IMG/VR virus record: IMGVR_UViG_3300036985_002432
Span: 28,213-92,212 of that record
Length of the DNA stretch: 64,000 bases
DNA from: a virus
Direction: 5' to 3' (one strand)
Shown: in pieces, positions 1 through 64,000 of the stretch
Layout of the letters: the number at the start of each line of letters is the position of its first letter
Position numbering within the stretch: the stretch's first letter is position 1
Translations under genes and position numbers: made by a program
The notes under the pieces: model-generated
What the model was told of the DNA's origin: nothing
Seen by the model: only the letters and a program-made list of their open reading frames with translations
The model's database searches: none

Positions 1-2
1 CT

Positions 3-3000
3 ACTGAACTAGATTGTAATGCAATTAGATTAGCTAGACTAATGACAACACCATGTATTAAAGTTAGTAATGCTGTTGGTGCAGGAACTTTATTAAATGG
101 ATCTTACTCAGCAACTATTGCTTATACAATCAATGGACAAAAAGTAACTGACTATTTTTCAGCAAGTAATATACAACCAATATTTCATCCAGATAATTCA
201 TTAGGTTCAATTAGTATTCAAATAGATGCTGACACAGTTAACTTTGATGAATTTGTATTAGTAATAATTCAAACAGTCAATCAGGGGACAATTGCTAAAG
301 AAATTGGATACTATTCTACTAGAACAACTAATATAGAATTAGATCAAATTAAATTAGATTTAATTAATATACCTATTAAACAAATACCAATACAAACTCC
401 AATCTTTGAGAAATCAGATCAAATGATTGAGATAAATAATTATTTATTAAGAGTTGGTCCTACAGCAAAATTTGATTTTAACTATCAACCTTTAGCTAAT
501 TTAATTCAAGCAGAATGGGTATCAGTAGAATATCCTGCCAACTATTATGTTAATGGTGGTTCTAATACAAGTTACTTAAGAGATGAAGTATATGCTTTCT
601 TTATTAGATGGGTATATAATACAGGAGATAAATCATCTTCATATCATATTCCTGGTAGAGCTCCAATAAATTATAATGGTGACTTTGAAACAGATCCTTA
701 TTTTGATATAAATACTTTACAAGGTGACACTGATTTATTTCAAACAGTTAATACTGCAATACAAACAAGTAGTGTTCAATCAACTTTGCCTGATGGAGGA
801 TTAGTAGTGGCTAGAGGGAAAATGGGATACTGGCAGTCTACGGAAATTTATCCTGATAATAGACCAGACATATGGAATTCTTCATCTCAATGTTGGACAG
901 CTGTTTCTGTTCCACTTCCTGGTCAACCTGCACCTTTTGATTTATGTGGTAAACCAATTAGACATCACAAGTTTCCTGATAACCGTACAAACAATCATTT
1001 TAGTAATGGTGGTCAGAATATAAGATTAATGGGTGTTGATTTTAAAAACATTATATACCCTAAAGACAATGATGGTAATGATATAAGAGGTATTGTAGGA
1101 TATGAAATATTAAGAGGATCTAGAGAAGGTAATAAAACTATTATTGCTAAAGGTATGATTAATAATCTTAGAGACTATAATATTAAAAATGGAACTAATA
1201 GTTCAGTAGGTCAACCAACAGGATTATATCCTAACTATCCGTTTAATACTATTAGACCAGTAACTAACTCTAATAATCCAAATGATAATAATTATAATCT
1301 TAATGACCCTTATATAAAGTTAACAGATGAAAATGGTAATATAGTAGATCAAAATGTTCCTATTAACATGACTACCTTTCATTCACCGGATACTAATTTT
1401 AGAACACCTTTTCTTTCTAATTCAGAATTAAAGTTATATGGTAACTTAAAAGGAATAAGTACTCAACAATTTATAGTACCTGCACAACATCCTCAGTTTA
1501 AGTTATTAGGAAATTTAGTTATCTTTCCAATGTTTGTAGCTGGTATTATTGAAGCTCTTATATCTATGGGTGGTGAATTTACTATAAATAAACAACCAAC
1601 TACAGCAGGTTATAATCCTATTGCTTCTGGAACTAGTACTACAGCCGCAACAGGAGAAGCTGTTATGGGAGCAGCTGTTACGGCTTACAATACTGCTATT
1701 GCTACATATTTTTCATCAGGTGCATCAGTTGCTGATGCTTTTGTAGGATATACGGCTTTAGATGCAATCAATAGTACTTTTCAAGGATTTATAAATACAG
1801 CAGCAGCTTCTGGTACAGTTCAACATGGATATCTAACTTATCAACGTTCATTTGGAAAAACTGAATATCTTGGTCCAATATTAGGTACTATAGCTAACAT
1901 ACAACAATCTGTATATTATTTTTGTGAAGGAGCTGAATTAGCATTAAGATTAATGTATGCTTTAGCACCTTATGATGACTATGCCTTACAATCAATTGCG
2001 CATGGTTTTTATGATACTTATTTTACACCACTAAACACAAGTAGAGTAAGATTTAATCTAGCAGATAGTTTTTATTTAAAAGATGCTTTACAACAAGTAT
2101 CACAATTTCCAAATCCTGGTAATAAAAGATATCTTGTTAATAATCTTAAAAGATCAAATACAGTTGTATTAAGAACAACTAATAATCTTGGTGTTAATGA
2201 TGGACCTAGATTTATTAATAGTCCAAGTGATATTGCTAATAGTTCTGTAGATAATTCATTAGTTACATTAGGTACTGCTAATTTAGCAGGTATGGGTGTT
2301 AATACAGATGACAATCCATTTGATTCTTTTAATACAACTATTGCAAGTCATTATGCTGGAGTTAAAGTAAGAATAGATAATCAATATGGTCAACTAAATT
2401 CTATTAAACAAATTATAGTTACACCATGTGAACAAAAAATATCTGATTCAGGAATACAGACAATTACAACAAGTACATTTTGTCAAGGTATTGGTCAGTT
2501 ACTTCAACAAGTAATTTCATCTACTCCAGTATTTTTTGGAGGAGATACATATATAAATAGATATACAGAAAAAAATACTATGTTCTTTTTCTATGATTGG
2601 TTATATGGTCAACCAGATGGATTTGAATATAATTACTATTTAAGAAATATGATTGGTGCTCCAAGATTTTGGGCTAACAGTCAAAGATATGATGTAAATA
2701 ATTTAGGTGAATTATTTGATATTGGAAATCTTGAAAATTTACTTGAAGATATTGATGACGGTATAGGACCTTTTCCAACAAATTTTTATAATTTAGATCA
2801 AAGGAATTATAATTATAATGATGACTCACATGGTGATTATCCTGGATTGTTTAGAGTTAAAAAATCTTATTTTTATTTAAATAATTCTTCAGTAAGAGAT
2901 TTCTTTGTAGAGAGTGATGTAATAGTAGATTTTAGAGAAACAGGTATTCCTATATATGAAAAGGTTTATAACCCAAATACATATACGGATCTATTAACTA

Positions 3001-4604
3001 TGTTTACTAATAATCCGGAAACTATTACAAGAGGAAACTATTATGCATATGACTATTCACTAAGTGTATCTAAAATATTTACACAGTATTTTTCACAAGC
3101 AAGTTTGCAAAGTAGATATTATGATCCTAATGTATCTAAGTTATGTTTTACTTATTATCCTGATAGAATAATATATTCATTACCTCAACAACAACAATCA
3201 TTTAAAGATAGTTGGTATGTGTATTTAGCTAATAACTATAAAGAGTTTAAGAATCAAATTAGTGGAGTTAAAAACTTTGCTAAGACTGGTATCTTTATTA
3301 CATTTAAAAATGCAAGTCCTTTAGTTATACAAGGTGTTGACCAATTAGAAACTGAATCAGGTACTAAGATCACAATTGGTGATGGTGGATTATTTGCACA
3401 AACTCCTCAAAGTGTTATAATTGCAGATGATGCATATGAGTATGGTTCTTCTCAAAATAGAAGAAGTGTTATATCCACTCCTGCAGGAATGTTTTACATG
3501 TCACAGAATCAAGGTAAAATATTTCAATATACTCAAGGTATAACTGAAATATCTTCTGAAGGATTAAAGTGGTGGTATACTCTTTTCATGCCATATAAAC
3601 TTACTGAAGATTTTCCAGACTATCCGCATCAAGATAATCCAGTAGCAGGTATTGGATGTCAATCAGTATTTGATAATCAAAATAGTGTATTGTATTTCTG
3701 TAAAAAAGATTATAAGTTAAAACCACAATATAAAGATTTAGTAACTTATAATACTAATACTGATGCATTTATGTTAGGTCAAACACCATTTGCATTAGGT
3801 AATCCAATTTTATTTGAAGATGCTTCATGGACAACTAGTTATGATCCTAAAACTAAATTCTGGATTTCATTTCATGACTGGCATCCTGATTTAGTAATGC
3901 CTTCTAAGCATACATTTATGACTACAAAAGAAAATGGAATCTGGAGACATAATGATTCATGTAATTCTTATTGTAATTACTATGGAGCAGACTACCCATT
4001 TGAAATAGAGATACCAATGGTAACAGGGCAAACTGTTACTACTGTAAAATCTATGGAGTATTTATTAGAATGTTATAAGAGATCAGAGTTTAATTGTGTG
4101 GATCAATTCCAAGTGTTAGACTTTAACTTTGATAGAGCTGTAGTATTTAATGCAGAACAAGTATCAGGATATCTTAACTTAAATATATTTCCTAAAAATA
4201 ATATTACATTAAGTTTAGACTACCCAAAATATAATCCGGGTAATCCTTCTTATGATATATTATTTAGTAAAGAAGAAAACAAATATAGATTTAATCAGTT
4301 TTGGGATATAACAAAAGATAGAGGAGAGTTTCCTATTGGTTCAGTATATCCAAATACTACACCAGTAATTGCAGGTACTACAATTCTACCGGGTGCACAT
4401 ACACAAGAAAATCTTTGGGTAACTCAATCTAATGGATATATTAAAACACTTAATCCTGTTAATCTTGATTACGCTAAAGATCCATTACAAAGAAAAAAGA
4501 TGAGACATTATTTAAATTTATTACATTTGAGAAAAGATGTTTCAGGAGATATCAATATGATATTAAAAATAAGTAATAGTAAAAATCAAATATCACTTAG
4601 GTAA
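3..4604 (+). CDS. Large tail/virion structural protein (crAss-like tail stabilisation/nozzle type), 5'-partial
   Basis: Frame is open from base 3 (TELDCNAIRLARL) upstream of the ATG at 42, so the gene starts outside the window. Over 1520 aa, rich in Y/N/F/G; the C-terminal WTTSYDP..WISFHDW region resembles crAss-like tail stabilisation proteins; lies just upstream of the cargo genes. Confidence 0.65.
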   Translation, partial: TELDCNAIRLARLMTTPCIKVSNAVGAGTLLNGSYSATIAYTINGQKVTDYFSASNIQPIFHPDNSLGSISIQIDADTVNFDEFVLVIIQTVNQGTIAKEIGYYSTRTTNIELDQIKLDLINIPIKQIPIQTPIFEKSDQMIEINNYLLRVGPTAKFDFNYQPLANLIQAEWVSVEYPANYYVNGGSNTSYLRDEVYAFFIRWVYNTGDKSSSYHIPGRAPINYNGDFETDPYFDINTLQGDTDLFQTVNTAIQTSSVQSTLPDGGLVVARGKMGYWQSTEIYPDNRPDIWNSSSQCWTAVSVPLPGQPAPFDLCGKPIRHHKFPDNRTNNHFSNGGQNIRLMGVDFKNIIYPKDNDGNDIRGIVGYEILRGSREGNKTIIAKGMINNLRDYNIKNGTNSSVGQPTGLYPNYPFNTIRPVTNSNNPNDNNYNLNDPYIKLTDENGNIVDQNVPINMTTFHSPDTNFRTPFLSNSELKLYGNLKGISTQQFIVPAQHPQFKLLGNLVIFPMFVAGIIEALISMGGEFTINKQPTTAGYNPIASGTSTTAATGEAVMGAAVTAYNTAIATYFSSGASVADAFVGYTALDAINSTFQGFINTAAASGTVQHGYLTYQRSFGKTEYLGPILGTIANIQQSVYYFCEGAELALRLMYALAPYDDYALQSIAHGFYDTYFTPLNTSRVRFNLADSFYLKDALQQVSQFPNPGNKRYLVNNLKRSNTVVLRTTNNLGVNDGPRFINSPSDIANSSVDNSLVTLGTANLAGMGVNTDDNPFDSFNTTIASHYAGVKVRIDNQYGQLNSIKQIIVTPCEQKISDSGIQTITTSTFCQGIGQLLQQVISSTPVFFGGDTYINRYTEKNTMFFFYDWLYGQPDGFEYNYYLRNMIGAPRFWANSQRYDVNNLGELFDIGNLENLLEDIDDGIGPFPTNFYNLDQRNYNYNDDSHGDYPGLFRVKKSYFYLNNSSVRDFFVESDVIVDFRETGIPIYEKVYNPNTYTDLLTMFTNNPETITRGNYYAYDYSLSVSKIFTQYFSQASLQSRYYDPNVSKLCFTYYPDRIIYSLPQQQQSFKDSWYVYLANNYKEFKNQISGVKNFAKTGIFITFKNASPLVIQGVDQLETESGTKITIGDGGLFAQTPQSVIIADDAYEYGSSQNRRSVISTPAGMFYMSQNQGKIFQYTQGITEISSEGLKWWYTLFMPYKLTEDFPDYPHQDNPVAGIGCQSVFDNQNSVLYFCKKDYKLKPQYKDLVTYNTNTDAFMLGQTPFALGNPILFEDASWTTSYDPKTKFWISFHDWHPDLVMPSKHTFMTTKENGIWRHNDSCNSYCNYYGADYPFEIEIPMVTGQTVTTVKSMEYLLECYKRSEFNCVDQFQVLDFNFDRAVVFNAEQVSGYLNLNIFPKNNITLSLDYPKYNPGNPSYDILFSKEENKYRFNQFWDITKDRGEFPIGSVYPNTTPVIAGTTILPGAHTQENLWVTQSNGYIKTLNPVNLDYAKDPLQRKKMRHYLNLLHLRKDVSGDINMILKISNSKNQISLR

Positions 4605-7600
4605 TGAGTTATAATAGAAAAGTACTTAAGACAGCTACTAAAGAATTAGGAAAAGCTAAAGCACCAGCTAAACCAAAAGATATTATTATTGATCCAATGG
4701 GTCAATGGAAATATCCTGGACAAAATACTAGAATACCTGGTAGTAATATTACTATGCAAAATGTTTCTTATCCTGTATGGGCACAACCTAATGTAGGACC
4801 TGGTGCAATGATGTATCCTGAACAAGAATATCAATTTCCAGGAGCAGATTATGTAGATGAATTTCCTCAAGGTAGTAATGAAGATTATTATGAAGATGAA
4901 CTTGATGAAGAACAAATAGCAGAGTTAAGAGCAGGAGGATATACAGTAGAAGATATATCTGTACCTTCTGTAGGTAATTACAAACAAGGTGGTTCTTTAC
5001 TTACTAAGAAAGTAGCATGTAAAAAATGTGGTTGGAAATGGGATGCTGCAGATGGTGGTGATGATGTTACTACATGTCATAAGTGTGGTGGTGAAGGATT
5101 AATACATGCTCAAACTGGTTTCTCAAGTCCTTATTATTCATATGGTGACAAAAAGTATATGAAAAAAAGTAATGATTGGTTAGTAGATTATAATGGTAAA
5201 TATGTTCCTCTATCTAAAAATGTTGCTGCAAGAAGTACTGAATTAAATAAAAATGCTAAATACGTTCCTGCCAAAACATTAGAAAAATCTCCATATCAAT
5301 TACAACAAGAAGCTAAATTAAAGTCAGGTCAATCTAATTATGATATGATGGCTAGTAATAAACCTCAAGTAGCTGATAATACAAAAGTTGTTAAAAATAA
5401 AATTGCAAGCTTAAGTGAACTTGCTGCAGCAGAAGCTATAAAAAAAGAATTTGTAGAAACTGAAAAAAAAATAAAAAATGATTTTAATAATACTACTCAG
5501 TATTATGAAGATTATCATAAATCGCCAATGTATAAAAGTATGCTTAACAATAGTATGCGAGATTGGGGATGGGCAAAAGAAGATCCTTCTAATATTAGTG
5601 AAGGCAGATCTCAAAATTTAAAAAGTTTAGAATCACCTACTGTTTTAAAGGTTCAACCAACAGGAGAAGATGAAAATACAGGTGGATGGTCTTCTGGTAG
5701 TACAGGTAATATAACTGTTACACCACTAGGGTATAAAGTACAAGGAATACTTCCTCATGAAATATCACACAGTATAGATAGGCCTCTACATAGGTGGAGT
5801 GATAGATTGATACCTACTAAAGATATAGCCGCTATTAATAAATTTAAACCTAAAAATTTTATAACTTCTTTAGAATTTCAAAATTTATCTTCTTCTGACC
5901 AAAAAATGATATTAAATAATCCAGAAGACGAATATGTAAAAGAATATGTAAAAAATAAAGAAGAATGGAATGATTATGTTGGCACACCTACAGAAACAAG
6001 AGCTAGATTAAATGATATTAGAATGCAATCAAAATTTAAAGGTGTATATGATCCTTTTACTCAAAAAGTATCTCCTGATATTTATAAAAAACTTTTAAAT
6101 ACACCTTTTGAAAAAGATAAAAATGAAGGGTTTGATGCTTTAAAACAACTTAAAGGTATTTATACGGATAAACAAATTCAATGGATGTTAAATAATATCT
6201 CAAAAAATCAAGAACAAAATCAAGAAAATATTGAGCAAGGTGTTGCAAGAAAAGGTGGTAGTCTTAAAAAGTATTCTAGAAGTTTAGAAGCTACTAATAA
6301 ATTATTTCATGTATCACCTTTATTAAAAAAAGCAAAGTCTAAAAAGAAAAAAATATTTGATCCTAGTTCTAGTTATTTTCAAGATGGTGGTTTTCTTCCT
6401 CAAGCACAATTTGGACTAAATGTAGATGAGAATGGTAAGCCTATCTATTATACTGAAGAAGAATACAGACATATGTCTGAAGCTAATCAAAGAGGAGATG
6501 TAGGTACAGAAAGTAATCCTACTGTAACAGATGAAGTTACAGTAAAAGCTCAAGGTCCTGATTGGGCTAAGTATGAAAAAGAATATTTAAGTAAACAAAG
6601 TAGAGATCAATTTATTGCAGATAAAAAAAGAGAGTATATTAAAAGACAAAAAAATCTTAATAGACTTGCTGGAGTTACAATGGATAATTTTCCAGAAGAA
6701 GTAGAAAGAAACTTTGGTAACCGCTTTGATTATAATAAAAATAGTTATATAACTAGAAGACTTGGTAAACAAGATCATTTTAATCCAAAACGTAGAGGAG
6801 AATGGATTGATGAATTAACTCCAACAGAAAGAAAAATAGTTGCAGACTCAAAGTATGGTAGTAAACTACAACCAAATCTTTGGAAAACATCACTTGCAGG
6901 ATTACAAGAACTTGGTAATGCTGCTATTAAAGCAAGTACATTTGGTATTGTAAATAAAGATGTATTAAAAAATAGAATATCAGGATTAACAAAAAAAGAA
7001 CAAGCAGAAATTGCTAATTCAAATACTGGTGCATTAAGCACAATGGATTTTATAGATCTTGCTGGAGCTGGTATATCTAATTTTGGATTTAATAGAGGAC
7101 TAAGTACTGGTTCTGACTATAAAGAGTTACCTTCATGGAGTTCAGGAGAATTAATGCCTAATGTAACTAGAACACATGCAACGTTAATGAATCCACTTAA
7201 TCTTATTGCACTGGGAGAACTAACGGCAGGTAAATCTTTATTAGGTTTAGGAGCAAATCAACTTAAGCAATTTGGAAAAACTGCTCCTGGTCTTATGAAA
7301 GAAGTACCTACAATAGTTAAATCTGTTGCAGATGCAAGTTATATGGGTATGAGACCAAGAAAACTTTATAGTCCTTTAAATTTAATTTCTAGATATGGAA
7401 AAAAAGTAGAGGGTAACATAACACCACTTGGTAATGTATTAAAAAGAACAATTCATAATGATGCTATTGGAGAACCTATTTCATGGGGAAACCGTACATG
7501 GAAATCAGTAACTGGAAAACCAATAGCACAAAATTTACTTAAGGAAAGACCAGGAGCTACAAATAATATTTTTTCAATGCAAGTAGATCCTACAATTGCA

Positions 7601-8176
7601 GGATCAAATATATCAAAAGGTGCAACTGAACTACCAAATAAATTAAAAAATCTTAATTGGAAGCCAACAACTGAACTTAATTATATGGGTAAACCAACAA
7701 CTTCAATACCTTTAAATGATGCAGGTCTTTCAATAAATAGAAGACTTCCTTTTTCTAATAGATATGTCTCTGTAGATCCACAAAAATTAATGAATAATAA
7801 ATTTCAATGGTCAACTGCAGGTTCAGGTGTTCAAAATTTAGCAGAAAAATATGCAAGTACAAACGGAATCTTTGGTGGTATTGGATTAGGAGCAGTGGGT
7901 TATGGAGCTCTTAAAGAAGGTCAAAATCCAATTAGTGTTTATAATACAGTAAATCCACTTACAGGTAATAAAAAAGGATATGATGCCTATACATTAATGG
8001 GAGAAAATACTTTTAAAAAATATATATCTAAACCAAATCCTTATTTTATTAGAGATATTGGTCAAGGAACAGGTTTAATTGAAAAAGCTGATGGAGGTTC
8101 AATTGAAATGGATGTAGATGATGATATGATACAATATCTATTATCACAAGGATATGATGTAGAAGACATTTACTAA
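4604..8176 (+). CDS. Putative virion cargo protein with Zn-ribbon and zincin metallopeptidase-like domain
   Basis: 1190-aa ORF, TAATG-coupled to the previous gene; CKKC..CHKC motif; HEISH at 5756-5770 with a downstream TETRARL glutamate; several xxGG motifs. Confidence 0.6.
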   Translation: MSYNRKVLKTATKELGKAKAPAKPKDIIIDPMGQWKYPGQNTRIPGSNITMQNVSYPVWAQPNVGPGAMMYPEQEYQFPGADYVDEFPQGSNEDYYEDELDEEQIAELRAGGYTVEDISVPSVGNYKQGGSLLTKKVACKKCGWKWDAADGGDDVTTCHKCGGEGLIHAQTGFSSPYYSYGDKKYMKKSNDWLVDYNGKYVPLSKNVAARSTELNKNAKYVPAKTLEKSPYQLQQEAKLKSGQSNYDMMASNKPQVADNTKVVKNKIASLSELAAAEAIKKEFVETEKKIKNDFNNTTQYYEDYHKSPMYKSMLNNSMRDWGWAKEDPSNISEGRSQNLKSLESPTVLKVQPTGEDENTGGWSSGSTGNITVTPLGYKVQGILPHEISHSIDRPLHRWSDRLIPTKDIAAINKFKPKNFITSLEFQNLSSSDQKMILNNPEDEYVKEYVKNKEEWNDYVGTPTETRARLNDIRMQSKFKGVYDPFTQKVSPDIYKKLLNTPFEKDKNEGFDALKQLKGIYTDKQIQWMLNNISKNQEQNQENIEQGVARKGGSLKKYSRSLEATNKLFHVSPLLKKAKSKKKKIFDPSSSYFQDGGFLPQAQFGLNVDENGKPIYYTEEEYRHMSEANQRGDVGTESNPTVTDEVTVKAQGPDWAKYEKEYLSKQSRDQFIADKKREYIKRQKNLNRLAGVTMDNFPEEVERNFGNRFDYNKNSYITRRLGKQDHFNPKRRGEWIDELTPTERKIVADSKYGSKLQPNLWKTSLAGLQELGNAAIKASTFGIVNKDVLKNRISGLTKKEQAEIANSNTGALSTMDFIDLAGAGISNFGFNRGLSTGSDYKELPSWSSGELMPNVTRTHATLMNPLNLIALGELTAGKSLLGLGANQLKQFGKTAPGLMKEVPTIVKSVADASYMGMRPRKLYSPLNLISRYGKKVEGNITPLGNVLKRTIHNDAIGEPISWGNRTWKSVTGKPIAQNLLKERPGATNNIFSMQVDPTIAGSNISKGATELPNKLKNLNWKPTTELNYMGKPTTSIPLNDAGLSINRRLPFSNRYVSVDPQKLMNNKFQWSTAGSGVQNLAEKYASTNGIFGGIGLGAVGYGALKEGQNPISVYNTVNPLTGNKKGYDAYTLMGENTFKKYISKPNPYFIRDIGQGTGLIEKADGGSIEMDVDDDMIQYLLSQGYDVEDIY

Positions 8177-8225
8177 ACATTTAAAGTTTATAGTTTAAAC
8201 TAAAATTTATTATATTTATAATATA
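8169..8225 (+). promoter_or_regulatory. Candidate phage late promoter (AGTTTA-N20-TATATTTA) with palindrome TAAAC-N7-GTTTA
   Basis: Same motifs with the same spacing recur at 15012-15068; resembles the Bacteroidota -33 TTTG / -7 TAnnTTTG promoter with terminal G changed to A. Confidence 0.55.
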
Positions 8226-8235
8226 AAGTATACTT

Positions 8236-11200
8236 ATGAAAAGACGTGTAAGAATATATAAAGCTGGAGGACAACATGGTTCTTATATAAATAAGACAGC
8301 TCAATATTTCCAAGAAGGTGGTATGCAGATGCAAGAAGAAGTTGCACCTGAAGAACAACCTGCTCAAGAACCAAGTGATGAACAAGTTATTACATTCATT
8401 ATGCAAACTCTATCACAACCTAATGGTAGTATAGAACAAGCTAAGCAACAACTTGTACAAGCAAATATAAATCCTGCACGTATTACACAATTATCAGAAG
8501 CTGCATTAGAGTATATTAATCAACAACAAGATATAGCATTAGCTGAAGCAACTGGTAATGAAGAAGATGCTGCAGCAATGCAATTAGAACAAGATGCTAA
8601 TGATAGAGCAGTTGCTGAAGAAGAACAAGCTGCTCAACAAGCTGCACAGAATCAAGAGATGTATGCACAATCAGAAGAAAGTGCTGTAGATCCAAATGAA
8701 AATGATGACAGTAGTGCTGCTTATATGCGTAGTGGAGGTATGCCTAATAAAAGAGCATACATAAGTAACTTTATAAAACTTGCCAAAAAACAAGAAGGTG
8801 GAGATACAGAAGAATCTAAATCAGATATTAAAACAGATATCCCAGTAGGAGGTAGAGTAGAGAAAGTAAGTAAATTTCATAATGCATTAAAAAGTACTGC
8901 AAATAATGTTGCACTTAAAGAACAAGCAGAGAAACAATATGAGCAACAGATGCAACAAATGCAGCAGATGCCACCACAAGGTTATGCACAAGATGGTGGA
9001 GACACTGAATCTGGTGTATCAGATTTTGACCCATATCATAATTTAGAACATTATAGTGGAGCTTTTGAACATTCAATGCCTTTTAATGCATTAACTGAAG
9101 CACAGTTTGGTGGATGGGGTCATGGTAGAGAAAGACGTGCAGCAAGAAGAATGAATAGAATGATGCCACAAGGATTTAATCAAATGGCTAATATAATGGG
9201 TAATATGGGTAATCAAATGATTAATCCCTTTATGCAACAACAAATGAATTCTCTTGCACAGTTTATGCCTAATCAAGGTAACTTAGGTTTAGCTAATATT
9301 GATGTACGTAGAACCGGTATATTTGGTAGACCAAAAGAATATACTATTAATTTTAATACAGCATCTCCTGTAACTATTAAAGATGTTGCAGATACAAAAA
9401 AGCAAGAAATTAATAATGCAGAAACAACTAAAAAAGAAGTTGAAGAAACAGTTAAAGAAGAAGAAACTAATACAGCAACTACTAAGAATGCTGAAGTAGA
9501 AAAAACAGCAGATGAATTACCAGAAGAATCAGATATAACAGTTACTACAAATGAAGTAAAAAGAAACAGTGGTAAAAATTTATCAGGTGGAAATGAAAAT
9601 GTAAATGTTATTGGAAATGGTACTGGAATTATGCCAATACCGGAACAACAACCAATACAAAGTAAAGGTGTAATTCAAAATGCAATTAATAAAGCAAACC
9701 AATACCCTAGTATAGGAACTAATCAAAATATTACTCCAATTACCGGTGCAAAAGTTGGACCATTTGATTTTACAAAAATAGCAAATGTAGGACAAGGTAT
9801 GGGTAATGTCCTTGCACAAACTGTTCAAGATAAAGCTAAAGCTGAAAAAATAGCTAAGTGGAAAGAACATTTAAGACAAGAAAAAATTAATGCATTACCA
9901 TTTTTAGAAAAACAAATGTGGTATGCACAACATCCAGAAGATAAACCAAAAATTAAACCAGGTAAAAAACCAATATCTACAAGTAATAATGGAGTTATTA
10001 AATGGCAACAAGGTGGATTTACAGATCCTAATTCTGGCTTATATAAATTCATGGGTGGTGGAGAAGACATGGATCAAGCTAACTTAGATTATTCTGATTC
10101 TAAAAATATATCAACTCCATATTTTTCAAATGGTGGTTTATATAGATTTCAAAAAGAAGGTGAAGTTACTGATGAGAATACATGTCTTCCAGGTATGACT
10201 GGTTGTTTCCCACAAGGATCTGCAGGAAATAAAGAAGTAGTAGAATTAACTGAAGATGAAAAAGCAGCTAAGGTTATTGCAGATAAAGAAGCTGCTGATA
10301 AGCTTGTAGCATCTAAAATAGCTTCTGATAAACTTGCTGCAGAAACAGCAAGAAATGCTTACATTGATGAGCAAATGAAAAAAGGAAATAATACAAATGG
10401 TAATATAGACTATGAAAACTTTAATTATGCACAACAGTATTTGCAAAATCTAGGTTTAGGAGCAAATAATCCTTTTTCATTTATATCCCGTGGAAACAAC
10501 TGGAATAAAGCAATAGGAAGTCCTTATGGTACAGGAACACTTAATCCTATTAGTGGAATGATTGGACCTAATGCACAAGTAAGTAGTATTAATGTAGATA
10601 AAACTAGAATGTTTGGCCCTAATAAAGGAGCTCCAAAAAAGTTTACAGTAAATTATAATGTACCAGGACAACCAGGTATTAATGCATCAGGTACACCACA
10701 AAGTTATGTAGGATCAGATGGACAAACACATTGGATGAATAATGGTAATCAATCTTCTAAAGGTAATCAAGAAACAGGTAGAAAAAGACCAGTAGCAGAT
10801 ATGTTACTAAGATCTAGAGTTCCTGGTTTACAACAATTAGGTGCAAAAATGTATCCATGGGAAAATAATAATACATCAGAATCTATGTCAGGATTACATG
10901 ATAAAGGTGATGAAGCTTATAAAGAACATTTTGGACATTATCCAGGTGAAGAAAAAATTAGTACAAAATTTATACATCCTACTCAAGATCAATTAGAAAA
11001 TGAAACATATGGACCAATTCCTGGATCAACTCCAGAAACTGATTCAGGATATCAACTTGATGCTGAAGGTATGAGAGCAATACCACAATATGAATCTCCT
11101 TATAGTAAATTACAAACTAGACCACTTGAAAGATTTACCAATACTCCAGAACTTGTACCAATGAATTTCCCAGGTGTTGGTTCTAATTATAGAGAAAGAC

Positions 11201-12705
11201 AAGAAGAACCTAATACAGAAGAAATGCCACCAATGGTAAATACTGCTGGACCAATGATTGGTGCTGAAGATATGGTACAAGAATATGAACAACCTTTTTC
11301 AGAAAAAGTTGATTTAATGAATTCTCAATTACAAGTTCCTGATTATTATCCTAATTCAATGGGTGATAGATTAACTCAAGAACAAGTAAGTCAAAATTTA
11401 AATGAAAATTTACAAGGTGTAGGATATATGCCGGAAAATGAATTATTAAATTATGATCATTATGATTCATCAAATGATTTTAAATTAGATCCAATTACTA
11501 ATAAACCAGTAATTAGACAAAGAATTAATAGACGTAATACAAATCCATCTAGTAATAATAGAGTAACTACTAATAATAATAATAATAATAATAGAGCAGT
11601 TAATAATAAATCTGATGATGCACCTATTGAAAAAGTAAATTCAAATGTATCAAAAACAACTTTAACACCAAAACAACAAAAAGCAGATCAAGAATATAAA
11701 AGAAAACAAGTAGAACAAGAAGCAAGATCATATATAGTTCCTGAAGGTTCTAATCCTATTTATAATAATTCTGATGAAGTAATTTCAGATGTAGCTAAAC
11801 GACAAGAACAAGCTCAAAAAAGTTTTAGACAAGCTCAAGAAAAGTTTAAAAAAACATATGGTATTGATCAATCTACATTAGAAATGTATTTAAATGTAGA
11901 AAATACAGATCAAGCTAGATCAATGGAAAAAGCTTACCCACAATTAAAACAAGCAGCTATTAAATATAAACCAGTATATACTAGACAAGCTCAAGAAAAA
12001 GCTGTACAAGATATTTTTAATAGAGCAACAACAATGTTCCAACGTCAATATGGTGGTAATGCACTTCCTAAAGCTCAATTTGGCCCTCCTGAAGATATAC
12101 CATTTGGATATTTTAAAGATCCTAATGGAACAGGAGTTTATAGAAATTTAGCCGGTGAAATTTATAAACCTAAAACTAATCTTGAAGGTAATACAGATAA
12201 GTTAATGGGTAATGAATTTACTCAAGAAGGTAATGGATTAACTACAGACAAATCTATGGGTTTTGATTCATCTGGTACTGGTTATAGAAATGAAGGTTTA
12301 TTATCTGATGAAGAAAAACAAGCAGGTGCTATGAATAAAGTATCTCAAAAGTTTAAGAATAAACAAGAGTGGAATATAGATGCTAAAGGTGCATTAGATT
12401 TTGGTAATATGGCTGGTAATAAACTAGCTGGATTTTTAGAAAGATCTCAACAAGCTAAACAAAATAGAAACATGGGTAGTAAATATGATGCTTCTAATTT
12501 GTATGCACAAACAGATGAAAGAGATAGAGGTACCTATGGTCAAGAAGGTGATTTTAAACCAAATGAAACTGGATTTAAAGGTGTAGTTAAGTATGGTGGC
12601 TACATGGAAGAAGGTGGTAGTTATGAAGAAGGTGGTGACACTTGGATGTCTGAAGAACAAATACAACAGTTCTTGGCTGAAGGTGGTGAATTAGAATTTG
12701 TTTAA
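8236..12705 (+). CDS. Putative virion cargo/internal protein, low complexity (Q/E/N/G/M-rich)
   Basis: 1489-aa ORF with more than 10 xxGG motifs; position in the virion block. Confidence 0.55.
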   Translation: MKRRVRIYKAGGQHGSYINKTAQYFQEGGMQMQEEVAPEEQPAQEPSDEQVITFIMQTLSQPNGSIEQAKQQLVQANINPARITQLSEAALEYINQQQDIALAEATGNEEDAAAMQLEQDANDRAVAEEEQAAQQAAQNQEMYAQSEESAVDPNENDDSSAAYMRSGGMPNKRAYISNFIKLAKKQEGGDTEESKSDIKTDIPVGGRVEKVSKFHNALKSTANNVALKEQAEKQYEQQMQQMQQMPPQGYAQDGGDTESGVSDFDPYHNLEHYSGAFEHSMPFNALTEAQFGGWGHGRERRAARRMNRMMPQGFNQMANIMGNMGNQMINPFMQQQMNSLAQFMPNQGNLGLANIDVRRTGIFGRPKEYTINFNTASPVTIKDVADTKKQEINNAETTKKEVEETVKEEETNTATTKNAEVEKTADELPEESDITVTTNEVKRNSGKNLSGGNENVNVIGNGTGIMPIPEQQPIQSKGVIQNAINKANQYPSIGTNQNITPITGAKVGPFDFTKIANVGQGMGNVLAQTVQDKAKAEKIAKWKEHLRQEKINALPFLEKQMWYAQHPEDKPKIKPGKKPISTSNNGVIKWQQGGFTDPNSGLYKFMGGGEDMDQANLDYSDSKNISTPYFSNGGLYRFQKEGEVTDENTCLPGMTGCFPQGSAGNKEVVELTEDEKAAKVIADKEAADKLVASKIASDKLAAETARNAYIDEQMKKGNNTNGNIDYENFNYAQQYLQNLGLGANNPFSFISRGNNWNKAIGSPYGTGTLNPISGMIGPNAQVSSINVDKTRMFGPNKGAPKKFTVNYNVPGQPGINASGTPQSYVGSDGQTHWMNNGNQSSKGNQETGRKRPVADMLLRSRVPGLQQLGAKMYPWENNNTSESMSGLHDKGDEAYKEHFGHYPGEEKISTKFIHPTQDQLENETYGPIPGSTPETDSGYQLDAEGMRAIPQYESPYSKLQTRPLERFTNTPELVPMNFPGVGSNYRERQEEPNTEEMPPMVNTAGPMIGAEDMVQEYEQPFSEKVDLMNSQLQVPDYYPNSMGDRLTQEQVSQNLNENLQGVGYMPENELLNYDHYDSSNDFKLDPITNKPVIRQRINRRNTNPSSNNRVTTNNNNNNNRAVNNKSDDAPIEKVNSNVSKTTLTPKQQKADQEYKRKQVEQEARSYIVPEGSNPIYNNSDEVISDVAKRQEQAQKSFRQAQEKFKKTYGIDQSTLEMYLNVENTDQARSMEKAYPQLKQAAIKYKPVYTRQAQEKAVQDIFNRATTMFQRQYGGNALPKAQFGPPEDIPFGYFKDPNGTGVYRNLAGEIYKPKTNLEGNTDKLMGNEFTQEGNGLTTDKSMGFDSSGTGYRNEGLLSDEEKQAGAMNKVSQKFKNKQEWNIDAKGALDFGNMAGNKLAGFLERSQQAKQNRNMGSKYDASNLYAQTDERDRGTYGQEGDFKPNETGFKGVVKYGGYMEEGGSYEEGGDTWMSEEQIQQFLAEGGELEFV
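11572..11592 (+). repeat. (AAT)7 microsatellite encoding poly-Asn
   Basis: Read directly; in frame within the 1489-aa ORF. Confidence 0.9.
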
Positions 12706-12715
12706 AAATATAGTT

Positions 12716-15019
12716 ATGTATCATAAAGTAAGAATAACCAAATTACCAGGTAAAGCTAGAGGTGGTAAAATTAATGGTAATAGAATAGTACCAAATCAAT
12801 CACTTAGTTTTGGTGGAGCAGATATGAAGTCTGGTCCTAAAAATATTAGTGTAGCTAATACTATCTCAGCAGTACCACGGAATCAAGCTAATTTAGAGGC
12901 TGAAGGAGGGGAAACTGTTTATGGTGACATTAATGGGGATGGTATGGCAGAACACCTTGTGATTAAAGGGCCAAGACATTCATCCGGTGGTGTTCCATTA
13001 AATCTTCCTGATGATACTTTTATCTTTAGTGATACTAGAAGTATGCGTCTTAAAGATCCTAATATGTTAGCACAATTTGGTAAGAGTGTAAAAAAAGGTC
13101 AGTCATATACTCCAGCAGAATTAGCTAAACAATATGATTTAAGTAAGTATAGAAAAATGTTACAAGATCCTGAGTCAGGTGATCTTGAAAGAAAAACTGC
13201 AGAGATAATGATCCGTAACTATACTATGAAGTTAGGAGCATTAGCATTAGCACAAGAAAGTAAAAAAGGCTTTCCTCAAGGTATACCAGAAGTGGCTAGA
13301 CCATACATGGATGCTAATGATATTAAAGATGAAGACTTAATACCAAAGTTAGCTCAAGAACAAGAACAACAATCTGCTGAAGAAGAAGGTGCTGAGCAAG
13401 GTGAAGAACAGAATCCAGAAGAAGAAATGATGGAAGCTCCAGAGCAAATGCCTAATGGAGAACAAGTTGCTATGCCTCAAGAAATGCAACAACCAATGGC
13501 TCAATATGGATATCAAATGACTGAAGATACAATGCCTTTTAATCCAGGTTATATGTATCCAGAATATGAAACATATGAGCAAACACCAACTCAATATGCT
13601 AGAGGAGGTTCTTTGCCTAAAGCACAGGATGGTGCAGCAACTCCTCCATATGGAATGGATGAAGCATATACTCCTAAAGGTGTAGTAAGATTAAATCAAT
13701 ATAGAGTTAAATACGGTCTTCCTCCAATTGGTGGTAAAGGTAAACCACTTACTAAAGCAGATATTAAAAAAGCTGCAGGTGAAATGCAACAAGTTATTAT
13801 TGAAAAAAATCCTGAGTTAGTATTACACTATATTCAAAATAAAAGTCATGCACCAAGTAATGCTATTAAGCAAAAATTAGGTGTAAAAACAAATGCTGAT
13901 ATTGCTAAAAAATTAAAAGAAGGAAAAATAAAAGCTTCTGATATTACCAGTGCATATAAAGATGACCAATGGTGGTACCGTGCTATTGATACTCAATCTA
14001 AAGTTTTATCAAAGGCTGACTATGAAGCAAAAATGAAACAAGAAAATGCAATTTTACAAGGTGATAAAAAATATTTTAATGAAGATCCTAGTAATCCAGA
14101 AATGTATACTGAATATACAATGGCTGAAGATGCACCTATTGTAACTGAAGAAGAAAAAGATATTGAAGTTATTGATAGAGGAGATGATGCTGAAGAACTT
14201 GATATAGAAGACGCACCAAGAAACGTTGATGCTCAATGGATGACACCAGATAAAATAAATTTTTATGGTGCTATGAAAGATAAGTCAAGAATTAAAAAGT
14301 TTATGCCTTGGGCTCCAAGAACAGAGTTAGAAGTACCAACTATGACTTACTTAGATCCTACTAGAGAGTTAGGTCAACAAAGTGAATATGCAAACTTAAT
14401 GGCACAGCAATTAGGTCAGTTTACAGGACCTCAAGCTTTTGCATCTAATATGTCTAGTATTCAAGGAACTGGTGCTGAACAAGCAGCAAATACTTTATCA
14501 AGAATTAATAATGCTAATGTATCTGCATCTAATTCATTTGCACAAAATGCTGCCAATATTAGAAACCAAGAACAAGGTATTAATCAAACTTCAGCACAAA
14601 CATTATATGATCAGAATACAATGGCTGATCAACAATTCTTAAATGCTAAAATTGCAGCAGATCAAAATGTAAGACAAGCATTTGGAACTGGTTGGAAAAA
14701 TGCATCTAACTTAGCTTTAACTAATGGATTGTATTCACAATATGATATAGATCCTAGAACTGGTAACTTATGGTTTGAAGGTGGTAAAGATATTGTACCT
14801 ACTCATTCACAAGCAATTTCAGAAAGAGCAATGGAAATACATGATGGTGGAGTAGATGATTGGAAAATTGCATATCAAATGGCTAAAGATGAATATAATC
14901 AAAATGATGTAGCTGCAGTTGATATGGAAGAAATCATGAATAACACATTAAAAAAAGGTGGTCAAGCAAACATGGGTTATGTTATGGGGTCAAATGTATT
15001 TCCCTTTATGTTTTACTAA
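12716..15019 (+). CDS. Putative virion cargo protein (crAss-like)
   Basis: ATG at 12716 (MYHKVRITKLP) preferred over the overlapping TTG at 12698; EAEGGE...GPRHSSGGVP motif of the kind seen in crAss-like virion proteins; xxGG motifs. Confidence 0.55.
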   Translation: MYHKVRITKLPGKARGGKINGNRIVPNQSLSFGGADMKSGPKNISVANTISAVPRNQANLEAEGGETVYGDINGDGMAEHLVIKGPRHSSGGVPLNLPDDTFIFSDTRSMRLKDPNMLAQFGKSVKKGQSYTPAELAKQYDLSKYRKMLQDPESGDLERKTAEIMIRNYTMKLGALALAQESKKGFPQGIPEVARPYMDANDIKDEDLIPKLAQEQEQQSAEEEGAEQGEEQNPEEEMMEAPEQMPNGEQVAMPQEMQQPMAQYGYQMTEDTMPFNPGYMYPEYETYEQTPTQYARGGSLPKAQDGAATPPYGMDEAYTPKGVVRLNQYRVKYGLPPIGGKGKPLTKADIKKAAGEMQQVIIEKNPELVLHYIQNKSHAPSNAIKQKLGVKTNADIAKKLKEGKIKASDITSAYKDDQWWYRAIDTQSKVLSKADYEAKMKQENAILQGDKKYFNEDPSNPEMYTEYTMAEDAPIVTEEEKDIEVIDRGDDAEELDIEDAPRNVDAQWMTPDKINFYGAMKDKSRIKKFMPWAPRTELEVPTMTYLDPTRELGQQSEYANLMAQQLGQFTGPQAFASNMSSIQGTGAEQAANTLSRINNANVSASNSFAQNAANIRNQEQGINQTSAQTLYDQNTMADQQFLNAKIAADQNVRQAFGTGWKNASNLALTNGLYSQYDIDPRTGNLWFEGGKDIVPTHSQAISERAMEIHDGGVDDWKIAYQMAKDEYNQNDVAAVDMEEIMNNTLKKGGQANMGYVMGSNVFPFMFY

Positions 15020-15068
15020 ACCTTATAAGTTTAGTAAACTTATAAAATTTTAATATATTTACAATATA
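15012..15068 (+). promoter_or_regulatory. Candidate phage late promoter, second copy, with overlapping 10-bp inverted repeats
   Basis: TTTACTAAAC-N6-AGTTTA-N20-TATATTTA-CAATATA; inverted repeats TTTACTAAAC/GTTTAGTAAA and TTATAAGTTT/AAACTTATAA. Confidence 0.55.
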
Positions 15069-15082
15069 GATAAAGATTAATT

Positions 15083-15718
15083 ATGGCAACGTATTTACAG
15101 TCAAGTCCCGGAATATATAAAATCACTAGTATGACTAATGGTAAGATATATGTTGGTTGTGCTTCTAATGTAAGAACTAGAATAAATGGACATCTTTATG
15201 ATTTAAGAAGAGAAAAACATAAAAACAGTTATTTACAAAAAGCATGGCTTAAGTATGGTGAAGAGAGTTTTGTTTTTGAAATAATTGAAAAATGTGATAT
15301 AACTGATTTACATGTTAGAGAACACTATTGGGTTAATAAATTTAATTGTCTAGATAGATCTATTGGTTATAATCTAAAACCAACAGATCCTAATGGGTGT
15401 TCTATTCATTCTGAAGAAACAAAAGAAAAATTAAGACAAGCTAATAAAGGTAAAAAACCTTCAGCACTATGTATTCAAAAACTTAAAGAAAGAACTCTTT
15501 CTTCAGAACATAAAGAAATAATGAGAAAGTCAAGAGAAGGTATAGATTATACAAAATTACATAGAGAAAAAAGAGGAAAAAAGGTTATAGACCAATCAAC
15601 AGGAATTATATATACTTCATTAGCTGAAGTTTGTGAATTACTTGGAATAACTAAAGGTTCTTTTTCAAGAATACTATTAGGAAAAAGAAAAAATAAAACA
15701 ACTTTTAAATACTTATAA
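15083..15718 (+). mobile_element. Free-standing GIY-YIG homing endonuclease gene (NUMOD3-like and C-terminal NUMOD1/HTH-like DNA-binding domains)
   Basis: GIYKIT..IYVGCA..R...H motif, catalytic-type REHYW, HSEETKEKLRQANKGKK (NUMOD3-like), YTSLAEVCELLGI (HTH-like). Confidence 0.9.
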
Positions 15719-15720
15719 CC

Positions 15721-18700
15721 ATGGCGACCTATTTAAGTGGTGTGACAGATTATATACCACAGTTTCAACCCTTTCAACCGGATTTGAATTTCTATAATAA
15801 TGTGTTACAAACAAAGCAAACACAATATGATAGTAACTATAAACAATTAAATAAAATTTATGGTAACTATTTTTATGCTGATTTGACACATGGAGATAAT
15901 ATTCAAAGAAAAGAAGAACTGTTAAAAAATATTGATGTCAGCCTTAAAAAAGTATCTGGCCTTGATTTATCATTGGAACAAAATGTAACTCAAGCAACTC
16001 AAGTTTTTAAACCATTTTATGAAGATCAATATCTTATGAAAGATATGGCCTTTACAAAAAACTATACAGCACAAAGAAATAGAGCTGAAGGTTTAAAGAA
16101 TTCAACAGATGAAGAAAAACGTGGGATGTATTGGGCTGATGGTGTTGCTGCATTAGATTTTCAAAGAGAAGAATTTAAAGAATCTAATATAGGAGATACA
16201 CTTAATATGGCAAATGCTAGTTACACTAACTATATTAATGTTCAAGAAAAAGCAATGAAGTTAACTAAAGAAGCTGGTTTATCAATTGAATCAGTAGACT
16301 TTAGTACAGATGGTAAATATATTGTTACAACTAAAAATGGTGAACAGTTAATGGAACCATTAAGTAAATTACTTGAATCTCAATTAGGATCAGATCCTGC
16401 TATTCAAGAAGTTTATAGAACACAAGCCTATGTAAATAGAAAAACATATGCTGCAGGTAATGCTGCTCAATTTGGTGGTGATAAGAATGCTGCTGAAATG
16501 AAATATCTTGAGACTAACTTTAACATGCTTAAAGCTCAACAACAAAAAAGATATGAGTCATTACAAGATGATTCAAAATCATATGAATCTAGAATTAAAG
16601 ATATACAAAAACAAATTGATGCTGGTAGTAAAAATCCAGACTTACCTAAATCTTTAGCAAGTTTACAACAGGGTAAACAAATAAATGATGATGTACTTGC
16701 AAGAATACAAAAAGATAATGACTCTTTAAAGACAGATGAAAAAACTGCTACTACAACTACTGGATTTGTAAATCCTTATGGTGATATTAAATCATTAAGA
16801 TGGAAAGTAGATAATGCTATGGCATCAATTTTAATGGAAAAAGATCTTGATGAGTCAGCTCAAATATTTGCTTTTAGAGATGCTAAACAAAGTATGGTAG
16901 CAGATCCATTTGCAGTAAGTGCACAGAATCATTCATATAGAATGCAAGAAGTTGCTTCTGCTAATGCAAGTAGAGAAAGAGTTGCTGCTATTAATAATGC
17001 AGCTGCTGATAAAAGAGCAAAGAATACATGGGATTTAAGTACAGGTGCATATCATTATGATACAGAAAAATATATTAAAGATGCTAATGGTGATGATATA
17101 TTAAATCCTAATTATAATCAAGTTGTACCAAATGAATCTTATAGTAATACATTTAGTGAGTTTGAAGATAAAGATATTGCAACTGGAGAGATAAATGTTA
17201 AAAATTTAAGTAGAACAATTTCTCAAAGACAAACAGATCAATATGCTGTACCTTATATGCAACAGTCATTAGCTTTATTAGATAAGTTAGTAACAGAAGG
17301 TGTAATGACTAAAGATCAAGCTAACAAAATATTACATACTGAAAAAGATAAAACTATGACAATTGAGAAGTTCAATAAAGGACTTCAAGGTAATTCAGAA
17401 TATTTTTTAAGAAATACAGTAGGTACAAATAGTTTAACTTGGATTAATAAAAAATTAAATTGGTGGGTAAAAAATAATAAAAGTGTAAGTGCTATTACTA
17501 AAGATGGTATTCCTGGTTATTCAAAAGCAAATGCTGACTTTAATAATTACATAGGTTATCTTGATGAAGATAAGAAATGGAGAAAAGACAGTTCAAAATT
17601 AGTTGAAGATAAACTTAAGTCTCAAGGATTAAAAAATGCACAATATTTATATAAACCTGATGGAACATTAAGAAGTGAAGCTGAATTTATGAAAGTTCTG
17701 CCTAAAGAAAGTAGAGAAGCTATAAATAACAAAGCAAACAAAGCTGCCGTAGATTATCTTACAGGTTTTTCTTTTGATAAAACTTGGACAGGTATTAAAG
17801 AAATATCTAAAATAGCACTAGCTACAACTACTATGAATACAGCTCCAGCAGAACTTGCTAAGGCACTTGCTAATTTACCGGTTGCTCAGCGTGAAGCATA
17901 TAAAAGAAAAATTGAAGAAGCTAAAAAAGAAGCAGGAGGTTATGAAGCTTTACTAAGTGCAGCTGGTAAATCATATTCATCAGCAACTATGAAAAAAGTT
18001 CCACCAGGTATAAGTAGTATTGGTGAAATGAGTGGAGCTGGAGTATTTACTCCAAGTAGACAATCTATTAATGTAGCTCCATTAGCATTTGGTACTAAAG
18101 GAAATGGTTACTTTCATGAATTTGCAAGAGACTTTAGAAAAATAGATTTTGCAACATCTGGTATTAGCTTCCATGGAACAAGTAGTACTAAAGATACTGA
18201 TGCAGGTAAAGCAATGATAAATGCTATGATTTCAGCAATGAATGATACTAAAAGTAAATTTAAACCCTTTAAAATGAGTAGTCAAGCAATTGCTGGAGGA
18301 TCAAGTAATAAAGGTGCAATGATATTACATCCTGATGCCGAATGGTTACAAAATTATATGAAAAGTGAAAAAGGTACAGCTGGACTTATAACTGCAGATG
18401 ATTATAATGCCATATTAACAAATGGTATTAGTGTTGTAAGTGATTCAAAAAACTGGACAAATGGTTTATATACTTCATCTTATTTAGATCCACTTCAATC
18501 TGTTGTAGAATCTAATCCTAATGGTTATGAATGGAATGATCCTTATGGTAACTATAATATGAAGATTAAAAAGAATACAATGGGCACTGGTGATTATAAT
18601 ATTCAAAGAACTTATAGATTATTAAATCAAGAAACAGGACAATATGAAGAAGTTTCAACTTTAAATAATACTAGTGTAATTGGTAATAATTTATCTAATG

Positions 18701-18759
18701 TTCAAAGAGGTATGTTTAATGAATCAGAAGAAGTAAGAACATATAATCAAGGATACTAA
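15721..18759 (+). CDS. Putative virion/ejection protein
   Basis: 1012-aa helical ORF, no cysteine seen, TAATG-coupled to the first giant gene. Confidence 0.55.
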   Translation: MATYLSGVTDYIPQFQPFQPDLNFYNNVLQTKQTQYDSNYKQLNKIYGNYFYADLTHGDNIQRKEELLKNIDVSLKKVSGLDLSLEQNVTQATQVFKPFYEDQYLMKDMAFTKNYTAQRNRAEGLKNSTDEEKRGMYWADGVAALDFQREEFKESNIGDTLNMANASYTNYINVQEKAMKLTKEAGLSIESVDFSTDGKYIVTTKNGEQLMEPLSKLLESQLGSDPAIQEVYRTQAYVNRKTYAAGNAAQFGGDKNAAEMKYLETNFNMLKAQQQKRYESLQDDSKSYESRIKDIQKQIDAGSKNPDLPKSLASLQQGKQINDDVLARIQKDNDSLKTDEKTATTTTGFVNPYGDIKSLRWKVDNAMASILMEKDLDESAQIFAFRDAKQSMVADPFAVSAQNHSYRMQEVASANASRERVAAINNAAADKRAKNTWDLSTGAYHYDTEKYIKDANGDDILNPNYNQVVPNESYSNTFSEFEDKDIATGEINVKNLSRTISQRQTDQYAVPYMQQSLALLDKLVTEGVMTKDQANKILHTEKDKTMTIEKFNKGLQGNSEYFLRNTVGTNSLTWINKKLNWWVKNNKSVSAITKDGIPGYSKANADFNNYIGYLDEDKKWRKDSSKLVEDKLKSQGLKNAQYLYKPDGTLRSEAEFMKVLPKESREAINNKANKAAVDYLTGFSFDKTWTGIKEISKIALATTTMNTAPAELAKALANLPVAQREAYKRKIEEAKKEAGGYEALLSAAGKSYSSATMKKVPPGISSIGEMSGAGVFTPSRQSINVAPLAFGTKGNGYFHEFARDFRKIDFATSGISFHGTSSTKDTDAGKAMINAMISAMNDTKSKFKPFKMSSQAIAGGSSNKGAMILHPDAEWLQNYMKSEKGTAGLITADDYNAILTNGISVVSDSKNWTNGLYTSSYLDPLQSVVESNPNGYEWNDPYGNYNMKIKKNTMGTGDYNIQRTYRLLNQETGQYEEVSTLNNTSVIGNNLSNVQRGMFNESEEVRTYNQGY

Positions 18760-21700
18760 TGGCAGAATCAAATACTCCTTTTAGTTCACTAGATGCATTA
18801 GGTTCTGGCTATGGTGGAATTGAAGCACCAAATTTAGATGAAAAAAGTTTATCTCCTTTTGAAGGTGAAAGACTATCTATGCCTACACCTGATTTTTCTA
18901 AGAGTCAACACTTTGTTCCAGTAGTACCTGGTTCAGATAATCTTGATAACAAACAACAACCTATTCATCAAGTTGTTGGAAATCCAGCACAAAAGCCAGC
19001 TACAAGTAAAAGATTATCTCCAAAAGAATTTGGTAAAGCTCTTGCAGCTAAAGGTGATGCTGTAATTCAAGCAAATCAAGATAAAAATGAATACTCAAGA
19101 ATTTATTCTTATGATGCAGGTCCTGGTGGAAATGCATTCTATGATAGATATAAAGCATATGGTCAAGAGACTTTTGATAAAATAGGGTTTCATCCTTTCA
19201 GAGATAATGAGGCTATATTTAATGCTGGTACATCTGGATGGCAAGATACTAAAAGAATGATGAGTCATGCTTTTTGGCCTTTATTTTCAAGAGGTTTTGT
19301 ATCAGGACCTAAGAGTTTAGCTAAAATGTTTCAAGGAGATTTTTCAGCTGATACAGAAGATGCTGAATTTTATTCTAGAGCAGCTGCAATTGGTAACTCT
19401 ACTAAAGGTGGTGTTGGTGGATTCTTAAATAATACAGCAATGAGTTTTGGATATACAGCAGGTATTATAACAGAAGCTGTACTTGAAGAAGCTTTAGCAA
19501 TTGGAGTAACTGCTGTAACCGGTGGTGGTGCTGCCCCAGCAGCATTTGTAGCAACAGCTAATGTTGGAAAAAATTTAGCAAGAGGTCTTAGAGGACTTGA
19601 ATATGCAGCTGATGGTATGAAAGCTGTTAATGCTACTATTAAAGGAGTAGAAAGTGTTGGTGCTGCTAGAAGATTTTGGAATGCAGCAAGAGAAAGTACT
19701 GCTATTACTAAAACTGCAAGATTTTTAAATCCATTAGAACATCTTACTGATGCTGCAGTTAAGATTGCTAAAAATGAAAATAACTTAACAGGTTTAGCAA
19801 GATTAACAGATGCTGGTAGAAAAACTGTTGGAGGATTCTATGGTGAAGTAAGAGGAATTAACATGGCTTTATCTGAAGCTAGGTTAGAAGGTGGAATGAA
19901 ACAAAATGATGTTTATAATAAGTTATATGATACTTATTATGCTAAACATAAAGAAGCACCATCTGATGCTTTACAACAAGACATGATGAATACTGCTAAA
20001 GAAGCAGGTATAAGTACACTACAATGGAATACTGCATTAATATTTATGTCTAATAAAATTGTATTAGATAATATTGTTGGTGTTAAAGGTAGAGGAGCAA
20101 GTTTTTTAGCTGCTAAAACAAAAGATGTATTAAACTTAGAAGGTGGTAAAATTGCAAGAACAACTGTAAAACAAACTTTAAAAAGTGGTAAAAAAATATT
20201 AGCACCTGTATTAAATTGGAGAAAACAAACATTAGTAAATACACTTAAATCATTTGCTAAAGATCCAATTAGAAAAAGTGTTACAGGAGGTATATCATAT
20301 TTTAAAAAAAATATAACTGAGGCTTTACAAGAAAATGCACAAGATGTTATAGCACAAGCTACAGAAAGTTATTATATTGATTCTTTTTCAAATGATAAAC
20401 TAGCTACATATGACTATGCAATGGGTCTTACAAAATCTGCTATCAAAGGTCAATTTACTGGTCAAGGTTTTGAAACATTTGCATCAGGTTTTGTAATGGG
20501 TATGTTTGCTGCACCATTAAACGGTGTACCACATTTATTAAATATTGGATATAATAAAGTTAAAAATCCTAAAGAATATGCTAAGTATGCAGCTATAAGA
20601 GATACCTATGGAAAAAACTTAGTTAATGAATTAAGTAATGTAGATATGGCAGATTTCTGGAATGCAAATGCTATTGGATTAGGTATGCAAGCTGGAGCAG
20701 AAACTGTAAGATTAACAGGTACTGAAAAACAATCAAGAGATGCAGCTGATGCTTCATTTAATAAAGCAATGATTAGAGCTGCAGATAATGATATGTTATT
20801 TCATTATAAAGAGACTTTAGAATCATATAAAGATTTAACAGCAGAAGAATTTGAAGAAGCTGTACCAAGTATACCAGCTGGAGAAGGTGCTAAGTATTTA
20901 GAAAAATTAGATACAGTTATTAGTAAGATTGATAGGATAGAACAAAAGCATGAGTATTATAAAAAGAATTTTCCTAATCCAATTAACTTAAGTCAATTAA
21001 ATAAAAATAGTGCAGATTATAATGATGCCGTAACAACCCATCATGCATGGAATGTTGCAGTAGGTAATGCTGTATTTTTAAATGGGTCTTTTGATAATAC
21101 AATGGAAAGGATGTCTAGTATTGTTAAAGATATTACATCTAATGGCCCACTTAAGAAAGCTACATTTAATGATATTAATGTTTTATTTGATAATAAAAAA
21201 TTAATCAATGAAGTTGATATGCTTGAGACTAATATAGAAAGCTTAAAGACATTACCAAAAACTGCAGAAAATACAAGTAAAATAGCAATACAAACTAAAA
21301 AATTAGAAACACTTAAAAACTATAGAGATGAATTAAATGTATATCTTCAACTTGATAGAAATAAAAAGAATATAATTGATAAGTTTAAAAAAGAAAATCC
21401 AGATGCTTCAATTGAAGAACTGGAAGAAGAATATGATGAAGTACATAGTGAACAAAAAGATAAACTAGAAGCTGTTTATAAAGATTACTTAAAAGTATTA
21501 GCTAAAGAATCTAATGATCATATTTTTAATAAAGATATTGATGAATCTTTTGTAAAGTTAATTGACTTCCATTCATTAGAAAATGAGTCACAAGCACTTG
21601 TTGAAAATATAAATCTATTACATAATCCAAAAGAATTTGTAGAACATGTACAAAGAAATAAAGTTTGGATGAAAGATTTATATGATAACCGTAGAGAATA

Positions 21701-24560
21701 CTATGAAGCATTAAAAGATCAAGAGTTTGATAAAAAAGAAGATAATGATTTACTTAATGGTCTAGCTAGTAGAGGTTTATATATTAGTGTAGATGATTTT
21801 CAAATGTGGCAACAGTTTGGTATCACACCAGAAGAGATTTATAATGATGTAAATAAAACTGTTATTAAAAGATCACATCCAGATTATAATGAGATTATAG
21901 CACCATTTGTAAATATTGCACAAATGAGATCTAAAAAATCTAATACAACTGTTAATAGTGAAGGAGTACAAGCTGAGTTAGATAGACTTGAGCAAATGGA
22001 AGCTGCACGGATTAATGAACTAGAAACTTTTGAAGTAAAAACAGAAACAGGTACTTTAACAGATGTAACTATTAAAGAACTTAATGATAATTTAGAAGCA
22101 GGAGAATATGCTGATACAGAATATACATCAGAAGAAGATGTACCAGGTAATCTAACTTTATATAAAGACATAGATATACTTAAAGTAGAAAACATTGATG
22201 GTGCTCCAATTGATATTAAAAGCTTTAGAGCACTATATGGTATTAATAAATTTGATAAAGTAACAACTTATACATTATCAAATCAACCAAATGCTGATGA
22301 AGTTGAAATTATTAAAAATGAATTTAATAAGTTAAGACAAGATGTAATTAATAAAAGTATTCAAAAAGGTACTCAAGACATGGAACCAATACTTGAAAAA
22401 CCTATTGAACTTATTACTAATGAAACTCCATTGTCATCAATGCCTGTAGAGTTAAATAATAGTTTAGTAGCAGCTTTTGAAGATTTTGCTACATACAATG
22501 ATATTGATATTACAAATCAAGATGACTATGATGCAGCAATTGAATCTTATATAAGATCAAATTTTGAAGCAGCTTCCATTATTGAAGAGTATAATAAGAA
22601 TCAACAATTAGAAAAAGCTACTAAGTCTACAGATGAAGGTTATGAAATACCAAGATTAAATATTGGTAATGAACTTGTAAGTGCAGAAGACTTATCTGAA
22701 TCTGTTTTAAGAGGATACTTAAAAAATCATGAAGTAGGGTTAGCAGAACTTGAAGCTAAGCCAGATAAAACATCTGAGGATGATTTACAAATTAGTCAGT
22801 ATAAATTATTTATATCTAGATTAACTGATTACTTAGATAGAAGAGCTCAAGAAGGTTTTTCACCTGAACAAAAAGTTACTGTAGATGCAATACAAAAAAT
22901 AATTACAGAAAATGCTAAAATAAAACGTACTCCACTAGGATATGAATTAGATGGTGTTGTAATGGAAAGAGTTACTAATGTAATTAATCAATTTAAAGAA
23001 AAGTATCAGCATGTAAATACAGATGAGATAACTATAAGTTTTAAAACTACATTACAAAAAGAAGGACTTACAGCAGAATCAATAAAAGCTTTTATTGACA
23101 ATCTACGTGTACAAAAAGGATTAAGTGGATTTAGTGAATTTACATATACTGAAGTAGAAAAAGAATTAACAAGTATATTAAACAAAGGAGAAGAAATAAG
23201 TAATGAAGAATTACTAACTACAGTATTAGGACTTGTTGCTGAAAAAACTAATGAAGCCTCAAGAATTGCAGGTAACTATTTAGATGACCAGATAAGAAAT
23301 TTATTTGATAATAAAGCTACAGTATTTAATGAAGATAACATAAGTAAAGAAGCTTATGATAATCTATTTAATACAGATCCTGATAATCAAGGTTACTTAG
23401 TTGATATAAAAGAATTAATAGATAGTAAAGGATTACATATTATATCTAGAGGTTATGGTAATAATGGTGTTATCTTATATGATAAAGAAGCTAAAGTGGC
23501 AGGTGAGGTAGATTTACTTGCTGTAGATAGATCTGGTAAAGTATTTATTATTGATGTTAAAACCGGTAAAGCTAGTAAGTGGAATAACTTTAATAATGAA
23601 AATGCTAAGTTCCCACAAAAGCCTGGGTACACTTTACAGCAATTAGCATACTCTAACTTGTTATTTAATTTAAGTGGCCTTAAAGCTAACATAAGTATCT
23701 TACCTGTTGAGATTGATTACAACAAAGAAACTGGTAAAGTTACTGATGCAAATAAACCAAAGTCAAAAACTTTATTAGAACCAGGTTCATATAGAATTCC
23801 TTTATTCCCAACTCAAGAACAAATAGATCAAATTGATTCTGTTATACCTAAGAAAGCTGAAGCAAAAACTGAAGATGATGTACAAAGAGAAACTTCTGAA
23901 GAAGGAACATCTCCTGCAGTAACTGCTCAACAAGAAGGTGCTCCAAAAGAAACTGAAACTGGTGTTGAACCAGAATTAGCAAAAGCAATTAGTGTAGCTA
24001 GTGTAGAACAGTTAGCTGTATTTAAACTAGCCATTGCAAAAGCAATTGCAAAGAATGCATTTACTAGTGAAGCTGTTAAAGAACTTCAAGATTTACTTGA
24101 TATAAGAGAACAAGAATTAGCAGAAGGTGCTGTTACTAAATTAACTGAAAATAATATTGAAGTTGATACAAGACTTATTTCAAAAGAAGTTATCTTTACT
24201 GGTAAAACAAATACAAATTTATTTGCTAGTCAAGGTTCTGAAGTAAGAGTTGTCTCAATTAATCAAGATAAAGAAACAGTATTATTAAAAAGTATTGGAG
24301 CAGTAGTAAGACAGAAGACAATAAGTTTTGCAGAGTTAGATAAATTGTTTATATTAAAACAAACAGTTATGGAAGGTACAGAAACACCTATAGTTAAAAC
24401 TACAGAGAAAGAAAAAGAATTTATTGAAGAGTCTTCAGATAATGTTAAAAATCTTTTAGTAGATTCTGCAAGAAAAACTGAATTAAAGAATGAAATAAAA
24501 GGTATGTCAATAGAACAATTAGACACTGCCTTATTTGAAGATATAACATCAGACTGTTAA
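18759..24560 (+). CDS. Giant ejection-type virion protein with hydrophobic Gly/Ala-rich N-terminal segments and a PD-(D/E)XK nuclease domain
   Basis: 1933 aa; GEVDLLAVD..IIDVKTG..QQLAY (RecB-family motifs) at about 23500-23655; immediately upstream of the virion RNAP. Confidence 0.7.
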   Translation: MAESNTPFSSLDALGSGYGGIEAPNLDEKSLSPFEGERLSMPTPDFSKSQHFVPVVPGSDNLDNKQQPIHQVVGNPAQKPATSKRLSPKEFGKALAAKGDAVIQANQDKNEYSRIYSYDAGPGGNAFYDRYKAYGQETFDKIGFHPFRDNEAIFNAGTSGWQDTKRMMSHAFWPLFSRGFVSGPKSLAKMFQGDFSADTEDAEFYSRAAAIGNSTKGGVGGFLNNTAMSFGYTAGIITEAVLEEALAIGVTAVTGGGAAPAAFVATANVGKNLARGLRGLEYAADGMKAVNATIKGVESVGAARRFWNAARESTAITKTARFLNPLEHLTDAAVKIAKNENNLTGLARLTDAGRKTVGGFYGEVRGINMALSEARLEGGMKQNDVYNKLYDTYYAKHKEAPSDALQQDMMNTAKEAGISTLQWNTALIFMSNKIVLDNIVGVKGRGASFLAAKTKDVLNLEGGKIARTTVKQTLKSGKKILAPVLNWRKQTLVNTLKSFAKDPIRKSVTGGISYFKKNITEALQENAQDVIAQATESYYIDSFSNDKLATYDYAMGLTKSAIKGQFTGQGFETFASGFVMGMFAAPLNGVPHLLNIGYNKVKNPKEYAKYAAIRDTYGKNLVNELSNVDMADFWNANAIGLGMQAGAETVRLTGTEKQSRDAADASFNKAMIRAADNDMLFHYKETLESYKDLTAEEFEEAVPSIPAGEGAKYLEKLDTVISKIDRIEQKHEYYKKNFPNPINLSQLNKNSADYNDAVTTHHAWNVAVGNAVFLNGSFDNTMERMSSIVKDITSNGPLKKATFNDINVLFDNKKLINEVDMLETNIESLKTLPKTAENTSKIAIQTKKLETLKNYRDELNVYLQLDRNKKNIIDKFKKENPDASIEELEEEYDEVHSEQKDKLEAVYKDYLKVLAKESNDHIFNKDIDESFVKLIDFHSLENESQALVENINLLHNPKEFVEHVQRNKVWMKDLYDNRREYYEALKDQEFDKKEDNDLLNGLASRGLYISVDDFQMWQQFGITPEEIYNDVNKTVIKRSHPDYNEIIAPFVNIAQMRSKKSNTTVNSEGVQAELDRLEQMEAARINELETFEVKTETGTLTDVTIKELNDNLEAGEYADTEYTSEEDVPGNLTLYKDIDILKVENIDGAPIDIKSFRALYGINKFDKVTTYTLSNQPNADEVEIIKNEFNKLRQDVINKSIQKGTQDMEPILEKPIELITNETPLSSMPVELNNSLVAAFEDFATYNDIDITNQDDYDAAIESYIRSNFEAASIIEEYNKNQQLEKATKSTDEGYEIPRLNIGNELVSAEDLSESVLRGYLKNHEVGLAELEAKPDKTSEDDLQISQYKLFISRLTDYLDRRAQEGFSPEQKVTVDAIQKIITENAKIKRTPLGYELDGVVMERVTNVINQFKEKYQHVNTDEITISFKTTLQKEGLTAESIKAFIDNLRVQKGLSGFSEFTYTEVEKELTSILNKGEEISNEELLTTVLGLVAEKTNEASRIAGNYLDDQIRNLFDNKATVFNEDNISKEAYDNLFNTDPDNQGYLVDIKELIDSKGLHIISRGYGNNGVILYDKEAKVAGEVDLLAVDRSGKVFIIDVKTGKASKWNNFNNENAKFPQKPGYTLQQLAYSNLLFNLSGLKANISILPVEIDYNKETGKVTDANKPKSKTLLEPGSYRIPLFPTQEQIDQIDSVIPKKAEAKTEDDVQRETSEEGTSPAVTAQQEGAPKETETGVEPELAKAISVASVEQLAVFKLAIAKAIAKNAFTSEAVKELQDLLDIREQELAEGAVTKLTENNIEVDTRLISKEVIFTGKTNTNLFASQGSEVRVVSINQDKETVLLKSIGAVVRQKTISFAELDKLFILKQTVMEGTETPIVKTTEKEKEFIEESSDNVKNLLVDSARKTELKNEIKGMSIEQLDTALFEDITSDC

Positions 24561-24570
24561 TAAAAGAATT

Positions 24571-27500
24571 ATGATAAATTGTGCTCTTTCCACAGAAACT
24601 GTAGAGAAATTATATAAAAATATTTTTGGCCATATGCAAGATGCTGCATCAAAGGGTAATGCATTTGATGTAAATAAATATATTAAACATATTTTTAATG
24701 GTAAAGCTGATAAGTCTAGACCAGAAATAGCAGCAAAAATTGTTCAGCATATACCAAGAATGGTTATTGATATTACTAATACTGATTTCTTTGAAGTAGA
24801 AGACTTTGTTGACTTAAAAGTATTGCATAAATTAGGACAAGCATTTATGAATCCTAATAAAGGAATACAAAAAATTATATCTGATTATACTCCAACAACT
24901 GATAACAAAATACTTAAAAGTGTAGCTGAAACTAAACTAGAAGAAGCATTTAATATTGAAGAATTTGATGCTGAAGAAGGTGAGTTTAGTGAAAGATTTA
25001 AACCATATAGTTCTCTTACTAGTACATTTCAAGAATTTTTAGCAGTTGATCCTACTTCAAAAAATATTACAGATGTTGAGCAAATTGATGAATCTAAAAA
25101 AATAATATACACTACTCTTAGTGCTATTAAAGAAACAATGAATCCACAGCAAACTGTTGCTGATGATTTAATATATGAAGGAGTAAGTATTAAAGTTAAG
25201 GCTATTCCTTTATCTTCTATACCACAAGCAGAACTAGATGACTATACTAGAAATTTAGTTGTAAAATCAAAATCAATAAAAAAACAAGGTACCAATCTTG
25301 AGGGTGTAACTCCAACAGATAACATGGTTGCTTTAGTTATTTCAAATGCAAATGGAGAATCTTTATATTTTGATTCTGAAGGGCACATAAGTTCAAAAGA
25401 AGAAGGTGGAAAACTAGTGTATCAGTTTTTAAGAGATGCTAGAAAAAAAGGAAATGCATATACAGTAACAGATATATATGGTAAAGAAGATCAAATTCTT
25501 GATCCATATGAGATTGCTGTTAATACATATGACAAAGCTATAGATGGTACTTTTACTAACTATTATAACTCAATAAAAGTATCACAACAAGAAGACTTTA
25601 AAAAAATATATGAATTTAAAGAGTCTGTATTAAAAGATAAGAAAGGTGTACTAATACCACTTTTAGGAATCAGTGATGGTTTACCTGAATCAATAACTGG
25701 TAGTAAGTTGATGTTAAATAAAATTACTTCACTATCCGGAGTTAACCGTAGTACATTTAAATCTATAAAAACTATTCAACAGAGTAGAGGTATTTTTAAG
25801 AAAGGTTATGCAAGCATAATATTAAATGGTAATGAATTTATTGTTGATAGAGCTGATGTACCTAGTGAAATTGCATTACAAGTATCACAAGTATTGACTA
25901 GTAAAGATTTTACTTTCTCAGAAAGAATGGATTTTTACAAACAATTTTTTAGCAATGACTTACAGGCAACTACAAGAAGACATGAGACTGCAGGTAAAAT
26001 AGAGAATAAAGAATTTTGGTTTAACTATTCTGATGAAACATCACAAGAACAAAAGCAAAGAAACTTTCTTGAAAACTCAATTAACTTATCACAAGAATCT
26101 GTAAACAATAAAACTGTAGATGAGTTAGCAGCAGATGCCGCAGCAATCTATGATGTATTAATGTCAGGTAAAGGTGCTAAAAAAAGATACCCGGCTAAGA
26201 TGAATTTTAATTCAGACTTACTTAAGGATGAGCGTTATATGACATATAATGTTGATACTAATAGTATTGAGTTTAAAGATTACATTGATTTTATTAAAGA
26301 TTTAAAAACAGAAATAAGTATTAATAGTGGAGATCCTGGTGTATTTAATACATATATGGAGTTTGCTTTACCTTCTAAATTTCTTAGTACAGTTGATAAA
26401 GTTAAAGAAGAATTAAAAGAAGATACAAGTTCTGATACAAAAAAAGTAAAAGATAGTATAGTAGAAGTATTAAAAGAATCTGGAGGAGTAATTGATGCTG
26501 ATGTAGCTTCTGTTAAAAAAGGTTTTTATAAAGTACACTATGCAAACTTTAAAGTTAATGTACCGGGTGTTACTGAAGAAGCTAAAGTTTATTTTCATAA
26601 TAAAACTGCATTGATTTCAGTTGGTGGTAAAACTTATCAAGATCCTACATGGCCAAAAGAAGGTAACTTAGTAAGATTAGTATTAAAGCCAGAGTTAACT
26701 ATACCGTCCGGAGAAATAATTACAAATGTAATTGAAGTATTTGCAGTTAATGAAGACGGGACACAAGGAGCTTATCTTGGTTCTGTTGCAGAAACTGAAT
26801 ACAATACAAAGAATGAAACTCCAAAGTTAGAAGATGAAGTTGAAGAACAAGAAGTTATTGCATCAGAGGAAAAAGAAACAATACCTGAACTTGAAGATGC
26901 AGTTATCTTAACTAGTCCAATTAAACCTACTAGTAAAACATCAAGAGCTGCTTCATTACTTAATCAAAATATTGCTGGATTAGATAGATCAACAAAATTA
27001 AGTGGAGATGTAACTGTTGAAGATGTAGAAAACGCTAATAACTGGTGGAATAGTTCACCTTTAAATAAATATATTACACTTGATCATGCAGCTAATTTAG
27101 TTAACTCAGATGCATTTGCAAGATTTACAGTAGCTGGAGCAACTCTAATAGATTCAAATATACTAGGTAATATATCTATTTATCAAAAAGGTAGTATGGT
27201 TGATGTATACCATGAGGCATGGCATGGATTTTCTCAATTATATCTTACTCAAAAAGAAAAGCTTAAATTATATAATGATATAAGAGAATATAAAGATAAG
27301 TCAGGTAATACACCTTATGCAAATAAATCATTCTTTGAAGTTGAAGAAATGATTGCTGAAGACTTTAGAACTTATGCAAAAGATCCAAAAACATTTAAAG
27401 CAAAAGTACCTGTTCAAAAAACTATATTTCAAAAGATACTAGATTTTTTATATAAACTATTTGGAGGTAAGATTAATACAAAAGATGTTGTAGTAGGTAA

Positions 27501-30500
27501 TTACCCAGTATCAGTAACTGAAATGTTTGATGCATTATATCTTGCAAGTAAAGACCCAAGTCTATTAAATAAGTATAGTCCTTCTATAGACAATGTAATG
27601 TGGGATTTACTTAATAGAGGTGTAGAAAAAGTAAATGATAGAGATATAGATGTATTAACTAAACAAGAAGCCAACCTTATATCTAATAGTATTGATTCTA
27701 TTCTATCTGATTATGTAGATGCAAATCATGATGCTAGAGTTAGTAATGGTAAAGAAGTTACTAAGTCAGGTACATTAGTTTTATTATCAGAAGAAAAAGA
27801 TGCGGATGGTATTACTAATAGAAGCAAAGCCTATGGTTATGTTAAAGCTGTATTAGAAGATAAATTAGATGAGCTTAATGATGAGTTAGGTACAATAACA
27901 GATAAATCATTTAGTGAAATTAAAACTATAGAAGATCTAGAAGGTGAATCTATTGCTGTTATCCGTAGTAAATCAGGAGAAGATAAATATATATTCTTAA
28001 ATAGTCAAGTTGAAAACTTTAACAATTTAACTCCAGATATAAAACAAGGAGAAAGAGTTAAAGGAGAAAAGTATAAAGGATCAATTGAAATTATATCAGA
28101 TTTTTATAAGCATAATAATATCATAATAAATGATAAAAATGTAAGTATAATAGTTGTTAATGATGTTAGAGATGCTAAAGCTCAATTTGATAACTATGTA
28201 AAAGGTGGAGCTAAAGATTTTGTATCAATTGAAATAAAAGAAGATGGTCCTGTATATACAGACTTAACTTCTGACCAAGAAGATTTACTTGACAACATTA
28301 GAATCTTACAAAATACAATTAATAACTGGGGAGATGAGAAATCCGGAGTTATGAAATACCATGCTGATAATAGTAGATTTGACTTAATCCGTGAAAAGTA
28401 TATTGATGTAAACTATGGTGATGAAGAGTTAGATGAAGATGGTAATATTATAGATGAGACAGATGTTACAGATGGTAAAGATAGTGCTGGTATAGTTGAT
28501 AAAGCTGTAGGTAAAAAATCTGCTGAACAGTTTGCAGGTAAAGAAACATTATATATTGTTAAGAGTTTATTTAAAATTACAAATGGTAAAACAGTAGATA
28601 ATAAATTAGGCTTTAAAGAACTTGTAGATTTTAATAAAATTTGGGGAATACTATTAAGAGAAGTTGGTGGTGTTAAAAATAGAGAAGTTGCCTTTAATAA
28701 ATTAAAAGAAGCTTCAGTAACATATGCACCAGAATTAAAACAATTAGTAGAAAAGAAATTACCGGATCCAACTAAAATTAAACATACATCAGAATTTAAT
28801 GTAAGTGCTGCTTTCTGGCAAGATTTAAGTTTATCAGATATACCTTATACTCAATTAACTGCATTCCCTGTAAAAGAAATGCTTATAAATGAAGATACAG
28901 GATATCCAGAATCTACAATAACTGGGTTTACTATGGAAGTAACAGATGCTTCTATTGAACCAAGTAATGTTATAAGGGGTTTTCAAGCTACATTTAAAAC
29001 TATACAACCTGAAGATAATCCATACATCACTAAAGTAGATAACATAACTATGTTAACTAAACTAAATGCTTTAGTAAAAAACTATGAAGACAAACACAAT
29101 CCAGGTTCATTAAATATTAAAGGTTCTCTTGGATTTGCAAGATCAATTGGTGTATATTTAGATAACTTAGATGAAATAAAAAATGAATTAGAAACTAATT
29201 CTGAGTATTATGGTCTTCAATATATCTATCAAATTGTTAAAGATTTAGCTGATATACAAGCAAAACCATTTGGTGCTAGTGCAGATGCACAAAAAGTATT
29301 AAGAGACTTTGTAATTGATCCACTTGCTGTACTTAAAAGTAAAATACCAAAAGGTGTTATTAAAAGTCTAAAAGGTGTTGAAGTATATCAAAAAAATATA
29401 CTTGACAGACTAGCTGGATTACAAGCACAATTTGGATTAGAAACTAAAGGTAAAGGAGTATTTAATGCTGCTGGAGATATGGTCTTTCCTTTTGTACAAG
29501 ACTTTTCAGTATCAAGAAAAATTGATGCTTTAAACAGTGTTGAAAATCTTACTGATTGTTGGATTAAAGATGAGTTTAAATATATGAGATATTTAAATCC
29601 AACAATATCTAGCTTTACTAACTATTCTCAAATATTAAAAAGTGTATTTAACTATGAGACTGGTAAGATAGATGAAGGCCAAAAAGATAGAAGAAATGAA
29701 AGGTCATTAGATTTAAGCATGGTGTCAGGAACACAGGTTGCTGAATTTAATGAAGGTACAAATACATCTGACTTAGATAAATCAAGTAAGTTTTTACAAG
29801 AAATGCACACTATGTTAAAGGGTGGACTTCAAGAATTTATTAGAGCTGCAGGTAAGAAGACATCTATTGGTGTAAGAGTAAAAGGTGGTCTTATTAAAGA
29901 TAAAGGAAAAGACAGTAACTTGTATGTTGATGTTGACATGTTTGACAGTGAACAAACTGGAGACATCTATGCTGCAAATAAAATCCTTATGCCTTATATT
30001 GCTTCTGAGTTTGAAAGAATTCAAAAGTTTAAAAACAATAGAGAAGAATTTAAAAAGTATACAGGATACAATAGAAAAGTTGGAGGAACAAAAGAAAATC
30101 CTATATATGCAGGAGAAGTATTTACAGCATTTGATAAAGTATTAAAAGAAAAAACTAAAGAATTATTACTTAGTGAAGCTACTGTAAAAGGAGTAAATGA
30201 AACTCCAGGAGGATTAACAATTTATTTAAGAAAAAATACTGAACTAAGACAAAAAATTGAGAGTGATATCTTAGAATACTTTAATGAGCAAACATCAAGT
30301 AACTTAACTAATTTAGTAAACAATAAATACATTGATAAATCTTTAATTGAAAAAACTAATTCTCCAAATTTAACAGAACAAGAACAAGAGTACATGTTAG
30401 TTAAAGCATTTACTTATAATTCTTGGATACATAACTTTGAAACTGTAAATCTATTTATAGGTGAGATGTCACAGTTTAATCATGATAAAGAAAATCTACA

Positions 30501-33500
30501 CAAAAGAAATACTGGAGCACAATCTGGTGGTAGAAAAATCTTAACTGATGAATGGGCTCAAAATTTTGTTAATGATGTTTTAAATAAAAAAAGTTATGGT
30601 GTAAAATTAGCTAAAACTCTTGGAGAAGATTATAATCAATTCTTTTATGATGGTACATTTAATACAGCTATACTTAAGGATGTAGAGAGACCTTCTATTT
30701 ATTTAGATGATATAGAAGCTGGATTAAGAAAAGACTATGCATTAAGTTTAAAGGGTTCAGGTAAATCTAAAGAAGAGATACAAGAAATTATAGATAACAA
30801 TATTAAAAAAGACCGTAAAGCTTATGAAGAAATGAATGAGGCTGACGGTGCAGGATATATTACTATTGATGCTTATAGAACTCTTAAAACATTAGAAAAT
30901 AATTGGTCTCATAAACAAGAAGCTTTATATCAAGATGAAATAAATGGAAGAGAGATAACTTCATCACAAATAGAAGAATTTTTCCCGGTGTATAAACTAC
31001 AGAATTATGGAGAATTAGCAAATAAAACACTTGCTCCTGTAACAGCAATGCATAAATTTGCACTTTCACCACTTATCCCATCTGAAGTTAAAGGTTCTGA
31101 ATTAGAACATTTGCATAAAGAGATGATGAGAAACAATATTCAGTATGCAACATTTGAATCTGGATCTAAAGTAGGAAATATTACATCTAATGGTGAACCT
31201 GATCAAATATTTACTGATGATACTCAAACTAAACTAAAAGATAAATTAACTCTTACAAAGAATACTATATATTTAGAATATCTTAAAAATGTTACAGAAG
31301 TAAATAATAAATTTAAAGGTAAAATTACTTTCCCAACTCAATTAAGAGGTTTAATACTTGATGGTTTATATGAACAAGGAGCACTTGCTTATGATAAACA
31401 TGCTGCATTAGCTAAAACATATCATGATGACGTTGCTAATTACACTGAATTATTAAAGATTGAATTACTTGATGAGATTCAATGGGAAGAAAAGAATGGA
31501 AAATATACAGGAGAATTTACTAAGTTATTATCTCTAGTACAAAAAGAATTATCAAAAAGAGATATGCCAGAACATCTAGTTAAGATGATTGGTGTTAATG
31601 ATGATGGTAGTCTTAAAACAGATTTATCTTTACATCTTGAAGCTGATACAATTGAAAAAATATTATTATCAGTAATTAATAAAAGATTAATTAAACAAAA
31701 AGTTAAAGGTGAAGCTTTTGTACAAGTTCCATCAAGTATGTATAATGGCTTATGGGATACTAAAGCAAATCTTAAAACTGCTACAGAAGCAGAAAAAAAG
31801 AAATATTTAGGTTCAAACAACTTACCATTTTATAGACCCGGAGAAAATGGAAATACAGATGCAATGAAAATTGCTATTGCTTTCCAAGGAGACTTCATTA
31901 ATTTATTAAATGTTAAATTTAATGAAGAACAAATTGGTACTCTAGAAAGATTAAATGAAGCTATTAAAGATGATAACTGGTTAAACACTGGAGACAATAG
32001 AAAATTAATTACATTATCAGGAGCACGTATTCCAATTCAAAACTTAAACTCATTAGAATTTGCTGAGGTATATCATTTCATGAATCCTTCAGCAGGTAAT
32101 AAGATTGTTGTACCATCAGAAATTGTTGCTAAATCAGGATCTGACTTTGACGTTGATAAGCTTTATTTCATGATGCCGCACATTGATGGTAGAGGAAATT
32201 ATGTTAAATCAAGTAAGACTAATACAGAATTATCAAAGGAACTTGCTTCTTTAAAAGGGAAACTGGTTACTGATAAGACTGCGCCAAATGCAAAGGGACT
32301 TATAGGTAAGCAAAAAGCTGCATTAGAAAACAAAATTATTGAGACAACTGCAGAGTTACTTGCAATACCAGAAAACTATGCATCATTAGTAAGACCAAAT
32401 GATACATATTTATTAAAACTTATTGCTGATGACATTCAAAAATATGTTACAGAATATAATAGATACAATGTAGCACATGGTGAAACAGAAAGAGTTAATG
32501 CAAAAGATGATACTAAAAGAGCAATATCTCCTAGTACAACATTAGAGATTGGATATAATCTTGATAAGCATGATAAAAATATGACAGCAAAAGCTGCATT
32601 AGGTATTGATGCTCAGGATAATAAACAACACCCAATATGGAACTCTGTTGGTGCTAAAATGCCAGCTACATATAAAGAATCAGACTTTGATGATGTAACT
32701 AATACAGCAGTAGAAGGTGAAGATGATTATGATGTACGTTTACTTGTAAGACATAACACATTGATAAACAAGAAAGGCCAAAAGGTTATTTCTTTATCAC
32801 ATAGATATGACCAGGATAATGTACGTATTGCTGATACAAGATCACATAAAATGAATGGTCAACTTGATGCTGAGGCAGACCCATGGGTAGCTGATGTTCA
32901 AGCAGATCTTGAGACTACACCTGTATTAAATTATTTAATGAACGCAGGAGTACCATCAAAAGATGCTATATATTTTGTTGCTAATCCACTAGTAAGAGAG
33001 TATGGCCTTCAACAAAAATTATTAAAAAGTACATTCTCTACTATTATTAATAAAGCAGTTACAGAAGAAAATTTTGTTCAGTATAAAGCTGCAGATGCAG
33101 TAGTTACTAAGTTTATACCTTTTGGGATACAAGCACAAATACTTTCACAAATAGCAAATATTAAAATTGATAAGTTTTTAAATAAACTTAAAAACAATGA
33201 TACAGTATATGTAAATACAAGTTTTAAACAACCAAATTGGAAAGAAATAAGTGTTAAAGAATTAAAAGCATTACTTAATACAGATAGTAAACTATATGAT
33301 AAAATTGCTGGATTAATTAACAAGTCAACTCATTCAGTTTATAAAGCTTCAAGATCATTAATAACTAATGGTAACTACTATTATGCAGCTAAAATTGCAT
33401 CTGAAATGGCTGGTATTAAACCAGGTCAATCATTTAGTACAGAAGACATGATATCTATTGTTGAGAAAGGTGCTATTAAAGAAAATCAAATGAAATCAAT

Positions 33501-36500
33501 TGCAATGTTCTTGCATTTTATTGAGATTCAAAAATACATTAAAGGTATTGGTGCAGTTATGCGTCAAGCAAATCCGGATACTAAAATATCTAAGACTGTA
33601 CAACAAATAAAAAAGAGAGATGCAAACTATGAGATTGCATTAGCATCATCAAAGTCTGATGAAGATCTATTAAAAGATTTAAAAGAAAAATCTATCTTAA
33701 GTTCATTCTATCTTAATGATTTATCAATTGATATTATTGAACCATTATTTCCATTAAGATTAAATAAAGATATCTCACAATACATTAGTGATAGATTAAC
33801 TTTAAGCAAATCTACAATAGCAAAGAAATTTGGTAAAGGTGCAGATGGACAAGAAAAGTTTAGTAGTCAGTTTAATAATGGAGTTATACAGTATATTTTT
33901 CAAAATTACATGTCAAACTTTATTAATGCTAATGGAGATGTAGTTACTATACCTGATACCTACAGAAGTATGAAAGTTGTTAAAAGTAAAAATTTAACAA
34001 GAGGTATTGAAATAGTTAATGGTCAGATACTTATAGATGAAAAAACATTAGAAAAAGACTTTAAAGATAAACTATATATAAAAGAAGTAGAGGATACAAA
34101 TAATTATGCAGCAAGAGGTTTACAACCTTTTACAATAGCAGATGATCCATTTCCATCACAGTCTTCTTATAATAGATATGTATTTGAAAGAGAGTTTTTA
34201 AGAACTAAATATCCAGAAGTAACAGAATTTTACTTAAATCAAAGAGCATTAACAAATGTATTTAATGCTAAAGCAATTATGGGTACAAATGAGTACTCAT
34301 ATACTGATCAAGTAATGAGTATTATTAATTCATTTCCTAAATTAAAAGATAAATTTCCTGTGCTAGCTCAAATAGCACCTGCACCATATAAAAATAAAGT
34401 TGGAGAAAATATTAAAGTACTTCAACTTAATGATAAGAAGATGGCAGTTGGTGAATTGGCAGAAATATATAATCAAAATCTTAAACAACTTGCTGATGTA
34501 AATATTAGAAAAGTAAAAGATATAGTTGAGAATCAAAAAATTAGTGATGTATTTAAAGTATTCTCATTAATGATGATACATCAACATGGTGTTGGATTTA
34601 GTAAGTATGGTTTCCCTAAAATATTAGATGAAGCTATATATGTAGATGTAATGAGAAATGCTTCAACTAATTTTATGGCAAATCACATTAATGCACCTAC
34701 TCTAAATACTATATTTAATAAAGTTGTTAGTACTGATCAATTTCAAAACTATGTTGCTGCTCCTGCAGATTATAATAATCCAACAGCCGGAGTATATAGT
34801 AATGACATTACTACAGAAGTAAGAAATGAATTAAATAAATATAAAGATAATAATGAAGTTGGAAAAGTAACTGAATTATTTGCATCATTAGAAGATATAC
34901 ATATATTACGTATACCAAAAGATGCAACTAATGGGTTGTATTTAGACAATGCTTATAATGTATATGCACCATTGAGTCCAGGTAACTTTAAAGAAGCAAT
35001 TACTATGCTTGAAAGTATGGGAACTGATATAGATGCAATGCCAGATCTATTCTATGATTTTGCAAATGATATAGAAGTTAGTATATCTGATTTTTATGAT
35101 ATGATTAAACCTCAATTAGAAGGTGATCCTATTATTGAAGAAGTAGAAATAGGTATGACTACTGGTGTACCATTAGGTCTTAAACTTTCAATAGATAAGA
35201 AAGGTAAAGATCAAGGTAAAGCTGATTTAGTTAATGCTGTAATTTCATATCCAAATCCAAACACATCTAGTTATCAATATCTAGTAGATGCTATGAACCA
35301 AAAAGTTCCGGTAAATGAACAAATTGTAAATGGTCCAGATGTAATAGCTATGGTATCTGTAAATGGTAATGGTAAAGCAACAGAAGATCAAATTGAATAT
35401 ACTATATCACATGCACAAGAAATCTTGGATGCAGGTGGTACTATTATAATGGATTCAACTTTTGATGCTACTAGACCATGGAATAAAACAGGTGAAGCAT
35501 TAGTACAAGAAGGTATTGGAAACCCAACAGGTCAAACATCTTTAGGATATAACTATTGGGGACCTAATCCAGAACCTACTACTCAACCATCTGCTAGTGT
35601 TAAACCTACTGTTAAGGATCTTTCCAGATGGGCTGATATAAAAGATGCTACAACACCTTATACAGATAAAGGTATTGTTGTAACAAGAGTCGGTACTACA
35701 GATAACCAATTTGGAAATCCTTTTATAGGTTCAAAACGTAGAGATAAGCAAGGTAATCTTGTAGAGTCTAAAGTAGATAACATTACTGTATTTAATACTA
35801 TTGATGAAGCTGACCAAGCATATAGAGATTGGTTAGAAGGTACTAAGCATCAGAATATTGAGCCATTAAGAAGAAAATGGATATTAAAACAAATTGCTGA
35901 TGGTAAGCTTGATGGTAAAACATTATTGTACTATAAACCTATGGAGGTTACAAACAATGATGGAACTATTGTAAAAGGTGGTTATCACTCTCATGCTGAT
36001 ACACTTGCTGAAATAGTAGAGGAATTAAGATCTACTCAATCATCTACTAGTGTTAAAGAAGGAGTATCAGAACTATTTGAATCTACTCCTGAATTAGCTA
36101 ATGCTGTATATGAAGCTTTAGGTATATATAATGTATGGCACGCATCTGATAAAAAAATAGATAAATTTATTTCTGAAAATGTAGAAGGCTATTTTGCTAA
36201 TGTCAAAAAAGGATCTCCAAAAGCTGTATTCTTTACAGCTGATAAGGCTCCTCAAGAATCCTTTTTATCTAAAAGAGAATATCAAGAACAATTTGCAGTT
36301 AAAATGGATAACCCTTTAGTTGTTGATACTAAAACTGGTTATTCTAGAGATACTGAAAGTTTTAAAGAATTAGTAGATAGAGCTTTATTAAATAATTATG
36401 ATGGTGTAATTGTTAAAAATGTTGATGATAATGGATTTGTTGGAGATGTTTATATTTCTCTTAACGCAGAGAAAATTAGTAAAATAACCCCACAACAAAA

Positions 36501-36771
36501 ACAACAAGCTCAACAACAATATTCAAATTATCTTGAACAAAACCCCAATGGTAATATAGAAGGATTTAAAAAATTTGTTACTCAATCATCTACTAGTGTT
36601 GAAATAGAACCTACACAAACTGTTATATCTAATTTTTATTCTAACTTAACAGAAAAAGAAAAAGAAAAATTAGGTAACTTAGATGAATTAATTGATGATT
36701 ATGTACAAATGTATGAAGGTACTATGTCTGAAGAACAATATATTGAAAACGTATTAAAATGTAATTTATAA
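24571..36771 (+). CDS. Virion-packaged DNA-dependent RNA polymerase (crAss-like, double-psi beta-barrel) fused to zincin and C-terminal accessory domains
   Basis: 4066 aa; GSDFDVDKL catalytic DxDxD at 32143-32157 preceded by RIPIQ, plus DGAGYIT and FESGSKVG motifs, as in the phi14:2 gp66 type (DFDID); HEAWH zincin at 27211-27225. Confidence 0.9.
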   Translation: MINCALSTETVEKLYKNIFGHMQDAASKGNAFDVNKYIKHIFNGKADKSRPEIAAKIVQHIPRMVIDITNTDFFEVEDFVDLKVLHKLGQAFMNPNKGIQKIISDYTPTTDNKILKSVAETKLEEAFNIEEFDAEEGEFSERFKPYSSLTSTFQEFLAVDPTSKNITDVEQIDESKKIIYTTLSAIKETMNPQQTVADDLIYEGVSIKVKAIPLSSIPQAELDDYTRNLVVKSKSIKKQGTNLEGVTPTDNMVALVISNANGESLYFDSEGHISSKEEGGKLVYQFLRDARKKGNAYTVTDIYGKEDQILDPYEIAVNTYDKAIDGTFTNYYNSIKVSQQEDFKKIYEFKESVLKDKKGVLIPLLGISDGLPESITGSKLMLNKITSLSGVNRSTFKSIKTIQQSRGIFKKGYASIILNGNEFIVDRADVPSEIALQVSQVLTSKDFTFSERMDFYKQFFSNDLQATTRRHETAGKIENKEFWFNYSDETSQEQKQRNFLENSINLSQESVNNKTVDELAADAAAIYDVLMSGKGAKKRYPAKMNFNSDLLKDERYMTYNVDTNSIEFKDYIDFIKDLKTEISINSGDPGVFNTYMEFALPSKFLSTVDKVKEELKEDTSSDTKKVKDSIVEVLKESGGVIDADVASVKKGFYKVHYANFKVNVPGVTEEAKVYFHNKTALISVGGKTYQDPTWPKEGNLVRLVLKPELTIPSGEIITNVIEVFAVNEDGTQGAYLGSVAETEYNTKNETPKLEDEVEEQEVIASEEKETIPELEDAVILTSPIKPTSKTSRAASLLNQNIAGLDRSTKLSGDVTVEDVENANNWWNSSPLNKYITLDHAANLVNSDAFARFTVAGATLIDSNILGNISIYQKGSMVDVYHEAWHGFSQLYLTQKEKLKLYNDIREYKDKSGNTPYANKSFFEVEEMIAEDFRTYAKDPKTFKAKVPVQKTIFQKILDFLYKLFGGKINTKDVVVGNYPVSVTEMFDALYLASKDPSLLNKYSPSIDNVMWDLLNRGVEKVNDRDIDVLTKQEANLISNSIDSILSDYVDANHDARVSNGKEVTKSGTLVLLSEEKDADGITNRSKAYGYVKAVLEDKLDELNDELGTITDKSFSEIKTIEDLEGESIAVIRSKSGEDKYIFLNSQVENFNNLTPDIKQGERVKGEKYKGSIEIISDFYKHNNIIINDKNVSIIVVNDVRDAKAQFDNYVKGGAKDFVSIEIKEDGPVYTDLTSDQEDLLDNIRILQNTINNWGDEKSGVMKYHADNSRFDLIREKYIDVNYGDEELDEDGNIIDETDVTDGKDSAGIVDKAVGKKSAEQFAGKETLYIVKSLFKITNGKTVDNKLGFKELVDFNKIWGILLREVGGVKNREVAFNKLKEASVTYAPELKQLVEKKLPDPTKIKHTSEFNVSAAFWQDLSLSDIPYTQLTAFPVKEMLINEDTGYPESTITGFTMEVTDASIEPSNVIRGFQATFKTIQPEDNPYITKVDNITMLTKLNALVKNYEDKHNPGSLNIKGSLGFARSIGVYLDNLDEIKNELETNSEYYGLQYIYQIVKDLADIQAKPFGASADAQKVLRDFVIDPLAVLKSKIPKGVIKSLKGVEVYQKNILDRLAGLQAQFGLETKGKGVFNAAGDMVFPFVQDFSVSRKIDALNSVENLTDCWIKDEFKYMRYLNPTISSFTNYSQILKSVFNYETGKIDEGQKDRRNERSLDLSMVSGTQVAEFNEGTNTSDLDKSSKFLQEMHTMLKGGLQEFIRAAGKKTSIGVRVKGGLIKDKGKDSNLYVDVDMFDSEQTGDIYAANKILMPYIASEFERIQKFKNNREEFKKYTGYNRKVGGTKENPIYAGEVFTAFDKVLKEKTKELLLSEATVKGVNETPGGLTIYLRKNTELRQKIESDILEYFNEQTSSNLTNLVNNKYIDKSLIEKTNSPNLTEQEQEYMLVKAFTYNSWIHNFETVNLFIGEMSQFNHDKENLHKRNTGAQSGGRKILTDEWAQNFVNDVLNKKSYGVKLAKTLGEDYNQFFYDGTFNTAILKDVERPSIYLDDIEAGLRKDYALSLKGSGKSKEEIQEIIDNNIKKDRKAYEEMNEADGAGYITIDAYRTLKTLENNWSHKQEALYQDEINGREITSSQIEEFFPVYKLQNYGELANKTLAPVTAMHKFALSPLIPSEVKGSELEHLHKEMMRNNIQYATFESGSKVGNITSNGEPDQIFTDDTQTKLKDKLTLTKNTIYLEYLKNVTEVNNKFKGKITFPTQLRGLILDGLYEQGALAYDKHAALAKTYHDDVANYTELLKIELLDEIQWEEKNGKYTGEFTKLLSLVQKELSKRDMPEHLVKMIGVNDDGSLKTDLSLHLEADTIEKILLSVINKRLIKQKVKGEAFVQVPSSMYNGLWDTKANLKTATEAEKKKYLGSNNLPFYRPGENGNTDAMKIAIAFQGDFINLLNVKFNEEQIGTLERLNEAIKDDNWLNTGDNRKLITLSGARIPIQNLNSLEFAEVYHFMNPSAGNKIVVPSEIVAKSGSDFDVDKLYFMMPHIDGRGNYVKSSKTNTELSKELASLKGKLVTDKTAPNAKGLIGKQKAALENKIIETTAELLAIPENYASLVRPNDTYLLKLIADDIQKYVTEYNRYNVAHGETERVNAKDDTKRAISPSTTLEIGYNLDKHDKNMTAKAALGIDAQDNKQHPIWNSVGAKMPATYKESDFDDVTNTAVEGEDDYDVRLLVRHNTLINKKGQKVISLSHRYDQDNVRIADTRSHKMNGQLDAEADPWVADVQADLETTPVLNYLMNAGVPSKDAIYFVANPLVREYGLQQKLLKSTFSTIINKAVTEENFVQYKAADAVVTKFIPFGIQAQILSQIANIKIDKFLNKLKNNDTVYVNTSFKQPNWKEISVKELKALLNTDSKLYDKIAGLINKSTHSVYKASRSLITNGNYYYAAKIASEMAGIKPGQSFSTEDMISIVEKGAIKENQMKSIAMFLHFIEIQKYIKGIGAVMRQANPDTKISKTVQQIKKRDANYEIALASSKSDEDLLKDLKEKSILSSFYLNDLSIDIIEPLFPLRLNKDISQYISDRLTLSKSTIAKKFGKGADGQEKFSSQFNNGVIQYIFQNYMSNFINANGDVVTIPDTYRSMKVVKSKNLTRGIEIVNGQILIDEKTLEKDFKDKLYIKEVEDTNNYAARGLQPFTIADDPFPSQSSYNRYVFEREFLRTKYPEVTEFYLNQRALTNVFNAKAIMGTNEYSYTDQVMSIINSFPKLKDKFPVLAQIAPAPYKNKVGENIKVLQLNDKKMAVGELAEIYNQNLKQLADVNIRKVKDIVENQKISDVFKVFSLMMIHQHGVGFSKYGFPKILDEAIYVDVMRNASTNFMANHINAPTLNTIFNKVVSTDQFQNYVAAPADYNNPTAGVYSNDITTEVRNELNKYKDNNEVGKVTELFASLEDIHILRIPKDATNGLYLDNAYNVYAPLSPGNFKEAITMLESMGTDIDAMPDLFYDFANDIEVSISDFYDMIKPQLEGDPIIEEVEIGMTTGVPLGLKLSIDKKGKDQGKADLVNAVISYPNPNTSSYQYLVDAMNQKVPVNEQIVNGPDVIAMVSVNGNGKATEDQIEYTISHAQEILDAGGTIIMDSTFDATRPWNKTGEALVQEGIGNPTGQTSLGYNYWGPNPEPTTQPSASVKPTVKDLSRWADIKDATTPYTDKGIVVTRVGTTDNQFGNPFIGSKRRDKQGNLVESKVDNITVFNTIDEADQAYRDWLEGTKHQNIEPLRRKWILKQIADGKLDGKTLLYYKPMEVTNNDGTIVKGGYHSHADTLAEIVEELRSTQSSTSVKEGVSELFESTPELANAVYEALGIYNVWHASDKKIDKFISENVEGYFANVKKGSPKAVFFTADKAPQESFLSKREYQEQFAVKMDNPLVVDTKTGYSRDTESFKELVDRALLNNYDGVIVKNVDDNGFVGDVYISLNAEKISKITPQQKQQAQQQYSNYLEQNPNGNIEGFKKFVTQSSTSVEIEPTQTVISNFYSNLTEKEKEKLGNLDELIDDYVQMYEGTMSEEQYIENVLKCNL
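35580..36600 (+). repeat. Three dispersed copies of a 22-25 bp repeat encoding TQ(P/S)S(A/T)SV linkers
   Basis: TACTCAACCATCTGCTAGTGTTAAA at 35580-35604; TACTCAATCATCTACTAGTGTT identical at 36033-36054 and 36579-36600. Confidence 0.9.
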
Positions 36772-39700
36772 TGGCACGTTGTATAATAACTAGCTCACCA
36801 CAATTTAAATCACTTGAAAAAGTGTATGGAACTAAACTTGCTCAAAGTTTCATTATCAATTACTCAATTGATGTAATGAAAGTAGCAGCAGATGAAGACT
36901 ATTATTATCCTTCTAAAATAGAAATAAGAGATTGGTTGACTGCTACAAGAAGTAAAATTATTAATAATGTTACAACAGCTTTAAGAGTAAATCCATATTT
37001 AAATGAGCATGCTATTAAGTCTTTATTAAAAGGTGTTATACATCAACTTGACGGTAAACAATATATAACAAGAGGTACTTCTAACTATGGTTCTACAGTT
37101 GAAACTGCAGCAGCATACAACTTAATATTTAAACCTAATTTAGATTTACTTACAGGGTTAGCAAAAAGATTTCCAAATATTTTTGAGATCACAGATAGAA
37201 CAGATAACTTATATACTAAAGAAGTTATAATTAATCCTATTAATGATAGAGATGAAGCATATGCAGTAGAAGATAGAGCATCAACTATTGAAAGTTTTAT
37301 GAATTCATATCCTGAAGCTAGAAAAACATTAGAGAATGAAAGAATACTTGAGGTTGCAGATAAGTTAGCTCAAAAATTACAACAAGCAACTGGTGTACCA
37401 TATGAATTTATTAAACCAGAAGATGCATATGAAATTTTATTAGATACTAAAACACCATATGATAGTCAAGCTGCATTTTATTTTAATAATAAAATATATT
37501 TTGTTGGAGATTATTTAACTCCGGATAGTGTACTACATGAATATGGACATCCATTAATAAAAACATTATCTATATCTAATAGACCTTTATTTGATAATTT
37601 ATACAGACAATTAGAAGCAGATACAACTGGAGCAGCTATTATTGCTGAAGTAAAAGCAAAGTACCCTGAACTATTTAATGCAGAGAATGATTCAGAAAAT
37701 GATAGATTTAAAGAAGAATGTTTAGTAACTGCACTTGCAAGAGATGCAGAATCTAAAGTTGATAAATTGATTGAAACTGAATCAGGTTTTAGAAAGTTTA
37801 TGACAAATCTTATATATGCTATTAAACAAGTTTTAAAATCTATTGTAAAAAAAGTTAACTTAAAAACTTTATCCTCATCAACTACATTAAAACAACTATC
37901 TGATATGATAGTAAGTGAAGACTTTGTTGTAGATAAAATTGTATTTGATGAATCTGATTTTGCTGAATTTAAAAAAGAAATAGATACTATAAATCAACAG
38001 TTTAGTAAAGTTACCCCGGAAACATTAACTAAAACAGTTAATGACTTCTATAATAGAATACTAGTAATAGCTGAAGCTGTAAAAAAATCTCCTAATGTTC
38101 TTAAACAAGAATTAAAAGGTAAAGATGGTACTAAGATATTTAATTATATTAAAGGGTATATGCGCAGAACTGGTGCAGTTACAGCTAATATAAATAATAT
38201 TGAAGTTGAAGATGTAATAAATGCATCAGTAGACATGAACCTTAAATTTAGAAATCAATCACTAGCACTATATAATTCTATAAATGAAATAAATATGTTT
38301 ACAGAAAATGTAGACAATATATTAGACTCATTTAATAATTTAGAAAACTATACAGCAAATGATGTAATACCAAAAATTAATTACTACTCAAATATTTTAT
38401 CTGCTAATAGTGATCTTGTTCAAAGTATAAAGAAAACAATAGGATTAAGTAAAAATAATGAGTTTATTAAAATTTTAAATGGTATCAGCCATACTATAGG
38501 AGAATCACAAGATAAAATTAAAGCTCTTCAAAAAAGATTTATAGTTGAGTTTTATGGTGAAGAAACTGAAGGTATGAATCAAAGTGTAGAAGAAAGATTT
38601 AAAGCTAATGTAACTCAGTTTCTTAAAACAGAACAAATTGATGATGCCACTATTGAAGCATTTATAAATAAAATTATAACTAATCCTGATGGTTTAGTAT
38701 TTTCAATTGAAGAAGTAGGTGTACCTGTATCTAAAGGCGTAGGTAGAGAGATAGTAGACTCAGTAAGAGAATATTATTTAAAAAGATTAGGTGAAAGTAA
38801 TTTAACTTCATACCTATCTGGTGAAAAGAAAGATGTAAATTACTTTGGCTCTATGTTTGCACCATATATGTATATGAATGACCCTATTATTGCAGGTGGA
38901 GCTAGAAGTTTAAACAATGCATTAGCCGGTGTACAAAGAGCTAATCTTAAACAAAAAGATCAAAATGCTAATATATTAGTACCAAAATTAAAAGCAGTTA
39001 ACTATACAGGTAATAATGTATCTGCAGTTGCTAATAAAATATTATTTACAGATAAAATTGGATACAAGAATTCTAAGACTGGTGAGTTTGAAGAAAAAGA
39101 AGTACTTGCATGGCATCAGTTACATAAGAACTATAGATATGATAGAAATAAACTTCAGTTTGAATATGAACAAGCTTTAGAAAAAAATGATCCTATAGCT
39201 ATTAAGGAAGCATTTCAAGCAGCTGAAAAGTTCCAAGAAGATTACATGTATAGAGAATTTAAAAAAGAAGTCTATGATGTAAAAAAAATGTGGACACAGT
39301 CAAATGAAGTAATACATCCTGAAACAAAACAAGCATTTATTGTTGATGCAGAAACTTCTTTTGAAGCACAAAGAGAAATGCAAGCACAAAGAGAAAATCT
39401 TAATGCTTTAAGTGCAAGTGATACAGATGAGTTAGCTGACATGCAAAAAATGACTCAGTATACTATTGCTAACATGGAATATAAAAAATTATATGATGTT
39501 AGAAATCCTGATGGTACATTAAAAACTGGTAAAGAACTTGAAAAAGTATTAGTAAGAAAAAAATATAGAACAGAGTCTGGTAAATTTTATGAGTCATTTG
39601 TTGACCAAGATAGAATACAAAAAGATTTTGATAACTATATATCTAGACTTGCTTCAGTAGGTATTACTTTAGAAGATACACCTGATGAATTTGATGAAGA

Positions 39701-42700
39701 GATTAGTAAATGGGAAAAGCAAAACTTTAGAACAGCTTATACTCAAGAATATTATAATGCTAAAACAAGGGCCCAAGAACAAATAAAAAGTATTCTTAAT
39801 AAGCCAGGTGCTAAGAAAACTGAAGTAGCACAAAAACTTGCTGATTTATATACTGATAGATCTCAATTAGTAAATCAAATTACTGATAAGAATGGTCAAG
39901 CAAATGGACTACAAGTTGCACCTGAAACATTAAAAAGACTTAAAAAAATAGAAGAAGATATTGTAGGTTTAGAAGAAAAGTATGATAAATATACAGGTTT
40001 AACAAAAGCTGAGTCTTCTTTATTACAGTCATATAAAAATAAATTAAAAAATGATATTGCATTAACTCAAGAAGAATCTGATGAATATAATACATTATTT
40101 AATACTGTAAATGAAATGGGACTTGGTGCCCTTGAACAAGAACAACTAAGTACACAATACAAAATATTAGGTGCATTAAATTCTAAAGAACCAACTGAAT
40201 ACTATATTGAAGCTATCAATTATGTATTAAGAGGTTTAGACATGGATGAGATTACTATAGATAATGCAGATGACTGGATTAATTCACCTAAACTTATTGA
40301 GGCTATGGGTAAAAGTGAAGACTTTAGAAATTGGTTTTTACTTAATCATTATGAAAAAGAATCTTGGGATTCAGCATACAAAACTAAAAGCCCTAAACTA
40401 TTTAGAACTGCAGTATGGACAGTATCAAAGCCTAATGACGATGCTAGTTATAAAACTACAACTCTTATAAATCCTATAACAGGAAAAGAGATGGTAATTA
40501 AAGGTGTTCCGGGATCAAAGTATATCTATAATAATGTTAAGAAAGAATATAAAACTGGATATAATCCTGTTACAGATACTGTAGATTTAATAGTAGGTAA
40601 ACACATTACTAATATAAGTAAAAATGATTTTCTACCAAGAGACTATAATCCTAGAGAAGCAGATAGTGCAGTTGATAATAAATATATAAACCAAGAGTAT
40701 GTAGCAATGAAAAATGCTAATACACCTGAATTTCAATTAGTAGATTCTATTACTAAGTTAATTCTTAGTGGACAAAAAGATTTTTTAAAAGGTGGTAAAT
40801 TATATTTAGATTATCCTAGAATGTATCATAGATCTAATCTTGAATTGATACAAGCTGGAAAAGTAGGAGAAAAATTTAATATTGTAAAAGAAGCTGCCTT
40901 AAGATTAGTTGATAAAACTAAAAGACCTGATGCTCAAGCACAAGGATTTAACTTTGATGTAGATCAAATATTAGTTACAACAGATTTATCCGGTGAACCA
41001 ATATCTAGAATTCCTATTGATGGTTTATCTAACCTTGATAAAAAAGATGTATCACTTGATTTCTTAAGAGCTTTTGAAGATTACCTAGCTTCAGGTAATG
41101 AGCAAACTGCTAAAAATGAATTGCTTCCTTTATTTCAAACTATATCTGATGTTATTAATGATCCAGATAATGCTAATAAAGATATTAAATTAGCTAGTAG
41201 ACAAGTTAAAAAAGCAACAGGTTTACTTTCATTAGTAAAAACTAATAGTGCTAGTAAAAGAGGTAAAGCATTTGATTATCTTTTAGATAAAATATTCTAC
41301 GGTAAAAAGAATAATCAATACATGGATGAACATGTCATGGTAACTAAAATTACTAATATGATAATGAGTGCATCTAGTAGATCTATTATTGGTATGGATA
41401 TGGTTTCTGCAGCTAAACAAAGATTTGGACAAAAATGGCAAAATATAATTGAAGGTGCTGGAGGTGATTCAGTTACTTATAAATCATTAGCATTAGGAAA
41501 AGCAAAATCATTAAAAACTATATATGAGTTAATGTCTGGTGGAGTATATAGTGTGGGCCCTAAAAGTTTAAATATTCAGATGATGGAATATTTTGATCCT
41601 ATTACAGGTAAAACTGATAAAGATTTTAGTAAATCTGCATCAAGAACTTTTACAAAAGATATGCTTGACATGACTTTTATGTATGACATAAGAAGAATGG
41701 CAGAACTTGAAGGTGGTTTAGCTTTGTATGAAGGTATGATGCATAACAAATGGATTGATCAAACTCAACCTGATGGTTCTGTAAAAAAAATACTTTATGC
41801 TACAGCATTTGAATTAGATGATAATAATATTATTAAGTTAAAAGATGGTATAAATCCTGAATGGGGGTTACATGCAATTAAGCATGAGTTTGCAGCAGGA
41901 GATACTCTAGCATCTATTGCTAAAAAATATAATACTACAGTAGAAGAATTAAAAGCTAAAAATAAAATTATTAATGAATCTAAGTTAACAGAAGGAGATA
42001 CTATTCAAATTTCTAATAGTGTTTTATTTAATGATTTTAGATTAAAAATACAAGATAGAGGTTATAAATTAAATGGTTTAATAGATGACTTTAACTCACC
42101 ACAAGCTGGTCAGTATTTAGGATGGAAATTTTTTACTTTTTATAAAAACTTTGCTGGAGGTTTTCTACTTAATAGATTCCAAATGGATATGTCAAAAGGA
42201 AACATAGGAGGAGCTGTTTATAACTTTGGAAGTAACACTTTAACTAAAGGTTATTATATATCTGCTTATCAAGGTATGTTAAAAATGATTAAAAACTTAC
42301 ATAAAGGTTGGCCATTACTTACTAAAGAAGAAAAAATGGGTATGGCTAAAACATTAATGGAAGGTGCACTTATTGCTCTATCTGCTATAGCAATCTATTT
42401 TATATTTGGTTATGACCCAGATGATGAAGAAAGATTTAAAAAATTAAAACAACGGGAACTTGACTATGGTTATGCGGGAGTAATGTCTAATCATTTATTA
42501 TATCAAGTAATGGCTGTTAAATCTGAGAATGAGGCTTTCTTTCCAGTTCTTGGTATTGATGATATGTTATCTTTAGTACAAAATACATCAATAGCTTTTG
42601 GACATGTTAAAAATTTATATAAAATAGGTGCAGATTTAGGTAACATGATGATAGGTGATGATGCTGCTAGATATAAATCAGATGTTGGACCATATCCATG

Positions 42701-42839
42701 GCAAATGAAAAATGAAGATGGCACATTTGATTACAAATTATGGAATCATATTGGAGCTATATGGGGTGTTAAAGGTAAAAACTATGATCCAATAACAGCT
42801 ATTAAGTCTAAAGAGACTGCAGAAAATTTAGGAATGTAA
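36771..42839 (+). CDS. Giant ejection-type virion protein with zincin metallopeptidase, LysM domain and C-terminal hydrophobic helix
   Basis: 2022 aa; HEYGH at 37536-37550; LysM-like HEFAAGDTLASIAKKYNTTVEELKAKN..LTEGDTIQI at about 41883-42011; ALIALSAIAIYFIFG segment. Confidence 0.75.
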   Translation: MARCIITSSPQFKSLEKVYGTKLAQSFIINYSIDVMKVAADEDYYYPSKIEIRDWLTATRSKIINNVTTALRVNPYLNEHAIKSLLKGVIHQLDGKQYITRGTSNYGSTVETAAAYNLIFKPNLDLLTGLAKRFPNIFEITDRTDNLYTKEVIINPINDRDEAYAVEDRASTIESFMNSYPEARKTLENERILEVADKLAQKLQQATGVPYEFIKPEDAYEILLDTKTPYDSQAAFYFNNKIYFVGDYLTPDSVLHEYGHPLIKTLSISNRPLFDNLYRQLEADTTGAAIIAEVKAKYPELFNAENDSENDRFKEECLVTALARDAESKVDKLIETESGFRKFMTNLIYAIKQVLKSIVKKVNLKTLSSSTTLKQLSDMIVSEDFVVDKIVFDESDFAEFKKEIDTINQQFSKVTPETLTKTVNDFYNRILVIAEAVKKSPNVLKQELKGKDGTKIFNYIKGYMRRTGAVTANINNIEVEDVINASVDMNLKFRNQSLALYNSINEINMFTENVDNILDSFNNLENYTANDVIPKINYYSNILSANSDLVQSIKKTIGLSKNNEFIKILNGISHTIGESQDKIKALQKRFIVEFYGEETEGMNQSVEERFKANVTQFLKTEQIDDATIEAFINKIITNPDGLVFSIEEVGVPVSKGVGREIVDSVREYYLKRLGESNLTSYLSGEKKDVNYFGSMFAPYMYMNDPIIAGGARSLNNALAGVQRANLKQKDQNANILVPKLKAVNYTGNNVSAVANKILFTDKIGYKNSKTGEFEEKEVLAWHQLHKNYRYDRNKLQFEYEQALEKNDPIAIKEAFQAAEKFQEDYMYREFKKEVYDVKKMWTQSNEVIHPETKQAFIVDAETSFEAQREMQAQRENLNALSASDTDELADMQKMTQYTIANMEYKKLYDVRNPDGTLKTGKELEKVLVRKKYRTESGKFYESFVDQDRIQKDFDNYISRLASVGITLEDTPDEFDEEISKWEKQNFRTAYTQEYYNAKTRAQEQIKSILNKPGAKKTEVAQKLADLYTDRSQLVNQITDKNGQANGLQVAPETLKRLKKIEEDIVGLEEKYDKYTGLTKAESSLLQSYKNKLKNDIALTQEESDEYNTLFNTVNEMGLGALEQEQLSTQYKILGALNSKEPTEYYIEAINYVLRGLDMDEITIDNADDWINSPKLIEAMGKSEDFRNWFLLNHYEKESWDSAYKTKSPKLFRTAVWTVSKPNDDASYKTTTLINPITGKEMVIKGVPGSKYIYNNVKKEYKTGYNPVTDTVDLIVGKHITNISKNDFLPRDYNPREADSAVDNKYINQEYVAMKNANTPEFQLVDSITKLILSGQKDFLKGGKLYLDYPRMYHRSNLELIQAGKVGEKFNIVKEAALRLVDKTKRPDAQAQGFNFDVDQILVTTDLSGEPISRIPIDGLSNLDKKDVSLDFLRAFEDYLASGNEQTAKNELLPLFQTISDVINDPDNANKDIKLASRQVKKATGLLSLVKTNSASKRGKAFDYLLDKIFYGKKNNQYMDEHVMVTKITNMIMSASSRSIIGMDMVSAAKQRFGQKWQNIIEGAGGDSVTYKSLALGKAKSLKTIYELMSGGVYSVGPKSLNIQMMEYFDPITGKTDKDFSKSASRTFTKDMLDMTFMYDIRRMAELEGGLALYEGMMHNKWIDQTQPDGSVKKILYATAFELDDNNIIKLKDGINPEWGLHAIKHEFAAGDTLASIAKKYNTTVEELKAKNKIINESKLTEGDTIQISNSVLFNDFRLKIQDRGYKLNGLIDDFNSPQAGQYLGWKFFTFYKNFAGGFLLNRFQMDMSKGNIGGAVYNFGSNTLTKGYYISAYQGMLKMIKNLHKGWPLLTKEEKMGMAKTLMEGALIALSAIAIYFIFGYDPDDEERFKKLKQRELDYGYAGVMSNHLLYQVMAVKSENEAFFPVLGIDDMLSLVQNTSIAFGHVKNLYKIGADLGNMMIGDDAARYKSDVGPYPWQMKNEDGTFDYKLWNHIGAIWGVKGKNYDPITAIKSKETAENLGM

Positions 42840-42858
42840 TACAATAAATTAAATAATC

Positions 42859-42999
42859 ATGGCAAAGGCTACGTCAGCAACAACAAAAACCTACAGTAGA
42901 CCAAAGGTATCAAGACCGGGTATACATGGTAAGTCTAAAAGTTCTAAGTTAAAAAGCTCTAAGAACTATAAAAAGGCATACGGAAGACAGGGTAGATAA
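42859..42999 (+). CDS. Small highly basic peptide (46 aa), possible nucleic-acid-binding virion protein
   Basis: Manually translated MAKATSATTKTYSRPKVSRPGIHGKSKSSKLKSSKNYKKAYGRQGR; AT-rich leader; fills the gap before the terminator; below the ORF-track size cutoff. Confidence 0.75.
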   Translation: MAKATSATTKTYSRPKVSRPGIHGKSKSSKLKSSKNYKKAYGRQGR

Positions 43000-43040
43000 A
43001 AAAAAGGGGACTCACAATTAAGTGAATCCCCTATTTTATT
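42998..43040. terminator. Intrinsic terminator at the convergence of the two gene blocks
   Basis: GGGGACTCAC/GTGAATCCCC stem (fully paired with one G-U on the minus-strand RNA), A-run on the left and T-rich tract on the right. Confidence 0.85.
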
Positions 43041-43212
43041 TTATAAACTTTTTTAGTTTACTTAAATTTTTTTCATTTAAGCCTGATAAATCTGTTAAGT
43101 TTACTTTAAACAATCCAGATTCCTTTTTCTTATCTTTTGTTACTAATACATAGTTAGTATCATCACATAAGTAAGTAGCATACACTATTTCTCCTTGATA
43201 ATCTACTTTCAT
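43036..43212 (-). CDS. Hypothetical protein (58 aa)
   Basis: Manually translated MKVDYQGEIVYATYLCDD...KKFIK; ATGA overlap with the upstream small ORF. Confidence 0.65.
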   Translation of the reverse strand: MKVDYQGEIVYATYLCDDTNYVLVTKDKKKESGLFKVNLTDLSGLNEKNLSKLKKFIK

Positions 43213-43370
43213 TTTTGTTGCATTACAAAGTTAATAGCTGCTTGTAACTGTGCTACATCATCTATTTGACATGTCACATCCCCTTCTTCAGATTGAATAG
43301 TGATAGAAAGAGTACCTTCATCATTTGTTAATGATAAATTTGAATCTTCTGTGCTAATTGTTATTGTCAT
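43209..43370 (-). CDS. Hypothetical acidic protein (53 aa)
   Basis: Manually translated MTITISTEDSNLSL...FVMQQK; preceded by TATATTTG. Confidence 0.7.
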   Translation of the reverse strand: MTITISTEDSNLSLTNDEGTLSITIQSEEGDVTCQIDDVAQLQAAINFVMQQK

Positions 43371-43387
43371 AATATATTATTTAATTA

Positions 43388-43395
43388 CAAATATA
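43388..43395 (-). promoter_or_regulatory. Bacteroidota-type -7 promoter element TATATTTG
   Basis: Matches TAnnTTTG, 17 nt upstream of the ATG at 43370 and directly after a terminator. Confidence 0.65.
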
Positions 43396-43428
43396 AAAAA
43401 AAAGGAGACAACCTAAGTCATCTCCTTT
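43395..43428 (-). terminator. Intrinsic terminator
   Basis: AAAGGAGA/TCTCCTTT stem followed by a long U-run on the minus strand; an additional hairpin at 43451-43469. Confidence 0.8.
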
Positions 43429-43474
43429 AATTGATTATTTATTTATTTAACCTGTGGTCTAACCACAAGTATTT

Positions 43475-44902
43475 TTACAGAAAATAACCATCTGTAGTAG
43501 GTTGTTCATCATCATCAAGATTTAAATCAAAGTCATTACTAGGAGTTATTTCCATTTTGGAAACATCAAATAAAGCTTCTTCTTCAATTATTTCTTGATT
43601 AATCTCTGCTTCAATTATTAAAAATTCTTCAGGAGTTGGTGTTAAAGTTGTTTGATCTACTATAGGAGCTTCAAATGTATTACCAACTGGATCAGTATAA
43701 TGAATTACTTCATCAATAGGAACATTTTTTACTTCATTTTCTGTAACTTCAATACCAGATATTCCATAGATTAACTTTTCTTGAAAAGATTGAATCAATA
43801 CTTCTTCTATTGCAATATTACGATCAAGCACTTCTTCAAGTTCACCTTCAATGTCAGCTACTCTTTCTAAATACTCTTGATCAGATTCTACATGAATAAC
43901 AATATCTTCAGGTGCTTTAACACCTGCAAATTGAGCCATAGCAAAAGTATCTGCTTCAAGTTCAAGTTTAAGTTCAACTTCTCTAGCATTCATAAAAGTA
44001 GTTTCAGCTAATTCTAGTTCAGCTGCTAACTCTTTTGTTACATTTGCATCATATCTAATATCTTCATCCATTTGATCTGCTTCCATATCAGCTAATTGAT
44101 GCAATAGATTAGTTTGATTATCCGGTTGACCATAGTTTAATGCTAAGGGATCTTGAATAAACAAATCTTCAAGTGTTTGAAAATTCTCTAAATCAAATTC
44201 CATGCTTAAGAACCAGTGCAACTTTCTTTGATCTTCCATCCAATTTTTTGGGTGAGATTTCTTAAGTGCTAAAGTAACATGATTATAGAAACTCCACAAT
44301 GAATTTACATCACCATTATAAAAGAATGATGGCTTATCCATTTGTTGTTTTACTAAACTCATTTGTTCAGTAGTAAGAATTTCATACTCAGCAAACAATA
44401 CTCCTAGTAATTCAGCTTGTCTTTTAGTATCAATAATAACTTCTTTCATGATATTCTTGTCAGTTACAAGTCTATCATAATATACCTGAGCATTTGATAT
44501 CTGATCAGCAATTGTTTTTTGAGCTTCTATATCTGCTGTCCCTGTATGCTTTCTTCCCCATGAACCCATGTCACCACAGATCATACCGTTTAAACATACA
44601 AATACATATCCTCCAATAGCACATTTAAAACGTACTTGTTTATTATAACTGTTTGACCAAGCAAACATCATCCCTATTTCTTCATCCCCATCATAATTTA
44701 AATAATAGGTTCCTTGTGCTATATTTCCATCTGCAGTGCATCTAAAAGATTCACTCTTAACATTAAACCCAAACTGTGTAAGTTGGGCTAATGTATAATC
44801 CATAACTGATTCATGTGATATTACTGTATATGAGTCTTCAAATACAGGTAACGGAACACTACATAGATATTCTCTTGTAGCTTCTTTAATTCTTACTGCC
44901 AT
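43475..44902 (-). CDS. DUF932-family protein with long acidic C-terminal extension
   Basis: SYTVISH, NSYNKQ..F..GGYVFVCLNGM..KHTG motifs; D/E-rich C-terminal half. Confidence 0.7.
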   Translation of the reverse strand: MAVRIKEATREYLCSVPLPVFEDSYTVISHESVMDYTLAQLTQFGFNVKSESFRCTADGNIAQGTYYLNYDGDEEIGMMFAWSNSYNKQVRFKCAIGGYVFVCLNGMICGDMGSWGRKHTGTADIEAQKTIADQISNAQVYYDRLVTDKNIMKEVIIDTKRQAELLGVLFAEYEILTTEQMSLVKQQMDKPSFFYNGDVNSLWSFYNHVTLALKKSHPKNWMEDQRKLHWFLSMEFDLENFQTLEDLFIQDPLALNYGQPDNQTNLLHQLADMEADQMDEDIRYDANVTKELAAELELAETTFMNAREVELKLELEADTFAMAQFAGVKAPEDIVIHVESDQEYLERVADIEGELEEVLDRNIAIEEVLIQSFQEKLIYGISGIEVTENEVKNVPIDEVIHYTDPVGNTFEAPIVDQTTLTPTPEEFLIIEAEINQEIIEEEALFDVSKMEITPSNDFDLNLDDDEQPTTDGYFL

Positions 44903-46896
44903 TAAAATAATTTTAATTGGTTAATTCTTGGTTGTAGACTATTGATTTCTTTCTCAATCTTCTCTAAATAGTAATCATAATTAATTTCATACTCTGAAAA
45001 TGGTAACTCAACATAATTAATAAATGTATTCTGTAACCACTTGCCTGCTTCTACTTGTATTTCCCGGTTATCTAAAGTGTTCTTTTTAATAATCTTAGAA
45101 CCCTTTTTAGACATATAATATCTTATTGTGTGTTGTAATGGTGTTATAGTATGTACACCATCTGTAATTGTTTCTTCATTGAATCCCCAATCACCTTTAA
45201 TTTTCTTACCACCACAAAAATCAAATATATTAGATTGACTCATAATATATTCTTGTGGGTCTTTATCATGTACAAAATAATTATACACGGCTTTAGGTAC
45301 TACTAAGAAACTTTTGTTTTTATGTAATGCTAGATTATGAAACTCAAATCTACCTTTACACTTTGTTGCACTATATTCATATACATCCGTGGATATTTTT
45401 TTGAATACATAATGCGGATTCTCTGCTTTAATACTTAATACAGTATCATAATTAACTTGCTTTGGTGAACTAACTGCAATATAGTTATTTACATCACCTA
45501 GTATAATCTTACTATAGGCATCATGCTCTAGTTGAAGATTAGTAATCTTTTCCCATTGAGCACATATCTCCATATACTTATCTTGATACTTTCTTGGTAT
45601 AATAGTTTCAAGACCATCAGTATTCTGCATTAATGGTATAGCTTCCGGAATTGCTTCCATAAGCATTTCATATAGCATAGCCAAAGATAACTGACCATTA
45701 ATAGTAATTCTCATAGTAAATTCTGGATCATATAGAAAACAGTTTTTATCATTACTTAATCCATAAGTTGAATTAAGAATAATCTTATATACATAATTTC
45801 TAATATCCTTTTTACTAATCTTTCTTCTTTCATTAAAGAACCATTCATACTGGTCACAGAATTCTTTTTTAGGAAGATGAGCTGGGGCCCATTTATTTCT
45901 AATAGCTAAGTTAGGATAATATGAAACAACATCACTAGACATTATTACCATTTCATCATCTGACTCATATACGCATTTAGTTCTTGCACCATGAATACCG
46001 CCAAGACCAAAATCAGTCTTAACTCCTCTATATTGCACAGAATACTTAAAGGCATTTTTAGTTTCATCCGGATATACAATTGCTTCATTGAATTTCTCTA
46101 ATAGTTTTTGAAATGGTGCAGTAGTAAATGATATATAATCAAGTATAATATCCTTTACTATAATTTGATCTCTAATAGTTCTTAGTTGTCTTAATTCATA
46201 TTTTTTAATACCAGTTTTTTCACTCAAGAAATGCATGAATAATTCTTTAGAAATTCTTGGTTCAGAAGCACTGAATAAGTTAATTCCATACTCATCTGTC
46301 AAAGTCTTTCTTAAAGCTATCTGATCCTTGCTTAACTGCATTATTTTTTTAGTAGAAAGCACATCATTAAGACAATAAGATATAATCTCATCAACTTCTT
46401 CTTGTGTAGTGATTGCTTTACTATGATGAATAGGCATATCTTTGATATTGGCCCAATCCATACTATACTGTATCCACTTTAATGAACTTCTCTTAGCAGG
46501 ATTATCCCAGTGATTTAGTTTAAATACATCTACCTGGCGGATCTGCATTGTTCTATCACTAAATTCTAGAAACTCTCCTGTATTTTGTACTTCAATAATA
46601 TTTTGTGCTTTACCATATATCCATTCTGCAATATCACCTCCAAACATTTCACGGAGTTGATCTGCATTTCTAAGTATATATTCAGTAATTTGACCATCAA
46701 AGCCTAAACCATTAAATGACACATGCCATTCATCTAGTTGTATATTGTGTTCTAAAAAATCTAGAAAGTCTTCTAAATCATTTTGCATAGTTGAGATTAC
46801 AAATACTCTTGTATCATCTGATTTTACATCCTGAAACACGCCTAGGAAACAATTGGATAATGTTTCATAGTCCATGACGTAGTGGGTTCTATTCAT
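44902..46896 (-). CDS. polB: Family B DNA polymerase
   Basis: Exonuclease DYE and FNGLGFD motifs; polymerase motifs SDVVSYYPNL, KIILNSTYG, QNTDG. Confidence 0.93.
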   Translation of the reverse strand: MNRTHYVMDYETLSNCFLGVFQDVKSDDTRVFVISTMQNDLEDFLDFLEHNIQLDEWHVSFNGLGFDGQITEYILRNADQLREMFGGDIAEWIYGKAQNIIEVQNTGEFLEFSDRTMQIRQVDVFKLNHWDNPAKRSSLKWIQYSMDWANIKDMPIHHSKAITTQEEVDEIISYCLNDVLSTKKIMQLSKDQIALRKTLTDEYGINLFSASEPRISKELFMHFLSEKTGIKKYELRQLRTIRDQIIVKDIILDYISFTTAPFQKLLEKFNEAIVYPDETKNAFKYSVQYRGVKTDFGLGGIHGARTKCVYESDDEMVIMSSDVVSYYPNLAIRNKWAPAHLPKKEFCDQYEWFFNERRKISKKDIRNYVYKIILNSTYGLSNDKNCFLYDPEFTMRITINGQLSLAMLYEMLMEAIPEAIPLMQNTDGLETIIPRKYQDKYMEICAQWEKITNLQLEHDAYSKIILGDVNNYIAVSSPKQVNYDTVLSIKAENPHYVFKKISTDVYEYSATKCKGRFEFHNLALHKNKSFLVVPKAVYNYFVHDKDPQEYIMSQSNIFDFCGGKKIKGDWGFNEETITDGVHTITPLQHTIRYYMSKKGSKIIKKNTLDNREIQVEAGKWLQNTFINYVELPFSEYEINYDYYLEKIEKEINSLQPRINQLKLF

Positions 46897-46941
46897 AATA
46901 AATTTATTCAGTTAAGCTGTCTCCCCGTTTAATTAAAATAT

Positions 46942-46961
46942 AAAGGGGCTTTTACACCCCT
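46942..46961 (-). terminator. Probable intrinsic terminator/hairpin
   Basis: Minus strand AGGGGTGTAAAAGCCCCT followed by TTATATTTT. Confidence 0.6.
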
Positions 46962-46967
46962 GTATAT

Positions 46968-47333
46968 TTATTTTGTAGTAAAAGGTGTAATGTCAAACTC
47001 TTCAGAGTTAATACACATTAATTTTATGATATACTTAATAGCATCCATATCTTCAATATAATATTCTTGAAAAGTTTCAATTGACTTCTTCTCTTCTTTA
47101 ATCATTCTACCATTTGGCCTTTTAGTCTTTGTAGGCATTGGATCACCATTGTCATCAAGTTTAGGTAACATATGCATAGCAACTTTAGTTACTTTACTAA
47201 TTACTACAAATACTTTTTGTTCTGGATCCCAAATGCATTCTACATATGGACAGTTTTCACTTATTGGTAAAGTTCTAAAAGTTTGTTGATCATTCCAAGT
47301 AGATTTTACTAGGATCATTGAATCTTTATTCAT
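46968..47333 (-). CDS. Hypothetical protein
   Basis: ATG at 47333 (MNKDSMILVK) avoids overlap with the upstream gene. Confidence 0.75.
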   Translation of the reverse strand: MNKDSMILVKSTWNDQQTFRTLPISENCPYVECIWDPEQKVFVVISKVTKVAMHMLPKLDDNGDPMPTKTKRPNGRMIKEEKKSIETFQEYYIEDMDAIKYIIKLMCINSEEFDITPFTTK

Positions 47334-47359
47334 TCTTTGGTTTTTAATGTTAATACAAA

Positions 47360-47926
47360 TTAATCTAAAATTTTTGTTATTTGCAAATCTTGCACCTTTT
47401 GATATAGTATTTCTTTTTCTAGATCTGGTTTGCTGCACAATTCTCCTACCTCTTTTAATAAACTTTCTTCACATTGCAATAGCTCAGAATATATAGCAAA
47501 ATAATCACTTGGAAACAAGTAACTATTTATATATACATGGTTAGCTGGATTGTTCTGAAAATAATTTGAAATTTTACGCTTTACATTTGGAGTTAATTTA
47601 CTATACTTACCTTGAATAAGGTTATGCCAATCATCACTTATATCTGAAAAATCAAATGCTACTAGCATTTCATCATCATTAATTTTCATTAAATCAGCTA
47701 ATCTTGAATGCTTTAACAGTATATTTTTTTCAAAATTTATATACTGTGCATCTTCTCTTGACTTGTATATTGTAATCAACTTTACATCCTCGGGAGTATA
47801 ATAGCCATCCCAACCTAAATAGGTTTGAATTGGAGTTACACTACTACCTTTTTTGATATCTAAGAGTGGATATAAAAATATCTTAGACTTTTGAAAATAT
47901 TGCCCATAAAGCGCATTAATTGCCAT
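47360..47926 (-). CDS. Hypothetical protein
   Basis: 188-aa ORF tightly packed in the operon. Confidence 0.8.
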   Translation of the reverse strand: MAINALYGQYFQKSKIFLYPLLDIKKGSSVTPIQTYLGWDGYYTPEDVKLITIYKSREDAQYINFEKNILLKHSRLADLMKINDDEMLVAFDFSDISDDWHNLIQGKYSKLTPNVKRKISNYFQNNPANHVYINSYLFPSDYFAIYSELLQCEESLLKEVGELCSKPDLEKEILYQKVQDLQITKILD

Positions 47927-47930
47927 AAAC

Positions 47931-48980
47931 TTAAAGTATTACATTACCTTTTGCTAAATCATATGGTAGTGTAAAGTCTTTGTCTGTATAGTGATAATCT
48001 AATACCTCTAACATACTCAAGAAATCTTCTTGCCATATGGATAGTGTTTCTTTTGATACCTGAAATGGATATATCTGATTAAACTTATCTATTACAATAA
48101 ATGTTATCACTATTTGCCATTCAGCAATATCTGGTACTTCCTTTAAATAATTAAACCAAGCTAGTTGTTGATACATGACGGCCTGTATCCAATATTTATA
48201 ATATCCAACTGCATCTGGAAAATCCTGTAAGGCTTTACCCGTTGTTTTTAAGTCATTTATAAATAATATTTTTTGGTCATAGTCAATGACTACATTGTCA
48301 AGTATACCTTTAAATCCAAACTTGTATCTACCTGGTTCAACTTTTAAAGCTACTTCATTTAATATCTTGACATTAGGGTTGTTAACCGTGTCAAGTTGAA
48401 GTAAAGATCTAACTGATTTGTGTTCTCTTAACAATTCTACAGATACTTTACAGCCATCTAAAGTTTGTTGGTCAATCACAGTTTTATCAGCTTTCTTCTT
48501 AAGAAAGTCAAAGTATTCTTTGTTTTGTTCTGTAAGTACTTTTTCAAGTCTTTTTGAGTCTCCAGTTTTAGTTAGATCTTTTTTGTCATCTACTAAGCTT
48601 TGGTGTAAGTTGAGGGATAAGAGTTGTATAAGTATGTCATCTGAGAAGTCCTCCAAAGATAATGAATTATTATTTAATGGCATGTAACATTTATTGAAAA
48701 TATTTGTTACAATTATTAAATTATTATCTGTAGGAACTTTACCTGGCATAACTATGAATTGTTTATCAAAGTTTTCAGGTTCTAATAACAAACAATGTAG
48801 TGCTCTACCTGTTACCAGGTGAGCATCTATACTGTCTTCTTTTTGTTTTAGTATATAATGATCATAAAACATTCTAGGTGAGAACAATAATTTATTTATG
48901 CTGCTGTAGCTAAAATAAAATGTTTCATCATAAAACTTGTTTAATTCTTCATTAAAGGGCAAAATAGTCTGTAGACTCAT
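47931..48980 (-). CDS. PD-(D/E)XK exonuclease (RecE/DUF3799-like)
   Basis: FSYSSIN, GRALHCLLLEP, KGILD..INDLKTT, YWIQAVMY motifs. Confidence 0.85.
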   Translation of the reverse strand: MSLQTILPFNEELNKFYDETFYFSYSSINKLLFSPRMFYDHYILKQKEDSIDAHLVTGRALHCLLLEPENFDKQFIVMPGKVPTDNNLIIVTNIFNKCYMPLNNNSLSLEDFSDDILIQLLSLNLHQSLVDDKKDLTKTGDSKRLEKVLTEQNKEYFDFLKKKADKTVIDQQTLDGCKVSVELLREHKSVRSLLQLDTVNNPNVKILNEVALKVEPGRYKFGFKGILDNVVIDYDQKILFINDLKTTGKALQDFPDAVGYYKYWIQAVMYQQLAWFNYLKEVPDIAEWQIVITFIVIDKFNQIYPFQVSKETLSIWQEDFLSMLEVLDYHYTDKDFTLPYDLAKGNVIL

Positions 48981-50145
48981 CTTTTATCTCTATTTCAATT
49001 ATTTCCGGAACCATTTCCTCTTCAATCATCACTGTTTCTTCTATTTCAGGGGAGGCAACTTCAAATACATGCTCTTCAATCATAGTATAAGTATAGTCTT
49101 CTTGCATTATGTCTAATACATCAGAATTAACTGTTATAACTTTTACTTTAAAATATCCTGAATCACCTCCGTTTTGAATTACATCCCCGTGTAGCTTTAG
49201 TATTATGTCCAAGTTTTCTTTAGTAAACTTATTATGTTTCTTTAAGCTACTCATAATATCATCAACATTAGTACTATAGCCATATGACTTACCTAAGAAG
49301 CTTAATAAACTTTTAAAGTTTACATGACTTTTAGTTTTTGTATCATTTATCTTATATGAGTGATCACAAAATAACAACTCAAGATAAAGTAAACTTTTAT
49401 CATAATGACAATTAGCCATAATCTCCATTGCCAGTGTCCAGTTATCTCTATCTGTACTAGCAAACATTTCATTTAGACTTTCAAACATTTGATTATCAAT
49501 CTCAATAGCTGCATCACCATTTAAATGTAGTAATAAAGCTGACTCATCATAAAGTGTTTTATTAATTATGAATTCATAATTATTTATTTGATCAGCACTT
49601 AATATTACAAATCTTTCACTGTATCTATAATATTTTTCAAAATCATATGTATAATCAAATGGTAAAGAACTATTAGAAATAATATTATGCAATGTATTAT
49701 GGTCCGTTAATATTTCAGGAAGTGTATAAAACTCTAATGCTGTTTCAATTCTTTCATATTTAAAAACATCCATATAATCTTTTGCAAGAAGCATGAATGC
49801 TTTAAATTCTTCAGTATTAATTTTATATTCATAAATACTATCTGTTATTTTATCAAATGAATTGCTAGATCCAAATATATGGGTTGCTTCATTTATATCT
49901 CTTACAGTTTTAATTTTATAATCAACTGCTAAGTTTTTCATTTTTACTCTAGGAATAGTAACTCCTTTTAAAAAATATAACTTATCATTTAAAGAAGGTG
50001 TATATACAGTTTCAAGATTTGATAATGTATTATTATATCCAAATGCCCCAGTACAAAATTCTATTTGTGATGCAAGATTTAAATCTAGAGCATTATCATA
50101 AAATTTATCATTGAGAGCCATGGTAATTTTTAAATATGTATTCAT
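48952..50145 (-). CDS. Hypothetical protein (possible BRCT-like N-terminal segment)
   Basis: 397-aa ORF; LYFLKGVTIPR..KTVRDINEATHI loosely resembles BRCT; function unsupported. Confidence 0.6.
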   Translation of the reverse strand: MNTYLKITMALNDKFYDNALDLNLASQIEFCTGAFGYNNTLSNLETVYTPSLNDKLYFLKGVTIPRVKMKNLAVDYKIKTVRDINEATHIFGSSNSFDKITDSIYEYKINTEEFKAFMLLAKDYMDVFKYERIETALEFYTLPEILTDHNTLHNIISNSSLPFDYTYDFEKYYRYSERFVILSADQINNYEFIINKTLYDESALLLHLNGDAAIEIDNQMFESLNEMFASTDRDNWTLAMEIMANCHYDKSLLYLELLFCDHSYKINDTKTKSHVNFKSLLSFLGKSYGYSTNVDDIMSSLKKHNKFTKENLDIILKLHGDVIQNGGDSGYFKVKVITVNSDVLDIMQEDYTYTMIEEHVFEVASPEIEETVMIEEEMVPEIIEIEIKDESTDYFAL

Positions 50146-50156
50146 TTTAATTAGTT

Positions 50157-50181
50157 AAAAAGCCGGCTATTACACCGGCTT
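50157..50181 (-). terminator. Intrinsic terminator
   Basis: Minus strand AAGCCGGTGTAATAGCCGGCTT followed by a T-run. Confidence 0.8.
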
Positions 50182-50238
50182 ATATTTGTATTATATTTAT
50201 TTATTGTTCCATTTATTGGGAAACTGTTTAATGTGTGA

Positions 50239-51414
50239 TTACTTGACAGCCATTTTTACAACTGCGTTGTCTCTCATCATTGCTGCAAATTTTACTTTAT
50301 TGCCATTAACAATTTCTTTAACCATGAAATATCTCAAGTCATTAGTAAATGCATCACAATCTGTAGTAAGTTTTACTAATCTATCAATCATTGGAGCTCC
50401 AATTGCATTCTTTTCTGCATGAGTCAAACAATAGTTTACAATTCTAGTTGCAATTACACTTGATATATCTGCTCTAAATTCATCTCCAGAACCAACAGCA
50501 CTTGTTAAAGCACCTAAAACATAAGCTTCATTAACATTTGTTACTGCATCTTTTGGAGATATAATTTTATCAAGTTTATTATTGATAAACATAGTAAACA
50601 TACTTGAGAATTCTGGTCCAACAGAACCTTCACCAATCATTTGAATTAATGGTAACTCATCTTCAAACTTTTGAATAGAACTAATAGAGTTAAAGAAAGT
50701 AGTAATACTTCTTGGATTAACTCTTTGAGTTACTAATTCAGGATTCATCAATAAGAAATTTATACATCTACCATCAATGTTTACTGCTTCTGCCCATCTT
50801 GCCCATACATTAACATCAAATTTAACCTCAACTGAAACAAATCTAGTTTTCTGTGCAACATCTAAAGAAGTTACATTATAATCACCATTGTCTGGATTAG
50901 AAGTTAAGATTACATGCCAGTTTTTTGGAAGACTCCAAGAAATATATTCTTGTCTGTCTATTAATTCCATTGTAGCTTGCATAAATCTATGATCAGCTCT
51001 TGTATAATCATCTAGGATAAGAAATCCACCTTCTGTTTGACCTTGAATCCATTCAGGAGCAGCATGTGACATACGGCTTTGATTAGTAGGTCTATATTTA
51101 TTTTTGATATAAGTTTCCATTAAAGTTTCTTGTACCCAAGTTACTTTACCATCTTCTCTAATCATCTCAAATTCTTTAAACGGGAAACCAATTAAGTCAC
51201 CCAACTCTTCTATCTGTGATAGATTTAATTTTACAACTGACATACTAAGTTCATTAGCAAGTTGCATTAAAGATGAAGTCTTACCAAGACCTGCATCACC
51301 TTCAATATTTACTGCAACTGGCACTTTACCTTGTGCTTGAATATACTGGTTATTATTAACCATGTGCTTTAAATAACCTTTTAATTCATCTACGTTTAAT
51401 TGTACTTGACTCAT
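50239..51414 (-). CDS. MoxR-like AAA+ ATPase
   Basis: Walker A GDAGLGKT, Walker B LILDDYTRA, LTSNP sensor, NPRS motif; neighbouring vWA gene. Confidence 0.85.
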   Translation of the reverse strand: MSQVQLNVDELKGYLKHMVNNNQYIQAQGKVPVAVNIEGDAGLGKTSSLMQLANELSMSVVKLNLSQIEELGDLIGFPFKEFEMIREDGKVTWVQETLMETYIKNKYRPTNQSRMSHAAPEWIQGQTEGGFLILDDYTRADHRFMQATMELIDRQEYISWSLPKNWHVILTSNPDNGDYNVTSLDVAQKTRFVSVEVKFDVNVWARWAEAVNIDGRCINFLLMNPELVTQRVNPRSITTFFNSISSIQKFEDELPLIQMIGEGSVGPEFSSMFTMFINNKLDKIISPKDAVTNVNEAYVLGALTSAVGSGDEFRADISSVIATRIVNYCLTHAEKNAIGAPMIDRLVKLTTDCDAFTNDLRYFMVKEIVNGNKVKFAAMMRDNAVVKMAVK

Positions 51415-51424
51415 CTTTCTTTTT

Positions 51425-52165
51425 TTATAGTTCTAATTTAATTACTTTTCCCTTACACTTAAATCCATGTGTAAGAGCTTTTCTAACTGTGCCTTCATTG
51501 GCATTAATATATACAGCTGCTTCTTTTATACTATTAACCTTAATCTCAATTCCTTGATCAATAATTATAAGATTTTTAACAGTCCGGGGATTTCTTTGTC
51601 TTTTAGAAATACATTGAATTGTATTTAGTTTTTCTTTTTTCCATTGATATCCACTAGCAGATTTAATATCTCCTTTTGCAGCATCTCCTATAGATGTAGC
51701 ATTTCCATTAATAGCTAAAGCAGCTTTTCTTATTGTATCATATTCATTTACATAATTACCATCCAAAGTATACTGATATACTTTTATTGAAGCATGATTT
51801 TCTTTACCTAACCTTTTATTTGTGTTAGCCATACTTAACTTTTTTCTTGTTTCAACACTTTTTGCATGTGTTACAGGATTCCTTTCTACATTTACATCAC
51901 AATTATAGTATTCAATATAATAAGCTTCTCTTTCTATGTAATTATCACAAATTTCAATAAGTTTAAAACTAATATCATTGGGATACTTATCATAAATTCT
52001 TTGTAAAAAACTATTATAATGTTTTCCTTTTCTTAATACAAGTACATGTTGCTTATACCTTTCATATAAACTAATACTGCTTCCAATATATTTGTGAGAA
52101 TTACACTCAATAATATATACCCCAGATTTTCTAACTAAATCTTCTTTTAATGTTAATAATTTCAT
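51425..52165 (-). mobile_element. Free-standing GIY-YIG homing endonuclease gene with NUMOD1-like repeats
   Basis: GVYII..YIGSS..R...H, REAYYI, two NUMOD1-like units (VYQYTLDG..Y.TIRKAA; SIKEAA); ATG at 52165. Confidence 0.9.
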
Positions 52166-52168
52166 ATA

Positions 52169-52176
52169 CAAATATA
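52169..52176 (-). promoter_or_regulatory. Bacteroidota-type -7 element TATATTTG for the GIY-YIG gene
   Basis: TATATTTG-TAT-ATG; only 3 nt before the start codon. Confidence 0.65.
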
Positions 52177-52194
52177 CATATAAAAAATGTGATC

Positions 52195-52211
52195 AAGTAA
52201 TTAAATTAGAA
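52195..52211. repeat. 17-bp perfect inverted repeat of 51431-51447
   Basis: AAGTAATTAAATTAGAA (52195-52211) is the reverse complement of TTCTAATTTAATTACTT (51431-51447). Confidence 0.95.
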
Positions 52212-53408
52212 TTAAAGTTCAAGTTTTATAACTTTTCCCGGAAGTTCCGTGTTTAATTCTGATTGTTCAGAAATTACCCATAATACGGGTGCTTTTGGTT
52301 TAACATCTGCTGTACATTCACCATCAGTAAAATATACTAAACTTGTATATTTCCGCAGATTCTCATTATAATATTCCAAAACTGGATCAAATTCAGTACC
52401 GCCTCTGCCAGATATAGCAATGCCTCCAAATTTACCAGTATATTCTTTTATACTTTGTATTACAGTATCACATTGAATTATAGTAATACCAACTCCAGAC
52501 TTATGAATATGATGTATCTCATTCATAAATTCTTTAAGTTCTTGATCACTTACAGATCCAGAAGTATCAATAGCCAATAACATATGTTGCCTCATCTTAA
52601 TCTTAAGACCCGGATTATCTGTATATCTTCTATTTTCTTTTCTTCTAATCTTCTTAGTAAATACTTTTGTGCTAACACCAGTAAACCTACGGATATAACT
52701 TTTCCAGTCAAACTTAGGCTTTTCAATCTTATCCATTTCAAGTAGATAATCACTCAATTCTCCAGGTATATTACCTCTTTTCTTTTGAGTCATTTCTGCT
52801 GCATGTTTTAACAGAGTATCTACTTGTTTATTAATTAACTTTTGCTCAGCTTCAGATAAATTAGCAAACTCATCCCATGTAGGATGATCTGATGGGTATC
52901 CATCTTCAGAATCCATTTGATCACATAATTGATCAAAGTTTGCATCTCCAGATGTACCATTTTTATCTTTTTCTTCTTTAGCTTCACTAAGTTTATCATA
53001 ATAATATCTAGTACCTGCTTTAAGATCAAGATTAAGATCTGGATAATCTTCAATCATAATACCACCTTCAGGTAGTAAGTGAGATAGAATATACTGATTA
53101 ATCTCCATATCCATAGCTGTATTAGCTAATTTTCTATCAGAATACTTATGGTGTTCTGTAAGATGAAAGAAAGCAATATGTAATAGCTCATGTTTAAGTA
53201 ATCCAAATTTATGGTCATCACTAAGTGTTTCCCAAAACTCTGGATTTATAGCCAACTGGTAATTAATACCATTTTTACTTACTCCGGCTGTAGGAACAAC
53301 TCTTTTGTTCCATATTTTATTTAACATTATCAGTAAAAAACCATAAAATGGCTCAGCCAAAATAAGATTTTTACTTATCTTGGCTAAAGAATCTTCTTTA
53401 CTCTGCAT
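52212..53408 (-). CDS. DUF2201-type metallopeptidase-vWA domain protein
   Basis: HELLH zincin motif, MIDAS DTSGS, GRGGTEF and YFTDG; partner of the MoxR-like ATPase. Confidence 0.88.
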   Translation of the reverse strand: MQSKEDSLAKISKNLILAEPFYGFLLIMLNKIWNKRVVPTAGVSKNGINYQLAINPEFWETLSDDHKFGLLKHELLHIAFFHLTEHHKYSDRKLANTAMDMEINQYILSHLLPEGGIMIEDYPDLNLDLKAGTRYYYDKLSEAKEEKDKNGTSGDANFDQLCDQMDSEDGYPSDHPTWDEFANLSEAEQKLINKQVDTLLKHAAEMTQKKRGNIPGELSDYLLEMDKIEKPKFDWKSYIRRFTGVSTKVFTKKIRRKENRRYTDNPGLKIKMRQHMLLAIDTSGSVSDQELKEFMNEIHHIHKSGVGITIIQCDTVIQSIKEYTGKFGGIAISGRGGTEFDPVLEYYNENLRKYTSLVYFTDGECTADVKPKAPVLWVISEQSELNTELPGKVIKLEL

Positions 53409-53826
53409 TATCTTTAAGTTTTGTAATTATTTCAAACTTGTCAGTAGGATATCCCCATGCATCCATAATAGACATCAAGTGTTTATTATGAAAATCTAAA
53501 AACAATAACATAACTTCTTTATTAGCTTTGTGAGTAATTAGTTTATGAAATACTACAGGCATACTTGGTGTACCAATATTTTTTAAATCTGAGCTCTCTA
53601 ACATTTTAATTGACTCAAGATATTTTATCATCTTTGGACAATTTTGTTTCCATTCTTCTGGAGTTACATTTACAAATTTATACAATACATATATTGCATC
53701 TGAAGATCTTTTAATATCAGAATTTTCAATGGCCATAAAAGCCATATTTCTATTATCTTCTTCTTGTGAATTTAGCATCATTCTTAAGTTTATTACTTCT
53801 TCAGTTCCTATTATTACTTTACTCAT
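53398..53826 (-). CDS. Hypothetical protein
   Basis: 142-aa ORF, TAATG-coupled. Confidence 0.75.
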   Translation of the reverse strand: MSKVIIGTEEVINLRMMLNSQEEDNRNMAFMAIENSDIKRSSDAIYVLYKFVNVTPEEWKQNCPKMIKYLESIKMLESSDLKNIGTPSMPVVFHKLITHKANKEVMLLFLDFHNKHLMSIMDAWGYPTDKFEIITKLKDNAE

Positions 53827-54017
53827 TAGTCTTCAATTTTTAATCCTTCTTCATCTAAATAATATAAATCCATTAATGTACCATTTAAGTCCATCATAAC
53901 CATATATGCAGGATTATCTGTATCAACAGCATCCATGTCATAATTACTTTCTAAAAGTTCTATAGCTTCATTAATTAAAGCTTCTACTTTTTCTCTAATT
54001 TGTTCTACTCTTTCCAT
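53826..54017 (-). CDS. Hypothetical acidic protein (63 aa) flanked by 19-bp direct repeats
   Basis: ORF track; repeats at 53824-53842 and 54015-54033. Confidence 0.75.
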   Translation of the reverse strand: MERVEQIREKVEALINEAIELLESNYDMDAVDTDNPAYMVMMDLNGTLMDLYYLDEEGLKIED

Positions 54018-54079
54018 TAGTCTTCTATTTTTAGTGTTTTAATCATCCATTCTGTGGGTGTATTTATATTATCCACCCA
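54017..54079 (-). pseudogene. Orphaned 3' end of the DUF6915-like gene (WVDNINTPTEWMIKTLKIED*)
   Basis: Manual translation matches the C-terminus of 55149-55496 (WVTMIASGKLESWAIKTLKIED*) and still overlaps the next ATG (TAATG). Confidence 0.8.
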
Positions 54080-54092
54080 TCTTATTCTGATT

Positions 54093-54299
54093 TTATCCAC
54101 ATTGATATTGTTCTCCATTTTGTGCAATAGCATCTAATACTCTAAATAAAGGAACCAATACAGTACCATTGGTATAGACTTCTTCTTTATCTTTAAAGCT
54201 ATAATTAATTATAAAATCAATAATCTTAAGTTGATCATCTGTCATACCAACTAATCTGCTTTTTACAGATATATCATTTTTTATTTCTTCTTTTTCCAT
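54093..54299 (-). CDS. Hypothetical protein flanked by 17-bp direct repeats
   Basis: Probable start ATG 54299 (MEKEEIK; ATG 54317 is the alternative); repeats at 54077-54093 and 54296-54312. Confidence 0.7.
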   Translation of the reverse strand: MEKEEIKNDISVKSRLVGMTDDQLKIIDFIINYSFKDKEEVYTNGTVLVPLFRVLDAIAQNGEQYQCG

Positions 54300-54334
54300 C
54301 TTATTCTGATTTATCATTTCTATTTAATATTATT

Positions 54335-55087
54335 TCAAAATAAATTATCATGAATAGCCTTTATCCATGTTTTAAATTCTGCAAGTGTCATCTTACCTTT
54401 ACATCTATTACATTGTTTACAACAAGCAACACAGTTTTCCTTATTATATCCAATAGTATTATCTACTCTATCTATCCCATTATAATAAAACGGAACACCT
54501 GATCTAACTTTTTTAGTTCTAGCATCTAATATTTGATATAACTGAGAAGGTTGTCTATTACAATAAGTACAATTATTAGAACTGATATTAATTAATTCAT
54601 CAAGTGTTAATTTAAAATCAAGTTCTCTTTCTTTTGCATGATAAACATATGATCTATACAAACCTTTATAACCAGTAAGTATGTTTTTTTTATTTTCAAA
54701 AGGAAAACATGGAGATTTACCACAAGTTCTTGTATTCCCATTTATAACAGCACTGTAAGGAAGCCATTTTTGATCTCCACATTCACATTGCACATGTAAT
54801 AAAGTGGATGTCTTATTATCTTTTTTAACACTTTTTCTACCAAGATATATAAACTTTGTAGGATCTCCATGTTTACTATAAAGTTTTTGATTTAATTCAA
54901 ATTCTTTTCTAGTAACTGCAGCTTTACCTTTCTCATATATCTTATTAAGATTATTTCTTTTAACAACTCTTTCAATGATACCTCTTTTTAAACTTTCTTG
55001 TTTTGCAAATGCCAACATACTAAGTGAACTGTTTAAATATTTGGTAATCAACTGTTTTTCTTGCTCTGAACCAGGAAGTATTTTCAT
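54335..55087 (-). mobile_element. Free-standing HNH-type homing endonuclease gene
   Basis: CECG..G.TRTCG motif, CTYC, NGIDRVDNTIGY..NCVACCKQCNRCK; ATG at 55087. Confidence 0.85.
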
Positions 55088-55118
55088 AATTGTAATTGTT
55101 ATATATTTATATTTTATA

Positions 55119-55126
55119 CAAATATA
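55119..55126 (-). promoter_or_regulatory. Bacteroidota-type -7 element TATATTTG for the HNH gene
   Basis: Exact TAnnTTTG match in the intergenic gap, 31 nt upstream of the ATG. Confidence 0.6.
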
Positions 55127-55148
55127 CAAATAAATATAACTAAAACAA

Positions 55149-55496
55149 TTAATCTTCTATTTTCAAGGTCTTTATAGCCCAAGATTCAAGTTTTCCTGAA
55201 GCTATCATCGTAACCCATTCTTTAGCAGTAGGGATATAGTTATTACAATCCTCTTTTACATGTTGTTCTCCAATATATCTGACATATACATCTTTACCAT
55301 CACAATTAGTAATAGTCATACCAAATCTTTTCTCACATTCAAATATTCCCTCACTGTGGTGACGGAACATTCTATGTTTACTGTGTCCAATCCATGCTTT
55401 AGTTTCATCAAACCATTTATGAATCTCTATATAATCTATTGCTGAACCACCAAACTTTCTAGCTGATGATATAGCATGTTGCCAAGGATGTGCCAT
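55149..55496 (-). CDS. DUF6915-like His-rich protein
   Basis: MAHPWQHA.SS.RKFGG, IH.WFDETK, HR.FRHHSEGIF, EQHVKED. Confidence 0.7.
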   Translation of the reverse strand: MAHPWQHAISSARKFGGSAIDYIEIHKWFDETKAWIGHSKHRMFRHHSEGIFECEKRFGMTITNCDGKDVYVRYIGEQHVKEDCNNYIPTAKEWVTMIASGKLESWAIKTLKIED

Positions 55497-55894
55497 TATT
55501 CTAAAGTTTTATTAATTAAATCTCCTTCATGTTCATAATCTTCAGTATGTGTTATATTAATACTATTAAATATTTTATATTCTCCTGAAGGTACTTTTAT
55601 ACATAAATAGCCCTGACCACCTTCATTATTCCACCAATCTTCAATACTATCAAGTATTTTTTCTTGAGCAAAATCTTCTAAATCACCATATATACTTGTA
55701 CTTAATGTTTCTAATTGATTTTCACCCCAAACATTAATATCATGTATATCTTCCCAAGTCATATTTGGCGTTTGTGAATATACAATTCTTTCAATTGCAC
55801 CACTATCTCCGCCACCTTCATAATATACATTAAGTGCAGTAATACCAAGATCAGTCAGCCCTACTAGTAGAGTCTGCATTTTTAATTCATCCAT
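55496..55894 (-). CDS. DUF6878-like acidic protein
   Basis: YEGGGDSGAIE and WWNNEGGQG motifs; coupled to the DUF6915-like gene. Confidence 0.65.
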   Translation of the reverse strand: MDELKMQTLLVGLTDLGITALNVYYEGGGDSGAIERIVYSQTPNMTWEDIHDINVWGENQLETLSTSIYGDLEDFAQEKILDSIEDWWNNEGGQGYLCIKVPSGEYKIFNSINITHTEDYEHEGDLINKTLE

Positions 55895-55896
55895 AA

Positions 55897-56322
55897 TTAT
55901 TTTGTTTTATAAAACCTACCTAAGATATTTCCATTAAGGAATTCTTCTTTCTCAAGCACTTCATATTTAAATTGGTGCTTTACTTCTTGATAAGTTAATT
56001 CAGTTGCTGAATAGCAAATTACTAAAATTTCTCTTTTAATTTTACATCCAGCTTTATGAGCTTCTTTTAATTGTTGATTACTACTATAGTAATTTTCAAA
56101 ATTAGGTTTTAACTCTCTAGTGTATTTCTTTAATCTTTTGTCTGTAACTAAAGCAAGTGCTTTTTTACCTATAGGTTTTTTAACATTAGCAAAAAAATTC
56201 TTTTTACCAATGTATGCAACAGACTTGTTCTGTATTATTGCAGTCATACGGTAAATAAATCCAATACTACCGTTTGGTATACAGAATTCATCAAACTCTT
56301 TTCCTTTATATATCCAACTCAT
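55897..56322 (-). CDS. Short GIY-YIG-fold nuclease (Seg-like)
   Basis: GFIYRMT..YIGKKNF..NYYSS, TYQE, N.NI motifs; no NUMOD tail. Confidence 0.65.
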   Translation of the reverse strand: MSWIYKGKEFDEFCIPNGSIGFIYRMTAIIQNKSVAYIGKKNFFANVKKPIGKKALALVTDKRLKKYTRELKPNFENYYSSNQQLKEAHKAGCKIKREILVICYSATELTYQEVKHQFKYEVLEKEEFLNGNILGRFYKTK

Positions 56323-57290
56323 ATTATTTTTTTTATTAGTTTTAATAATACATCTTTAGTAAAATCAACACCATATGCTTTTACAGTATCAGATAAATCT
56401 TTTTCAAATCCTAAATTAATAAAATCTAAATCATATCTTTCTTTATACCTAAGCATAGCTTTTATACCTGCTTCATCATTATCAAATAAAACTATTACTT
56501 TTTTATATTTTGTTTTTAATTTTATTATTATACTTTCTGCAATCATACTATTCTCACTGTCTGGTGCAATAGATTCTATATTATCAATACCAAGTCTAGT
56601 AAAACACATTAAGTCCTTTAAAGATGATGTAATGAGCAAATAATCCTTACCAACAAGTTGATCAACACCTTGTATGTAGTTTTCTACTTTAACAAATTTT
56701 TTATCCGGAGTTTTAGGAAGATAGATTTTATATAAACTACCATCATTTCTAAAATATCCATACAAATAATTACGTGATGTAGTTATTACACTTTCAGTAC
56801 CATCTGGTTCTTCTTTAGTCATTGTAAAATAAGCTAGAGGAGATACATTATAATAAGCTAATAGATTTGAATTAATCTTAAAGCCTCTCCAAAATGATTC
56901 ATCTAAATTATTCCAGTGTCTGATTTGAAAATCAGTAACTTTAAATCTATCATATACTTTTATTTCAGTTGCTGTATGAGATACATTATACTTTGTAAAT
57001 TCAGCATAATCATTTTCAATTTTTAATACGCAATCACGGTACTCTATGTTAAACAAATACATCACTAAGTTGATGCTATTGCCTTGATAACCAGATGAAA
57101 AATCCTTAAATCTATATTCAGAATTATGAACATCATAGTACACACACATAGAAGGTGTTTTTTCTGATTTAAATACAGAACTTATTTTTATATCTTGACC
57201 ATCAAGTTTTTCATTTAAGTTTAGATAATATTCAAATATCCATTCAATGGGTATGTCTTTAATGCCATATATATTTTTTGTAGAAATCAT
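56319..57290 (-). CDS. dnaG: DNA primase (TOPRIM) with degenerate Zn-binding domain
   Basis: EKTPSM..FKDFSSG N-terminal domain lacking the CHC2 cysteines; LFDNDEAG; KDLSD. Confidence 0.8.
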   Translation of the reverse strand: MISTKNIYGIKDIPIEWIFEYYLNLNEKLDGQDIKISSVFKSEKTPSMCVYYDVHNSEYRFKDFSSGYQGNSINLVMYLFNIEYRDCVLKIENDYAEFTKYNVSHTATEIKVYDRFKVTDFQIRHWNNLDESFWRGFKINSNLLAYYNVSPLAYFTMTKEEPDGTESVITTSRNYLYGYFRNDGSLYKIYLPKTPDKKFVKVENYIQGVDQLVGKDYLLITSSLKDLMCFTRLGIDNIESIAPDSENSMIAESIIIKLKTKYKKVIVLFDNDEAGIKAMLRYKERYDLDFINLGFEKDLSDTVKAYGVDFTKDVLLKLIKKII

Positions 57291-57308
57291 ACTAATTTTA
57301 TTAAATAG

Positions 57309-57338
57309 AAAAGGGAGACCATTTTCAAATCTCCCTTT
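57309..57338 (-). terminator. Intrinsic terminator
   Basis: AAAGGGAGA/TCTCCCTTT stem with a T-rich tail on the minus strand. Confidence 0.75.
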
Positions 57339-57351
57339 AGCTAAATATTAA

Positions 57352-58029
57352 TTAGTCTAAACTGAAATCTGAAGATGCTCTTGGTGGTACAGAAAAGTCA
57401 TCTGCATCAAAAGCTGTTACTGGTTTTACTTCCATTTTCTTAAGGTGTTCTGCTTCTGAATATTTCATAACATTACCACCTTCTTCTGTATATGCATAAC
57501 CACTTTTGCTTCCTTTTGCAATCCATAAATCATGATTAATATATCCTGATTTACCTTCATACTCTTTACCAGCAATGCAAATATCTAAAAATATATCTTT
57601 AAATGGTGCATCATTGTTAAAAGCTTCAATAAAATCTTCAATTGTATCATGTTTATCATTCTGTGCAAGGAACCAATCATAAGTACCTAATGTCATGTTA
57701 AAGTTTTTAAGAAATATCATCAAAGATTTATCTCTAAAAATTTCAACACCTGACTTAGTCTTACCATCAGCAAATGCATATTGACTAGCTTTTAATCTAC
57801 CAATCTGACCTTCATAATGTCCTTTACTTTCATCATCTTTATCAATCATAAATCCTTCAAACCCTTCAATTGGTTTAGTTTCTACATTTAACATAAGATG
57901 TTTTGCACCCGGTATAAATTTAAAATCATCAAGATATACATTGTTAATTCTTACTGTATGATTGCCTGGTGCAATTGTTTTTGGTAATCCTCCACCACCT
58001 TCTGGTAAATCTGTTGTGCTTAAAGCCAT
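57352..58029 (-). CDS. Putative single-stranded DNA-binding protein
   Basis: Adjacent to a Sak4-like ATPase and primase; acidic/aromatic C-terminal tail (FDADDF..DFSLD). Inferred from context. Confidence 0.5.
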   Translation of the reverse strand: MALSTTDLPEGGGGLPKTIAPGNHTVRINNVYLDDFKFIPGAKHLMLNVETKPIEGFEGFMIDKDDESKGHYEGQIGRLKASQYAFADGKTKSGVEIFRDKSLMIFLKNFNMTLGTYDWFLAQNDKHDTIEDFIEAFNNDAPFKDIFLDICIAGKEYEGKSGYINHDLWIAKGSKSGYAYTEEGGNVMKYSEAEHLKKMEVKPVTAFDADDFSVPPRASSDFSLD

Positions 58030-58055
58030 TTTATTTATTTTTTATTTGTTATTAA

Positions 58056-58808
58056 TTAATCTACAAAAACTTTTTCCCAGTAAGTTTTATACTCACCGTT
58101 TTCATCTATTTCTGCTATTACTATTTCTTCATTTCTAAGATGTTCTGGTCTTGCACCGCAAGAGATATCATCATTAGTCTTAAAGCTTAAGATATTCTTG
58201 TTACCTTTTCTGTACAAGTATCCAATTGCATCTGAGTTAGAAGTAGTAATCCTTTTTAATTTACCCGTTAAGTCTAAGTCCATGGATGTAAATGTTCCAC
58301 CTGCTTTTTCTAACTGAGTATCTTTTACGTGACCAACAAAGATTACATAGGGAGCCCATGTTCTTATATAATCAATCACTTTAGTAAAAGCTTGTCTTGT
58401 CCAATAGTAACCGGCACCTTCAGGCAAACCTAAAATAGTACCATACTTTACTTTACCACCTGTTTCAGGAGTAAACCAGTTTTTACCCATTGGAGATTTA
58501 GAATACATAACTTCTGCATATGGAATAATCATTTCTTCCAATGCTGTTATAGTATCTACAGCTACATATTTGTAAGGATTTCCTGCTTCTTTGATAGCTT
58601 GGCCTATTTCTCTGATTTCCTCAAAGGTTTTAGCTTCTACTTTCATAGCATTTAAATACTTTGAACCTCCTTCTAAATCTAAGATTAAACAATTATCTAG
58701 TGTAGATAATAAACTTGTTTTACCTATTTTAGGTTTAGAAAAGATTATTAAGTTAGTAGGGCTCTTATGACTTGGAGCAACTCTACTTGTTGGTAATACA
58801 ATTCCCAT
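58056..58808 (-). CDS. AAA_24 / Sak4-like ATPase (recombination)
   Basis: SKPKIGKTS Walker A, LDLEGG, VAVDTIT, FVGH, SDAIGYL. Confidence 0.8.
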   Translation of the reverse strand: MGIVLPTSRVAPSHKSPTNLIIFSKPKIGKTSLLSTLDNCLILDLEGGSKYLNAMKVEAKTFEEIREIGQAIKEAGNPYKYVAVDTITALEEMIIPYAEVMYSKSPMGKNWFTPETGGKVKYGTILGLPEGAGYYWTRQAFTKVIDYIRTWAPYVIFVGHVKDTQLEKAGGTFTSMDLDLTGKLKRITTSNSDAIGYLYRKGNKNILSFKTNDDISCGARPEHLRNEEIVIAEIDENGEYKTYWEKVFVD

Positions 58809-58811
58809 TAT

Positions 58812-59348
58812 TTAAGATTTTATTAAATCATTTAACCATTTCTTTTGACTCACTGGCTTCTGCAACATAATAGCTGCAAGATCTCTAATAGTTAAACTAG
58901 ATAGAGGAGCATCAGTATTTGGATCCATAAGCTCATCAAAATCAGGAAATAGTTCTTGCTGTTCAGGAAGAGAATCTTCTCTAGCAATTTCTATTTTAAT
59001 CAATTCAGCTACAGGAATAAGATATCTTACATCTCCTTTAGCATTTGGTTCTGTAGTATCATACTCTGTATCATAGTGAGGATTATATCTCCACTTATAT
59101 AGGGTACGGTTTACATCTTCCGGGTCAAGTTCAATACTGACAAATTCAGTATAAATATCTTCACCTTTTTTTACTTCACTTAGAAAAAATCCAATCACAT
59201 GTTCTGCACCTCCATATGGCTTATATGCACATTTTGGTATAAACAATGGATTTTCAATTTCAAGTAGTTCAAACTTATGCATGTGTTCTTTGAACAAATC
59301 CATAGTCTTCTCTTTCCTATTTAAAGGATCTTTAGTTGATAAACTCAT
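58812..59348 (-). CDS. Hypothetical protein
   Basis: 178-aa ORF in the replication operon. Confidence 0.75.
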   Translation of the reverse strand: MSLSTKDPLNRKEKTMDLFKEHMHKFELLEIENPLFIPKCAYKPYGGAEHVIGFFLSEVKKGEDIYTEFVSIELDPEDVNRTLYKWRYNPHYDTEYDTTEPNAKGDVRYLIPVAELIKIEIAREDSLPEQQELFPDFDELMDPNTDAPLSSLTIRDLAAIMLQKPVSQKKWLNDLIKS

Positions 59349-59354
59349 TTTTTA

Positions 59355-60359
59355 TTATTTAGTTCCTATTCTTTTTTCTTGTTGAGGGGGTGTATTCATC
59401 TCAACAATCCGCATCTTTTCAAATTCAGCTCTGAAGAAACTTAATCTAGTATCACCATTTCTACATTTAAGAAAGTGTAATACCATAACTCTGTCATCTT
59501 CAATAATAAATCTATCAGGTCCATAGAATCTTATCTTCTGTTTTCCTGGTCTATTAATTCCTATTACAGTATCAGCATGTTGGAGAAGTGCATCAGCACC
59601 AAAAATATCAGATTCTAAAACATAATTGCCATACTTGCCGTCTTCAGCTCTGTCCGGATGGTCAATATTTCTATTTAACTGACTTAACACTATGAATGCA
59701 ATAGGATATATCCTCTTTAATTCAGTAAGGGCTTCCCCTAAGTTGTTTAGTGTATCATGTTTCTCTTTCTCATAGGCTGCTTTTTTAAATAATAGTGAAT
59801 GATCAATTGTTATTAATGTTTTTGTAAATACCTTTCCTGTATCTGTTATTTCAGAATGCATTTCCATATAGTTATGGATTATTCTTCTAAAATCATCTAT
59901 GGTACATGGTTTTTCAACTACATCAATAGGGTGTTTAACTTTTTGTTTGGCATATTCATAACACTTTCTTAAATCATCATCAGATAATTTTCCGTCTGCA
60001 CTACATAAATACTTATAAGATCTACCAATAACACTAGAGTATTCTCTAATAGCTGATGATCTTGCAAGCATCTCAAATTGAAACTGTAGTACTCTAAAGT
60101 TTTCTCCGGGATTAAGATTAAAAGATTCTCTTGTAATTTGTTCTGCAATCAATGTTTTTCCACTTGCCGGCCTTCCACCAATAACAGTCATAGTATTCCA
60201 TTCAATACCATCAGTCATTGCATCATTAAATTTAGGCCAGGGTGTCCTAAGACTTTTTATCTCACCATTCATTCTACCTTTTAAGTAGTGAAGTGAATCT
60301 TGAAAGCCCTCCTTTTGACTCTTCCATTCTGTTGGGAGAGATTTAGGTTTGTTGCTCAT
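59355..60359 (-). CDS. dnaB: DnaB-like replicative helicase (C-terminal motor domain only)
   Basis: GGRPASGKT, FQFEM, ITIDH, LSQLNR, ADALLQHAD, KCRNG. Confidence 0.9.
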   Translation of the reverse strand: MSNKPKSLPTEWKSQKEGFQDSLHYLKGRMNGEIKSLRTPWPKFNDAMTDGIEWNTMTVIGGRPASGKTLIAEQITRESFNLNPGENFRVLQFQFEMLARSSAIREYSSVIGRSYKYLCSADGKLSDDDLRKCYEYAKQKVKHPIDVVEKPCTIDDFRRIIHNYMEMHSEITDTGKVFTKTLITIDHSLLFKKAAYEKEKHDTLNNLGEALTELKRIYPIAFIVLSQLNRNIDHPDRAEDGKYGNYVLESDIFGADALLQHADTVIGINRPGKQKIRFYGPDRFIIEDDRVMVLHFLKCRNGDTRLSFFRAEFEKMRIVEMNTPPQQEKRIGTK

Positions 60360-60372
60360 TTATACGGAGTTA

Positions 60373-60555
60373 TTAATTACTTGATTTTATTTCAATATTA
60401 TTTTTGAGTACATTATACAAACTATGAAAGAATGTAATAATAGTTTCAATTATTAAATATTGAAATATAGTTACTGGCATTAGAAATACATTAATGATAT
60501 AGTATGCTAATATACTACCAAGAATAGCAGCCAGTAATAATTTAAGTTTAATCAT
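60373..60555 (-). CDS. Small membrane protein
   Basis: 60 aa with two hydrophobic stretches. Confidence 0.6.
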   Translation of the reverse strand: MIKLKLLLAAILGSILAYYIINVFLMPVTIFQYLIIETIITFFHSLYNVLKNNIEIKSSN

Positions 60556-61145
60556 ACTACTTTTTCTTTGAATTTAAAATCATTATAAGTTTCAGTTCCA
60601 TTATTCAGTAAATCACAGTAATTAGCTAGTTCAGATTCAAAAGATTTTTCAGCTGCATTTTGCTTCCGGATAAAATATTGAGAAGTCCTCATATACTTAA
60701 AACCATTTGCTTCATATTCATCTACATACCGTCTTGTTGATTCTAATACAGTTTCCCAACTATAGTTATGGTTATCAAAAAACCATCTAAAGTTATTTTC
60801 TAAGTTCTTTTTATCTGACCTAGCATATTTACCACTTGGGAGTTTAAAGGTAGGAAATATTTTTAAATATTCCTCTATTTTTTCCATATAATTTTCTCCC
60901 ATTTTAGATACAGATGTAGTCTTTTTGCTTGTTTTAAAGTAAGCATCAATCCCTTGTACAAATGTAATAGCTTTTGGAGTTAAATTGTTATTTACATCAA
61001 GCCACTCATCATTTTGCAACTTTTTGCTTTCTATTGCTGCATTAACATATTTGTTTGGTGCAACATTTTGACTGATACTATACAAATAATAAAAAGAATT
61101 TGGTGTTAGGTCAGCTTTTATAAGTTTATTAAATATTTCATTCAT
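60552..61145 (-). CDS. Hypothetical protein, possibly replication initiator/helicase loader
   Basis: ATG 61145 (MNEIFNK) preferred; function inferred only from position upstream of the helicase. Confidence 0.55.
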   Translation of the reverse strand: MNEIFNKLIKADLTPNSFYYLYSISQNVAPNKYVNAAIESKKLQNDEWLDVNNNLTPKAITFVQGIDAYFKTSKKTTSVSKMGENYMEKIEEYLKIFPTFKLPSGKYARSDKKNLENNFRWFFDNHNYSWETVLESTRRYVDEYEANGFKYMRTSQYFIRKQNAAEKSFESELANYCDLLNNGTETYNDFKFKEKVV

Positions 61146-61147
61146 AC

Positions 61148-61864
61148 TTACCATATTATTGTTTGGTTATAATTCTTTTGTATTATTTCTGTAGTTTTGA
61201 CAAATACATCACCACAATCCCATTCTTGCTCATAATTAAATAATGCACTGGCTGGGTTACTAACTAAGAATTTATAGTTGTTATCATTTACTGCATCTAC
61301 CCATTGTTGAGCAGTTTTACCCATATAGATATATACTAACCCCGGACAATGCCAAGTTAAAAAATCAAATAAATATGCAATAAAAGTTTGCCAAATAAAT
61401 TGATGTTGTCCTGTTTTACCAATAGTAGTAGTTAATGCTGTATTAAGTAATAATATACCTTGGTTACTCCATCTTTTAAGATCCATGTCTCTGTTGACTA
61501 AGTTATTACCATTATATACAGTTCTATCAATACTATCTAATAAACATTTTTGTACTGTTATTAATTCTGTTGAGTTACTTAAACTAAACGGAATCCCATC
61601 AGCTTGGTGAATTCCGTGAAATGGATCTTGACTTACTATAACAACTTTAATTTCACTATAGGGACATTCTTCAAATGCTCTAAACCAATTTTTAAGTGTA
61701 GGTGTAAATCTTTTACCATCTTGAGTTTGTTTAATTAGTTTCTTGATAATATCATCAAATTCTTTACTAAATATAAATCCTCTAAGTTTAATTGCCCATC
61801 CTGATGCTTCTAATTTAGCATACATTTTTTCTTTTATTTCTTCTATATCAAGTGTTTGTTTCAT
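61148..61864 (-). CDS. ung: Uracil-DNA glycosylase, family 1-like, with variant catalytic motifs
   Basis: FRAF, KVVIVSQDPFH, QADGIPFS, WSNQGILLLNT; the HPSPLS motif reads NPASA. Confidence 0.85.
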   Translation of the reverse strand: MKQTLDIEEIKEKMYAKLEASGWAIKLRGFIFSKEFDDIIKKLIKQTQDGKRFTPTLKNWFRAFEECPYSEIKVVIVSQDPFHGIHQADGIPFSLSNSTELITVQKCLLDSIDRTVYNGNNLVNRDMDLKRWSNQGILLLNTALTTTIGKTGQHQFIWQTFIAYLFDFLTWHCPGLVYIYMGKTAQQWVDAVNDNNYKFLVSNPASALFNYEQEWDCGDVFVKTTEIIQKNYNQTIIW

Positions 61865-61872
61865 TTTTTATA

Positions 61873-61880
61873 TATATTTG
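61873..61880 (+). promoter_or_regulatory. Bacteroidota-type -7 element TATATTTG
   Basis: TATATTTG-TATC-ATG, 4 nt before the start of the lone plus-strand gene. Confidence 0.65.
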
Positions 61881-61884
61881 TATC

Positions 61885-62199
61885 ATGGCAATAAAAGTTA
61901 AAGAACTCAAAGATGACATCATATTAGATGTTAAAGTAAACAAAGCATACTATATGATGCTTAAGTCTACCTTATTTTATTTATTTCAACAACAGTCAGA
62001 TGAGGCTTTAAGAGAAGAATCTCTTAAAAGAATCATGACTGGTAAGTATGAAGATATGAATGACTTAGAAAGATCATTCTATACTATAACTATCATGCTT
62101 GCTGAGATTGAAAAAGTAGCTAAAGAGAAAGATGCATATGATGAGAAAGAAGTATTAGAACCAGGTGATGAGGGCTATATAGCCCCTACTCTAGGTTAA
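61885..62199 (+). CDS. Hypothetical protein, the only credible plus-strand gene in the early block
   Basis: ATG 61885 (MAIKVKELKDD); fills an otherwise empty gap; normal composition. Confidence 0.8.
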   Translation: MAIKVKELKDDIILDVKVNKAYYMMLKSTLFYLFQQQSDEALREESLKRIMTGKYEDMNDLERSFYTITIMLAEIEKVAKEKDAYDEKEVLEPGDEGYIAPTLG

Positions 62200-62569
62200 T
62201 ATTATATATTTCTCCTATCTCAATACAGGCTTGTATAGCCATTGACAATTCATCTTTAGTACATTCTCCAAAAGATTTACATATCTCTTGGCCTACTCCT
62301 CCTTCTGTAAATACTAAACAAAGACCTGATCTCTGTTTAACTAAAAGTTTCATTTCTTCAAATGTATAACCTGCTTCTTGAGCTAGTATTCTAATACATG
62401 TATGTACTTTAGATATCTGTGCTAAAGAACCATTATCAGTTATAATATTCATAAACATCTCAACTTCTACACCTTCTGGTAATAACTTTACAAACTGCTC
62501 ATATAAGATTTTATTCTTATCTGGCTGTATAAGCTTACCATTAACTTTTTTAAGTTTACTTGTATACAT
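62186..62569 (-). CDS. NinB/Orf-like recombination protein (tentative)
   Basis: S.AQ...H..I..LA.E.G.T.EE.K and KSF...TK.E pattern resembles the NinB family. Confidence 0.5.
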   Translation of the reverse strand: MYTSKLKKVNGKLIQPDKNKILYEQFVKLLPEGVEVEMFMNIITDNGSLAQISKVHTCIRILAQEAGYTFEEMKLLVKQRSGLCLVFTEGGVGQEICKSFGECTKDELSMAIQACIEIGEIYNINLE

Positions 62570-62578
62570 ATTTAAAGT

Positions 62579-62830
62579 TTAAATTACTTTCCATTTTTTA
62601 AATAATGCTATTAAAACTTGGATATCTTCAATATCTGTGATATTATCTGAAAATTCATCAAAGTGTACTCTCCATTTATTGCCTGGTGAATCAGTATTTT
62701 CTGAACTATACAAACTAAAACCACTACCTAATGAAAATATGTAATAATGATAATCATTTTTATCACCACTTTCTTCTATTAGGATATCAATTCTAGTGAA
62801 ACCTTCTTCAATTAATTCTTCTTCTGTCAT
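62579..62830 (-). CDS. Hypothetical protein
   Basis: 83-aa ORF. Confidence 0.75.
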   Translation of the reverse strand: MTEEELIEEGFTRIDILIEESGDKNDYHYYIFSLGSGFSLYSSENTDSPGNKWRVHFDEFSDNITDIEDIQVLIALFKKWKVI

Positions 62831-62833
62831 ATT

Positions 62834-62947
62834 TTAATTATTATATTCATTATGATCCAAATCATCTTGATCATCCATTATCTTTTTTACTAATATACCT
62901 ACAAATACAAGGATTATTGCTACTATTATTAAACAAATTGTTATCAT
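62834..62947 (-). CDS. Small single-pass membrane peptide (37 aa)
   Basis: Manually translated MITICLIIVAIILVFVGILVKKIMDDQDDLDHNEYNN; exactly fills the gap between neighbours. Confidence 0.65.
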   Translation of the reverse strand: MITICLIIVAIILVFVGILVKKIMDDQDDLDHNEYNN

Positions 62948-62950
62948 AAT

Positions 62951-63124
62951 TTATTTTTGTTTAGGTAAAAAGTTAATATAACTCTGTGCTTTTCTTCTAC
63001 AATCCCATATAGAGATTAATGCAGGATTCTTTTTACTCCTAACATACTTCCATCTTGTATACCATGCTTTCTTGTACATCACAGTGTACATCATATTATT
63101 TTCTGTAACTACTTTATACTTCAT
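62951..63124 (-). CDS. Small basic hypothetical protein
   Basis: ATG 63124 (MKYKVV) preferred. Confidence 0.65.
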   Translation of the reverse strand: MKYKVVTENNMMYTVMYKKAWYTRWKYVRSKKNPALISIWDCRRKAQSYINFLPKQK

Positions 63125-63138
63125 AATCTTTAATTTTA

Positions 63139-63369
63139 TTACCAAGATGTGGTATTAGTAATACAATAATTAGTTCCAGGATGTGCATTCATCCAATCAC
63201 CTTCTGAAAGGTAAAAAGTTTTATTATTACCTGAGCAATCATTTTTAATTACTACTGAATAGTCAGTAATATTATCACTTTGTATAACTCCACAATTACA
63301 TGGTGTTACTTCTTTCTCACAAGACATTGCTAATAAAGCAACTGCCATAATCATTATTACTTTTTTCAT
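63139..63369 (-). CDS. Small lipoprotein
   Basis: MKK + hydrophobic core + lipobox-like LAMSC followed by EKE; additional cysteines. Confidence 0.75.
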   Translation of the reverse strand: MKKVIMIMAVALLAMSCEKEVTPCNCGVIQSDNITDYSVVIKNDCSGNNKTFYLSEGDWMNAHPGTNYCITNTTSW

Positions 63370-63373
63370 AATC

Positions 63374-63577
63374 TTATTTCTTTTTAAATTGTTTTAAACA
63401 CTCTATTACACACACAACTAATGCAATTAACCAAATAGTTGTAACTAATGTAAATATCTTCCAATCAAATACAGGTTGATTGCATATACTTAAAATTATA
63501 ACTAACCCAAATGGTAAATAACAAAAACAAGACCATATAAAAAATCCCTTCAATATATAAAAAATACCTTTAATCAT
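63374..63577 (-). CDS. Small membrane protein ending LKQFKKK
   Basis: ATG 63577 (MIKGIFY); two hydrophobic helices. Confidence 0.7.
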   Translation of the reverse strand: MIKGIFYILKGFFIWSCFCYLPFGLVIILSICNQPVFDWKIFTLVTTIWLIALVVCVIECLKQFKKK

Positions 63578-63578
63578 C

Positions 63579-63959
63579 TTATTTCTTTTTAAATTGTTCA
63601 AATAATTTTTTAGATAACTCCCAGTCTTTTAAGTTATCTTCATGTTCAGGATTGTTTTCAAACCAATAGCTATTAAAAATTTTAATTATAAATTCTACTT
63701 CTTCCTCACTATAACTTCTTTCTTGTTGCCATTTAGCACCTTCAATAAATGCATCTTCATTGTAAGGTTGTTTAACCCAATATCTTTCAGCAGCTTCTTC
63801 AAGTGTTTCTTGTTTAGTAAAGTATTTTCTATCTAATACTACTTTAAAAGTTTCACCATTAATACCTGGTAAGTCTTGTTTAGGTTCTTCTTTTTTCTTA
63901 TTCTTTTTTACTAAGGCATCCCATTCTTCAGGTGTACCGTTAAATTGTATATCTCCCAT
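63579..63959 (-). CDS. Hypothetical protein with KQETLEEAAE..GAKWQQER..EQFKKK motifs
   Basis: 126-aa ORF; motif set that I recognise as recurrent in Bacteroidota phages. Confidence 0.75.
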   Translation of the reverse strand: MGDIQFNGTPEEWDALVKKNKKKEEPKQDLPGINGETFKVVLDRKYFTKQETLEEAAERYWVKQPYNEDAFIEGAKWQQERSYSEEEVEFIIKIFNSYWFENNPEHEDNLKDWELSKKLFEQFKKK

Positions 63960-64000
63960 AACTATTTATTTTTAAATTGTTTTAACAGCACGCACATAGT

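What the first reader, a model, noticed from the sequence alone, without database searches (positions are those of the whole stretch)
24555..36782. Terminal cysteines face each other across three nearly cysteine-free giant proteins: possible head-to-tail covalent ejection chain
Seen (counted by eye): the 1933-aa protein has one Cys, its last residue (..DITSDC*, 24555-24557). The 4066-aa RNAP has Cys4 (MINC, 24580-24582), a Cys three residues from the end (..LKCNL*, 36760-36762) and one internal Cys. The 2022-aa protein has Cys4 (MARC, 36780-36782) and one internal Cys. The outer ends of the trio have none. So 4 of about 6 cysteines in ~8000 residues sit at the two gene junctions. Known: injected proteins such as N4 virion RNAP avoid cysteine. 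Inference: C-terminal Cys of protein n bonds to Cys4 of protein n+1 (disulfide or shared metal), making one ~8000-residue string that is threaded through the tail in gene order and released in the reducing cytoplasm.
Basis: partly seen in the sequence, partly recalled or inferred. Interest (0 to 1): 0.9.

Follow-up and report, generated by a model that had tools for sequence, protein, structure and literature searches.

The report
Terminal cysteines chain crAss cargo proteins
Three giant proteins of this crAss-like phage, with its particle-borne RNA polymerase in the middle, are almost free of cysteine except at the ends that face the next protein; every relative I could check keeps this rule, which points to untested end-to-end disulfide links joining them into one chain of about 8,000 residues.

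Summary
The three proteins hold 6 cysteines in 8,021 residues, against about 136 expected from the rest of the genome. Four of the six sit at the two junction-facing ends.

The rule is order-wide:
- 50 of 50 distinct relatives of protein B have a Cys (nearly always their only one) 0-5 residues from the C-end.
- 49 of 49 B/C junctions and 54 of 54 C/D junctions on viral contigs carry a facing pair.
- The cultured phages crAss001 (gp47/gp50/gp49), phi14:2 and DAC15 obey it, although in crAss001 and DAC15 the first gene lies on the opposite strand.
- Natural fusions (p-crAssphage and crAss002 C+D; Fpv1 apparently B+C) lack cysteine at the fused joint and keep the other pair.

A solved precedent has the same signature: cyanophage A4 gp27 Cys1715 bonded to gp26 Cys5. 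A complex prediction places B's tail on C's N-terminal domain (0.81 against 0.00 for controls), with both cysteines in the interface.

No bond has been shown in any crass-like phage, and threading order and reductive release are inference.

Verdict: real and conserved, most likely head-to-tail disulfide tethers; a new variant of a known kind. This scan has reported the same rule on many other crAss-like genomes.

The parts
18759..24560 (+). Protein B, 1933 aa, gp47-like cargo protein; its only Cys is the last residue
   Evidence: BLASTP to crAss001 gp47 1e-14; 37/37 database relatives have exactly one Cys, 0-3 residues from the end
23205..23663 (+). PD-(D/E)XK nuclease-like domain of B (residues 1483-1635; invariant D1585, D1599, K1601)
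   Evidence: Pfam PF12705 E 2.7e-4, just under its cut-off; invariant columns in alignments A3/A4
24390..24557 (+). C-terminal segment of B (residues 1878-1933) predicted to dock on C; conserved tail L-F-E-D-x-T-S-D-C
   Evidence: interface residues; tail conservation
24555..24557 (+). Codon of B Cys1933 (TGT), followed by TAA TAA
   Evidence: invariant column C1933
24571..36771 (+). Protein C, 4066 aa, virion RNA polymerase (gp50-like)
   Evidence: DFDVD at residue 2525; BLASTP to crAss001 gp50 2e-13; Cys at both ends
24571..24870 (+). N-terminal helical docking domain of C (residues 1-100); head motif M-I-N-C-A-L-S..E-K-L-Y
   Evidence: AF2 model has helices 8-27, 34-48, 51-72, 82-106; interface residues 1-21, 41-72, 93-100
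24580..24582 (+). Codon of C Cys4
   Evidence: one of only two invariant columns among 26 N-terminal sequences with 17% mean identity
29557..29559 (+). Codon of C Cys1663, an internal lineage-specific Cys
   Evidence: aligned residue in 42 full-length relatives is L (30), M, A, F, T or P, never C
32143..32157 (+). DFDVD catalytic motif of the RNAP (residues 2525-2529)
   Evidence: the motif is defined for crAss-like RNAPs in bioRxiv 10.1101/2020.03.07.982082
36760..36762 (+). Codon of C Cys4064, two residues from the end (..L-K-C-N-L)
   Evidence: 37 of 42 full-length relatives have Cys at both ends, 33 of them with exactly two Cys
36771..42839 (+). Protein D, 2022 aa, gp49-like cargo protein with zincin HExxH and LysM; start overlaps C's stop (TAATG)
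   Evidence: BLASTP to crAss001 gp49 3e-3; 36/39 relatives have Cys at residue 3-5
36780..36782 (+). Codon of D Cys4 (M-A-R-C)
   Evidence: invariant column C4 in alignment A5 and in 30/30 aligned heads
37536..37550 (+). HExxH zincin motif of D (H256, E257, H260)
   Evidence: nearly invariant columns in A5; a zincin domain is described for the phi14:2 orthologue in bioRxiv 10.1101/2020.03.07.982082
37719..37721 (+). Codon of D Cys317, internal, in a column that alternates C/V/A
41895..42011 (+). LysM peptidoglycan-binding domain of D (residues 1709-1747)
   Evidence: Pfam PF01476 E 1e-8

Best explanation
B, C and D are the RNA-polymerase cargo block of a crAss-like phage: a gp47-like protein, the virion RNAP, and a gp49-like zincin/LysM protein. 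In cultured relatives these proteins are packed in the capsid and are thought to be ejected into the host. All three are purged of cysteine, as ejected phage proteins often are. The exception is one Cys at each end that faces the next protein. Most likely B's C-terminal helical segment docks on C's N-terminal helical domain and C's tail docks on D's head. Once the particle is outside the reducing cytoplasm, the facing cysteines would oxidise to interchain disulfides: B Cys1933 with C Cys4, and C Cys4064 with D Cys4. That gives one linear B-C-D concatenate of 8,021 residues. Each link lies within about 8 residues of a chain end, so the joint is hardly thicker than a single chain and has no long side branch. 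The absence of other cysteines excludes wrong pairings. The inferred function is to keep the three proteins together in 1:1:1 ratio, also while they are unfolded during extrusion when non-covalent contacts are lost, and to let them part in the reducing cytoplasm. What is shown: the pattern, its order-wide conservation, its loss at fused joints, and a solved precedent in another phage. What is supported by prediction only: B-C docking. What is inferred: the bond in crass-like virions, threading, and reductive release.
For: Pattern and depletion.
Family tallies from protein databases: B 37/37 with a sole Cys 0-3 residues from the end; D 36/39 with Cys at 3-5 (two of the three exceptions are N-truncated gene calls); C 37/42 full-length with Cys at both ends, 33 of them with exactly two Cys.
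Same-contig junctions in IMG/VR: C/D 54/54 distinct. B/C: 50/50 tails, and 49/49 heads where downstream sequence exists.
Whole triads on contigs G002-G004 and G006-G008.
Cultured phages: crAss001 gp47 (Cys 2 from the end), gp50 (Cys5 and Cys 8 from the end), gp49 (Cys5). phi14:2 gp078/gp077/gp076 carry exactly 1, 2 and 1 Cys, all terminal. DAC15 obeys too.
The constraint acts on the protein, not the DNA: the B-type gene is on the opposite strand in crAss001 and DAC15; TGT and TGC are both used; stop-to-start spacing runs from -10 to +32 nt, and is +647 nt in one locus with an inserted gene.
Fusions: p-crAssphage gp44 and crAss002 gp33 are C+D fusions by BLASTP. They keep the N-terminal Cys3, have no C-end Cys, and have no Cys across the joint region. 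Fpv1 gp33 (4401 aa, RNAP part offset by about 1,740 residues) has a single Cys, 1 residue from its end, and its neighbour gp34 has Cys3. Only head-to-tail pairing fits both kinds of fusion.
Precedent: cryo-EM of cyanophage A4 shows a disulfide between gp27 Cys1715 and gp26 Cys5 (PMC12002296). In the A-4L record gp27 (1717 aa) and gp26 (1114 aa) each have that single Cys.
The crAss001 virion contains intersubunit disulfides, and gp47, gp49 and gp50 are virion cargo by mass spectrometry (PMC10172136).
Complex prediction of B 1794-1933 with C 1-420: score 0.81, best of 3 controls 0.00. That mark was reached by 58 of 80 solved complexes and 2 of 110 mismatched pairs; the counts hold only roughly because my own alignments were used. 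The runs agree in at least 77% of contacts and the partner's pLDDT is at least 80. The interface includes C 1-17 and B 1924-1933, so both cysteines. No like complex was detectable by sequence profile in the PDB.
Against: No disulfide between these proteins has been observed in any crass-like virion; the crAss001 reconstruction did not resolve the RNAP cargo. The hosts are anaerobes and particles assemble in a reducing cytoplasm, so oxidation must happen later and is assumed. The complex prediction is a model's confidence, and the Cys4-Cys1933 pair is not among the 25 lowest-error contacts listed. In A4 the disulfide sits in a folded, fivefold pre-ejectosome ring, not in an unfolded thread. I did not confirm by homology that the N-terminal part of Fpv1 gp33 is B-like; I inferred it only from size and the offset of the RNAP part.
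Confidence: 0.6

Rival explanations
1. The same B-C and C-D disulfides form, but they staple a folded, stoichiometric cargo complex inside the capsid, a pre-ejectosome-like core as in phage A4. The purpose would be stable co-packaging. The proteins would not travel as one unfolded thread, and the bonds would imply no ejection order.
For: In A4 the gp27-gp26 disulfide lies in a folded pentameric ring above the portal. The predicted B-C interface is extensive: about 120 confident contacts over some 55 residues of B and some 100 of C, which suggests a folded docking module. The crAss001 capsid has a large cargo zone near the portal.
Against: A folded complex does not need its cysteines within 0-8 residues of the chain ends in every lineage, nor the removal of every other cysteine. 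Bayfield et al. argue that cargo must at least partly unfold to pass the tail, and a covalent end-to-end link is what would survive that.
Confidence: 0.2
2. The facing cysteines do not form a disulfide. Together they bind a metal ion (Zn, Fe or Cu) at the docking interface, or form another thiol-based link.
For: Two thiols brought together at an interface can bridge a metal. An anaerobic host environment disfavours oxidation. The pattern alone cannot tell a disulfide from a metal bridge.
Against: Only one Cys per end is conserved, with no conserved His or Cys neighbours: tails read T-S-D-C, K-C-N-L, P-F-K-C and heads I-T-C-A-L-S, C-P-N, C-I-x. A structural metal site usually needs three or four ligands. 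The only solved case is a disulfide. crAss001 virions do contain disulfides.
Confidence: 0.07
3. Each terminal Cys bonds to something other than its neighbour in the trio: another virion protein such as a portal, ring or capsid-lining protein, a second copy of the same protein, or C's own other end.
For: Other virion-module proteins of this genome also end in a Cys, for example a 288-aa protein whose sole Cys is its last residue. Several copies of each cargo protein per virion are suggested for crAss001.
Against: Fusions remove exactly the two cysteines that face each other and leave the other pair untouched. Pairings such as C(N-end) with C(C-end), or B with D, would leave orphan cysteines in both fusion types. 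The predicted B tail-C head docking puts both cysteines in one interface. The counts are always 1-2-1, never an odd extra terminal Cys at the outer ends.
Confidence: 0.08
4. The terminal cysteines are chemical or processing sites rather than tethers: an N-terminal nucleophile exposed by cleavage, a lipidation site, or a cleavage mark left from a polyprotein ancestor.
For: M-x-x-C heads resemble, on the surface, enzymes with an N-terminal Cys nucleophile. Drobysheva et al. suggest that fused polyproteins are cleaved.
Against: Cys at residues 3-7 leaves no room for a lipoprotein signal peptide. B has only a C-terminal Cys and D only an N-terminal one, and the two vanish together on fusion, which a catalytic residue would not do. 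The head domains of C and D are unrelated folds with no match to known enzymes.
Confidence: 0.03
5. The pattern comes from chance, base composition, or a nucleotide signal at gene junctions such as translational coupling.
For: The genome is 29.6% G+C, and the genes abut or overlap.
Against: The chance probability is about 2e-10 in this window alone. The pattern is invariant across more than 100 distinct junctions at 25-45% identity. It holds where the genes are on opposite strands or separated by an inserted gene. Both Cys codons are used and the spacing varies.
Confidence: 0.01

Closest known systems
Cyanopodophage A4 (Anabaena phage A-4L) pre-ejectosome proteins gp27 and gp26, joined by a Cys1715-Cys5 disulfide (PNAS 2025, PMC12002296)
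   Same: Two consecutive, large ejection proteins, each with a single cysteine. The upstream one has it 2 residues from its C-end and the next has it at residue 5 (M-S-K-H-C), checked in KF356198. The C-terminal helix of one protein inserts into the N-terminal region of the next, and cryo-EM shows the two cysteines disulfide-bonded.
   Different: A4 has one pair, not a three-protein chain, and no RNA polymerase is involved. It belongs to a different phage family (Saffermanviridae). I found no detectable sequence or fold relation to the crass proteins. The paper reports the bond as a structural detail of a folded fivefold ring, not as a general rule or a thread.
RNA-polymerase cargo block of cultured Crassvirales: crAss001 gp47, gp50, gp49 (PMC10172136) and phi14:2 GenBank gp078, gp077, gp076 (gp077, 2180 aa, corresponds by my own reading to the paper's RNAP gp66; bioRxiv 10.1101/2020.03.07.982082)
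   Same: Orthologous proteins by BLASTP with the DFDxD RNAP motif. The same 1-2-1 terminal cysteine pattern is present. They are virion cargo by mass spectrometry.
   Different: The window's proteins are much larger (C is 4066 aa, against 2412 and 2180) and too far diverged for tblastn with the N-terminal 800 residues of C to find any phage record. The word 'cysteine' does not occur in the main text of either paper, so the rule is undescribed there.
Cysteine-suppressed ejection operon of Schitoviridae: N4 gp50 vRNAP, gp51, gp52; DEV gp71-gp73 (PMC11445570)
   Same: A giant virion RNAP and its companion ejection proteins are purged of cysteine, which the authors explain by passage through the envelope. 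N4 vRNAP has 0 Cys in 3,500 residues.
   Different: In Schitoviridae the suppression is total, with no terminal cysteines and so no covalent chain. The crass proteins keep exactly the junction-facing ones.

Membership tests
Crassvirales RNAP cargo block (gp47/gp50/gp49 type) | Giant protein with the DFDxD two-barrel RNAP catalytic motif | tested here: met
   DFDVD at residue 2525 of C; BLASTP of C against crAss001 gp50, 2e-13, across the motif region
Crassvirales RNAP cargo block (gp47/gp50/gp49 type) | Flanking partner proteins homologous to gp47 and gp49, the latter with a zincin motif | tested here: met
   B against gp47 1e-14; D against gp49 only 3e-3; D has a nearly invariant HExxH and LysM
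Crassvirales RNAP cargo block (gp47/gp50/gp49 type) | Proteins are present in the virion and delivered to the host | not testable with these tools
   Known only from mass spectrometry of crAss001 and phi14:2 virions; the window is an uncultured IMG/VR contig
Disulfide-tethered ejection proteins (A4 gp27-gp26 type) | A sole or near-sole Cys within a few residues of the C-end of one protein and of the N-end of the next | tested here: met
Disulfide-tethered ejection proteins (A4 gp27-gp26 type) | The C-terminal segment of one protein docks on the N-terminal domain of the next | tested here: inconclusive
   Prediction only, for B/C: score 0.81 against best control 0.00; a mark reached by 58 of 80 solved complexes and 2 of 110 mismatched pairs; at least 77% contact agreement between runs; partner pLDDT at least 80. 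C/D was not modelled
Disulfide-tethered ejection proteins (A4 gp27-gp26 type) | An interchain disulfide observed in the particle | not testable with these tools
   Needs non-reducing gels, disulfide mass spectrometry or cryo-EM of a cultured crassvirus
Disulfide-tethered ejection proteins (A4 gp27-gp26 type) | Sequence or fold homology to A4 gp27/gp26 | tested here: not met
   Profiles of C's N-terminal part and of B find no PDB chain. Foldseek of the C 1-600 model finds nothing at E <= 0.001. So this is an analogue, not a shown homologue
Cysteine-suppressed ejected proteins (Schitoviridae type) | Cys frequency far below that of the phage's other proteins | tested here: met
   0.075% against 1.69%; the upstream cargo-block proteins of 1012 and 767-773 aa have 0 Cys
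Bacterial lipoproteins (lipobox Cys) | A signal peptide with a hydrophobic core ahead of the Cys | tested here: not met
   The Cys sits at residues 3-7, directly after the start Met, in all heads

The most novel reading that the evidence does not exclude
The crassvirus RNA polymerase and its two partners leave the capsid as one covalently concatenated, unfolded thread of about 8,000 residues. The order of the thread, set by which ends carry cysteine, would programme the sequence of events at the cell envelope and in the cytoplasm. Reduction of the two disulfides in the host cytoplasm would be the switch that frees and activates the polymerase.
Probability: 0.3. Interest if true: 0.85.

Novelty: new variant of a known kind. 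Interest (0 to 1): 0.75.

Why it matters
Crassvirales are the most abundant phages of the human gut, and how they deliver their megadalton protein cargo, including the polymerase that starts infection, is an open question (PMC10172136). A conserved pair of end-to-end tethers would give that question a concrete, cheap test: gels with and without reductant, disulfide mass spectrometry, and four Cys-to-Ser changes in phages that are already cultured. It would also explain why these genes fuse and split so freely in evolution, because a disulfide could replace a peptide bond. It would extend a single structural observation in a cyanophage into a general principle for ejected phage proteins. It also offers a practical annotation rule: a Cys-free giant protein with Cys only at an end marks a cargo-chain member and shows where its true start codon lies.

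Tried and rejected
1. Megablast of the region and tblastn of C's first 800 residues against 50,697 phage records found nothing. Pfam and PDB sequence searches of C also found nothing useful. Orthology had to be shown by local BLASTP against crAss001 and by the DFDxD motif.
2. Single-sequence and small-alignment scans of viral contigs gave only 3-4 relatives. Larger alignments (A4, A5) were needed.
3. A search for fused forms among longer proteins found none. It is uninformative, because a C+D fusion in this lineage would exceed the 5,000-residue limit.
4. Four loci (L063, L066, L077, L097) at first looked like C+D fusions free of cysteine. For three of them (L066, L077, L097) I fetched upstream DNA, which showed D proteins with a long N-terminal extension, each with a Cys5 head next to a C tail with Cys 2 from the end. 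L063 stops at its contig end and stays unresolved. I dropped all four as fusion evidence.
5. Two apparent exceptions at C/D (L051, L087) and eleven at B/C came from frameshifted contigs, short flanks or upstream Met calls. The true junctions, wherever the sequence reaches, carry the pair. L177 has no downstream sequence.
6. Foldseek of the C 1-600 model against the PDB found no match, so no structural link to A4 gp26 could be made.
I left that protein out and sent the job once more.
9. I considered and rejected a lipobox, an N-terminal nucleophile, a polyprotein cleavage mark, and a nucleotide-level junction signal (see the rival explanations).


Full report
WHAT IS THERE

The window is part of a 92-kb uncultured viral contig from IMG/VR, estimated 77% complete. 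Its G+C content is 29.6%. One strand carries replication genes: a DNA polymerase, a primase and a DnaB-like helicase. The other strand carries a run of giant genes.

The finding concerns three of those genes:
- B, 18759-24560, 1933 aa.
- C, 24571-36771, 4066 aa.
- D, 36771-42839, 2022 aa.

C carries the DFDxD motif that defines crAss-like virion RNA polymerases: DFDVD at residue 2525 (the motif is described in bioRxiv 10.1101/2020.03.07.982082). C also matches crAss001 gp50 at 2e-13. B matches gp47 at 1e-14, through a PD-(D/E)XK-like domain with invariant D1585, D1599 and K1601. D matches gp49 weakly, at 3e-3. D also has a nearly invariant HExxH at residues 256-260 and a LysM domain. So the trio is the RNAP cargo block of Crassvirales. 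In crAss001 its proteins are virion cargo by mass spectrometry (PMC10172136).

THE OBSERVATION

- B has one Cys, its last residue.
- C has Cys4, Cys1663 and Cys4064, the last being two residues from the end.
- D has Cys4 and Cys317.
- The outer ends of the trio have none.

Six cysteines in 8,021 residues is 0.075%. The other 53 ORFs of this genome hold 1.69%, which predicts about 136. The chance of the four terminal placements is about 2e-10. Neither internal cysteine is conserved. D317 lies in a column that alternates C/V/A inside a conserved DRFKEE-x-LV helix. C1663 lies where 42 relatives have L, M, A, F, T or P.

CONSERVATION

In protein databases:
- All 37 relatives of B, down to 28% identity, have exactly one Cys, 0-3 residues from the C-end. 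That is 37 Cys in 74,297 residues.
- 36 of 39 relatives of D have Cys at residue 3-5, and for 25 of them it is the only Cys. Two of the three exceptions are N-truncated gene calls. The third is a different, Cys-rich protein.
- 37 of 42 full-length relatives of C (3,300-4,900 aa) have Cys at both ends, 33 of them with exactly two Cys. Four of the five exceptions lack the usual N-terminal head or start inside the N-terminal domain, so they look like truncated gene calls. The fifth (P0100) keeps Cys5 but has no C-terminal Cys.
- C4 of C is one of only two invariant columns among 26 N-terminal sequences with 17% mean identity.

On viral contigs, where both sides of a junction can be read:
- 54 of 54 distinct C/D junctions carry the pair. 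Two apparent exceptions are frameshifted contigs whose true junction has it.
- 50 of 50 distinct B tails carry the Cys.
- All 49 B/C junctions with downstream sequence are followed by a C head of the form M-x(1-4)-C.
- Whole triads on six further contigs obey the rule.

CULTURED PHAGES AND THE NUCLEOTIDE-LEVEL ALTERNATIVE

- crAss001: gp47 has one Cys, 2 residues from the end. gp50 has Cys5, Cys1334 and a Cys 8 residues from the end. gp49 has only Cys5.
- phi14:2: gp078, gp077 (the RNAP) and gp076 carry 1, 2 and 1 cysteines, all terminal.
- DAC15 is the same.

In crAss001 and DAC15 the gp47-type gene lies on the opposite strand from the other two. In one relative a GIY-YIG-like gene sits between C and D. 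Both Cys codons occur, and stop-to-start spacing varies from -10 to +32 nt. The constraint therefore acts on the proteins, not on the gene junctions.

FUSIONS

- p-crAssphage gp44 and crAss002 gp33 are C+D fusions by BLASTP: the RNAP part comes first and the gp49-like part last. They keep the N-terminal Cys3 (in crAss002 this requires a start at Met33, M-S-C). They have no C-terminal Cys, and no Cys anywhere near the joint. Their upstream partners end with a Cys 1 residue from the end.
- Flavobacterium phage Fpv1 gp33 (4401 aa) has its RNAP part offset by about 1,740 residues, which is the size of a B protein. Its single Cys is 1 residue from the end. Its neighbour gp34 has Cys3. I did not show homology of its N-terminal part to B.

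Only the pairing B(C-end) with C(N-end), and C(C-end) with D(N-end), leaves no orphan cysteine in both fusion types.

PRECEDENT AND WHAT IS PUBLISHED

Following a lead from earlier notes of this scan, I read PMC12002296. [quoted passage not shown] In the A-4L record, gp27 (1717 aa) and gp26 (1114 aa) each have exactly that one Cys. That is the same signature as here.

Cysteine suppression in ejected proteins is published for Schitoviridae (PMC11445570), and N4 vRNAP indeed has none. The crAss001 virion contains intersubunit disulfides. The main texts of the crAss001 atlas, the phi14:2 RNAP preprint and the 2026 N4 paper do not contain the word cysteine. Three library searches found no paper describing the crass rule.

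DOCKING

A complex prediction of B 1794-1933 with C 1-420, using my own alignments, scored 0.81 against 0.00 for the best of three controls.
- That mark was reached by 58 of 80 solved complexes and by 2 of 110 mismatched pairs. These counts hold only roughly with user alignments.
- The runs agree in at least 77% of contacts, and the partner's pLDDT is at least 80.
- The interface covers C 1-21, 41-72 and 93-100, and B 1878-1933, so it includes both cysteines.
- The Cys-Cys pair itself is not among the 25 listed lowest-error contacts.

The AF2 model of C 1-600 (pLDDT 79.5) has a helical N-domain with a disordered tip at residues 1-4. Neither profiles nor Foldseek link these modules to any solved structure, A4 included. 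The prediction is therefore not an obvious recall of a solved complex, and the crass proteins are analogues of the A4 pair, not shown homologues.

INTERPRETATION

The best reading, at about 0.6, is that the facing cysteines form interchain disulfides that join B, C and D head to tail.

The extreme terminal position (N-end 3-7, C-end 0-8 residues) and the purge of all other cysteines fit a link that must stay slim and unambiguous. Such a link would survive the partial unfolding that cargo is thought to undergo in the tail, when non-covalent docking would be lost.

Threading as one chain and release by cytoplasmic reduction are inference. A folded, stapled cargo complex as in A4 is the main functional rival. 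Metal bridging, other partners and processing roles are less likely, and chance or nucleotide signals are excluded.

The chain here stops at three proteins. The upstream cargo-block proteins of 1012 aa and 767-773 aa have no cysteine at all.

This scan has reported the same rule on many other crAss-like genomes. My tallies are independent of those notes.

Noticed in passing
window 15083-15718 (+) and 15721-15735: A free-standing GIY-YIG/NUMOD homing-endonuclease gene (Pfam PF01541, E 2.3e-8) sits between the 773-aa gene and gene A. Its first five codons (M-A-T-Y-L) repeat the first five codons of gene A just downstream. Relatives G003 and G004 have the two flanking genes adjacent with no such insert.
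   Followed up: partly
window 51425-52171 (-) and 52212-53408 (-): A second GIY-YIG/NUMOD1 gene ends with the same eight residues (G-K-V-I-K-L-E-L) as the gene just upstream of it, which matches an HNH-endonuclease PHROG. This is another end duplication next to a homing endonuclease.
   Followed up: no
G000:C1:13545-15243, upstream of the window in the same genome: Three consecutive small ORFs in the virion module: 288 aa whose sole Cys is its last residue, 143 aa ending in Cys, and 129 aa starting M-A-K-K-L-G-C. They may be further end-to-end disulfide partners, perhaps like the ring and tail-hub disulfides seen in crAss001.
   Followed up: no
window 12698-15019, 15721-18759 and 8236-12705 (+): The cargo-block proteins upstream of B are also purged of cysteine: 0 Cys in 773 aa, 0 in 1012 aa, and only Cys650 and Cys657 in 1489 aa. 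They have no terminal Cys, so they are not part of the chain in this genome.
   Followed up: partly
window 3-4604 (+): The first ORF of the window is cut by the window edge. In the genome it is a 1746-aa protein starting 636 nt upstream. It matches virion structural protein PHROGs and has a normal cysteine content of 1.2%.
   Followed up: partly
L048:1184-1816: In one relative a 211-aa GIY-YIG-like ORF is inserted between the RNAP gene and the D gene. The C-tail Cys (1 residue from the end) and the D-head Cys3 are both kept.
   Followed up: partly
L051:1835-2170, L087:1549-1574, L118:9153-9317: Three viral contigs have frameshifts inside the D or C genes that split them into two frames with no cysteine pair at the break. 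These are probably assembly errors rather than true gene splits.
   Followed up: partly
L010:15088-15186 (crAss002 gp33): The annotated start of crAss002 gp33 is probably 32 codons too far upstream. Met33 gives the head M-S-C, as in p-crAssphage gp44. The terminal-Cys rule may help to place start codons.
   Followed up: partly
L007:26978-27256 and 27976-28245 (p-crAssphage gp39, gp37): p-crAssphage is annotated with a thioredoxin and a truncated thioredoxin close to the RNAP block. A phage-encoded reductant would be of interest if the cargo is disulfide-linked. I did not search this window systematically for a thioredoxin: Pfam scans of 13 of its ORFs and PHROG scans of 15 reported none, and most small ORFs were not scanned.
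   Followed up: no

Follow-up and report, generated by a model that had tools for sequence, protein, structure and literature searches.

Proteins that a phage delivers with its DNA are the first phage-made molecules that a host meets, so the domain content of these proteins probably decides which defences the phage survives. How whole enzymes can be plugged into or dropped from such a protein while the carrier stays unbroken is the question raised by the 3' end of one giant gene in the window, a 64,000-nucleotide stretch of a 92-kb IMG/VR virus record that is ~77% complete.

A giant polymerase homologue with three internal linkers

The gene is a plus-strand ORF of 4066 aa (24571..36771) within a block of giant plus-strand ORFs, and the next gene downstream codes for a 2022-aa giant protein. 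The ORF list and tblastn comparisons point to a crAss-like virion RNA polymerase (RNAP) homologue with a C-terminal string of domains. A reading of the locus made previously from its letters and ORFs (the sequence-only reading) had already named an RNA polymerase as the carrier, and this agrees with a motif search that finds a DxDxD-type motif, DFDVD, at residue 2525 (32143..32157, plus strand), within the stretch that aligns to the crAss002 and cr85_1 RNAPs. It also agrees with weak tblastn similarity to crAss RNAP proteins at 22–25% identity (cr118_1, E = 3e-20; phi14:2 g066, E = 1e-6; cr85_1 and crAss002, E = 4e-12 to 5e-6). No PDB chain is matched significantly by phmmer with either the ORF or its C-terminus, so the relation to established crAss-like RNAPs is a distant one. 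RNAPs of the phi14:2 gp66 type are virion proteins that are ejected into the host and transcribe early genes; by this homology, at 22–25% identity, the carrier would likewise travel in the particle and enter the cell along with the DNA. Pfam and PHROG searches with the whole ORF and with each module return nothing significant (DUF4326 at E = 0.025, and noise such as PEP_mutase), megablast of 33000–38000 against GenBank phages gives no match, and tblastn with the C-terminus finds only stretches resembling module 2, located at the N-terminus of the last giant gene in each of two Buchavirus genomes.

A repeat search of the window identifies a single three-copy family of 26 nt with 85–100% identity, at 35579–35604, 36032–36057 and 36578–36603, where a repeat of 22–25 bp had been noted at three sites. 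The shared stretch, CTACTCAAYCATCTRCTAGTGTTRAA, encodes TQxSxSV and begins at 35579, 36032 and 36578, with no other copies in the 92-kb record; its core, ACTCAAYCATCTRCTAGTGTT, occurs in the window at 35581, 36034 and 36580 alone, against an expectation of 0 from 100 shuffles. All three linkers lie on the plus strand, share the reading frame of the 4066-aa ORF and are translated as TQPSASV, TQSSTSV and TQSSTSV. Copy 1 (35579..35604; CTACTCAACCATCTGCTAGTGTTAAA) encodes TTQPSASVK, copy 2 (36032..36057; CTACTCAATCATCTACTAGTGTTAAA) encodes STQSSTSVK, and copy 3 (36578..36603; TTACTCAATCATCTACTAGTGTTGAA) encodes VTQSSTSVE, giving the 26-nt consensus CT-ACTCAA-YC-ATCT-ACTAGTGTT-RAA, or xTQ(P/S)S(T/A)SV(K/E). 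Copies 2 and 3 share 21 identical nucleotides, and copy 1 has two deviating bases, both at first codon positions and both changing the amino acid. Thus the synonymous sites are conserved, as the sequence-only reading had proposed.

Several other roles were considered for the element and rejected: programmed −1 frameshifting or termination (the −1 frame has a TAG, but a slippery heptamer is lacking), internal translation starts (no ATG follows the linkers), inteins (splice-junction residues are absent), an RNA hairpin (only a 6-nt palindrome is available), and a tandem duplication of a single domain (the modules are mutually unrelated).

Domains between the linkers

The linkers separate a pre-domain, a DUF4326-like module 1, a divergent ART-PolyVal-like module 2 and a Cys-bearing tail, all on the plus strand. 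The pre-domain (35161..35577), earlier described as an unassigned alpha/beta domain, is predicted to be compact and Rossmann-like (AF2 pLDDT 91); Foldseek and a wide VIA structure search return generic Rossmann-like matches only (best Z 5.6), and the ESM Atlas has no usable match. It is itself a cassette type in relatives, and a homologue with 69% identity (L008) has an intact linker immediately upstream. Module 1 (35605..36030) contains FGNPF, AYRDWL, GKLDGKTLLYY and SHADTL. Its proposed resemblance to DUF4326 is weakly supported: 29 of 30 ESM Atlas feature matches are DUF4326 clusters (score 0.93), but the Pfam score against PF14216 (E = 0.025, 15.7 bits) lies below the curated cut-off of 25; the module is therefore called DUF4326-like and is not a shown member of the family.

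Module 2 consists of three parts. An N-terminal helical adaptor (36058..36123; EGVSELFESTPELANAVYEALG; helices 4–21 in the model) appears to be a portable element, as it recurs with 81–94% nucleotide identity at four other loci (L058, L029, L074 and L034), followed there by unrelated cores; read depth in run X1 spikes at the adaptor to 435 versus ~37. The core (36121..36486) is followed by a helical C-terminal end (36487..36577, ending ..NIEGFKKFV) that the alignment shows to be common to ART-PolyVal modules, and many phmmer matches cover residues 138–180 of the module 2 query only. Several short joints from 36122 to ~36482, with flanks of less than 31 nt, hint at cores that vary between constant module ends and are not counted as deletion evidence.

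The core is predicted to have an ADP-ribosyltransferase (ART) fold. In the AF2 model of 36055–36603 (pLDDT 88), residues 23–144 give top structural matches that are all of this fold, with Z between 6 and 7.3: MbcT (Z 7.3, rmsd 3.2, 112 aa), tankyrase 2 (Z 7.1), PARP2 (Z 7.0), ParT (Z 6.4) and PARP1. The Foldseek top list holds PARP domains together with 6kyf, a structure deposited as an anti-CRISPR protein. As Z values of this size are moderate by themselves, the call of an ART fold draws on the agreement among the matches and on a sequence link: the ART-PolyVal profile PF18760 is matched by 9 of the 29 aligned phmmer relatives (best E = 2.4e-17), and two linker-flanked relatives, L078 (1e-11) and L060, exceed its cut-off. 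Thus the resemblance to ART-PolyVal suggested previously stands at the level of fold and relatives and not as a direct family match, as module 2 itself has no Pfam match at E≤1. Of the H-Y-E type catalytic residues, its His (VWHAS) is invariant and its Glu-containing AEK aligns with PEQ of the relatives, while the Tyr of the ART-PolyVal motif YF[ST] is a Phe. Because of this replacement and the absent Pfam match, module 2 may lack catalytic activity.

The ORF ends in a 55-aa tail (36604..36768, ..VLKCNL in translation) whose Cys, at 36760–36762, is one of only three in the entire 4066 aa. L026 and L073 have a related tail, ..IKQCNL, and a Cys is among the last residues of nearly all related giant ORFs. 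The modules would act as anti-host effectors injected together with the RNAP.

A proposed DNA joint for the exchange of whole domains

The linker is widespread in metagenomes. A scan of IMG/VR finds 87 exact matches of its 21-mer on 68 contigs from 62 data sets, every one of them in the same frame and inside a long or giant ORF. The 23-mer is absent from 185,579 prokaryote species genomes, and hence gives no prophage or host clue. About 40 module families are joined by the linker, and the repertoire at the same position in relatives includes ART-PolyVal, NADAR, 2OG-FeII_Oxy_2 (AlkB-like), cpYpsA/SLOG, AAA_33 (a P-loop kinase) and DUF7831, a set that is typical of polyvalent proteins. The 91 linker junctions connect 47 upstream with 38 downstream clusters in 76 distinct neighbour pairs; the module 1 family alone follows 8 different partners and is followed by 11. 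No description of this linker system was found in the literature searched.

The linker is conserved as DNA and not as peptide. Among 84 distinct TQxSxSV peptides, 81 use exactly the codons ACT CAA xxA TCT xCT AGT GTT, while background codon use predicts ~2%. Third codon positions are the least variable linker sites: in 43 decayed copies they carry about half the per-site changes of first or second positions, and most of the changes in these copies alter the residue. The boundaries are sharp, at −2 and +23, and the sequence is near-invariant over 26 nt among phages whose RNAP bodies are just 24–50% identical. Most of the linker collection was fetched with the linker pattern itself and is biased, and the unbiased sets, retrieved through modules, are small (28 and 25 loci); in such module-found loci the exact linker stands beside a module of 66% protein identity (L096) and beside modules of 26–36% protein identity (L111, L113, L114, L117 and L122).

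Comparisons with relatives place homology breakpoints at the linkers. The window and two relatives, L006 and L007, share ~90% nucleotide identity from copy 1, the left breakpoint, to copy 2, the right breakpoint, and are unrelated on both flanks. Module 1 is 89–90% identical as protein in both relatives, but the RNAP body of L007 is only 35% identical to that of the window, and in L006 the module follows a different giant body. The C-terminus, whose invariance in relatives would have spoken against domain swapping, differs between them: in L007 the pre-domain is missing and module 1 is followed by other modules, the pre-domain is the last element of L009 and L010, and in L008 a linker precedes it. 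Domain boundaries coincide with the repeats in both breakpoints and AlphaFold models.

Repeat-to-repeat joints, which the sequence-only reading had proposed to look for, are present at the contig level in assemblies from two other studies. In one contig (X5 record 25), 35587 is joined to 36587 through a hybrid linker, so that both modules are missing in an in-frame gap of 999 nt; its flanks have 0 and 2 mismatches in 339 and 633 nt. In the other (X3 record 21), 36030 is joined in frame to 36580 without module 2, with 1 mismatch in 721 nt downstream. Copy 1 is thus the joint of the contig without either module, copy 2 the left side of the joint that lacks module 2, and copy 3 the right side of both. 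These presence/absence variants are contigs from other samples, and they show outcomes and not events or direction. In the run that covers the locus best, the linkers are the places where contigs break off and where depth spikes. Run X2 has a loose end after linker 1, to which no contig with known flanks is attached.

Breakpoints, C-terminal variation and linker-to-linker variants support the earlier view that recombination at the repeat swaps in-frame domains. The favoured reading, with a probability of roughly 0.7, is that the linker is a shared DNA joint, and that recombination between its copies deletes, inserts or replaces whole domains in the C-terminus of the giant RNAP. The C-terminus would consist of successive domain cassettes of the polyvalent-protein kind, each folding by itself, with the 26-nt linker between neighbours. 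Linker copies would recombine within one genome or between co-infecting, often distantly related phages, in a way that keeps the reading frame and the Cys-bearing tail, and repeated exchange would keep the linker uniform across the phage population. The most likely route would be recombination over short homologies, carried out by a Sak4-like annealing protein and an exonuclease that the phage itself encodes. Candidates for both lie on the minus strand, a Sak4-like ssDNA-annealing protein at 58059..58808 (PHROG 124, E = 3e-29) and an exonuclease VIII-like protein at 47934..48980 (PHROG 412, E = 4e-22), and together they may perform the exchange. The outcome would be a fast-changing set of enzymatic domains on a protein that is packaged and delivered with the DNA.

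A length of 26 nt is short for efficient homologous recombination, and a sharp, near-invariant site equally suits a sequence-specific enzyme. The element could then be the recognition site of a dedicated nuclease or recombinase, forming an in-frame 'domain integron' in which a broad environmental crAss-like clade captures, excises and reinserts domain cassettes in virion-delivered giant proteins. Exchange would start in a break-induced or att-like manner, cassettes might form circular intermediates, and the recognition requirement, rather than homology alone, would hold the site invariant. The sharp boundaries and the near-invariance despite divergent RNAP bodies are in line with this, as are a palindrome (ACTAGT) and a direct repeat (CTACT..CTACT) within the linker and the homing-type endonucleases in the genome, including an HNH enzyme at 52215–53408. 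Against it, tyrosine and serine recombinases (PF00589, PF00239) are absent from the 92-kb record in searches with positive controls, although the portion missing from this ~77% complete record could encode a recombinase or nuclease. In addition, crossovers fall at variable places inside the element, as homology-driven exchange expects: the X5 contig has its hybrid linker, and L107 carries a module 99% identical to that of L080 beside a linker whose left half is different. The slipped linker variant of L007 (TQPSTQPTTV) resembles a replication or recombination slip. A dedicated enzyme is thus considered unlikely.

It is likewise improbable that the linker acts mainly as a peptide signal, either a site processed by a host protease or by the protein's own zincin-like region (HEAWH, residue 881), or a flexible spacer. 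Such a signal would release or space the domains after delivery, and the DNA identity would be a by-product of recent spread; it would also be compatible with a role in recombination. The motif is always in frame between folded domains, and at the end of module 2 its residues are disordered in the AlphaFold model (pLDDT < 50). Farther relatives retain a similar peptide on different DNA (PTQQTSEVE, PTQQPSEVK), and peptidase domains and autoproteolysis are discussed for some polyvalent proteins (PMC5512222). However, conservation that is strongest at third codon positions is the opposite of what peptide-level selection produces, the decayed copies change residues freely, and alternative codons are almost absent from the canonical peptides. 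No Pfam family is detected at HEAWH and no Pfam peptidase family anywhere in the ORF, and the N4 virion RNAP is packaged unprocessed (PMC5512222). Far less probable still is a trivial origin, through chimeric assembly at the repeat or through a low-complexity S/T/P/Q linker that arose by chance or was inherited vertically. All sequence data here are metagenome assemblies, and S/T/P/Q-rich linkers are common between protein domains. Yet the stretch of exact identity, 21–22 nt, falls short of the word size of the Logan contigs, and the hybrid at the X5 joint combines two linker versions whose common runs are only 5–8 nt long. Uniform framing across 62 independent data sets, the shuffle expectation of 0 and identical linker DNA beside modules of 26–36% protein identity also argue against it.

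If the linker is a recombinational joint, it provides a physical rule for rebuilding a payload: one short in-frame DNA joint serves ~40 domain families in phages whose core proteins can barely be aligned, so that whole enzymes are plugged in or dropped with the carrier unbroken. For the Crassvirales, few of which have been cultured, the rule offers a directly testable model of how counter-defences evolve rapidly, and with the linker as a searchable tag at their borders, candidate effector domains can be catalogued. The joint may also serve as a natural design for loading chosen domains on a virion-delivered protein, and the linker is a clear case of a coding sequence whose conservation lies in the DNA and not in the protein.

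Comparison with known systems

The phi14:2 gp66 virion RNAP of a Cellulophaga phage (Drobysheva et al., bioRxiv 10.1101/2020.03.07.982082) resembles the window protein in its DFDxD-type motif, its block of giant virion genes and a weak sequence similarity; the window protein differs in being about twice as long (4066 aa) and in its C-terminal cassette string. Like integron cassettes and shufflons, the locus is an array of exchangeable units with a repeated short site between them and with gain and loss of whole units. Unlike them, its units are protein domains in one frame, its repeats are direct, coding and 26 nt long, and the ~77% complete record shows neither an integrase nor an Rci-type recombinase.

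Exchange of phage modules at conserved boundaries is familiar from Botstein's modular theory and the gene-boundary linkers of lambdoid phages. Known crossover motifs include the His-box and Gly-rich motifs of T-even tail fibre genes and the collagen-like repeats in receptor-binding proteins of streptococcal phages. General shuffling of phage protein domains is described by Smug et al. 2023 (PMC10684548), with no mention of a linker or breakpoint. The present locus shares with these systems the use of short conserved DNA as crossover points and a domain mosaicism that crosses taxonomic borders. Those earlier cases lie at gene borders or in proteins for host recognition, whereas here the joints are internal and in frame, the domains are putative effectors on a virion RNAP homologue, and a single near-invariant 26-mer serves ~40 families.

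In polymorphic toxins, a conserved coding sequence is thought to supply the homology for cassette replacement. The variable region reportedly follows VENN in CdiA-CT and PxxxxDPxGL in Rhs, as Aoki et al. in 2010 and Zhang, Iyer and Aravind in 2012 are said to have described. Here too a short conserved motif borders a constant carrier and variable C-terminal enzymatic domains, and the linker precedes 38 downstream module clusters. Polymorphic toxin proteins end in a single toxin, next to whose gene lie an immunity gene and orphan cassettes, whereas this virion protein of a lytic-type phage has several serial cassettes in one frame and no immunity genes; the modules are contiguous in one ORF, which is followed by the 2022-aa giant protein. 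Furthermore, conservation is here demonstrably at the DNA rather than the peptide level.

Polyvalent proteins, defined in phages and conjugative elements and including the N4 virion RNAP (Iyer, Burroughs, Anand, de Souza, Aravind 2017, PMC5512222), also carry many unrelated effector-type domains in one polypeptide, as the window protein does with its pre-domain, DUF4326-like and ART-like domains after the RNAP body. The same study notes extensive mosaicism and raises the possibility of recombinational variability; the word 'linker' occurs 0 times in it. A zincin-like MPTase domain is frequent in this class, and in the window protein the HEAWH motif at residue 881 is the only sign of one. Both are giant multidomain phage proteins delivered, here putatively, with DNA and built as mosaics of ART-PolyVal, NADAR, SLOG, kinase and AlkB-type domains. 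The present system differs in that its carrier is a crAss-type two-barrel RNAP homologue and not of the N4 type, that one nucleotide-conserved 26-nt element stands at the domain joints, and that near-identical phages differ by whole cassettes.

The carrier protein and its modules

The window comprises the terminal 64 kb of an IMG/VR virus record of 92 kb. The GC content is ~29%; giant plus-strand ORFs fill positions 3–42839, and a minus-strand replication block follows. One giant ORF of 4066 aa (24571–36771, + strand) contains a DFDVD motif at residue 2525, identified by motif search, and in tblastn comparisons it matches crAss-like phage RNAP proteins, including phi14:2 g066 (‘catalytic RNA polymerase subunit’), crAss002 and cr85_1, weakly but consistently (22–25% identity, E 1e-6 to 3e-20). 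On these matches it is reasonable to regard the protein as a crAss-like virion RNAP homologue. Its 4066 residues include only three cysteines, at 4, 1663 and 4064, the last at window position 36760–36762. Nearly all related giant ORFs (loci L007–L079 in other phages; up to 4183 aa) have about one Cys, within the last 1–6 residues, and their tails (..QCNL, ..NCFK, ..DCQ, ..KLC) vary in sequence with the terminal Cys kept.

Near the C-terminal end of this ORF, a repeat search identifies a single three-copy family of 26 nt, the linker, at 35579, 36032 and 36578. These three are the only occurrences of its 21-nt core, ACTCAAYCATCTRCTAGTGTT, both in the window and in the whole 92-kb record; shuffles predict none. 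All copies lie in the ORF frame, encoding TQPSASV, TQSSTSV and TQSSTSV, and divide the C-terminus into a 139-aa pre-domain (35161–35577), module 1 (35605–36030), module 2 (36058–36577) and, after linker 3, a 55-aa tail that closes with VLKCNL. In AlphaFold models, made from alignments of relatives, the domains are compact (pLDDT 91 for the pre-domain, 88 for module 2) and the linker residues disordered. Directly upstream of the pre-domain, the codons ATG ACT ACT GGT GTA CCA (MTTGVP; 35158–35172) resemble a linker without its middle 12 nt (ACT ACT ... AGT GTT), and an intact linker occupies the matching position in locus L008; this stretch may be a linker relic, or may have arisen by chance.

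The sequence-only reading had likened module 1 to DUF4326 and module 2 to ART-PolyVal, and had left an alpha/beta domain before the first repeat unassigned. For module 1, 29 of the 30 nearest clusters in a protein-language-model search are DUF4326, and the Pfam profile match falls short of the cut-off (E 0.025); the module is therefore termed DUF4326-like here. Module 1 carries LLYY and SHADTL (35890–36000) where DUF4326 proteins, we presume, usually have Cys; if so, it would fit the general Cys avoidance of these proteins. Module 2 itself has no direct Pfam match. An exhaustive phmmer search yields 247 relatives; ART-PolyVal is matched by 9 of 29 aligned relatives (best 2.4e-17), and linker-flanked modules of other phages that share the GVSELFES.PELA adaptor start and DIEGFKKFV end with module 2 match PF18760 directly. 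The alignment retains the His and the Glu-containing strand, with the motif Tyr replaced by Phe. Structural matches to the model core (residues 23–144) are all ART-fold (MbcT Z 7.3, tankyrase 7.1, PARP2 7.0, ParT 6.4), and PARP domains top the Foldseek list. At the superfamily level, the ART-PolyVal assignment of the sequence-only reading is therefore borne out. The pre-domain is predicted to adopt a Rossmann-like alpha/beta fold, in agreement with the earlier description, and structure and language-model searches gave no specific relative.

Spread of the linker and its conservation as DNA

Scanning IMG/VR with ACTCAANNATCTNCTAGTGTT recovers 69 stretches, which lie on 68 contigs of 62 data sets and contain 87 linker matches, at most five per contig; all 87 lie in one and the same frame inside long ORFs. 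A 23-mer of the linker has no match in 185,579 prokaryote species genomes. All sequences are metagenomic, and most linker copies were gathered with the linker as bait. Linkers could be positioned relative to the window proteins in 45 of the 69 loci. Most of these linkers directly follow the RNAP body, which ends at ~residue 3400, and precede the homologue of the following giant gene. There is a second site, flanked on one side by the homologue of the 1933-aa protein that precedes the RNAP and on the other by the N-terminal portion of the RNAP.

The richest array is that of one contig, L056 (6565–8952), where a series of five exact linkers, with two further near-exact copies, separates modules of AlkB-like, NADAR, pre-domain-like, unknown and other types. 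Slipped or partly duplicated linkers occur in L007 (5410–5440), L032, L048 and L120; one example, ACTCAACCATCTACT joined to CAACCTACT, encodes TQPSTQPTTV, which fits misalignment on the internal CTACT/ACTCAA repeats. In the Buchavirus L001 (NC_055890.1), a module 2-like stretch (8001–8560) lies outside the RNAP C-terminus, at the N-terminal end of the gene that follows the RNAP-like giant. This gene is annotated as one CDS yet contains stop codons under table 11, and stop-codon reassignment may be involved.

Conservation of the repeat at synonymous sites, also proposed from the sequence alone, extends well beyond the window. Long ORFs encode 84 distinct TQxSxSV peptides, 81 with identical codons and three with one base changed; local codon frequencies (ACT 0.52, CAA 0.81, TCT 0.39, AGT 0.31, GTT 0.43) predict ~2%. 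Because this set was obtained through a DNA pattern, two linker-blind sets were built from module-protein searches. In the first (28 loci; DUF7831-related modules, EVIPLNESQR..., as query), upstream joints are either exact linkers or visibly decayed ones with residue changes, and the canonical peptide with alternative codons was never found; L096 has an exact linker beside a module of only 66% identity. In the second (25 loci; module-1 family as query), exact linkers flank modules 26–36% identical to that of the window (L111, L113, L114, L117, L122, L127), and decayed linkers mix synonymous and non-synonymous changes. Across 43 non-exact copies, third codon positions have ~3.9 changes per site versus 7–8 at first and second positions. 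The information profile falls to background at −3 and past +23 and so defines a sharply bounded 26-mer, with consensus CT-ACTCAA-YC-ATCT-ACTAGTGTT-RAA; the codon before it ends in T at 95% of sites and varies in its first base. This pattern is the opposite of that expected from peptide-level selection.

Probable exchange and loss of modules at linkers

Comparisons with other phages place breakpoints at the linkers. The DNA of L006 and L007 is unrelated to the window up to the left linker and then ~90% identical through module 1 (89–90% at the protein level); similarity ends at the right linker in L007 and ~20 nt past it in L006. The RNAP body of L007 is 35% identical to that of the window, and in L006 module 1 follows a different giant body, 26% identical to the 1933-aa protein of the window. 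In L008 a linker precedes the pre-domain, and the copy that follows it is decayed; L009 and L010 end shortly after the pre-domain. RNAP C-termini of relatives thus differ in domain content, and domain borders coincide with the repeats, both as anticipated. The L107 module is 99% identical to that of L080 and the left half of the linker differs, which puts the breakpoint inside the linker. The 91 junctions combine 47 clusters on the upstream side with 38 on the downstream side in 76 different pairings; for the module-1 family alone, the partners are of 8 different kinds upstream and 11 downstream. The downstream modules (about 39 clusters) include DUF7831, 2OG-FeII_Oxy_2, AAA_33 kinase, cpYpsA/SLOG, NADAR and ART-PolyVal.

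Cassettes are themselves modular. Module 2 has two portable ends on the plus strand, a 22-aa helical adaptor (36058–36123) and the ..NIEGFKKFV end (36487–36577). Immediately past linker 2, a 69-nt stretch (EGVSELFESTPELANAVYEALG) recurs at 81–94% nucleotide identity in L058, L029, L074 and L034, with unrelated cores next, and many of the phmmer relatives align with module 2 only over the adaptor or only over the C-terminal ..IEGFKKFV segment. Together with the linker, such conserved ends give some cassettes homology arms of ~90–120 nt rather than 26 nt. Many phages have both ends, conserved in nucleotide sequence, around cores that are unrelated or highly divergent, and in L050 the same adaptor precedes a P-loop kinase, not an ART.

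The repeat-to-repeat joints proposed as a check in the first reading are present at the contig level. Sequencing runs that contain the stretch come from lake water, freshwater and sediment metagenomes, and Logan contigs of four runs, each belonging to a different study, were aligned to 34300–37300. Record 25 of run X5 (972 nt) matches 35249–35587 and then directly 36587–37219, with 0 and 2 mismatches; in this phage, nearly identical to the window, a single hybrid linker, which takes its left part from copy 1 and its right part from copy 3, connects the pre-domain to the tail. It lacks modules 1 and 2, a 999-nt in-frame difference. Record 21 of run X3 (5344 nt) matches 35803–36030 with 26 mismatches in 228 nt and, after 9 other bases, resumes at 36580–37300 with 1 mismatch in 721 nt; it represents a different module-1 allele without module 2. 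Assembly collapse was rejected as the source of these joints, since the linker versions share exact runs of only 5–8 nt and the repeat is shorter than the assembler’s word. In the run that covers the stretch best, contigs end shortly past every linker and summed depth, ~37 elsewhere, reaches 103 at linker 1 and 435 at linker 2 with the adaptor, indicating short stretches common to many other genomes in the sample.

Probable recombination mechanism and known systems

Short-homology recombination at the linkers is the best explanation of these observations. Linker copies within one genome would recombine, unequal exchange leading to module loss or gain; recombination between linkers of co-infecting phages would replace modules; and repeated exchange would also homogenise the linker sequence. 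The replication block encodes candidate enzymes, a Sak4-like single-strand annealing protein (58059–58808, − strand) and an exonuclease VIII-like protein (47934–48980, − strand). It also encodes a large HNH endonuclease (52215–53408, − strand), a DNA polymerase (44905–46896), a primase and a DnaB-like helicase. The sharp borders and near-invariance of the linker would also fit a dedicated enzyme specific for the 26-mer, but no tyrosine or serine recombinase is found in the ~77%-complete record, and we consider such an enzyme improbable. The peptide may additionally serve as a processing site or spacer alongside the role of the linker in recombination; such a function cannot account for the codon-level pattern.

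The window protein fits the concept of polyvalent proteins, whose domain repertoire (PMC5512222) is of the same kinds as the linker-flanked downstream modules. The exchange principle is like that of classical phage module exchange at conserved boundary sequences and of polymorphic toxins, in which a conserved pre-toxin motif precedes the variable C-terminal domain. The word ‘linker’ is absent from the polyvalent-protein paper (PMC5512222), a study of phage domain shuffling (PMC10684548) mentions neither linkers nor breakpoints, and a crAss genomics paper describes giant, fast-evolving RNAP proteins without this feature. Literature searches for the linker peptide or 21-mer found nothing, and the searched literature holds no account of one in-frame joint, conserved in nucleotide sequence, that recurs between dozens of effector-type domains on a crAss-type virion RNAP.

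Follow-up and report, generated by a model that had tools for sequence, protein, structure and literature searches.

The last codons of a phage DUF2201/vWA gene are very probably occupied by a free-standing, intron-less homing cassette that carries a GIY-YIG/NUMOD1 endonuclease gene. The window analyzed here is a stretch of 64,000 nucleotides from a phage-like contig of 92 kb (30% GC), whose vWA and ATPase proteins have relatives in N4-like phages and in IMG/VR viral contigs. The vWA gene and the endonuclease ORF lie on the minus strand, and both terminate in GKVIKLEL*. Comparison with related loci supports the original prediction that the endonuclease was inserted at the terminus of the vWA gene.

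Anatomy of the cassette and the encoded endonuclease

The cassette and the genes around it, all on the minus strand, have the following anatomy. The vWA host gene (52212–53408, 398 aa) encodes a metallopeptidase-like N-terminal domain and a VWA-like domain (DUF2201_N and DUF2201; Pfam PF13203, PF09967), and the protein has approximately 600 relatives in IMG/VR. The DUF2201 profile alignment extends to residue 397 of 398, and the tail is therefore part of the conserved domain. The recoded, cassette-borne gene end is located at 52212–52244 and is followed by a conserved cassette spacer of 46 nt (52166–52211), which separates the vWA stop from the endonuclease ATG. This spacer contains an inverted copy of the native target core (52195–52214), detected by a repeat search and a DNA sequence search and overlapping the vWA stop codon, as well as a TATATTTG motif right before the endonuclease start. 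The GIY-YIG ORF covers 51425–52171 and has a probable ATG at 52165 (51425–52165, 246 aa). Its endonuclease-specific coding part (51452–52165; PF01541, PF07453) comprises the catalytic domain, a linker, and two NUMOD1-like modules (β-β-α-α-β), and runs to ...HGFKCK. The native last eight vWA codons and stop (51425–51451) follow with 0 nt in between, are read as the endonuclease C-terminus GKVIKLEL*, and match empty alleles in host-lineage codons. A native A-rich spacer (AAAAAGAAAG, 51415–51424) precedes the downstream host gene, an AAA/MoxR-like ATPase (50239–51414, 391 aa; weak Pfam AAA_5 and NACHT matches) whose ATG (51414) is 10 nt past the endonuclease stop. A-rich spacers of 8–20 nt occur at this position in most empty alleles, and in L003 and L005 the spacer before the ATPase start is AAAAAGAAAGC. 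The ATPase relatives are 73–86% identical and are placed directly after the vWA gene.

The vWA gene ends in ...ELPGKVIKLEL* (CTT CCG GGA AAA GTT ATA AAA CTT GAA CTT TAA from the Leu codon), and the endonuclease gene ends in ...KCKGKVIKLEL* (GGA AAA GTA ATT AAA TTA GAA CTA TAA from the Gly codon). Identical eight-residue ends written in different synonymous codons had been claimed, and the two copies indeed differ at 5 of 27 nucleotides with every change being synonymous. A repeat search identified them as a direct repeat of 28 nt with 82% identity, with 52212–52239 as its upstream arm and 51425–51452 as its downstream arm.

The endonuclease gene is free-standing, intron-less, and intein-less: it has its own start, and the vWA ORF closes before its ATG. 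An Rfam search over 50200–53500 gave nothing at E-values up to 1, which ruled out a group I intron at the window locus. In relatives, the neighbouring ATPase gene also carries an intron-less endonuclease insertion within its coding region; the ATPase is split in L001, and no group I intron was found there.

The GIY-YIG family (PF01541) matched with 28.4 bits (cut-off 22.6) and NUMOD1 (PF07453) with 43.5 bits, above its cut-off; the C-terminal module matched as a second NUMOD1 only weakly (E = 0.012, below the cut-off). A 39-nt internal repeat (51496–51534 and 51700–51738) marks the two modules. Residues G15, Y17, Y26, G28, R36, E78/E80, and N92 are invariant among 30 homologs. The AF2 model (mean pLDDT 83) predicts two β-β-α-α-β modules, and a Foldseek search matched the catalytic domain of I-TevI (1ln0, E = 2.6e-5, TM 0.81 on target, 32–34% identity). 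By its catalytic domain, DNA-binding region, and presence/absence polymorphism, the enzyme is a GIY-YIG homing endonuclease of the I-TevI/Seg type with putative cleavage activity.

All 33 protein clusters of the endonuclease lineage (61–91% identity; 32 of 246 aa and one 135-aa fragment) end in xxVIKLE(L/I). The first residue of the tail, Gly, is invariant in vWA proteins and can also be E, K, D, or S in the endonucleases. In the AF2 model, KVIKL forms a strand (240–244) equivalent to strand 173–176 of module 1, with a pLDDT of approximately 67–72 over the tail. The borrowed tail is thus predicted to supply the last β-strand of the second DNA-binding module.

A reverse polarity, with the peptide being the endonuclease's own NUMOD1-type C-terminus (or a product of chance or convergence) from which the vWA gene gained it, is hardly tenable. 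NUMOD1-type modules do have G-(Y/F)-x-W-(K/R) as their usual ending, a pattern like G-K-V-I-K, and P0035, a 36%-identical protein for which a scan of viral contigs gave no usable locus, ends in ...CKGFKLQIQLN with a faint resemblance to the peptide. However, this reading is already contradicted by the conserved reach of the DUF2201 profile and by the presence of the peptide in 93 of 93 unoccupied alleles. In one of two tests set beforehand, both of which the original interpretation passed, unrelated NUMOD1 proteins proved not to terminate in GKVIKLEL, and more distant GIY-YIG/NUMOD1 proteins end differently (e.g., ...GYIWKRNKE and ...GYKWKFKEN). Furthermore, the endonuclease tail copies variants of the host lineage: KLEI in L087, Q in L149, and H in L123.

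Empty and occupied alleles

The 93 distinct endonuclease-free alleles in IMG/VR end in G(K/Q/H/R)(V/I/T)I(K/R)LE(L/I)*. The other test set beforehand, whether empty alleles carry the peptide before the ATPase gene, thus gave a positive answer: in most of these alleles, the ATPase ATG is 8–20 nt after the vWA stop, and approximately 10 have an intervening small ORF. Inserts of 166–197 nt between the vWA and ATPase genes of some relatives were considered as endonuclease remnants and rejected, as they are small unrelated ORFs. L001 is 93–96% identical to the window at the DNA level and has an exact empty site, the 28 nt of which align to both copies in the window. A blastn search of the locus against 50,697 GenBank phage records gave no match, and the protein-level relatives in N4-like phages are less than 30% identical and therefore unusable as empty alleles.

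Each occupied allele consists of the recoded gene end, a spacer of approximately 40–46 nt, and a 246-aa endonuclease running into the last eight codons, stop, and spacer of its own host lineage. The signature CTTGAACTT was present in 7 of 7 occupied alleles, which are those found without conditioning on it, and in 0 of 93 unoccupied alleles (Fisher p = 6e-11). A signature-based search located 16 further IMG/VR loci with identical architecture (13 distinct sequences, several on contigs already in the sample), bringing the distinct occupied sequences to 14; being conditioned on CTTGAACTT, it adds nothing to the association test.

Pairs of sister alleles show which copy belongs to the host. The downstream copy and spacer of L078 are identical to those of the empty sister allele L117, and relative to L130 this copy differs only beyond the ATPase start. 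The downstream copy of L087 is identical to that of empty L018, including the lineage-specific ...KLEI*. By contrast, the upstream copies of L078 and L087 differ from these sister alleles by up to 10 synonymous changes. The upstream copy accompanies the endonuclease and has the sequence ...CTT GAA CTT TAA in every case. These sequence comparisons show that the downstream copy is the native end of the host gene and the upstream copy is that of the cassette, the polarity originally proposed. The further proposal that the endonuclease reads into the original end and stop with the native spacing to the ATPase gene kept agrees with the identity of the copy and spacer to those of empty sisters. A replacement end of eight recoded codons had also been put forward; the recoded end does travel with the endonuclease, but it is longer, at about 10–13 codons.

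The endonuclease DNA is 96.9–100% identical between loci, while the vWA 3′ flank is 75–78% and the ATPase 5′ flank 67–70% identical. With positions counted from the vWA stop, the shared block begins near −40 and ends near +758, at the first native-tail codon, and the recoded end is identical among loci that have 97%-identical endonucleases but 67–78%-identical flanks. Between the window and L001, the differences are concentrated within approximately 40 nt of the insert on both sides, a pattern expected of short co-conversion tracts. The vWA tree has the occupied alleles on scattered branches, which requires at least five changes, and in this distribution alone gains are indistinguishable from losses. 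Taken as sequence evidence, these data show a presence/absence polymorphism and a recent horizontal spread of the cassette.

It is very improbable that the endonuclease is a long-established gene, passed on vertically, that was lost many times and is not now mobile, leaving the duplicated end as a fossil of one event. The vWA tree would accommodate such a history, and the ends of L002, L111, and perhaps L001 (GTT ATA) seem to combine cassette-type with native sequence, which a deletion between the repeats would produce. However, vertical residence is already contradicted by the 97–100% identity of the endonucleases next to immediate flanks of 67–78% and by the sharp boundaries of the block. 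It is also at odds with a downstream copy that tracks the host lineage and an upstream copy that tracks the cassette.

Target, putative immunity, and the inverted copy

The mobile block extends from approximately 52250 to 51452 and comprises the recoded end, the spacer, and an endonuclease ORF without its own end. The recoded copy of the last ~10 codons and stop leaves the vWA protein unchanged, and the endonuclease ORF, by running into the host's original last eight codons and stop, leaves the native junction with the ATPase gene (stop, spacer, and ATG) intact. We propose the following homing mechanism. The enzyme probably recognizes the nearly palindromic core GTAATTAAATTAGAA that empty alleles conserve and would cut close to where the Pro and Gly codons meet; an occupied genome would then serve as the repair template from which the cassette is copied in. 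In a carrier, the target would be split, the upstream copy having the left half with a recoded core and the downstream copy the core with endonuclease codons on its left, and the carrier would thus be immune. Because the native core is intact in the downstream copy, this putative immunity requires recognition or cutting to depend on the sequence left of the Gly codon as well. The divergence of the two repeats may also disfavor recombinational deletion. An I-TevI-like CNNNG motif is present at the Pro-Gly junction (CCNGG) in all empty alleles, but it is dictated by the codons there, and a further match, CATGG, lies 15 nt upstream of the downstream copy; hence, we draw no conclusion on the cleavage motif.

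The upstream copy might instead be a natural diverged end from the lineage first colonized by the endonuclease, hitch-hiking by co-conversion and conferring neither immunity nor protection from deletion; we regard this explanation as unlikely, though with a real claim to consideration. Flank co-conversion is a normal part of homing (PMC2988022), and the inserted C-termini of fungal mitochondrial mobile ORFs have been interpreted as foreign donor DNA (PMC3630166). The unoccupied alleles L002, L111, L015, and L104 carry AAA CTT GAA/GAG, and CTT, GGA, and GTT are ordinary codons here. Against hitch-hiking, GGA, CTT GAA CTT, and TAA are invariant in occupied alleles even though the protein identity of the endonucleases has dropped to 60% and other third positions are variable. 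The recoding changes also hit the best-conserved positions of empty alleles, TTA (87/93), ATT (74/93), and GTA (54/93; 0 in occupied alleles), all within the palindromic core. Moreover, the recoded stretch was carried in every recent transfer, as expected if recombinants that kept the native core beside the left half were recut.

The inverted copy (52195–52214) is complementary to 51428–51447 at 19 of 20 positions, with a perfect 17/17 match over 52195–52211. Every occupied allele conserves it in the form TTC(Y)AATT(W)(W)ATTAC, the entire cassette spacer being nearly identical among these alleles, and it shows no covariation with the native copy. Long-range RNA pairing of the inverted copy with the native tail is not supported because the arms do not covary across occupied alleles; 17/17 positions pair in the window and approximately 12–15/17 in other alleles, with poor pairing in L087. 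A possible RNA hairpin at the vWA terminus, in which the recoded copy would fold onto the inverted copy next to it, scored no better than shuffled sequences (z = −1.13). A sigma-70 scan found no promoter of that type upstream of the endonuclease gene, and the sole terminator-like site in the promoter/terminator scan is on the other strand. The TATATTTG motif before the endonuclease start presumably resembles the Bacteroidota TAnnTTTG promoter motif. By analogy with I-TevI, the inverted copy may serve as an operator.

Relation to known homing systems

The closest known system is that of the mobile ORFs (mORFs) of fungal mitochondria that create "gene hybrids", including atp6 of Allomyces macrogynus, atp6, atp9, cox2, and nad3 of Glomus sp., atp6/cox2 of Phlebia radiata, and rps3 of Ophiostoma (PMC3630166, PMC4019555). 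In both systems, an endonuclease ORF (LAGLIDADG or GIY-YIG in fungi) is located within the 3′ end of a host gene, with an inserted copy of the C-terminus on its upstream side and the stranded native one on its downstream side. At the DNA level the inserted copy has diverged, but its protein sequence is nearly identical, and the native copy matches element-free close relatives. Fungal mORFs spread by endonuclease-driven gene conversion, and we propose the same for the phage cassette. Since fungal mitochondrial mobile ORFs do likewise, the terminus strategy is not new in kind (PMC3630166). The phage cassette differs in residing in a phage rather than a mitochondrion, and its duplication is only 8–13 codons long and wholly synonymous. 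Its native end is not a dead remnant but is translated as the C-terminus and stop of the endonuclease, and it keeps the junction to the next gene. An extra inverted target copy is present, and the endonuclease has its own start without an in-frame fusion to the host gene. The phage cassette works like a gene-hybrid mobile ORF but is not counted as a member by descent. Our literature searches found no description of this terminus-swap layout for phages.

The free-standing Seg GIY-YIG and Mob HNH enzymes of T-even phages exhibit intronless homing (PMC2988022, PMC2330249). They share with the present case sporadic presence among conserved genes and flank co-conversion, and the Seg enzymes are likewise free-standing phage GIY-YIG endonucleases; carriers are presumably protected by target sequence differences in both. 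T4 endonuclease genes are located between host genes or overlap the upstream ORF by 1–24 bp, and the text of the T4 review describes neither a duplicated or recoded host gene end nor an endonuclease ending in host codons (PMC2988022). I-TevI matches the phage endonuclease in catalytic fold and in its modular arrangement of catalytic domain, linker, and helix-turn-helix DNA-binding region. It also has a homing-site-like operator at its own promoter (15/20 identity; PMC2988022), which the inverted target copy before the phage endonuclease gene parallels in a putative operator role. However, I-TevI is intron-encoded, and the phage endonuclease, which is not, has two NUMOD1-like modules and no demonstrated zinc finger.

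In Aeromonas phage Aeh1, nrdA is split by insertion of the endonuclease gene mobE. This case resembles the cassette in being an intron-less insertion within a coding region that leaves host function intact. Aeh1 nrdA is cut into two separately translated pieces, whereas the vWA gene stays in one piece via its spare end.

When adjacent ORFs on one strand were searched for identical termini across all 92 kb of the genome, the eight-residue GKVIKLEL pair was the longest, followed by MATYL and LKIED (5 residues each). The original prediction extended the strategy to further termini in this phage; the case at 15083 holds, and that at 54017 does so in outline only. The three cassettes in this genome (two GIY-YIG and one HNH-like) are unrelated and follow a common logic at gene starts or ends, which may point to a widespread class that annotation overlooks. 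We tentatively raise the possibility that terminus swapping is a co-adapted, general route by which phage homing endonucleases enter coding sequences without introns. Such a route would combine an immune recoded end, native codons that complete both the fold and the stop of the enzyme, and an inverted target copy as an autoregulatory operator.

The empty, occupied, and recently transferred alleles are natural population data indicating that a coding gene of a phage can host a homing endonuclease without an intron or intein and remain unharmed. Short duplicated gene ends beside endonuclease genes would be footprints of homing, and since the host gene's upstream end is of foreign origin, phylogenies and recombination analyses can be distorted. 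With the target defined to approximately 30 bp and natural, putatively immune variants at hand, the cleavage specificity of a new I-TevI-like enzyme with two NUMOD1-type modules is directly testable.

The duplicated gene end and its distribution

All genes at the locus are encoded on the minus strand. The vWA gene (52212-53408, −) encodes a 398-aa protein with a metallopeptidase-like domain at its N-terminus (DUF2201_N) and a VWA-like domain, DUF2201, whose Pfam profile reaches the last residue but one, and its C-terminus is ELPGKVIKLEL*. The ATG of the endonuclease ORF (52165-51425, −; extendable to a TTG at 52171) lies 46 nt past the vWA stop. Its GIY-YIG and NUMOD1 domains each score over the Pfam cut-off, and the protein ends in KCKGKVIKLEL*. 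The gene for a 391-aa AAA-type ATPase begins 10 nt past the endonuclease stop, at 51414 (−). As originally predicted, the two neighboring proteins end in an identical peptide written in different synonymous codons: the 27-nt ends differ at five positions, every one synonymous, and in a repeat search the pair forms a 28-nt direct repeat with 82% identity between its arms. GKVIKLEL is the longest terminal peptide common to adjacent ORFs in the whole 92-kb genome (30% GC). No Rfam match was found across 50200-53500, even at E up to 1, and the space at the locus is too short for an intron core. Directly before the endonuclease ATG lies TATATTTG (52166-52180, −), which we take to be similar to the Bacteroidota −7 promoter motif TAnnTTTG. 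This motif, along with spacers that are rich in A and poor in Shine-Dalgarno sequences, would fit a Bacteroidota host.

No close relative of the locus was found among GenBank phages; IMG/VR contains hundreds, whose loci are designated here by L-numbers. The vWA C-terminus G(K/Q/H/R)(V/I/T)I(K/R)LE(L/I)* is present in 93 distinct endonuclease-free alleles, most commonly spelled GTA ATT AAA TTA GAA CTA/CTT/TTA TAA. In most of them, an A-rich spacer of 8-20 nt leads to the ATPase ATG, in line with the expectation that empty alleles carry this end just ahead of the ATPase; about 10 have a small unrelated ORF between the two genes. An endonuclease homolog (60-87% identity) occupies the same position in six loci, which were found via protein similarity alone. 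In these and in the window, the vWA end is spelled CTT CCN GGA xxx GTK ATH ARA CTT GAA CTT TAA and is followed by a conserved spacer, a 246-aa endonuclease ending in HG(F/H)(K/R)CK plus the eight-codon tail, a local spacer, and the ATPase gene. CTTGAACTT is present in 7/7 occupied and 0/93 unoccupied alleles (Fisher p = 6e-11). A search with the signature pattern returned 18 loci, and all 16 that could be read through have the same layout; several of the 18 come from contigs included above, and the distinct occupied sequences number 14, window included.

Other inserts of 166-197 nt at the vWA-ATPase gap (L021, L071, and L104; L027 and L069; also L106) carry ORFs of ~60 aa from two unrelated families, one being Cys-rich (CCxC...CCxxC), which marks this spot as an accessory-gene hotspot. 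The ATPase gene, unbroken in the window, is interrupted in close relatives (L001:2055-4654; L004, L007-L009, L014, L029, L038, and L078) at the exact boundary of D141 and H142 (window numbering), forming two ORFs, the second with an added Met start. Between the halves are a 249-aa GIY-YIG ORF, ~35% identical to the endonuclease studied here, and a 148-aa ORF with a LAGLIDADG-like motif; no intron was detected there by Rfam.

Native and introduced copies

On the vWA tree, occupied alleles sit next to very closely related empty ones. In occupied L078, the downstream copy and spacer match empty L117 exactly, and mismatches with L130 occur only past the ATPase start, whereas the upstream copy differs from both by ~10 synonymous changes extending back to the Leu-Pro codons. 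The endonuclease of L087 ends in KLEI* followed by AAAATTAAAAAAGATG, exactly as the vWA gene of empty L018 does; the vWA gene of L087, by contrast, has a KLEL* end in cassette spelling. L001 is an exact empty site with DNA 93-96% identical to the window, and its 28 nt at 2014-2041 can be aligned to either window copy. These comparisons indicate that the downstream copy is native, and they bear out the proposal that the element brought a recoded replacement end and that its endonuclease reads into the original one: the endonuclease tail is the host's own gene end, and the current vWA end arrived with the cassette. All vWA proteins have Gly at the first position of this tail, whereas several endonucleases have E, K, D, or S there, as would be expected if this codon now serves the endonuclease alone.

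The occupied state requires at least five changes on the vWA tree. The endonuclease DNA of L166 is 96.9-97.1% identical to that of L168 or L161, whereas the flanks share 75-78% (vWA 3′) and ~70% (ATPase 5′) identity; other loci with 82-94% identical flanks have 100% identical endonuclease DNA. Between the window and L173, the endonuclease is 90% identical and the flanks 69% and 74%. The block of high identity extends from ~40 nt before the vWA stop to about +758, the first native-tail codon. Mismatches between the window and L001 are concentrated in the ~40 nt that flank the insert to its left and right, a pattern that short co-conversion tracts would leave. A defined block has thus spread horizontally in recent times, i.e., by homing.

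Proposed target recognition and the borrowed tail

The sites at which the cassette copy is consistently different lie within a nearly palindromic core, GTAATTAAATTAGAA. In the cassette, GTA is never used (GTT or GTG instead), ATT is mostly replaced by ATA or ATC, and TTA always by CTT. The core is the best conserved part of the empty alleles, with TTA in 87/93, compared with a TTA usage of 61% across the long ORFs of the window. We infer a mechanism in which the NUMOD1-like modules would read the core and the catalytic domain would cut close to the Pro-Gly junction, the site of the block boundary. In the carrier, a recoded core would then adjoin the target's left half, and endonuclease codons would precede the native core; with the halves separated, no complete target would remain. 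Divergence between the repeats would also lower loss by recombinational deletion.

Alternatively, the recoded end could be a natural variant of the donor lineage and nothing more. AAA CTT GAA/GAG does occur in unoccupied L002, L111, L015, and L104, but these spellings are equally explicable as deletion footprints. The vWA stop regions of these four loci read CTT CCN GGA ... AAA CTT GAA/GAG, and L001:2014-2041 has GTT ATA; in all five, this partial cassette spelling may have been left when the repeats recombined and the endonuclease was lost, may be that of a resistant allele, or may mark the source lineage of the recoded end.

A third, inverted copy of the target (52195-52214) lies directly after, and includes, the vWA stop. 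It is complementary to the native tail (51428-51447) at 19 of 20 positions, with a perfect 17/17 stretch, and its opposite strand reads GTA ATT AAA TTA GAA TTA, which spells VIKLEL in native codons. It is part of the cassette, reading TTC(Y)AATT(W)(W)ATTAC in all occupied alleles. It shows no covariation with the local native copy across occupied alleles, and local RNA folding around it is unremarkable, which leads us to favor a putative role at the DNA level. I-TevI represses its own promoter through an operator resembling its homing site (PMC2988022); by analogy, the inverted copy might be an operator for the endonuclease.

In the AlphaFold2 model of the endonuclease (mean pLDDT 83), the N-terminal domain resembles the I-TevI catalytic domain 1ln0 (Foldseek E = 2.6e-5, TM 0.81 on target, 32% identity), and GIY, YIG, Arg, Glu, and Asn are invariant in 30 homologs. 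Two beta-beta-alpha-alpha-beta modules follow (residues 129-176 and 199-244), coinciding with a 39-nt internal DNA repeat; the NUMOD1 match is clear for module 1 and weak for module 2 (E = 0.012). KVIKL of the host-derived tail is predicted to form the last strand of module 2 (240-244; pLDDT ~70), where module 1 has YQWK (173-176). The ending xxVIKLE(L/I) is found in 33/33 protein clusters of the endonuclease lineage, 32 of them 246 aa long and one a 135-aa fragment. Remoter GIY-YIG/NUMOD1 proteins end differently, in G(Y/F)xW(K/R)..., so the peptide is not a common NUMOD1 ending. The resemblance of the host tail to this canonical strand may explain why the fusion is tolerated.

Other cassettes and known systems

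A recurrent strategy at gene termini in this phage, also part of the original prediction, is corroborated at a second site and, in outline, at a third. Another GIY-YIG ORF (15083-15750, +; 211 aa), the mirror-image case, has captured the native leader of a 1012-aa virion gene together with its six opening codons (ATG GCA ACG TAT TTA CAG; MATYLQ); the same leader precedes the virion gene in empty alleles (e.g., L176). That gene now begins with a respelled ATG GCG ACC TAT TTA, 2 nt past the endonuclease stop. The case is confirmed by L176 and ~30 other alleles empty at this site and by L175, a second occupied allele. At 54017-55148 (−), a 264-aa ORF and a 74-aa ORF lie between a 115-aa gene and a 63-aa gene. 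The 264-aa ORF has no Pfam match, and we read it as HNH-like from its Cys pattern. Downstream of both, at 54017-54100 and within no long ORF, is a stranded native end, ...NTPTEWMIKTLKIED*, matching the terminus of the 115-aa gene where relatives are empty; the window's own 115-aa gene is of the other allele type (WAIKTLKIED*). A 17-nt direct repeat, AAATCAGAATAAGATGG, lies on either side of the 74-aa ORF (about 54296-54312 and 54077-54093). LKIED* with an overlapping TAATG stop/start recurs at two successive junctions, 53826 and 54017 (−), and could be a further duplication or a reused coupling signal.

Mobile endonuclease ORFs of fungal mitochondria form gene hybrids in Allomyces atp6 and in Glomus atp6, atp9, cox2, and nad3 (PMC3630166; PMC4019555). 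The layout here is the one seen in those systems: a C-terminus is inserted upstream, the native one lies downstream and agrees with that of relatives, and the two differ synonymously. A review of T4 places free-standing endonuclease genes either between other genes or with an overlap onto the upstream ORF; we found no duplicated or recoded gene end in its text (PMC2988022). Our literature search, of incomplete coverage, found no phage description of this layout. Particular to the present case are a duplication that is very short and wholly synonymous, the native end translated as the endonuclease's own terminus, the inverted third copy, and unusually clear empty, occupied, and recently transferred alleles. 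The feature is real, and the evidence supports the interpretation originally placed on it: a known layout, here in phages.

Follow-up and report, generated by a model that had tools for sequence, protein, structure and literature searches.

The perfect 17-bp inverted repeat that brackets a homing endonuclease gene in this phage genome may consist of two copies of the homing site of the encoded enzyme, one native to the invaded gene and the other inverted and carried by the mobile cassette, with the latter copy, the left arm, acting as an operator of the type described for I-TevI. This reading, which draws on sequence comparison and on analogy to the I-TevI system, is given a chance just short of even.

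The window, that is the whole stretch of 64,000 nucleotides analysed, originates from a 92-kb IMG/VR virus record, and a megablast search against GenBank phages gave no match. The minus strand is the coding strand of the three genes concerned, which encode a vWA-like protein, the endonuclease and an AAA-type ATPase. The vWA protein matches the Pfam families PF13203 (E 5e-18) and PF09967 (E 4e-20) and has relatives on about 600 viral contigs. Rfam families were absent from positions 50000-55500 at E values up to 0.1. The features under discussion are, in window coordinates:

50239-51414, minus strand: AAA-type ATPase gene, 391 aa, starting 10 nt past the shared native stop codon
51425-52165, minus strand: homing endonuclease gene (GIY-YIG and NUMOD1), 246 aa, with the ATG at 52165 and the stop at 51425
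51431-51447, minus strand: native vWA end (codons K-V-I-K-L-E) that forms the right arm and is read as the final codons of the endonuclease ORF
51444-52230, minus strand: mobile cassette of 787 bp, delimited by natural empty alleles, its junction ambiguous over 9 common bases (GGGAAAAGT)
52166-52194, minus strand: spacer with the promoter-like box TATATTTG (52169-52176), conserved in allele alignments
52195-52211, minus strand: left arm, non-coding, repeating the native target in inverted orientation from the first base past the vWA stop, candidate operator
52212-52239, minus strand: recoded replacement vWA end borne by the cassette (GKVIKLEL-stop), direct repeat
52212-53408, minus strand: vWA-like or putative metallopeptidase gene (DUF2201_N and DUF2201), 398 aa, invaded by the cassette

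The endonuclease cassette and its empty alleles

The extent of the cassette is given by natural alleles that are devoid of it. When Logan contigs of public runs were compared with positions 50800-52800, DNA contigs of the runs X3 (lake water) and X4 (sediment), which belong to different studies, were found to join position 51443 directly to 52231, skipping 787 nt, with 9 bases common at the joint and 0-5 differences per 160-570 nt of flank (at least 99% identity to the window). These joints fix the size of the cassette at 787 bp. The occupied form is present in the runs X2 and X4. As judged from these contigs, the cassette is either mobile or recently lost, its presence or absence being polymorphic among near-identical phages at one fixed site, as in homing behaviour.

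The identity of the insertion site follows from more distant relatives. With the vWA protein as query 80 related loci were retrieved, and the endonuclease query led to 13 loci in viral and 7 in metagenome sequences. In about 70 loci without an endonuclease gene the vWA frame ends with AAAGTAATTAA[A/G]TTAGAA, a Leu or Ile codon and the stop, and the ATG of the ATPase gene follows about 10 nt after this stop. As these vWA ends match the right arm, the right arm represents the native vWA end and thus the unoccupied target sequence, the whole native end extending over 51425-51452. In all occupied loci the endonuclease gene resides at the same vWA codon, the cassette being inserted nine codons ahead of the vWA stop. 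On the coding strand the cassette consists of a recoded vWA end, the left arm, a 29-nt spacer and the endonuclease ORF up to GGGAAAAGT, from where the ORF enters the native vWA end in frame and uses the vWA stop codon as its own.

With respect to the encoded protein, the catalytic domain belongs to the GIY-YIG family (Pfam PF01541), and the N-terminal 90 residues resemble the catalytic domain of I-TevI in sequence (phmmer against 1MK0/1LN0, E 1e-5) as well as in the predicted model (Foldseek against 1LN0, TM 0.79, rmsd 1.7 A), with Y17, Y26, G28, R36 and E80 invariant in 32 homologues. The model is an AlphaFold (AF2) prediction built from the 32-homologue alignment (pLDDT 84), used instead of a single-sequence model that was unusable (pLDDT 36). 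In the C-terminal half Pfam recognises two NUMOD1 stretches, the model displays two beta-beta-alpha-alpha-beta modules at residues 129-176 and 199-244, and the fold shows a weak resemblance to that of the I-HmuI DNA-binding part (1U3E, E 0.02); a zinc-finger family, the linker element of I-TevI, was absent among the Pfam matches. Sequence and model together point to an enzyme built like I-TevI, with the catalytic domain followed by a separate, modular and predicted DNA-binding region at the C-terminus. The last beta-strand of the second NUMOD1-like module in the model comprises residues 240-244 (KVIKL, window 51431-51445), which are encoded by the native vWA end, so that the element borrows its C-terminus from its target.

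All 32 database clusters of the endonuclease, at 61-91% identity, are exactly 246 aa long, and the nearest outgroup endonucleases are P0034 and P0035 with 51% and 36% identity, respectively; a scan of viral contigs gave one distant match only. The endonuclease alleles are mosaic (alignment A1, columns 79-250 and 601-720), combining two N-terminal types with two linker/DNA-binding types, with the endonuclease of locus L099 joining the N-terminal type of L091 and L100 to the C-terminal type of the window. Elsewhere in the same genome a further GIY-YIG gene, only distantly related, is located on the plus strand (window about 15095-15457, 37% identity over 109 residues, in a frame of 214 aa).

The inverted repeat and the conservation of its left arm

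Read on the coding strand, TTCTAATTTAATTACTT (52211-52195) comes immediately after the vWA stop TAA (52214-52212), and AAGTAATTAAATTAGAA is found at 51447-51431 within the last codons of the endonuclease ORF. The perfect inverted repeat described in the initial annotation was recovered, as 52195-52211 is the exact reverse complement of 51431-51447 (17/17) with 747 nt between the arms, and a repeat search extends the arms to 20 nt at 95% (19/20; 51428-51447 and 52195-52214). The duplicated gene end, likewise noted there, corresponds to a direct repeat of 82% between 51425-51452 and 52212-52239, both copies of which encode GKVIKLEL-stop. The Leu codon of the recoded copy is CTT in 16/16 distinct occupied alleles, versus TTA in the native end.

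In view of a mobile segment bracketed by a repeat and a window of 29.6% G+C, the arms might be taken for the terminal inverted repeats of an element of the transposon type, or for a match that arose by chance in AT-rich sequence. The right arm is present in every empty allele, however, and was therefore not brought by the element; moreover, the cassette encodes the GIY-YIG endonuclease only and no transposase. With respect to chance, a perfect inverted repeat of 17 nt did not occur once when the 2.7-kb region was simulated 500 times with a first-order Markov model (mode 11-12, maximum 16), the arm sequence has two matches only in the 64-kb window with up to 2 mismatches allowed, and the left arm is conserved in 16/16 distinct occupied alleles. 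For practical purposes these sequence comparisons effectively refute both explanations.

The left arm is retained wherever the cassette is found. It is located at the same place in 20/20 other occupied loci that were retrieved by a protein search blind to the arm (13 viral, 7 metagenome), the endonucleases of which are 59-90% identical, and the repeat is kept in every occupied allele found, one of the outcomes by which the earlier proposals were to be judged. The 16 distinct occupied alleles are composed of these protein-search loci, the window and two alleles from a DNA-pattern scan. Among 11 distinct alleles, the 17 nt of the left arm have a mean nucleotide identity of 0.88 versus 0.62 at 4-fold sites of the adjacent ORF, and for pairs with endonucleases less than 70% identical the values are 0.83 and 0.50. 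By this comparison the left arm, although non-coding, is under purifying selection. The whole 46-nt region upstream of the ATG, the arm included, is conserved to a similar degree.

The pattern of variation within the arm relates to the gene end which it mirrors. In inverted orientation the left arm of the window matches the native target at 17/17 positions; for the 13 other distinct alleles compared the figure is 11-17/17. Variation, numbered in target orientation, concerns positions 1, 2, 8, 9, 11 and 14. Among the internal positions (n=15), 3/5 mirrors of codon thirds vary versus 1/10 of the others (Fisher p 0.08). The left arm retains the native T12, and its position 14 is occupied by a purine throughout; it is at these two positions that the recoded vWA end invariably departs from the native one. 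The left arm, while non-coding, thus appears to keep the codon periodicity of the mirrored gene end; a generic promoter element would not behave in this way, but an RNA partner of the coding sequence could. Compared with the endonuclease domain types, the arm variants track linkage groups, and the single recombinant, L099, is insufficient to demonstrate co-evolution of operator and protein.

Comparable insertions in this phage group do not carry such an arm. A bracketing repeat was not found in the ATPase-interrupting GIY-YIG elements of L010, L020, L031 and L049, nor was an inverted copy of its own target found in the neighbouring HNH cassette (54017-55220), which makes the arm specific to the cassette studied here. 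The same observation bears on a role of the arm at the DNA level in mobility or stability, whereby it would limit co-conversion, disfavour deletion through the 28-bp direct repeat or provide a second site for the endonuclease in homing. Direct repeats flanking the cassette, the joint presence of empty and occupied forms in the same samples and the hybrid vWA end of an empty relative described below are in line with such a role. We know of no homing pathway, however, that requires an inverted copy of the target, and since the other endonuclease insertions lack one, this role is considered improbable.

The empty relative, L003 (L003:2000-2060), is closely related to the window (vWA 95%, ATPase 99% identical) and possesses a vWA end that is a hybrid of a recoded 5' part and a native 3' part. 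By its sequence such an end is as expected from recombination between the 28-bp direct repeats (deletion) or from partial co-conversion.

Operator and RNA readings of the repeat

The position of the left arm relative to a predicted promoter bears on the operator reading. The box TATATTTG is conserved in all alleles (as TATTTTTG in one), and 18 nt (52194-52177) separate it from the arm, which is situated toward the -33 side just as had been stated initially. A TTG at 52196-52194, which overlaps the arm end, lies 17 nt upstream of the box; a TTG at -33 is not conserved among the alleles. As the ATG follows 3 nt after the box, the transcript may have no leader or almost none. The longer form TATATTTGTA is present in three intergenic copies in the window, which are the endonuclease box itself, a copy at the start of the neighbouring HNH cassette (minus strand, 55119-55126) and a copy directly after a terminator-like hairpin with a T run (minus strand, 43388-43395). 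By its sequence and context TATATTTGTA is probably a -7 promoter element of the phage or its host, and its recurrence supports the predicted Bacteroidota-type TAnnTTTG promoter; the short box motif is not enriched across the window (58 seen versus 59 expected). Since the HNH cassette has the TATATTTGTA box without the arm, the arm is not a generic promoter part. In the metatranscriptome X19 matches are 35-41-nt contigs only, of 90-95% identity and confined to a conserved stretch of the ATPase gene.

These promoter data equally concern the proposition that the left arm is a scar of the birth of the cassette, generated by fold-back or template switch in the repair of the first break and subsequently retained because it acts in cis in a way that has nothing to do with the target, for instance as an upstream promoter element or by insulating the cassette against vWA read-through, with neither endonuclease binding nor RNA pairing involved. 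Inverted duplications beside a break site are a known product of repair, the end of the arm coincides exactly with the edge of the target-derived sequence, and the entire 46-nt spacer, not the arm alone, is conserved. On the other hand, a generic promoter element is not expected to vary at the mirrors of target codon thirds or to maintain 11-17/17 complementarity when synonymous sites are near saturation, and the HNH cassette uses the same box without any such element. A small but real chance is assigned to this scenario.

If the left arm is an operator, the NUMOD1 modules would recognise it as they recognise the target in cassette-free phages, and no suitable cleavage context would be available beside it. 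As the copy is inverted, the remainder of the protein would point over the promoter; that linker and catalytic domain are directed there and not back into the vWA gene is deduced from an I-TevI-like geometry, the distances of which are not simply transferable since the DNA-binding modules are NUMOD1/I-HmuI-like and unlike those of I-TevI. Binding would repress transcription of the endonuclease gene or block read-through from the vWA gene. The recoded vWA end (CTT for TTA) would represent a non-binding copy that keeps occupied genomes immune. As the native right arm is intact in occupied genomes, immunity cannot rest solely on the loss of the binding site.

What a protein that reads both arms predicts is conservation of each arm toward the same consensus without co-variation between them, and the alleles fit this prediction. 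Selection on the arm, the shared consensus and the codon periodicity would nevertheless follow just as well if the left arm had an RNA partner under coding constraint. For the operator suggested in the initial annotation it can be said that its DNA side has gained ground, with the right arm being the target and the left arm apparently selected, cassette-specific and on the -33 side, and that its protein side is a matter of the predicted binding described above.

The second suggestion made there was that the arms pair in the mRNA. A long-range RNA helix would form in read-through vWA transcripts and loop out the 747-nt endonuclease message; in its variants, the helix would bring the vWA stop near the ATPase start and thereby restore translational coupling, or provide a double-stranded site for processing, comparable with the stems on either side of rRNAs. 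Taken jointly these possibilities are unlikely. That an arm acting at the RNA level folds the selfish gene out of the message, so that ribosomes and RNases treat vWA and ATPase as cassette-free, is quite unlikely. It is possible that the same 17 bases have a dual use as DNA operator and RNA arm.

In thermodynamic terms the helix is well predicted. It appears in the MFE and centroid folds of the 856-nt transcript (z -2.6), with a pair probability that reaches 0.98 in the window and is not below 0.73 in 8/14 alleles, although its presence in the window fold is expected, because any perfect 17-mer complement folds so. The invariant recoding of the vWA end also abolishes a competing local hairpin. 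The gap between vWA and ATPase in the empty alleles, only about 10 nt, together with the overlap of the endonuclease stop with the ATPase ATG in L100, renders translational coupling plausible.

The comparison of alleles does not reflect such pairing. In an alignment of 14 alleles 88.7% of the cells are paired versus 88.8 +/- 0.8% after shuffling of the partners, the covariation score is 0.074 versus 0.071 shuffled, and both-sided changes amount to two single instances versus 1.6 expected, in a data set where the power to detect co-variation is limited since only 6/17 arm positions vary. Complementarity over the 17 positions is 14.36 within the own allele and 14.31 across alleles (permutation p 0.48; 0.65 with G-U pairs). 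Among the types of left-arm substitution, 5/6 break the pair, and only a T-to-C change in a single allele, L099, meets a partner change (C-G). The commonest change, T to C at arm position 4 (6/14 alleles), is never matched by the available synonymous change of TTA to TTG in the right arm. In 6/14 alleles the helix probability is near 0, the arm nevertheless being kept.

Two further considerations concern translation and transcription. As the left arm begins with the first base after the stop and the right arm resides in a translated ORF, ribosomes would be expected to melt both; and if TATATTTG is the promoter, the endonuclease's own transcript would be without the left arm. In L099 a small gene of about 195 nt intervenes between the right arm and the ATPase start, and juxtaposition of the vWA stop with the ATPase start cannot be the conserved function there. 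Cumulatively, the comparative tests lower the RNA model, which finds thermodynamic but no evolutionary support.

Pairing of the left arm with the recoded vWA end in a local hairpin was considered as a terminator or attenuator and rejected: only 10-13/17 pairs form, positions 5, 8, 12 and 14 are mismatched in nearly all alleles (12 and 14 without exception), and folding of the 101-nt region does not yield this hairpin (z 0.05).

Known homing endonucleases and related insertions

Autorepression by a homing endonuclease has a precedent in I-TevI of the td intron of phage T4, which binds an operator (Edgell et al., 2004, reviewed in PMC2988022). This operator is 15/20 identical to the homing site, overlaps the late promoter of the gene and is bound with the affinity of the homing site, while its cleavage is about 100-fold poorer because no CNNNG is located at the right distance (PMC2988022). 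[quoted passage not shown]

The common denominator of I-TevI and the cassette is a GIY-YIG homing endonuclease with an I-TevI-like catalytic domain and a homing-site look-alike at the promoter (here a predicted one) upstream of the ORF, devoid of cleavage context (presumably so for the cassette). In contrast to the 15/20 of I-TevI, the look-alike is identical at 17/17 positions in the window and at 11-17/17 in its relatives. The gene is free-standing, whereas that of I-TevI is intron-encoded, and two NUMOD1/I-HmuI-like modules take the place of the zinc finger, minor-groove helix and helix-turn-helix of I-TevI in the DNA-binding part. Furthermore, the copy is inverted and located on the -33 side, unlike the I-TevI operator not over the whole promoter, and the promoter is a candidate Bacteroidota-type TAnnTTTG box instead of a T4 late promoter.

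Hairpins that sequester the ribosome-binding site in read-through transcripts have been described for I-TevI, I-TevII, I-TevIII, segB and mobE of phage Aeh1 (PMC2988022). The cassette shares with these T4-type genes the polycistronic context, an own (here predicted) promoter just upstream and the fact that both halves of the structure are present in read-through transcripts only. The T4-type hairpins are local and cover the ribosome-binding site, whereas the helix predicted here spans 747 nt, leaves the start codon uncovered and lacks co-variation.

With respect to its mode of insertion, inside or at the end of a conserved phage gene, the cassette resembles the HNH cassette (54017-55220) and 'genes in pieces' such as Aeh1 mobE in nrdA. 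As in other gene-end replacement cassettes, a substitute coding end is supplied and the old end is left downstream as a direct repeat. Peculiar to the GIY-YIG cassette are the inverted duplicate of the old end and the use of the old end as the last beta-strand of a predicted DNA-binding module.

What distinguishes the look-alike in this uncultured phage is that it is a perfect inverted copy, beside the gene of a free-standing enzyme, which has been conserved while the gene diverged to about 60% identity. Should binding take place, target mimicry would be a means of self-limitation at which selfish nucleases have arrived recurrently, and the 17-bp arm would give the recognition sequence of an uncharacterised enzyme. 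If, instead, the RNA reading held, the arms would provide a splicing-free way of hiding a free-standing endonuclease gene inside an operon. The cassette is in addition a compact natural example of a selfish element that sits inside an essential operon: a recoded end is provided for the invaded gene, the old end serves as the C-terminus of the endonuclease, and the junction of that stop with the start of the following gene stays as it was.

In many relatives other GIY-YIG genes, 29-36% identical to the cassette endonuclease, are inserted in the ATPase gene, for which three different sites are used (aa 43/44, 73/74 and about 141-147). Such interruptions are found in L020 (3293-3718), L006, L009-L011, L016, L022, L031, L040, L049, L080 and L091-L093; the insertion in L020 is an Rfam group I intron (59 bits), and the ATPase gene of L010 is split into ORFs of 141 and 251 aa. 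In L099 (2238-2440), L023, L029, L030 and L071-L073 the vWA (or endonuclease) gene and the ATPase gene are separated by a small ORF of about 63 aa, which is cysteine-rich and the ATG of which overlaps the preceding stop codon. In L100 (940-950) no spacer is left between the endonuclease and ATPase genes, the stop of the former overlapping the start of the latter (ATGA), an arrangement which suggests translational coupling of the ATPase to any ORF that terminates in the native vWA end.
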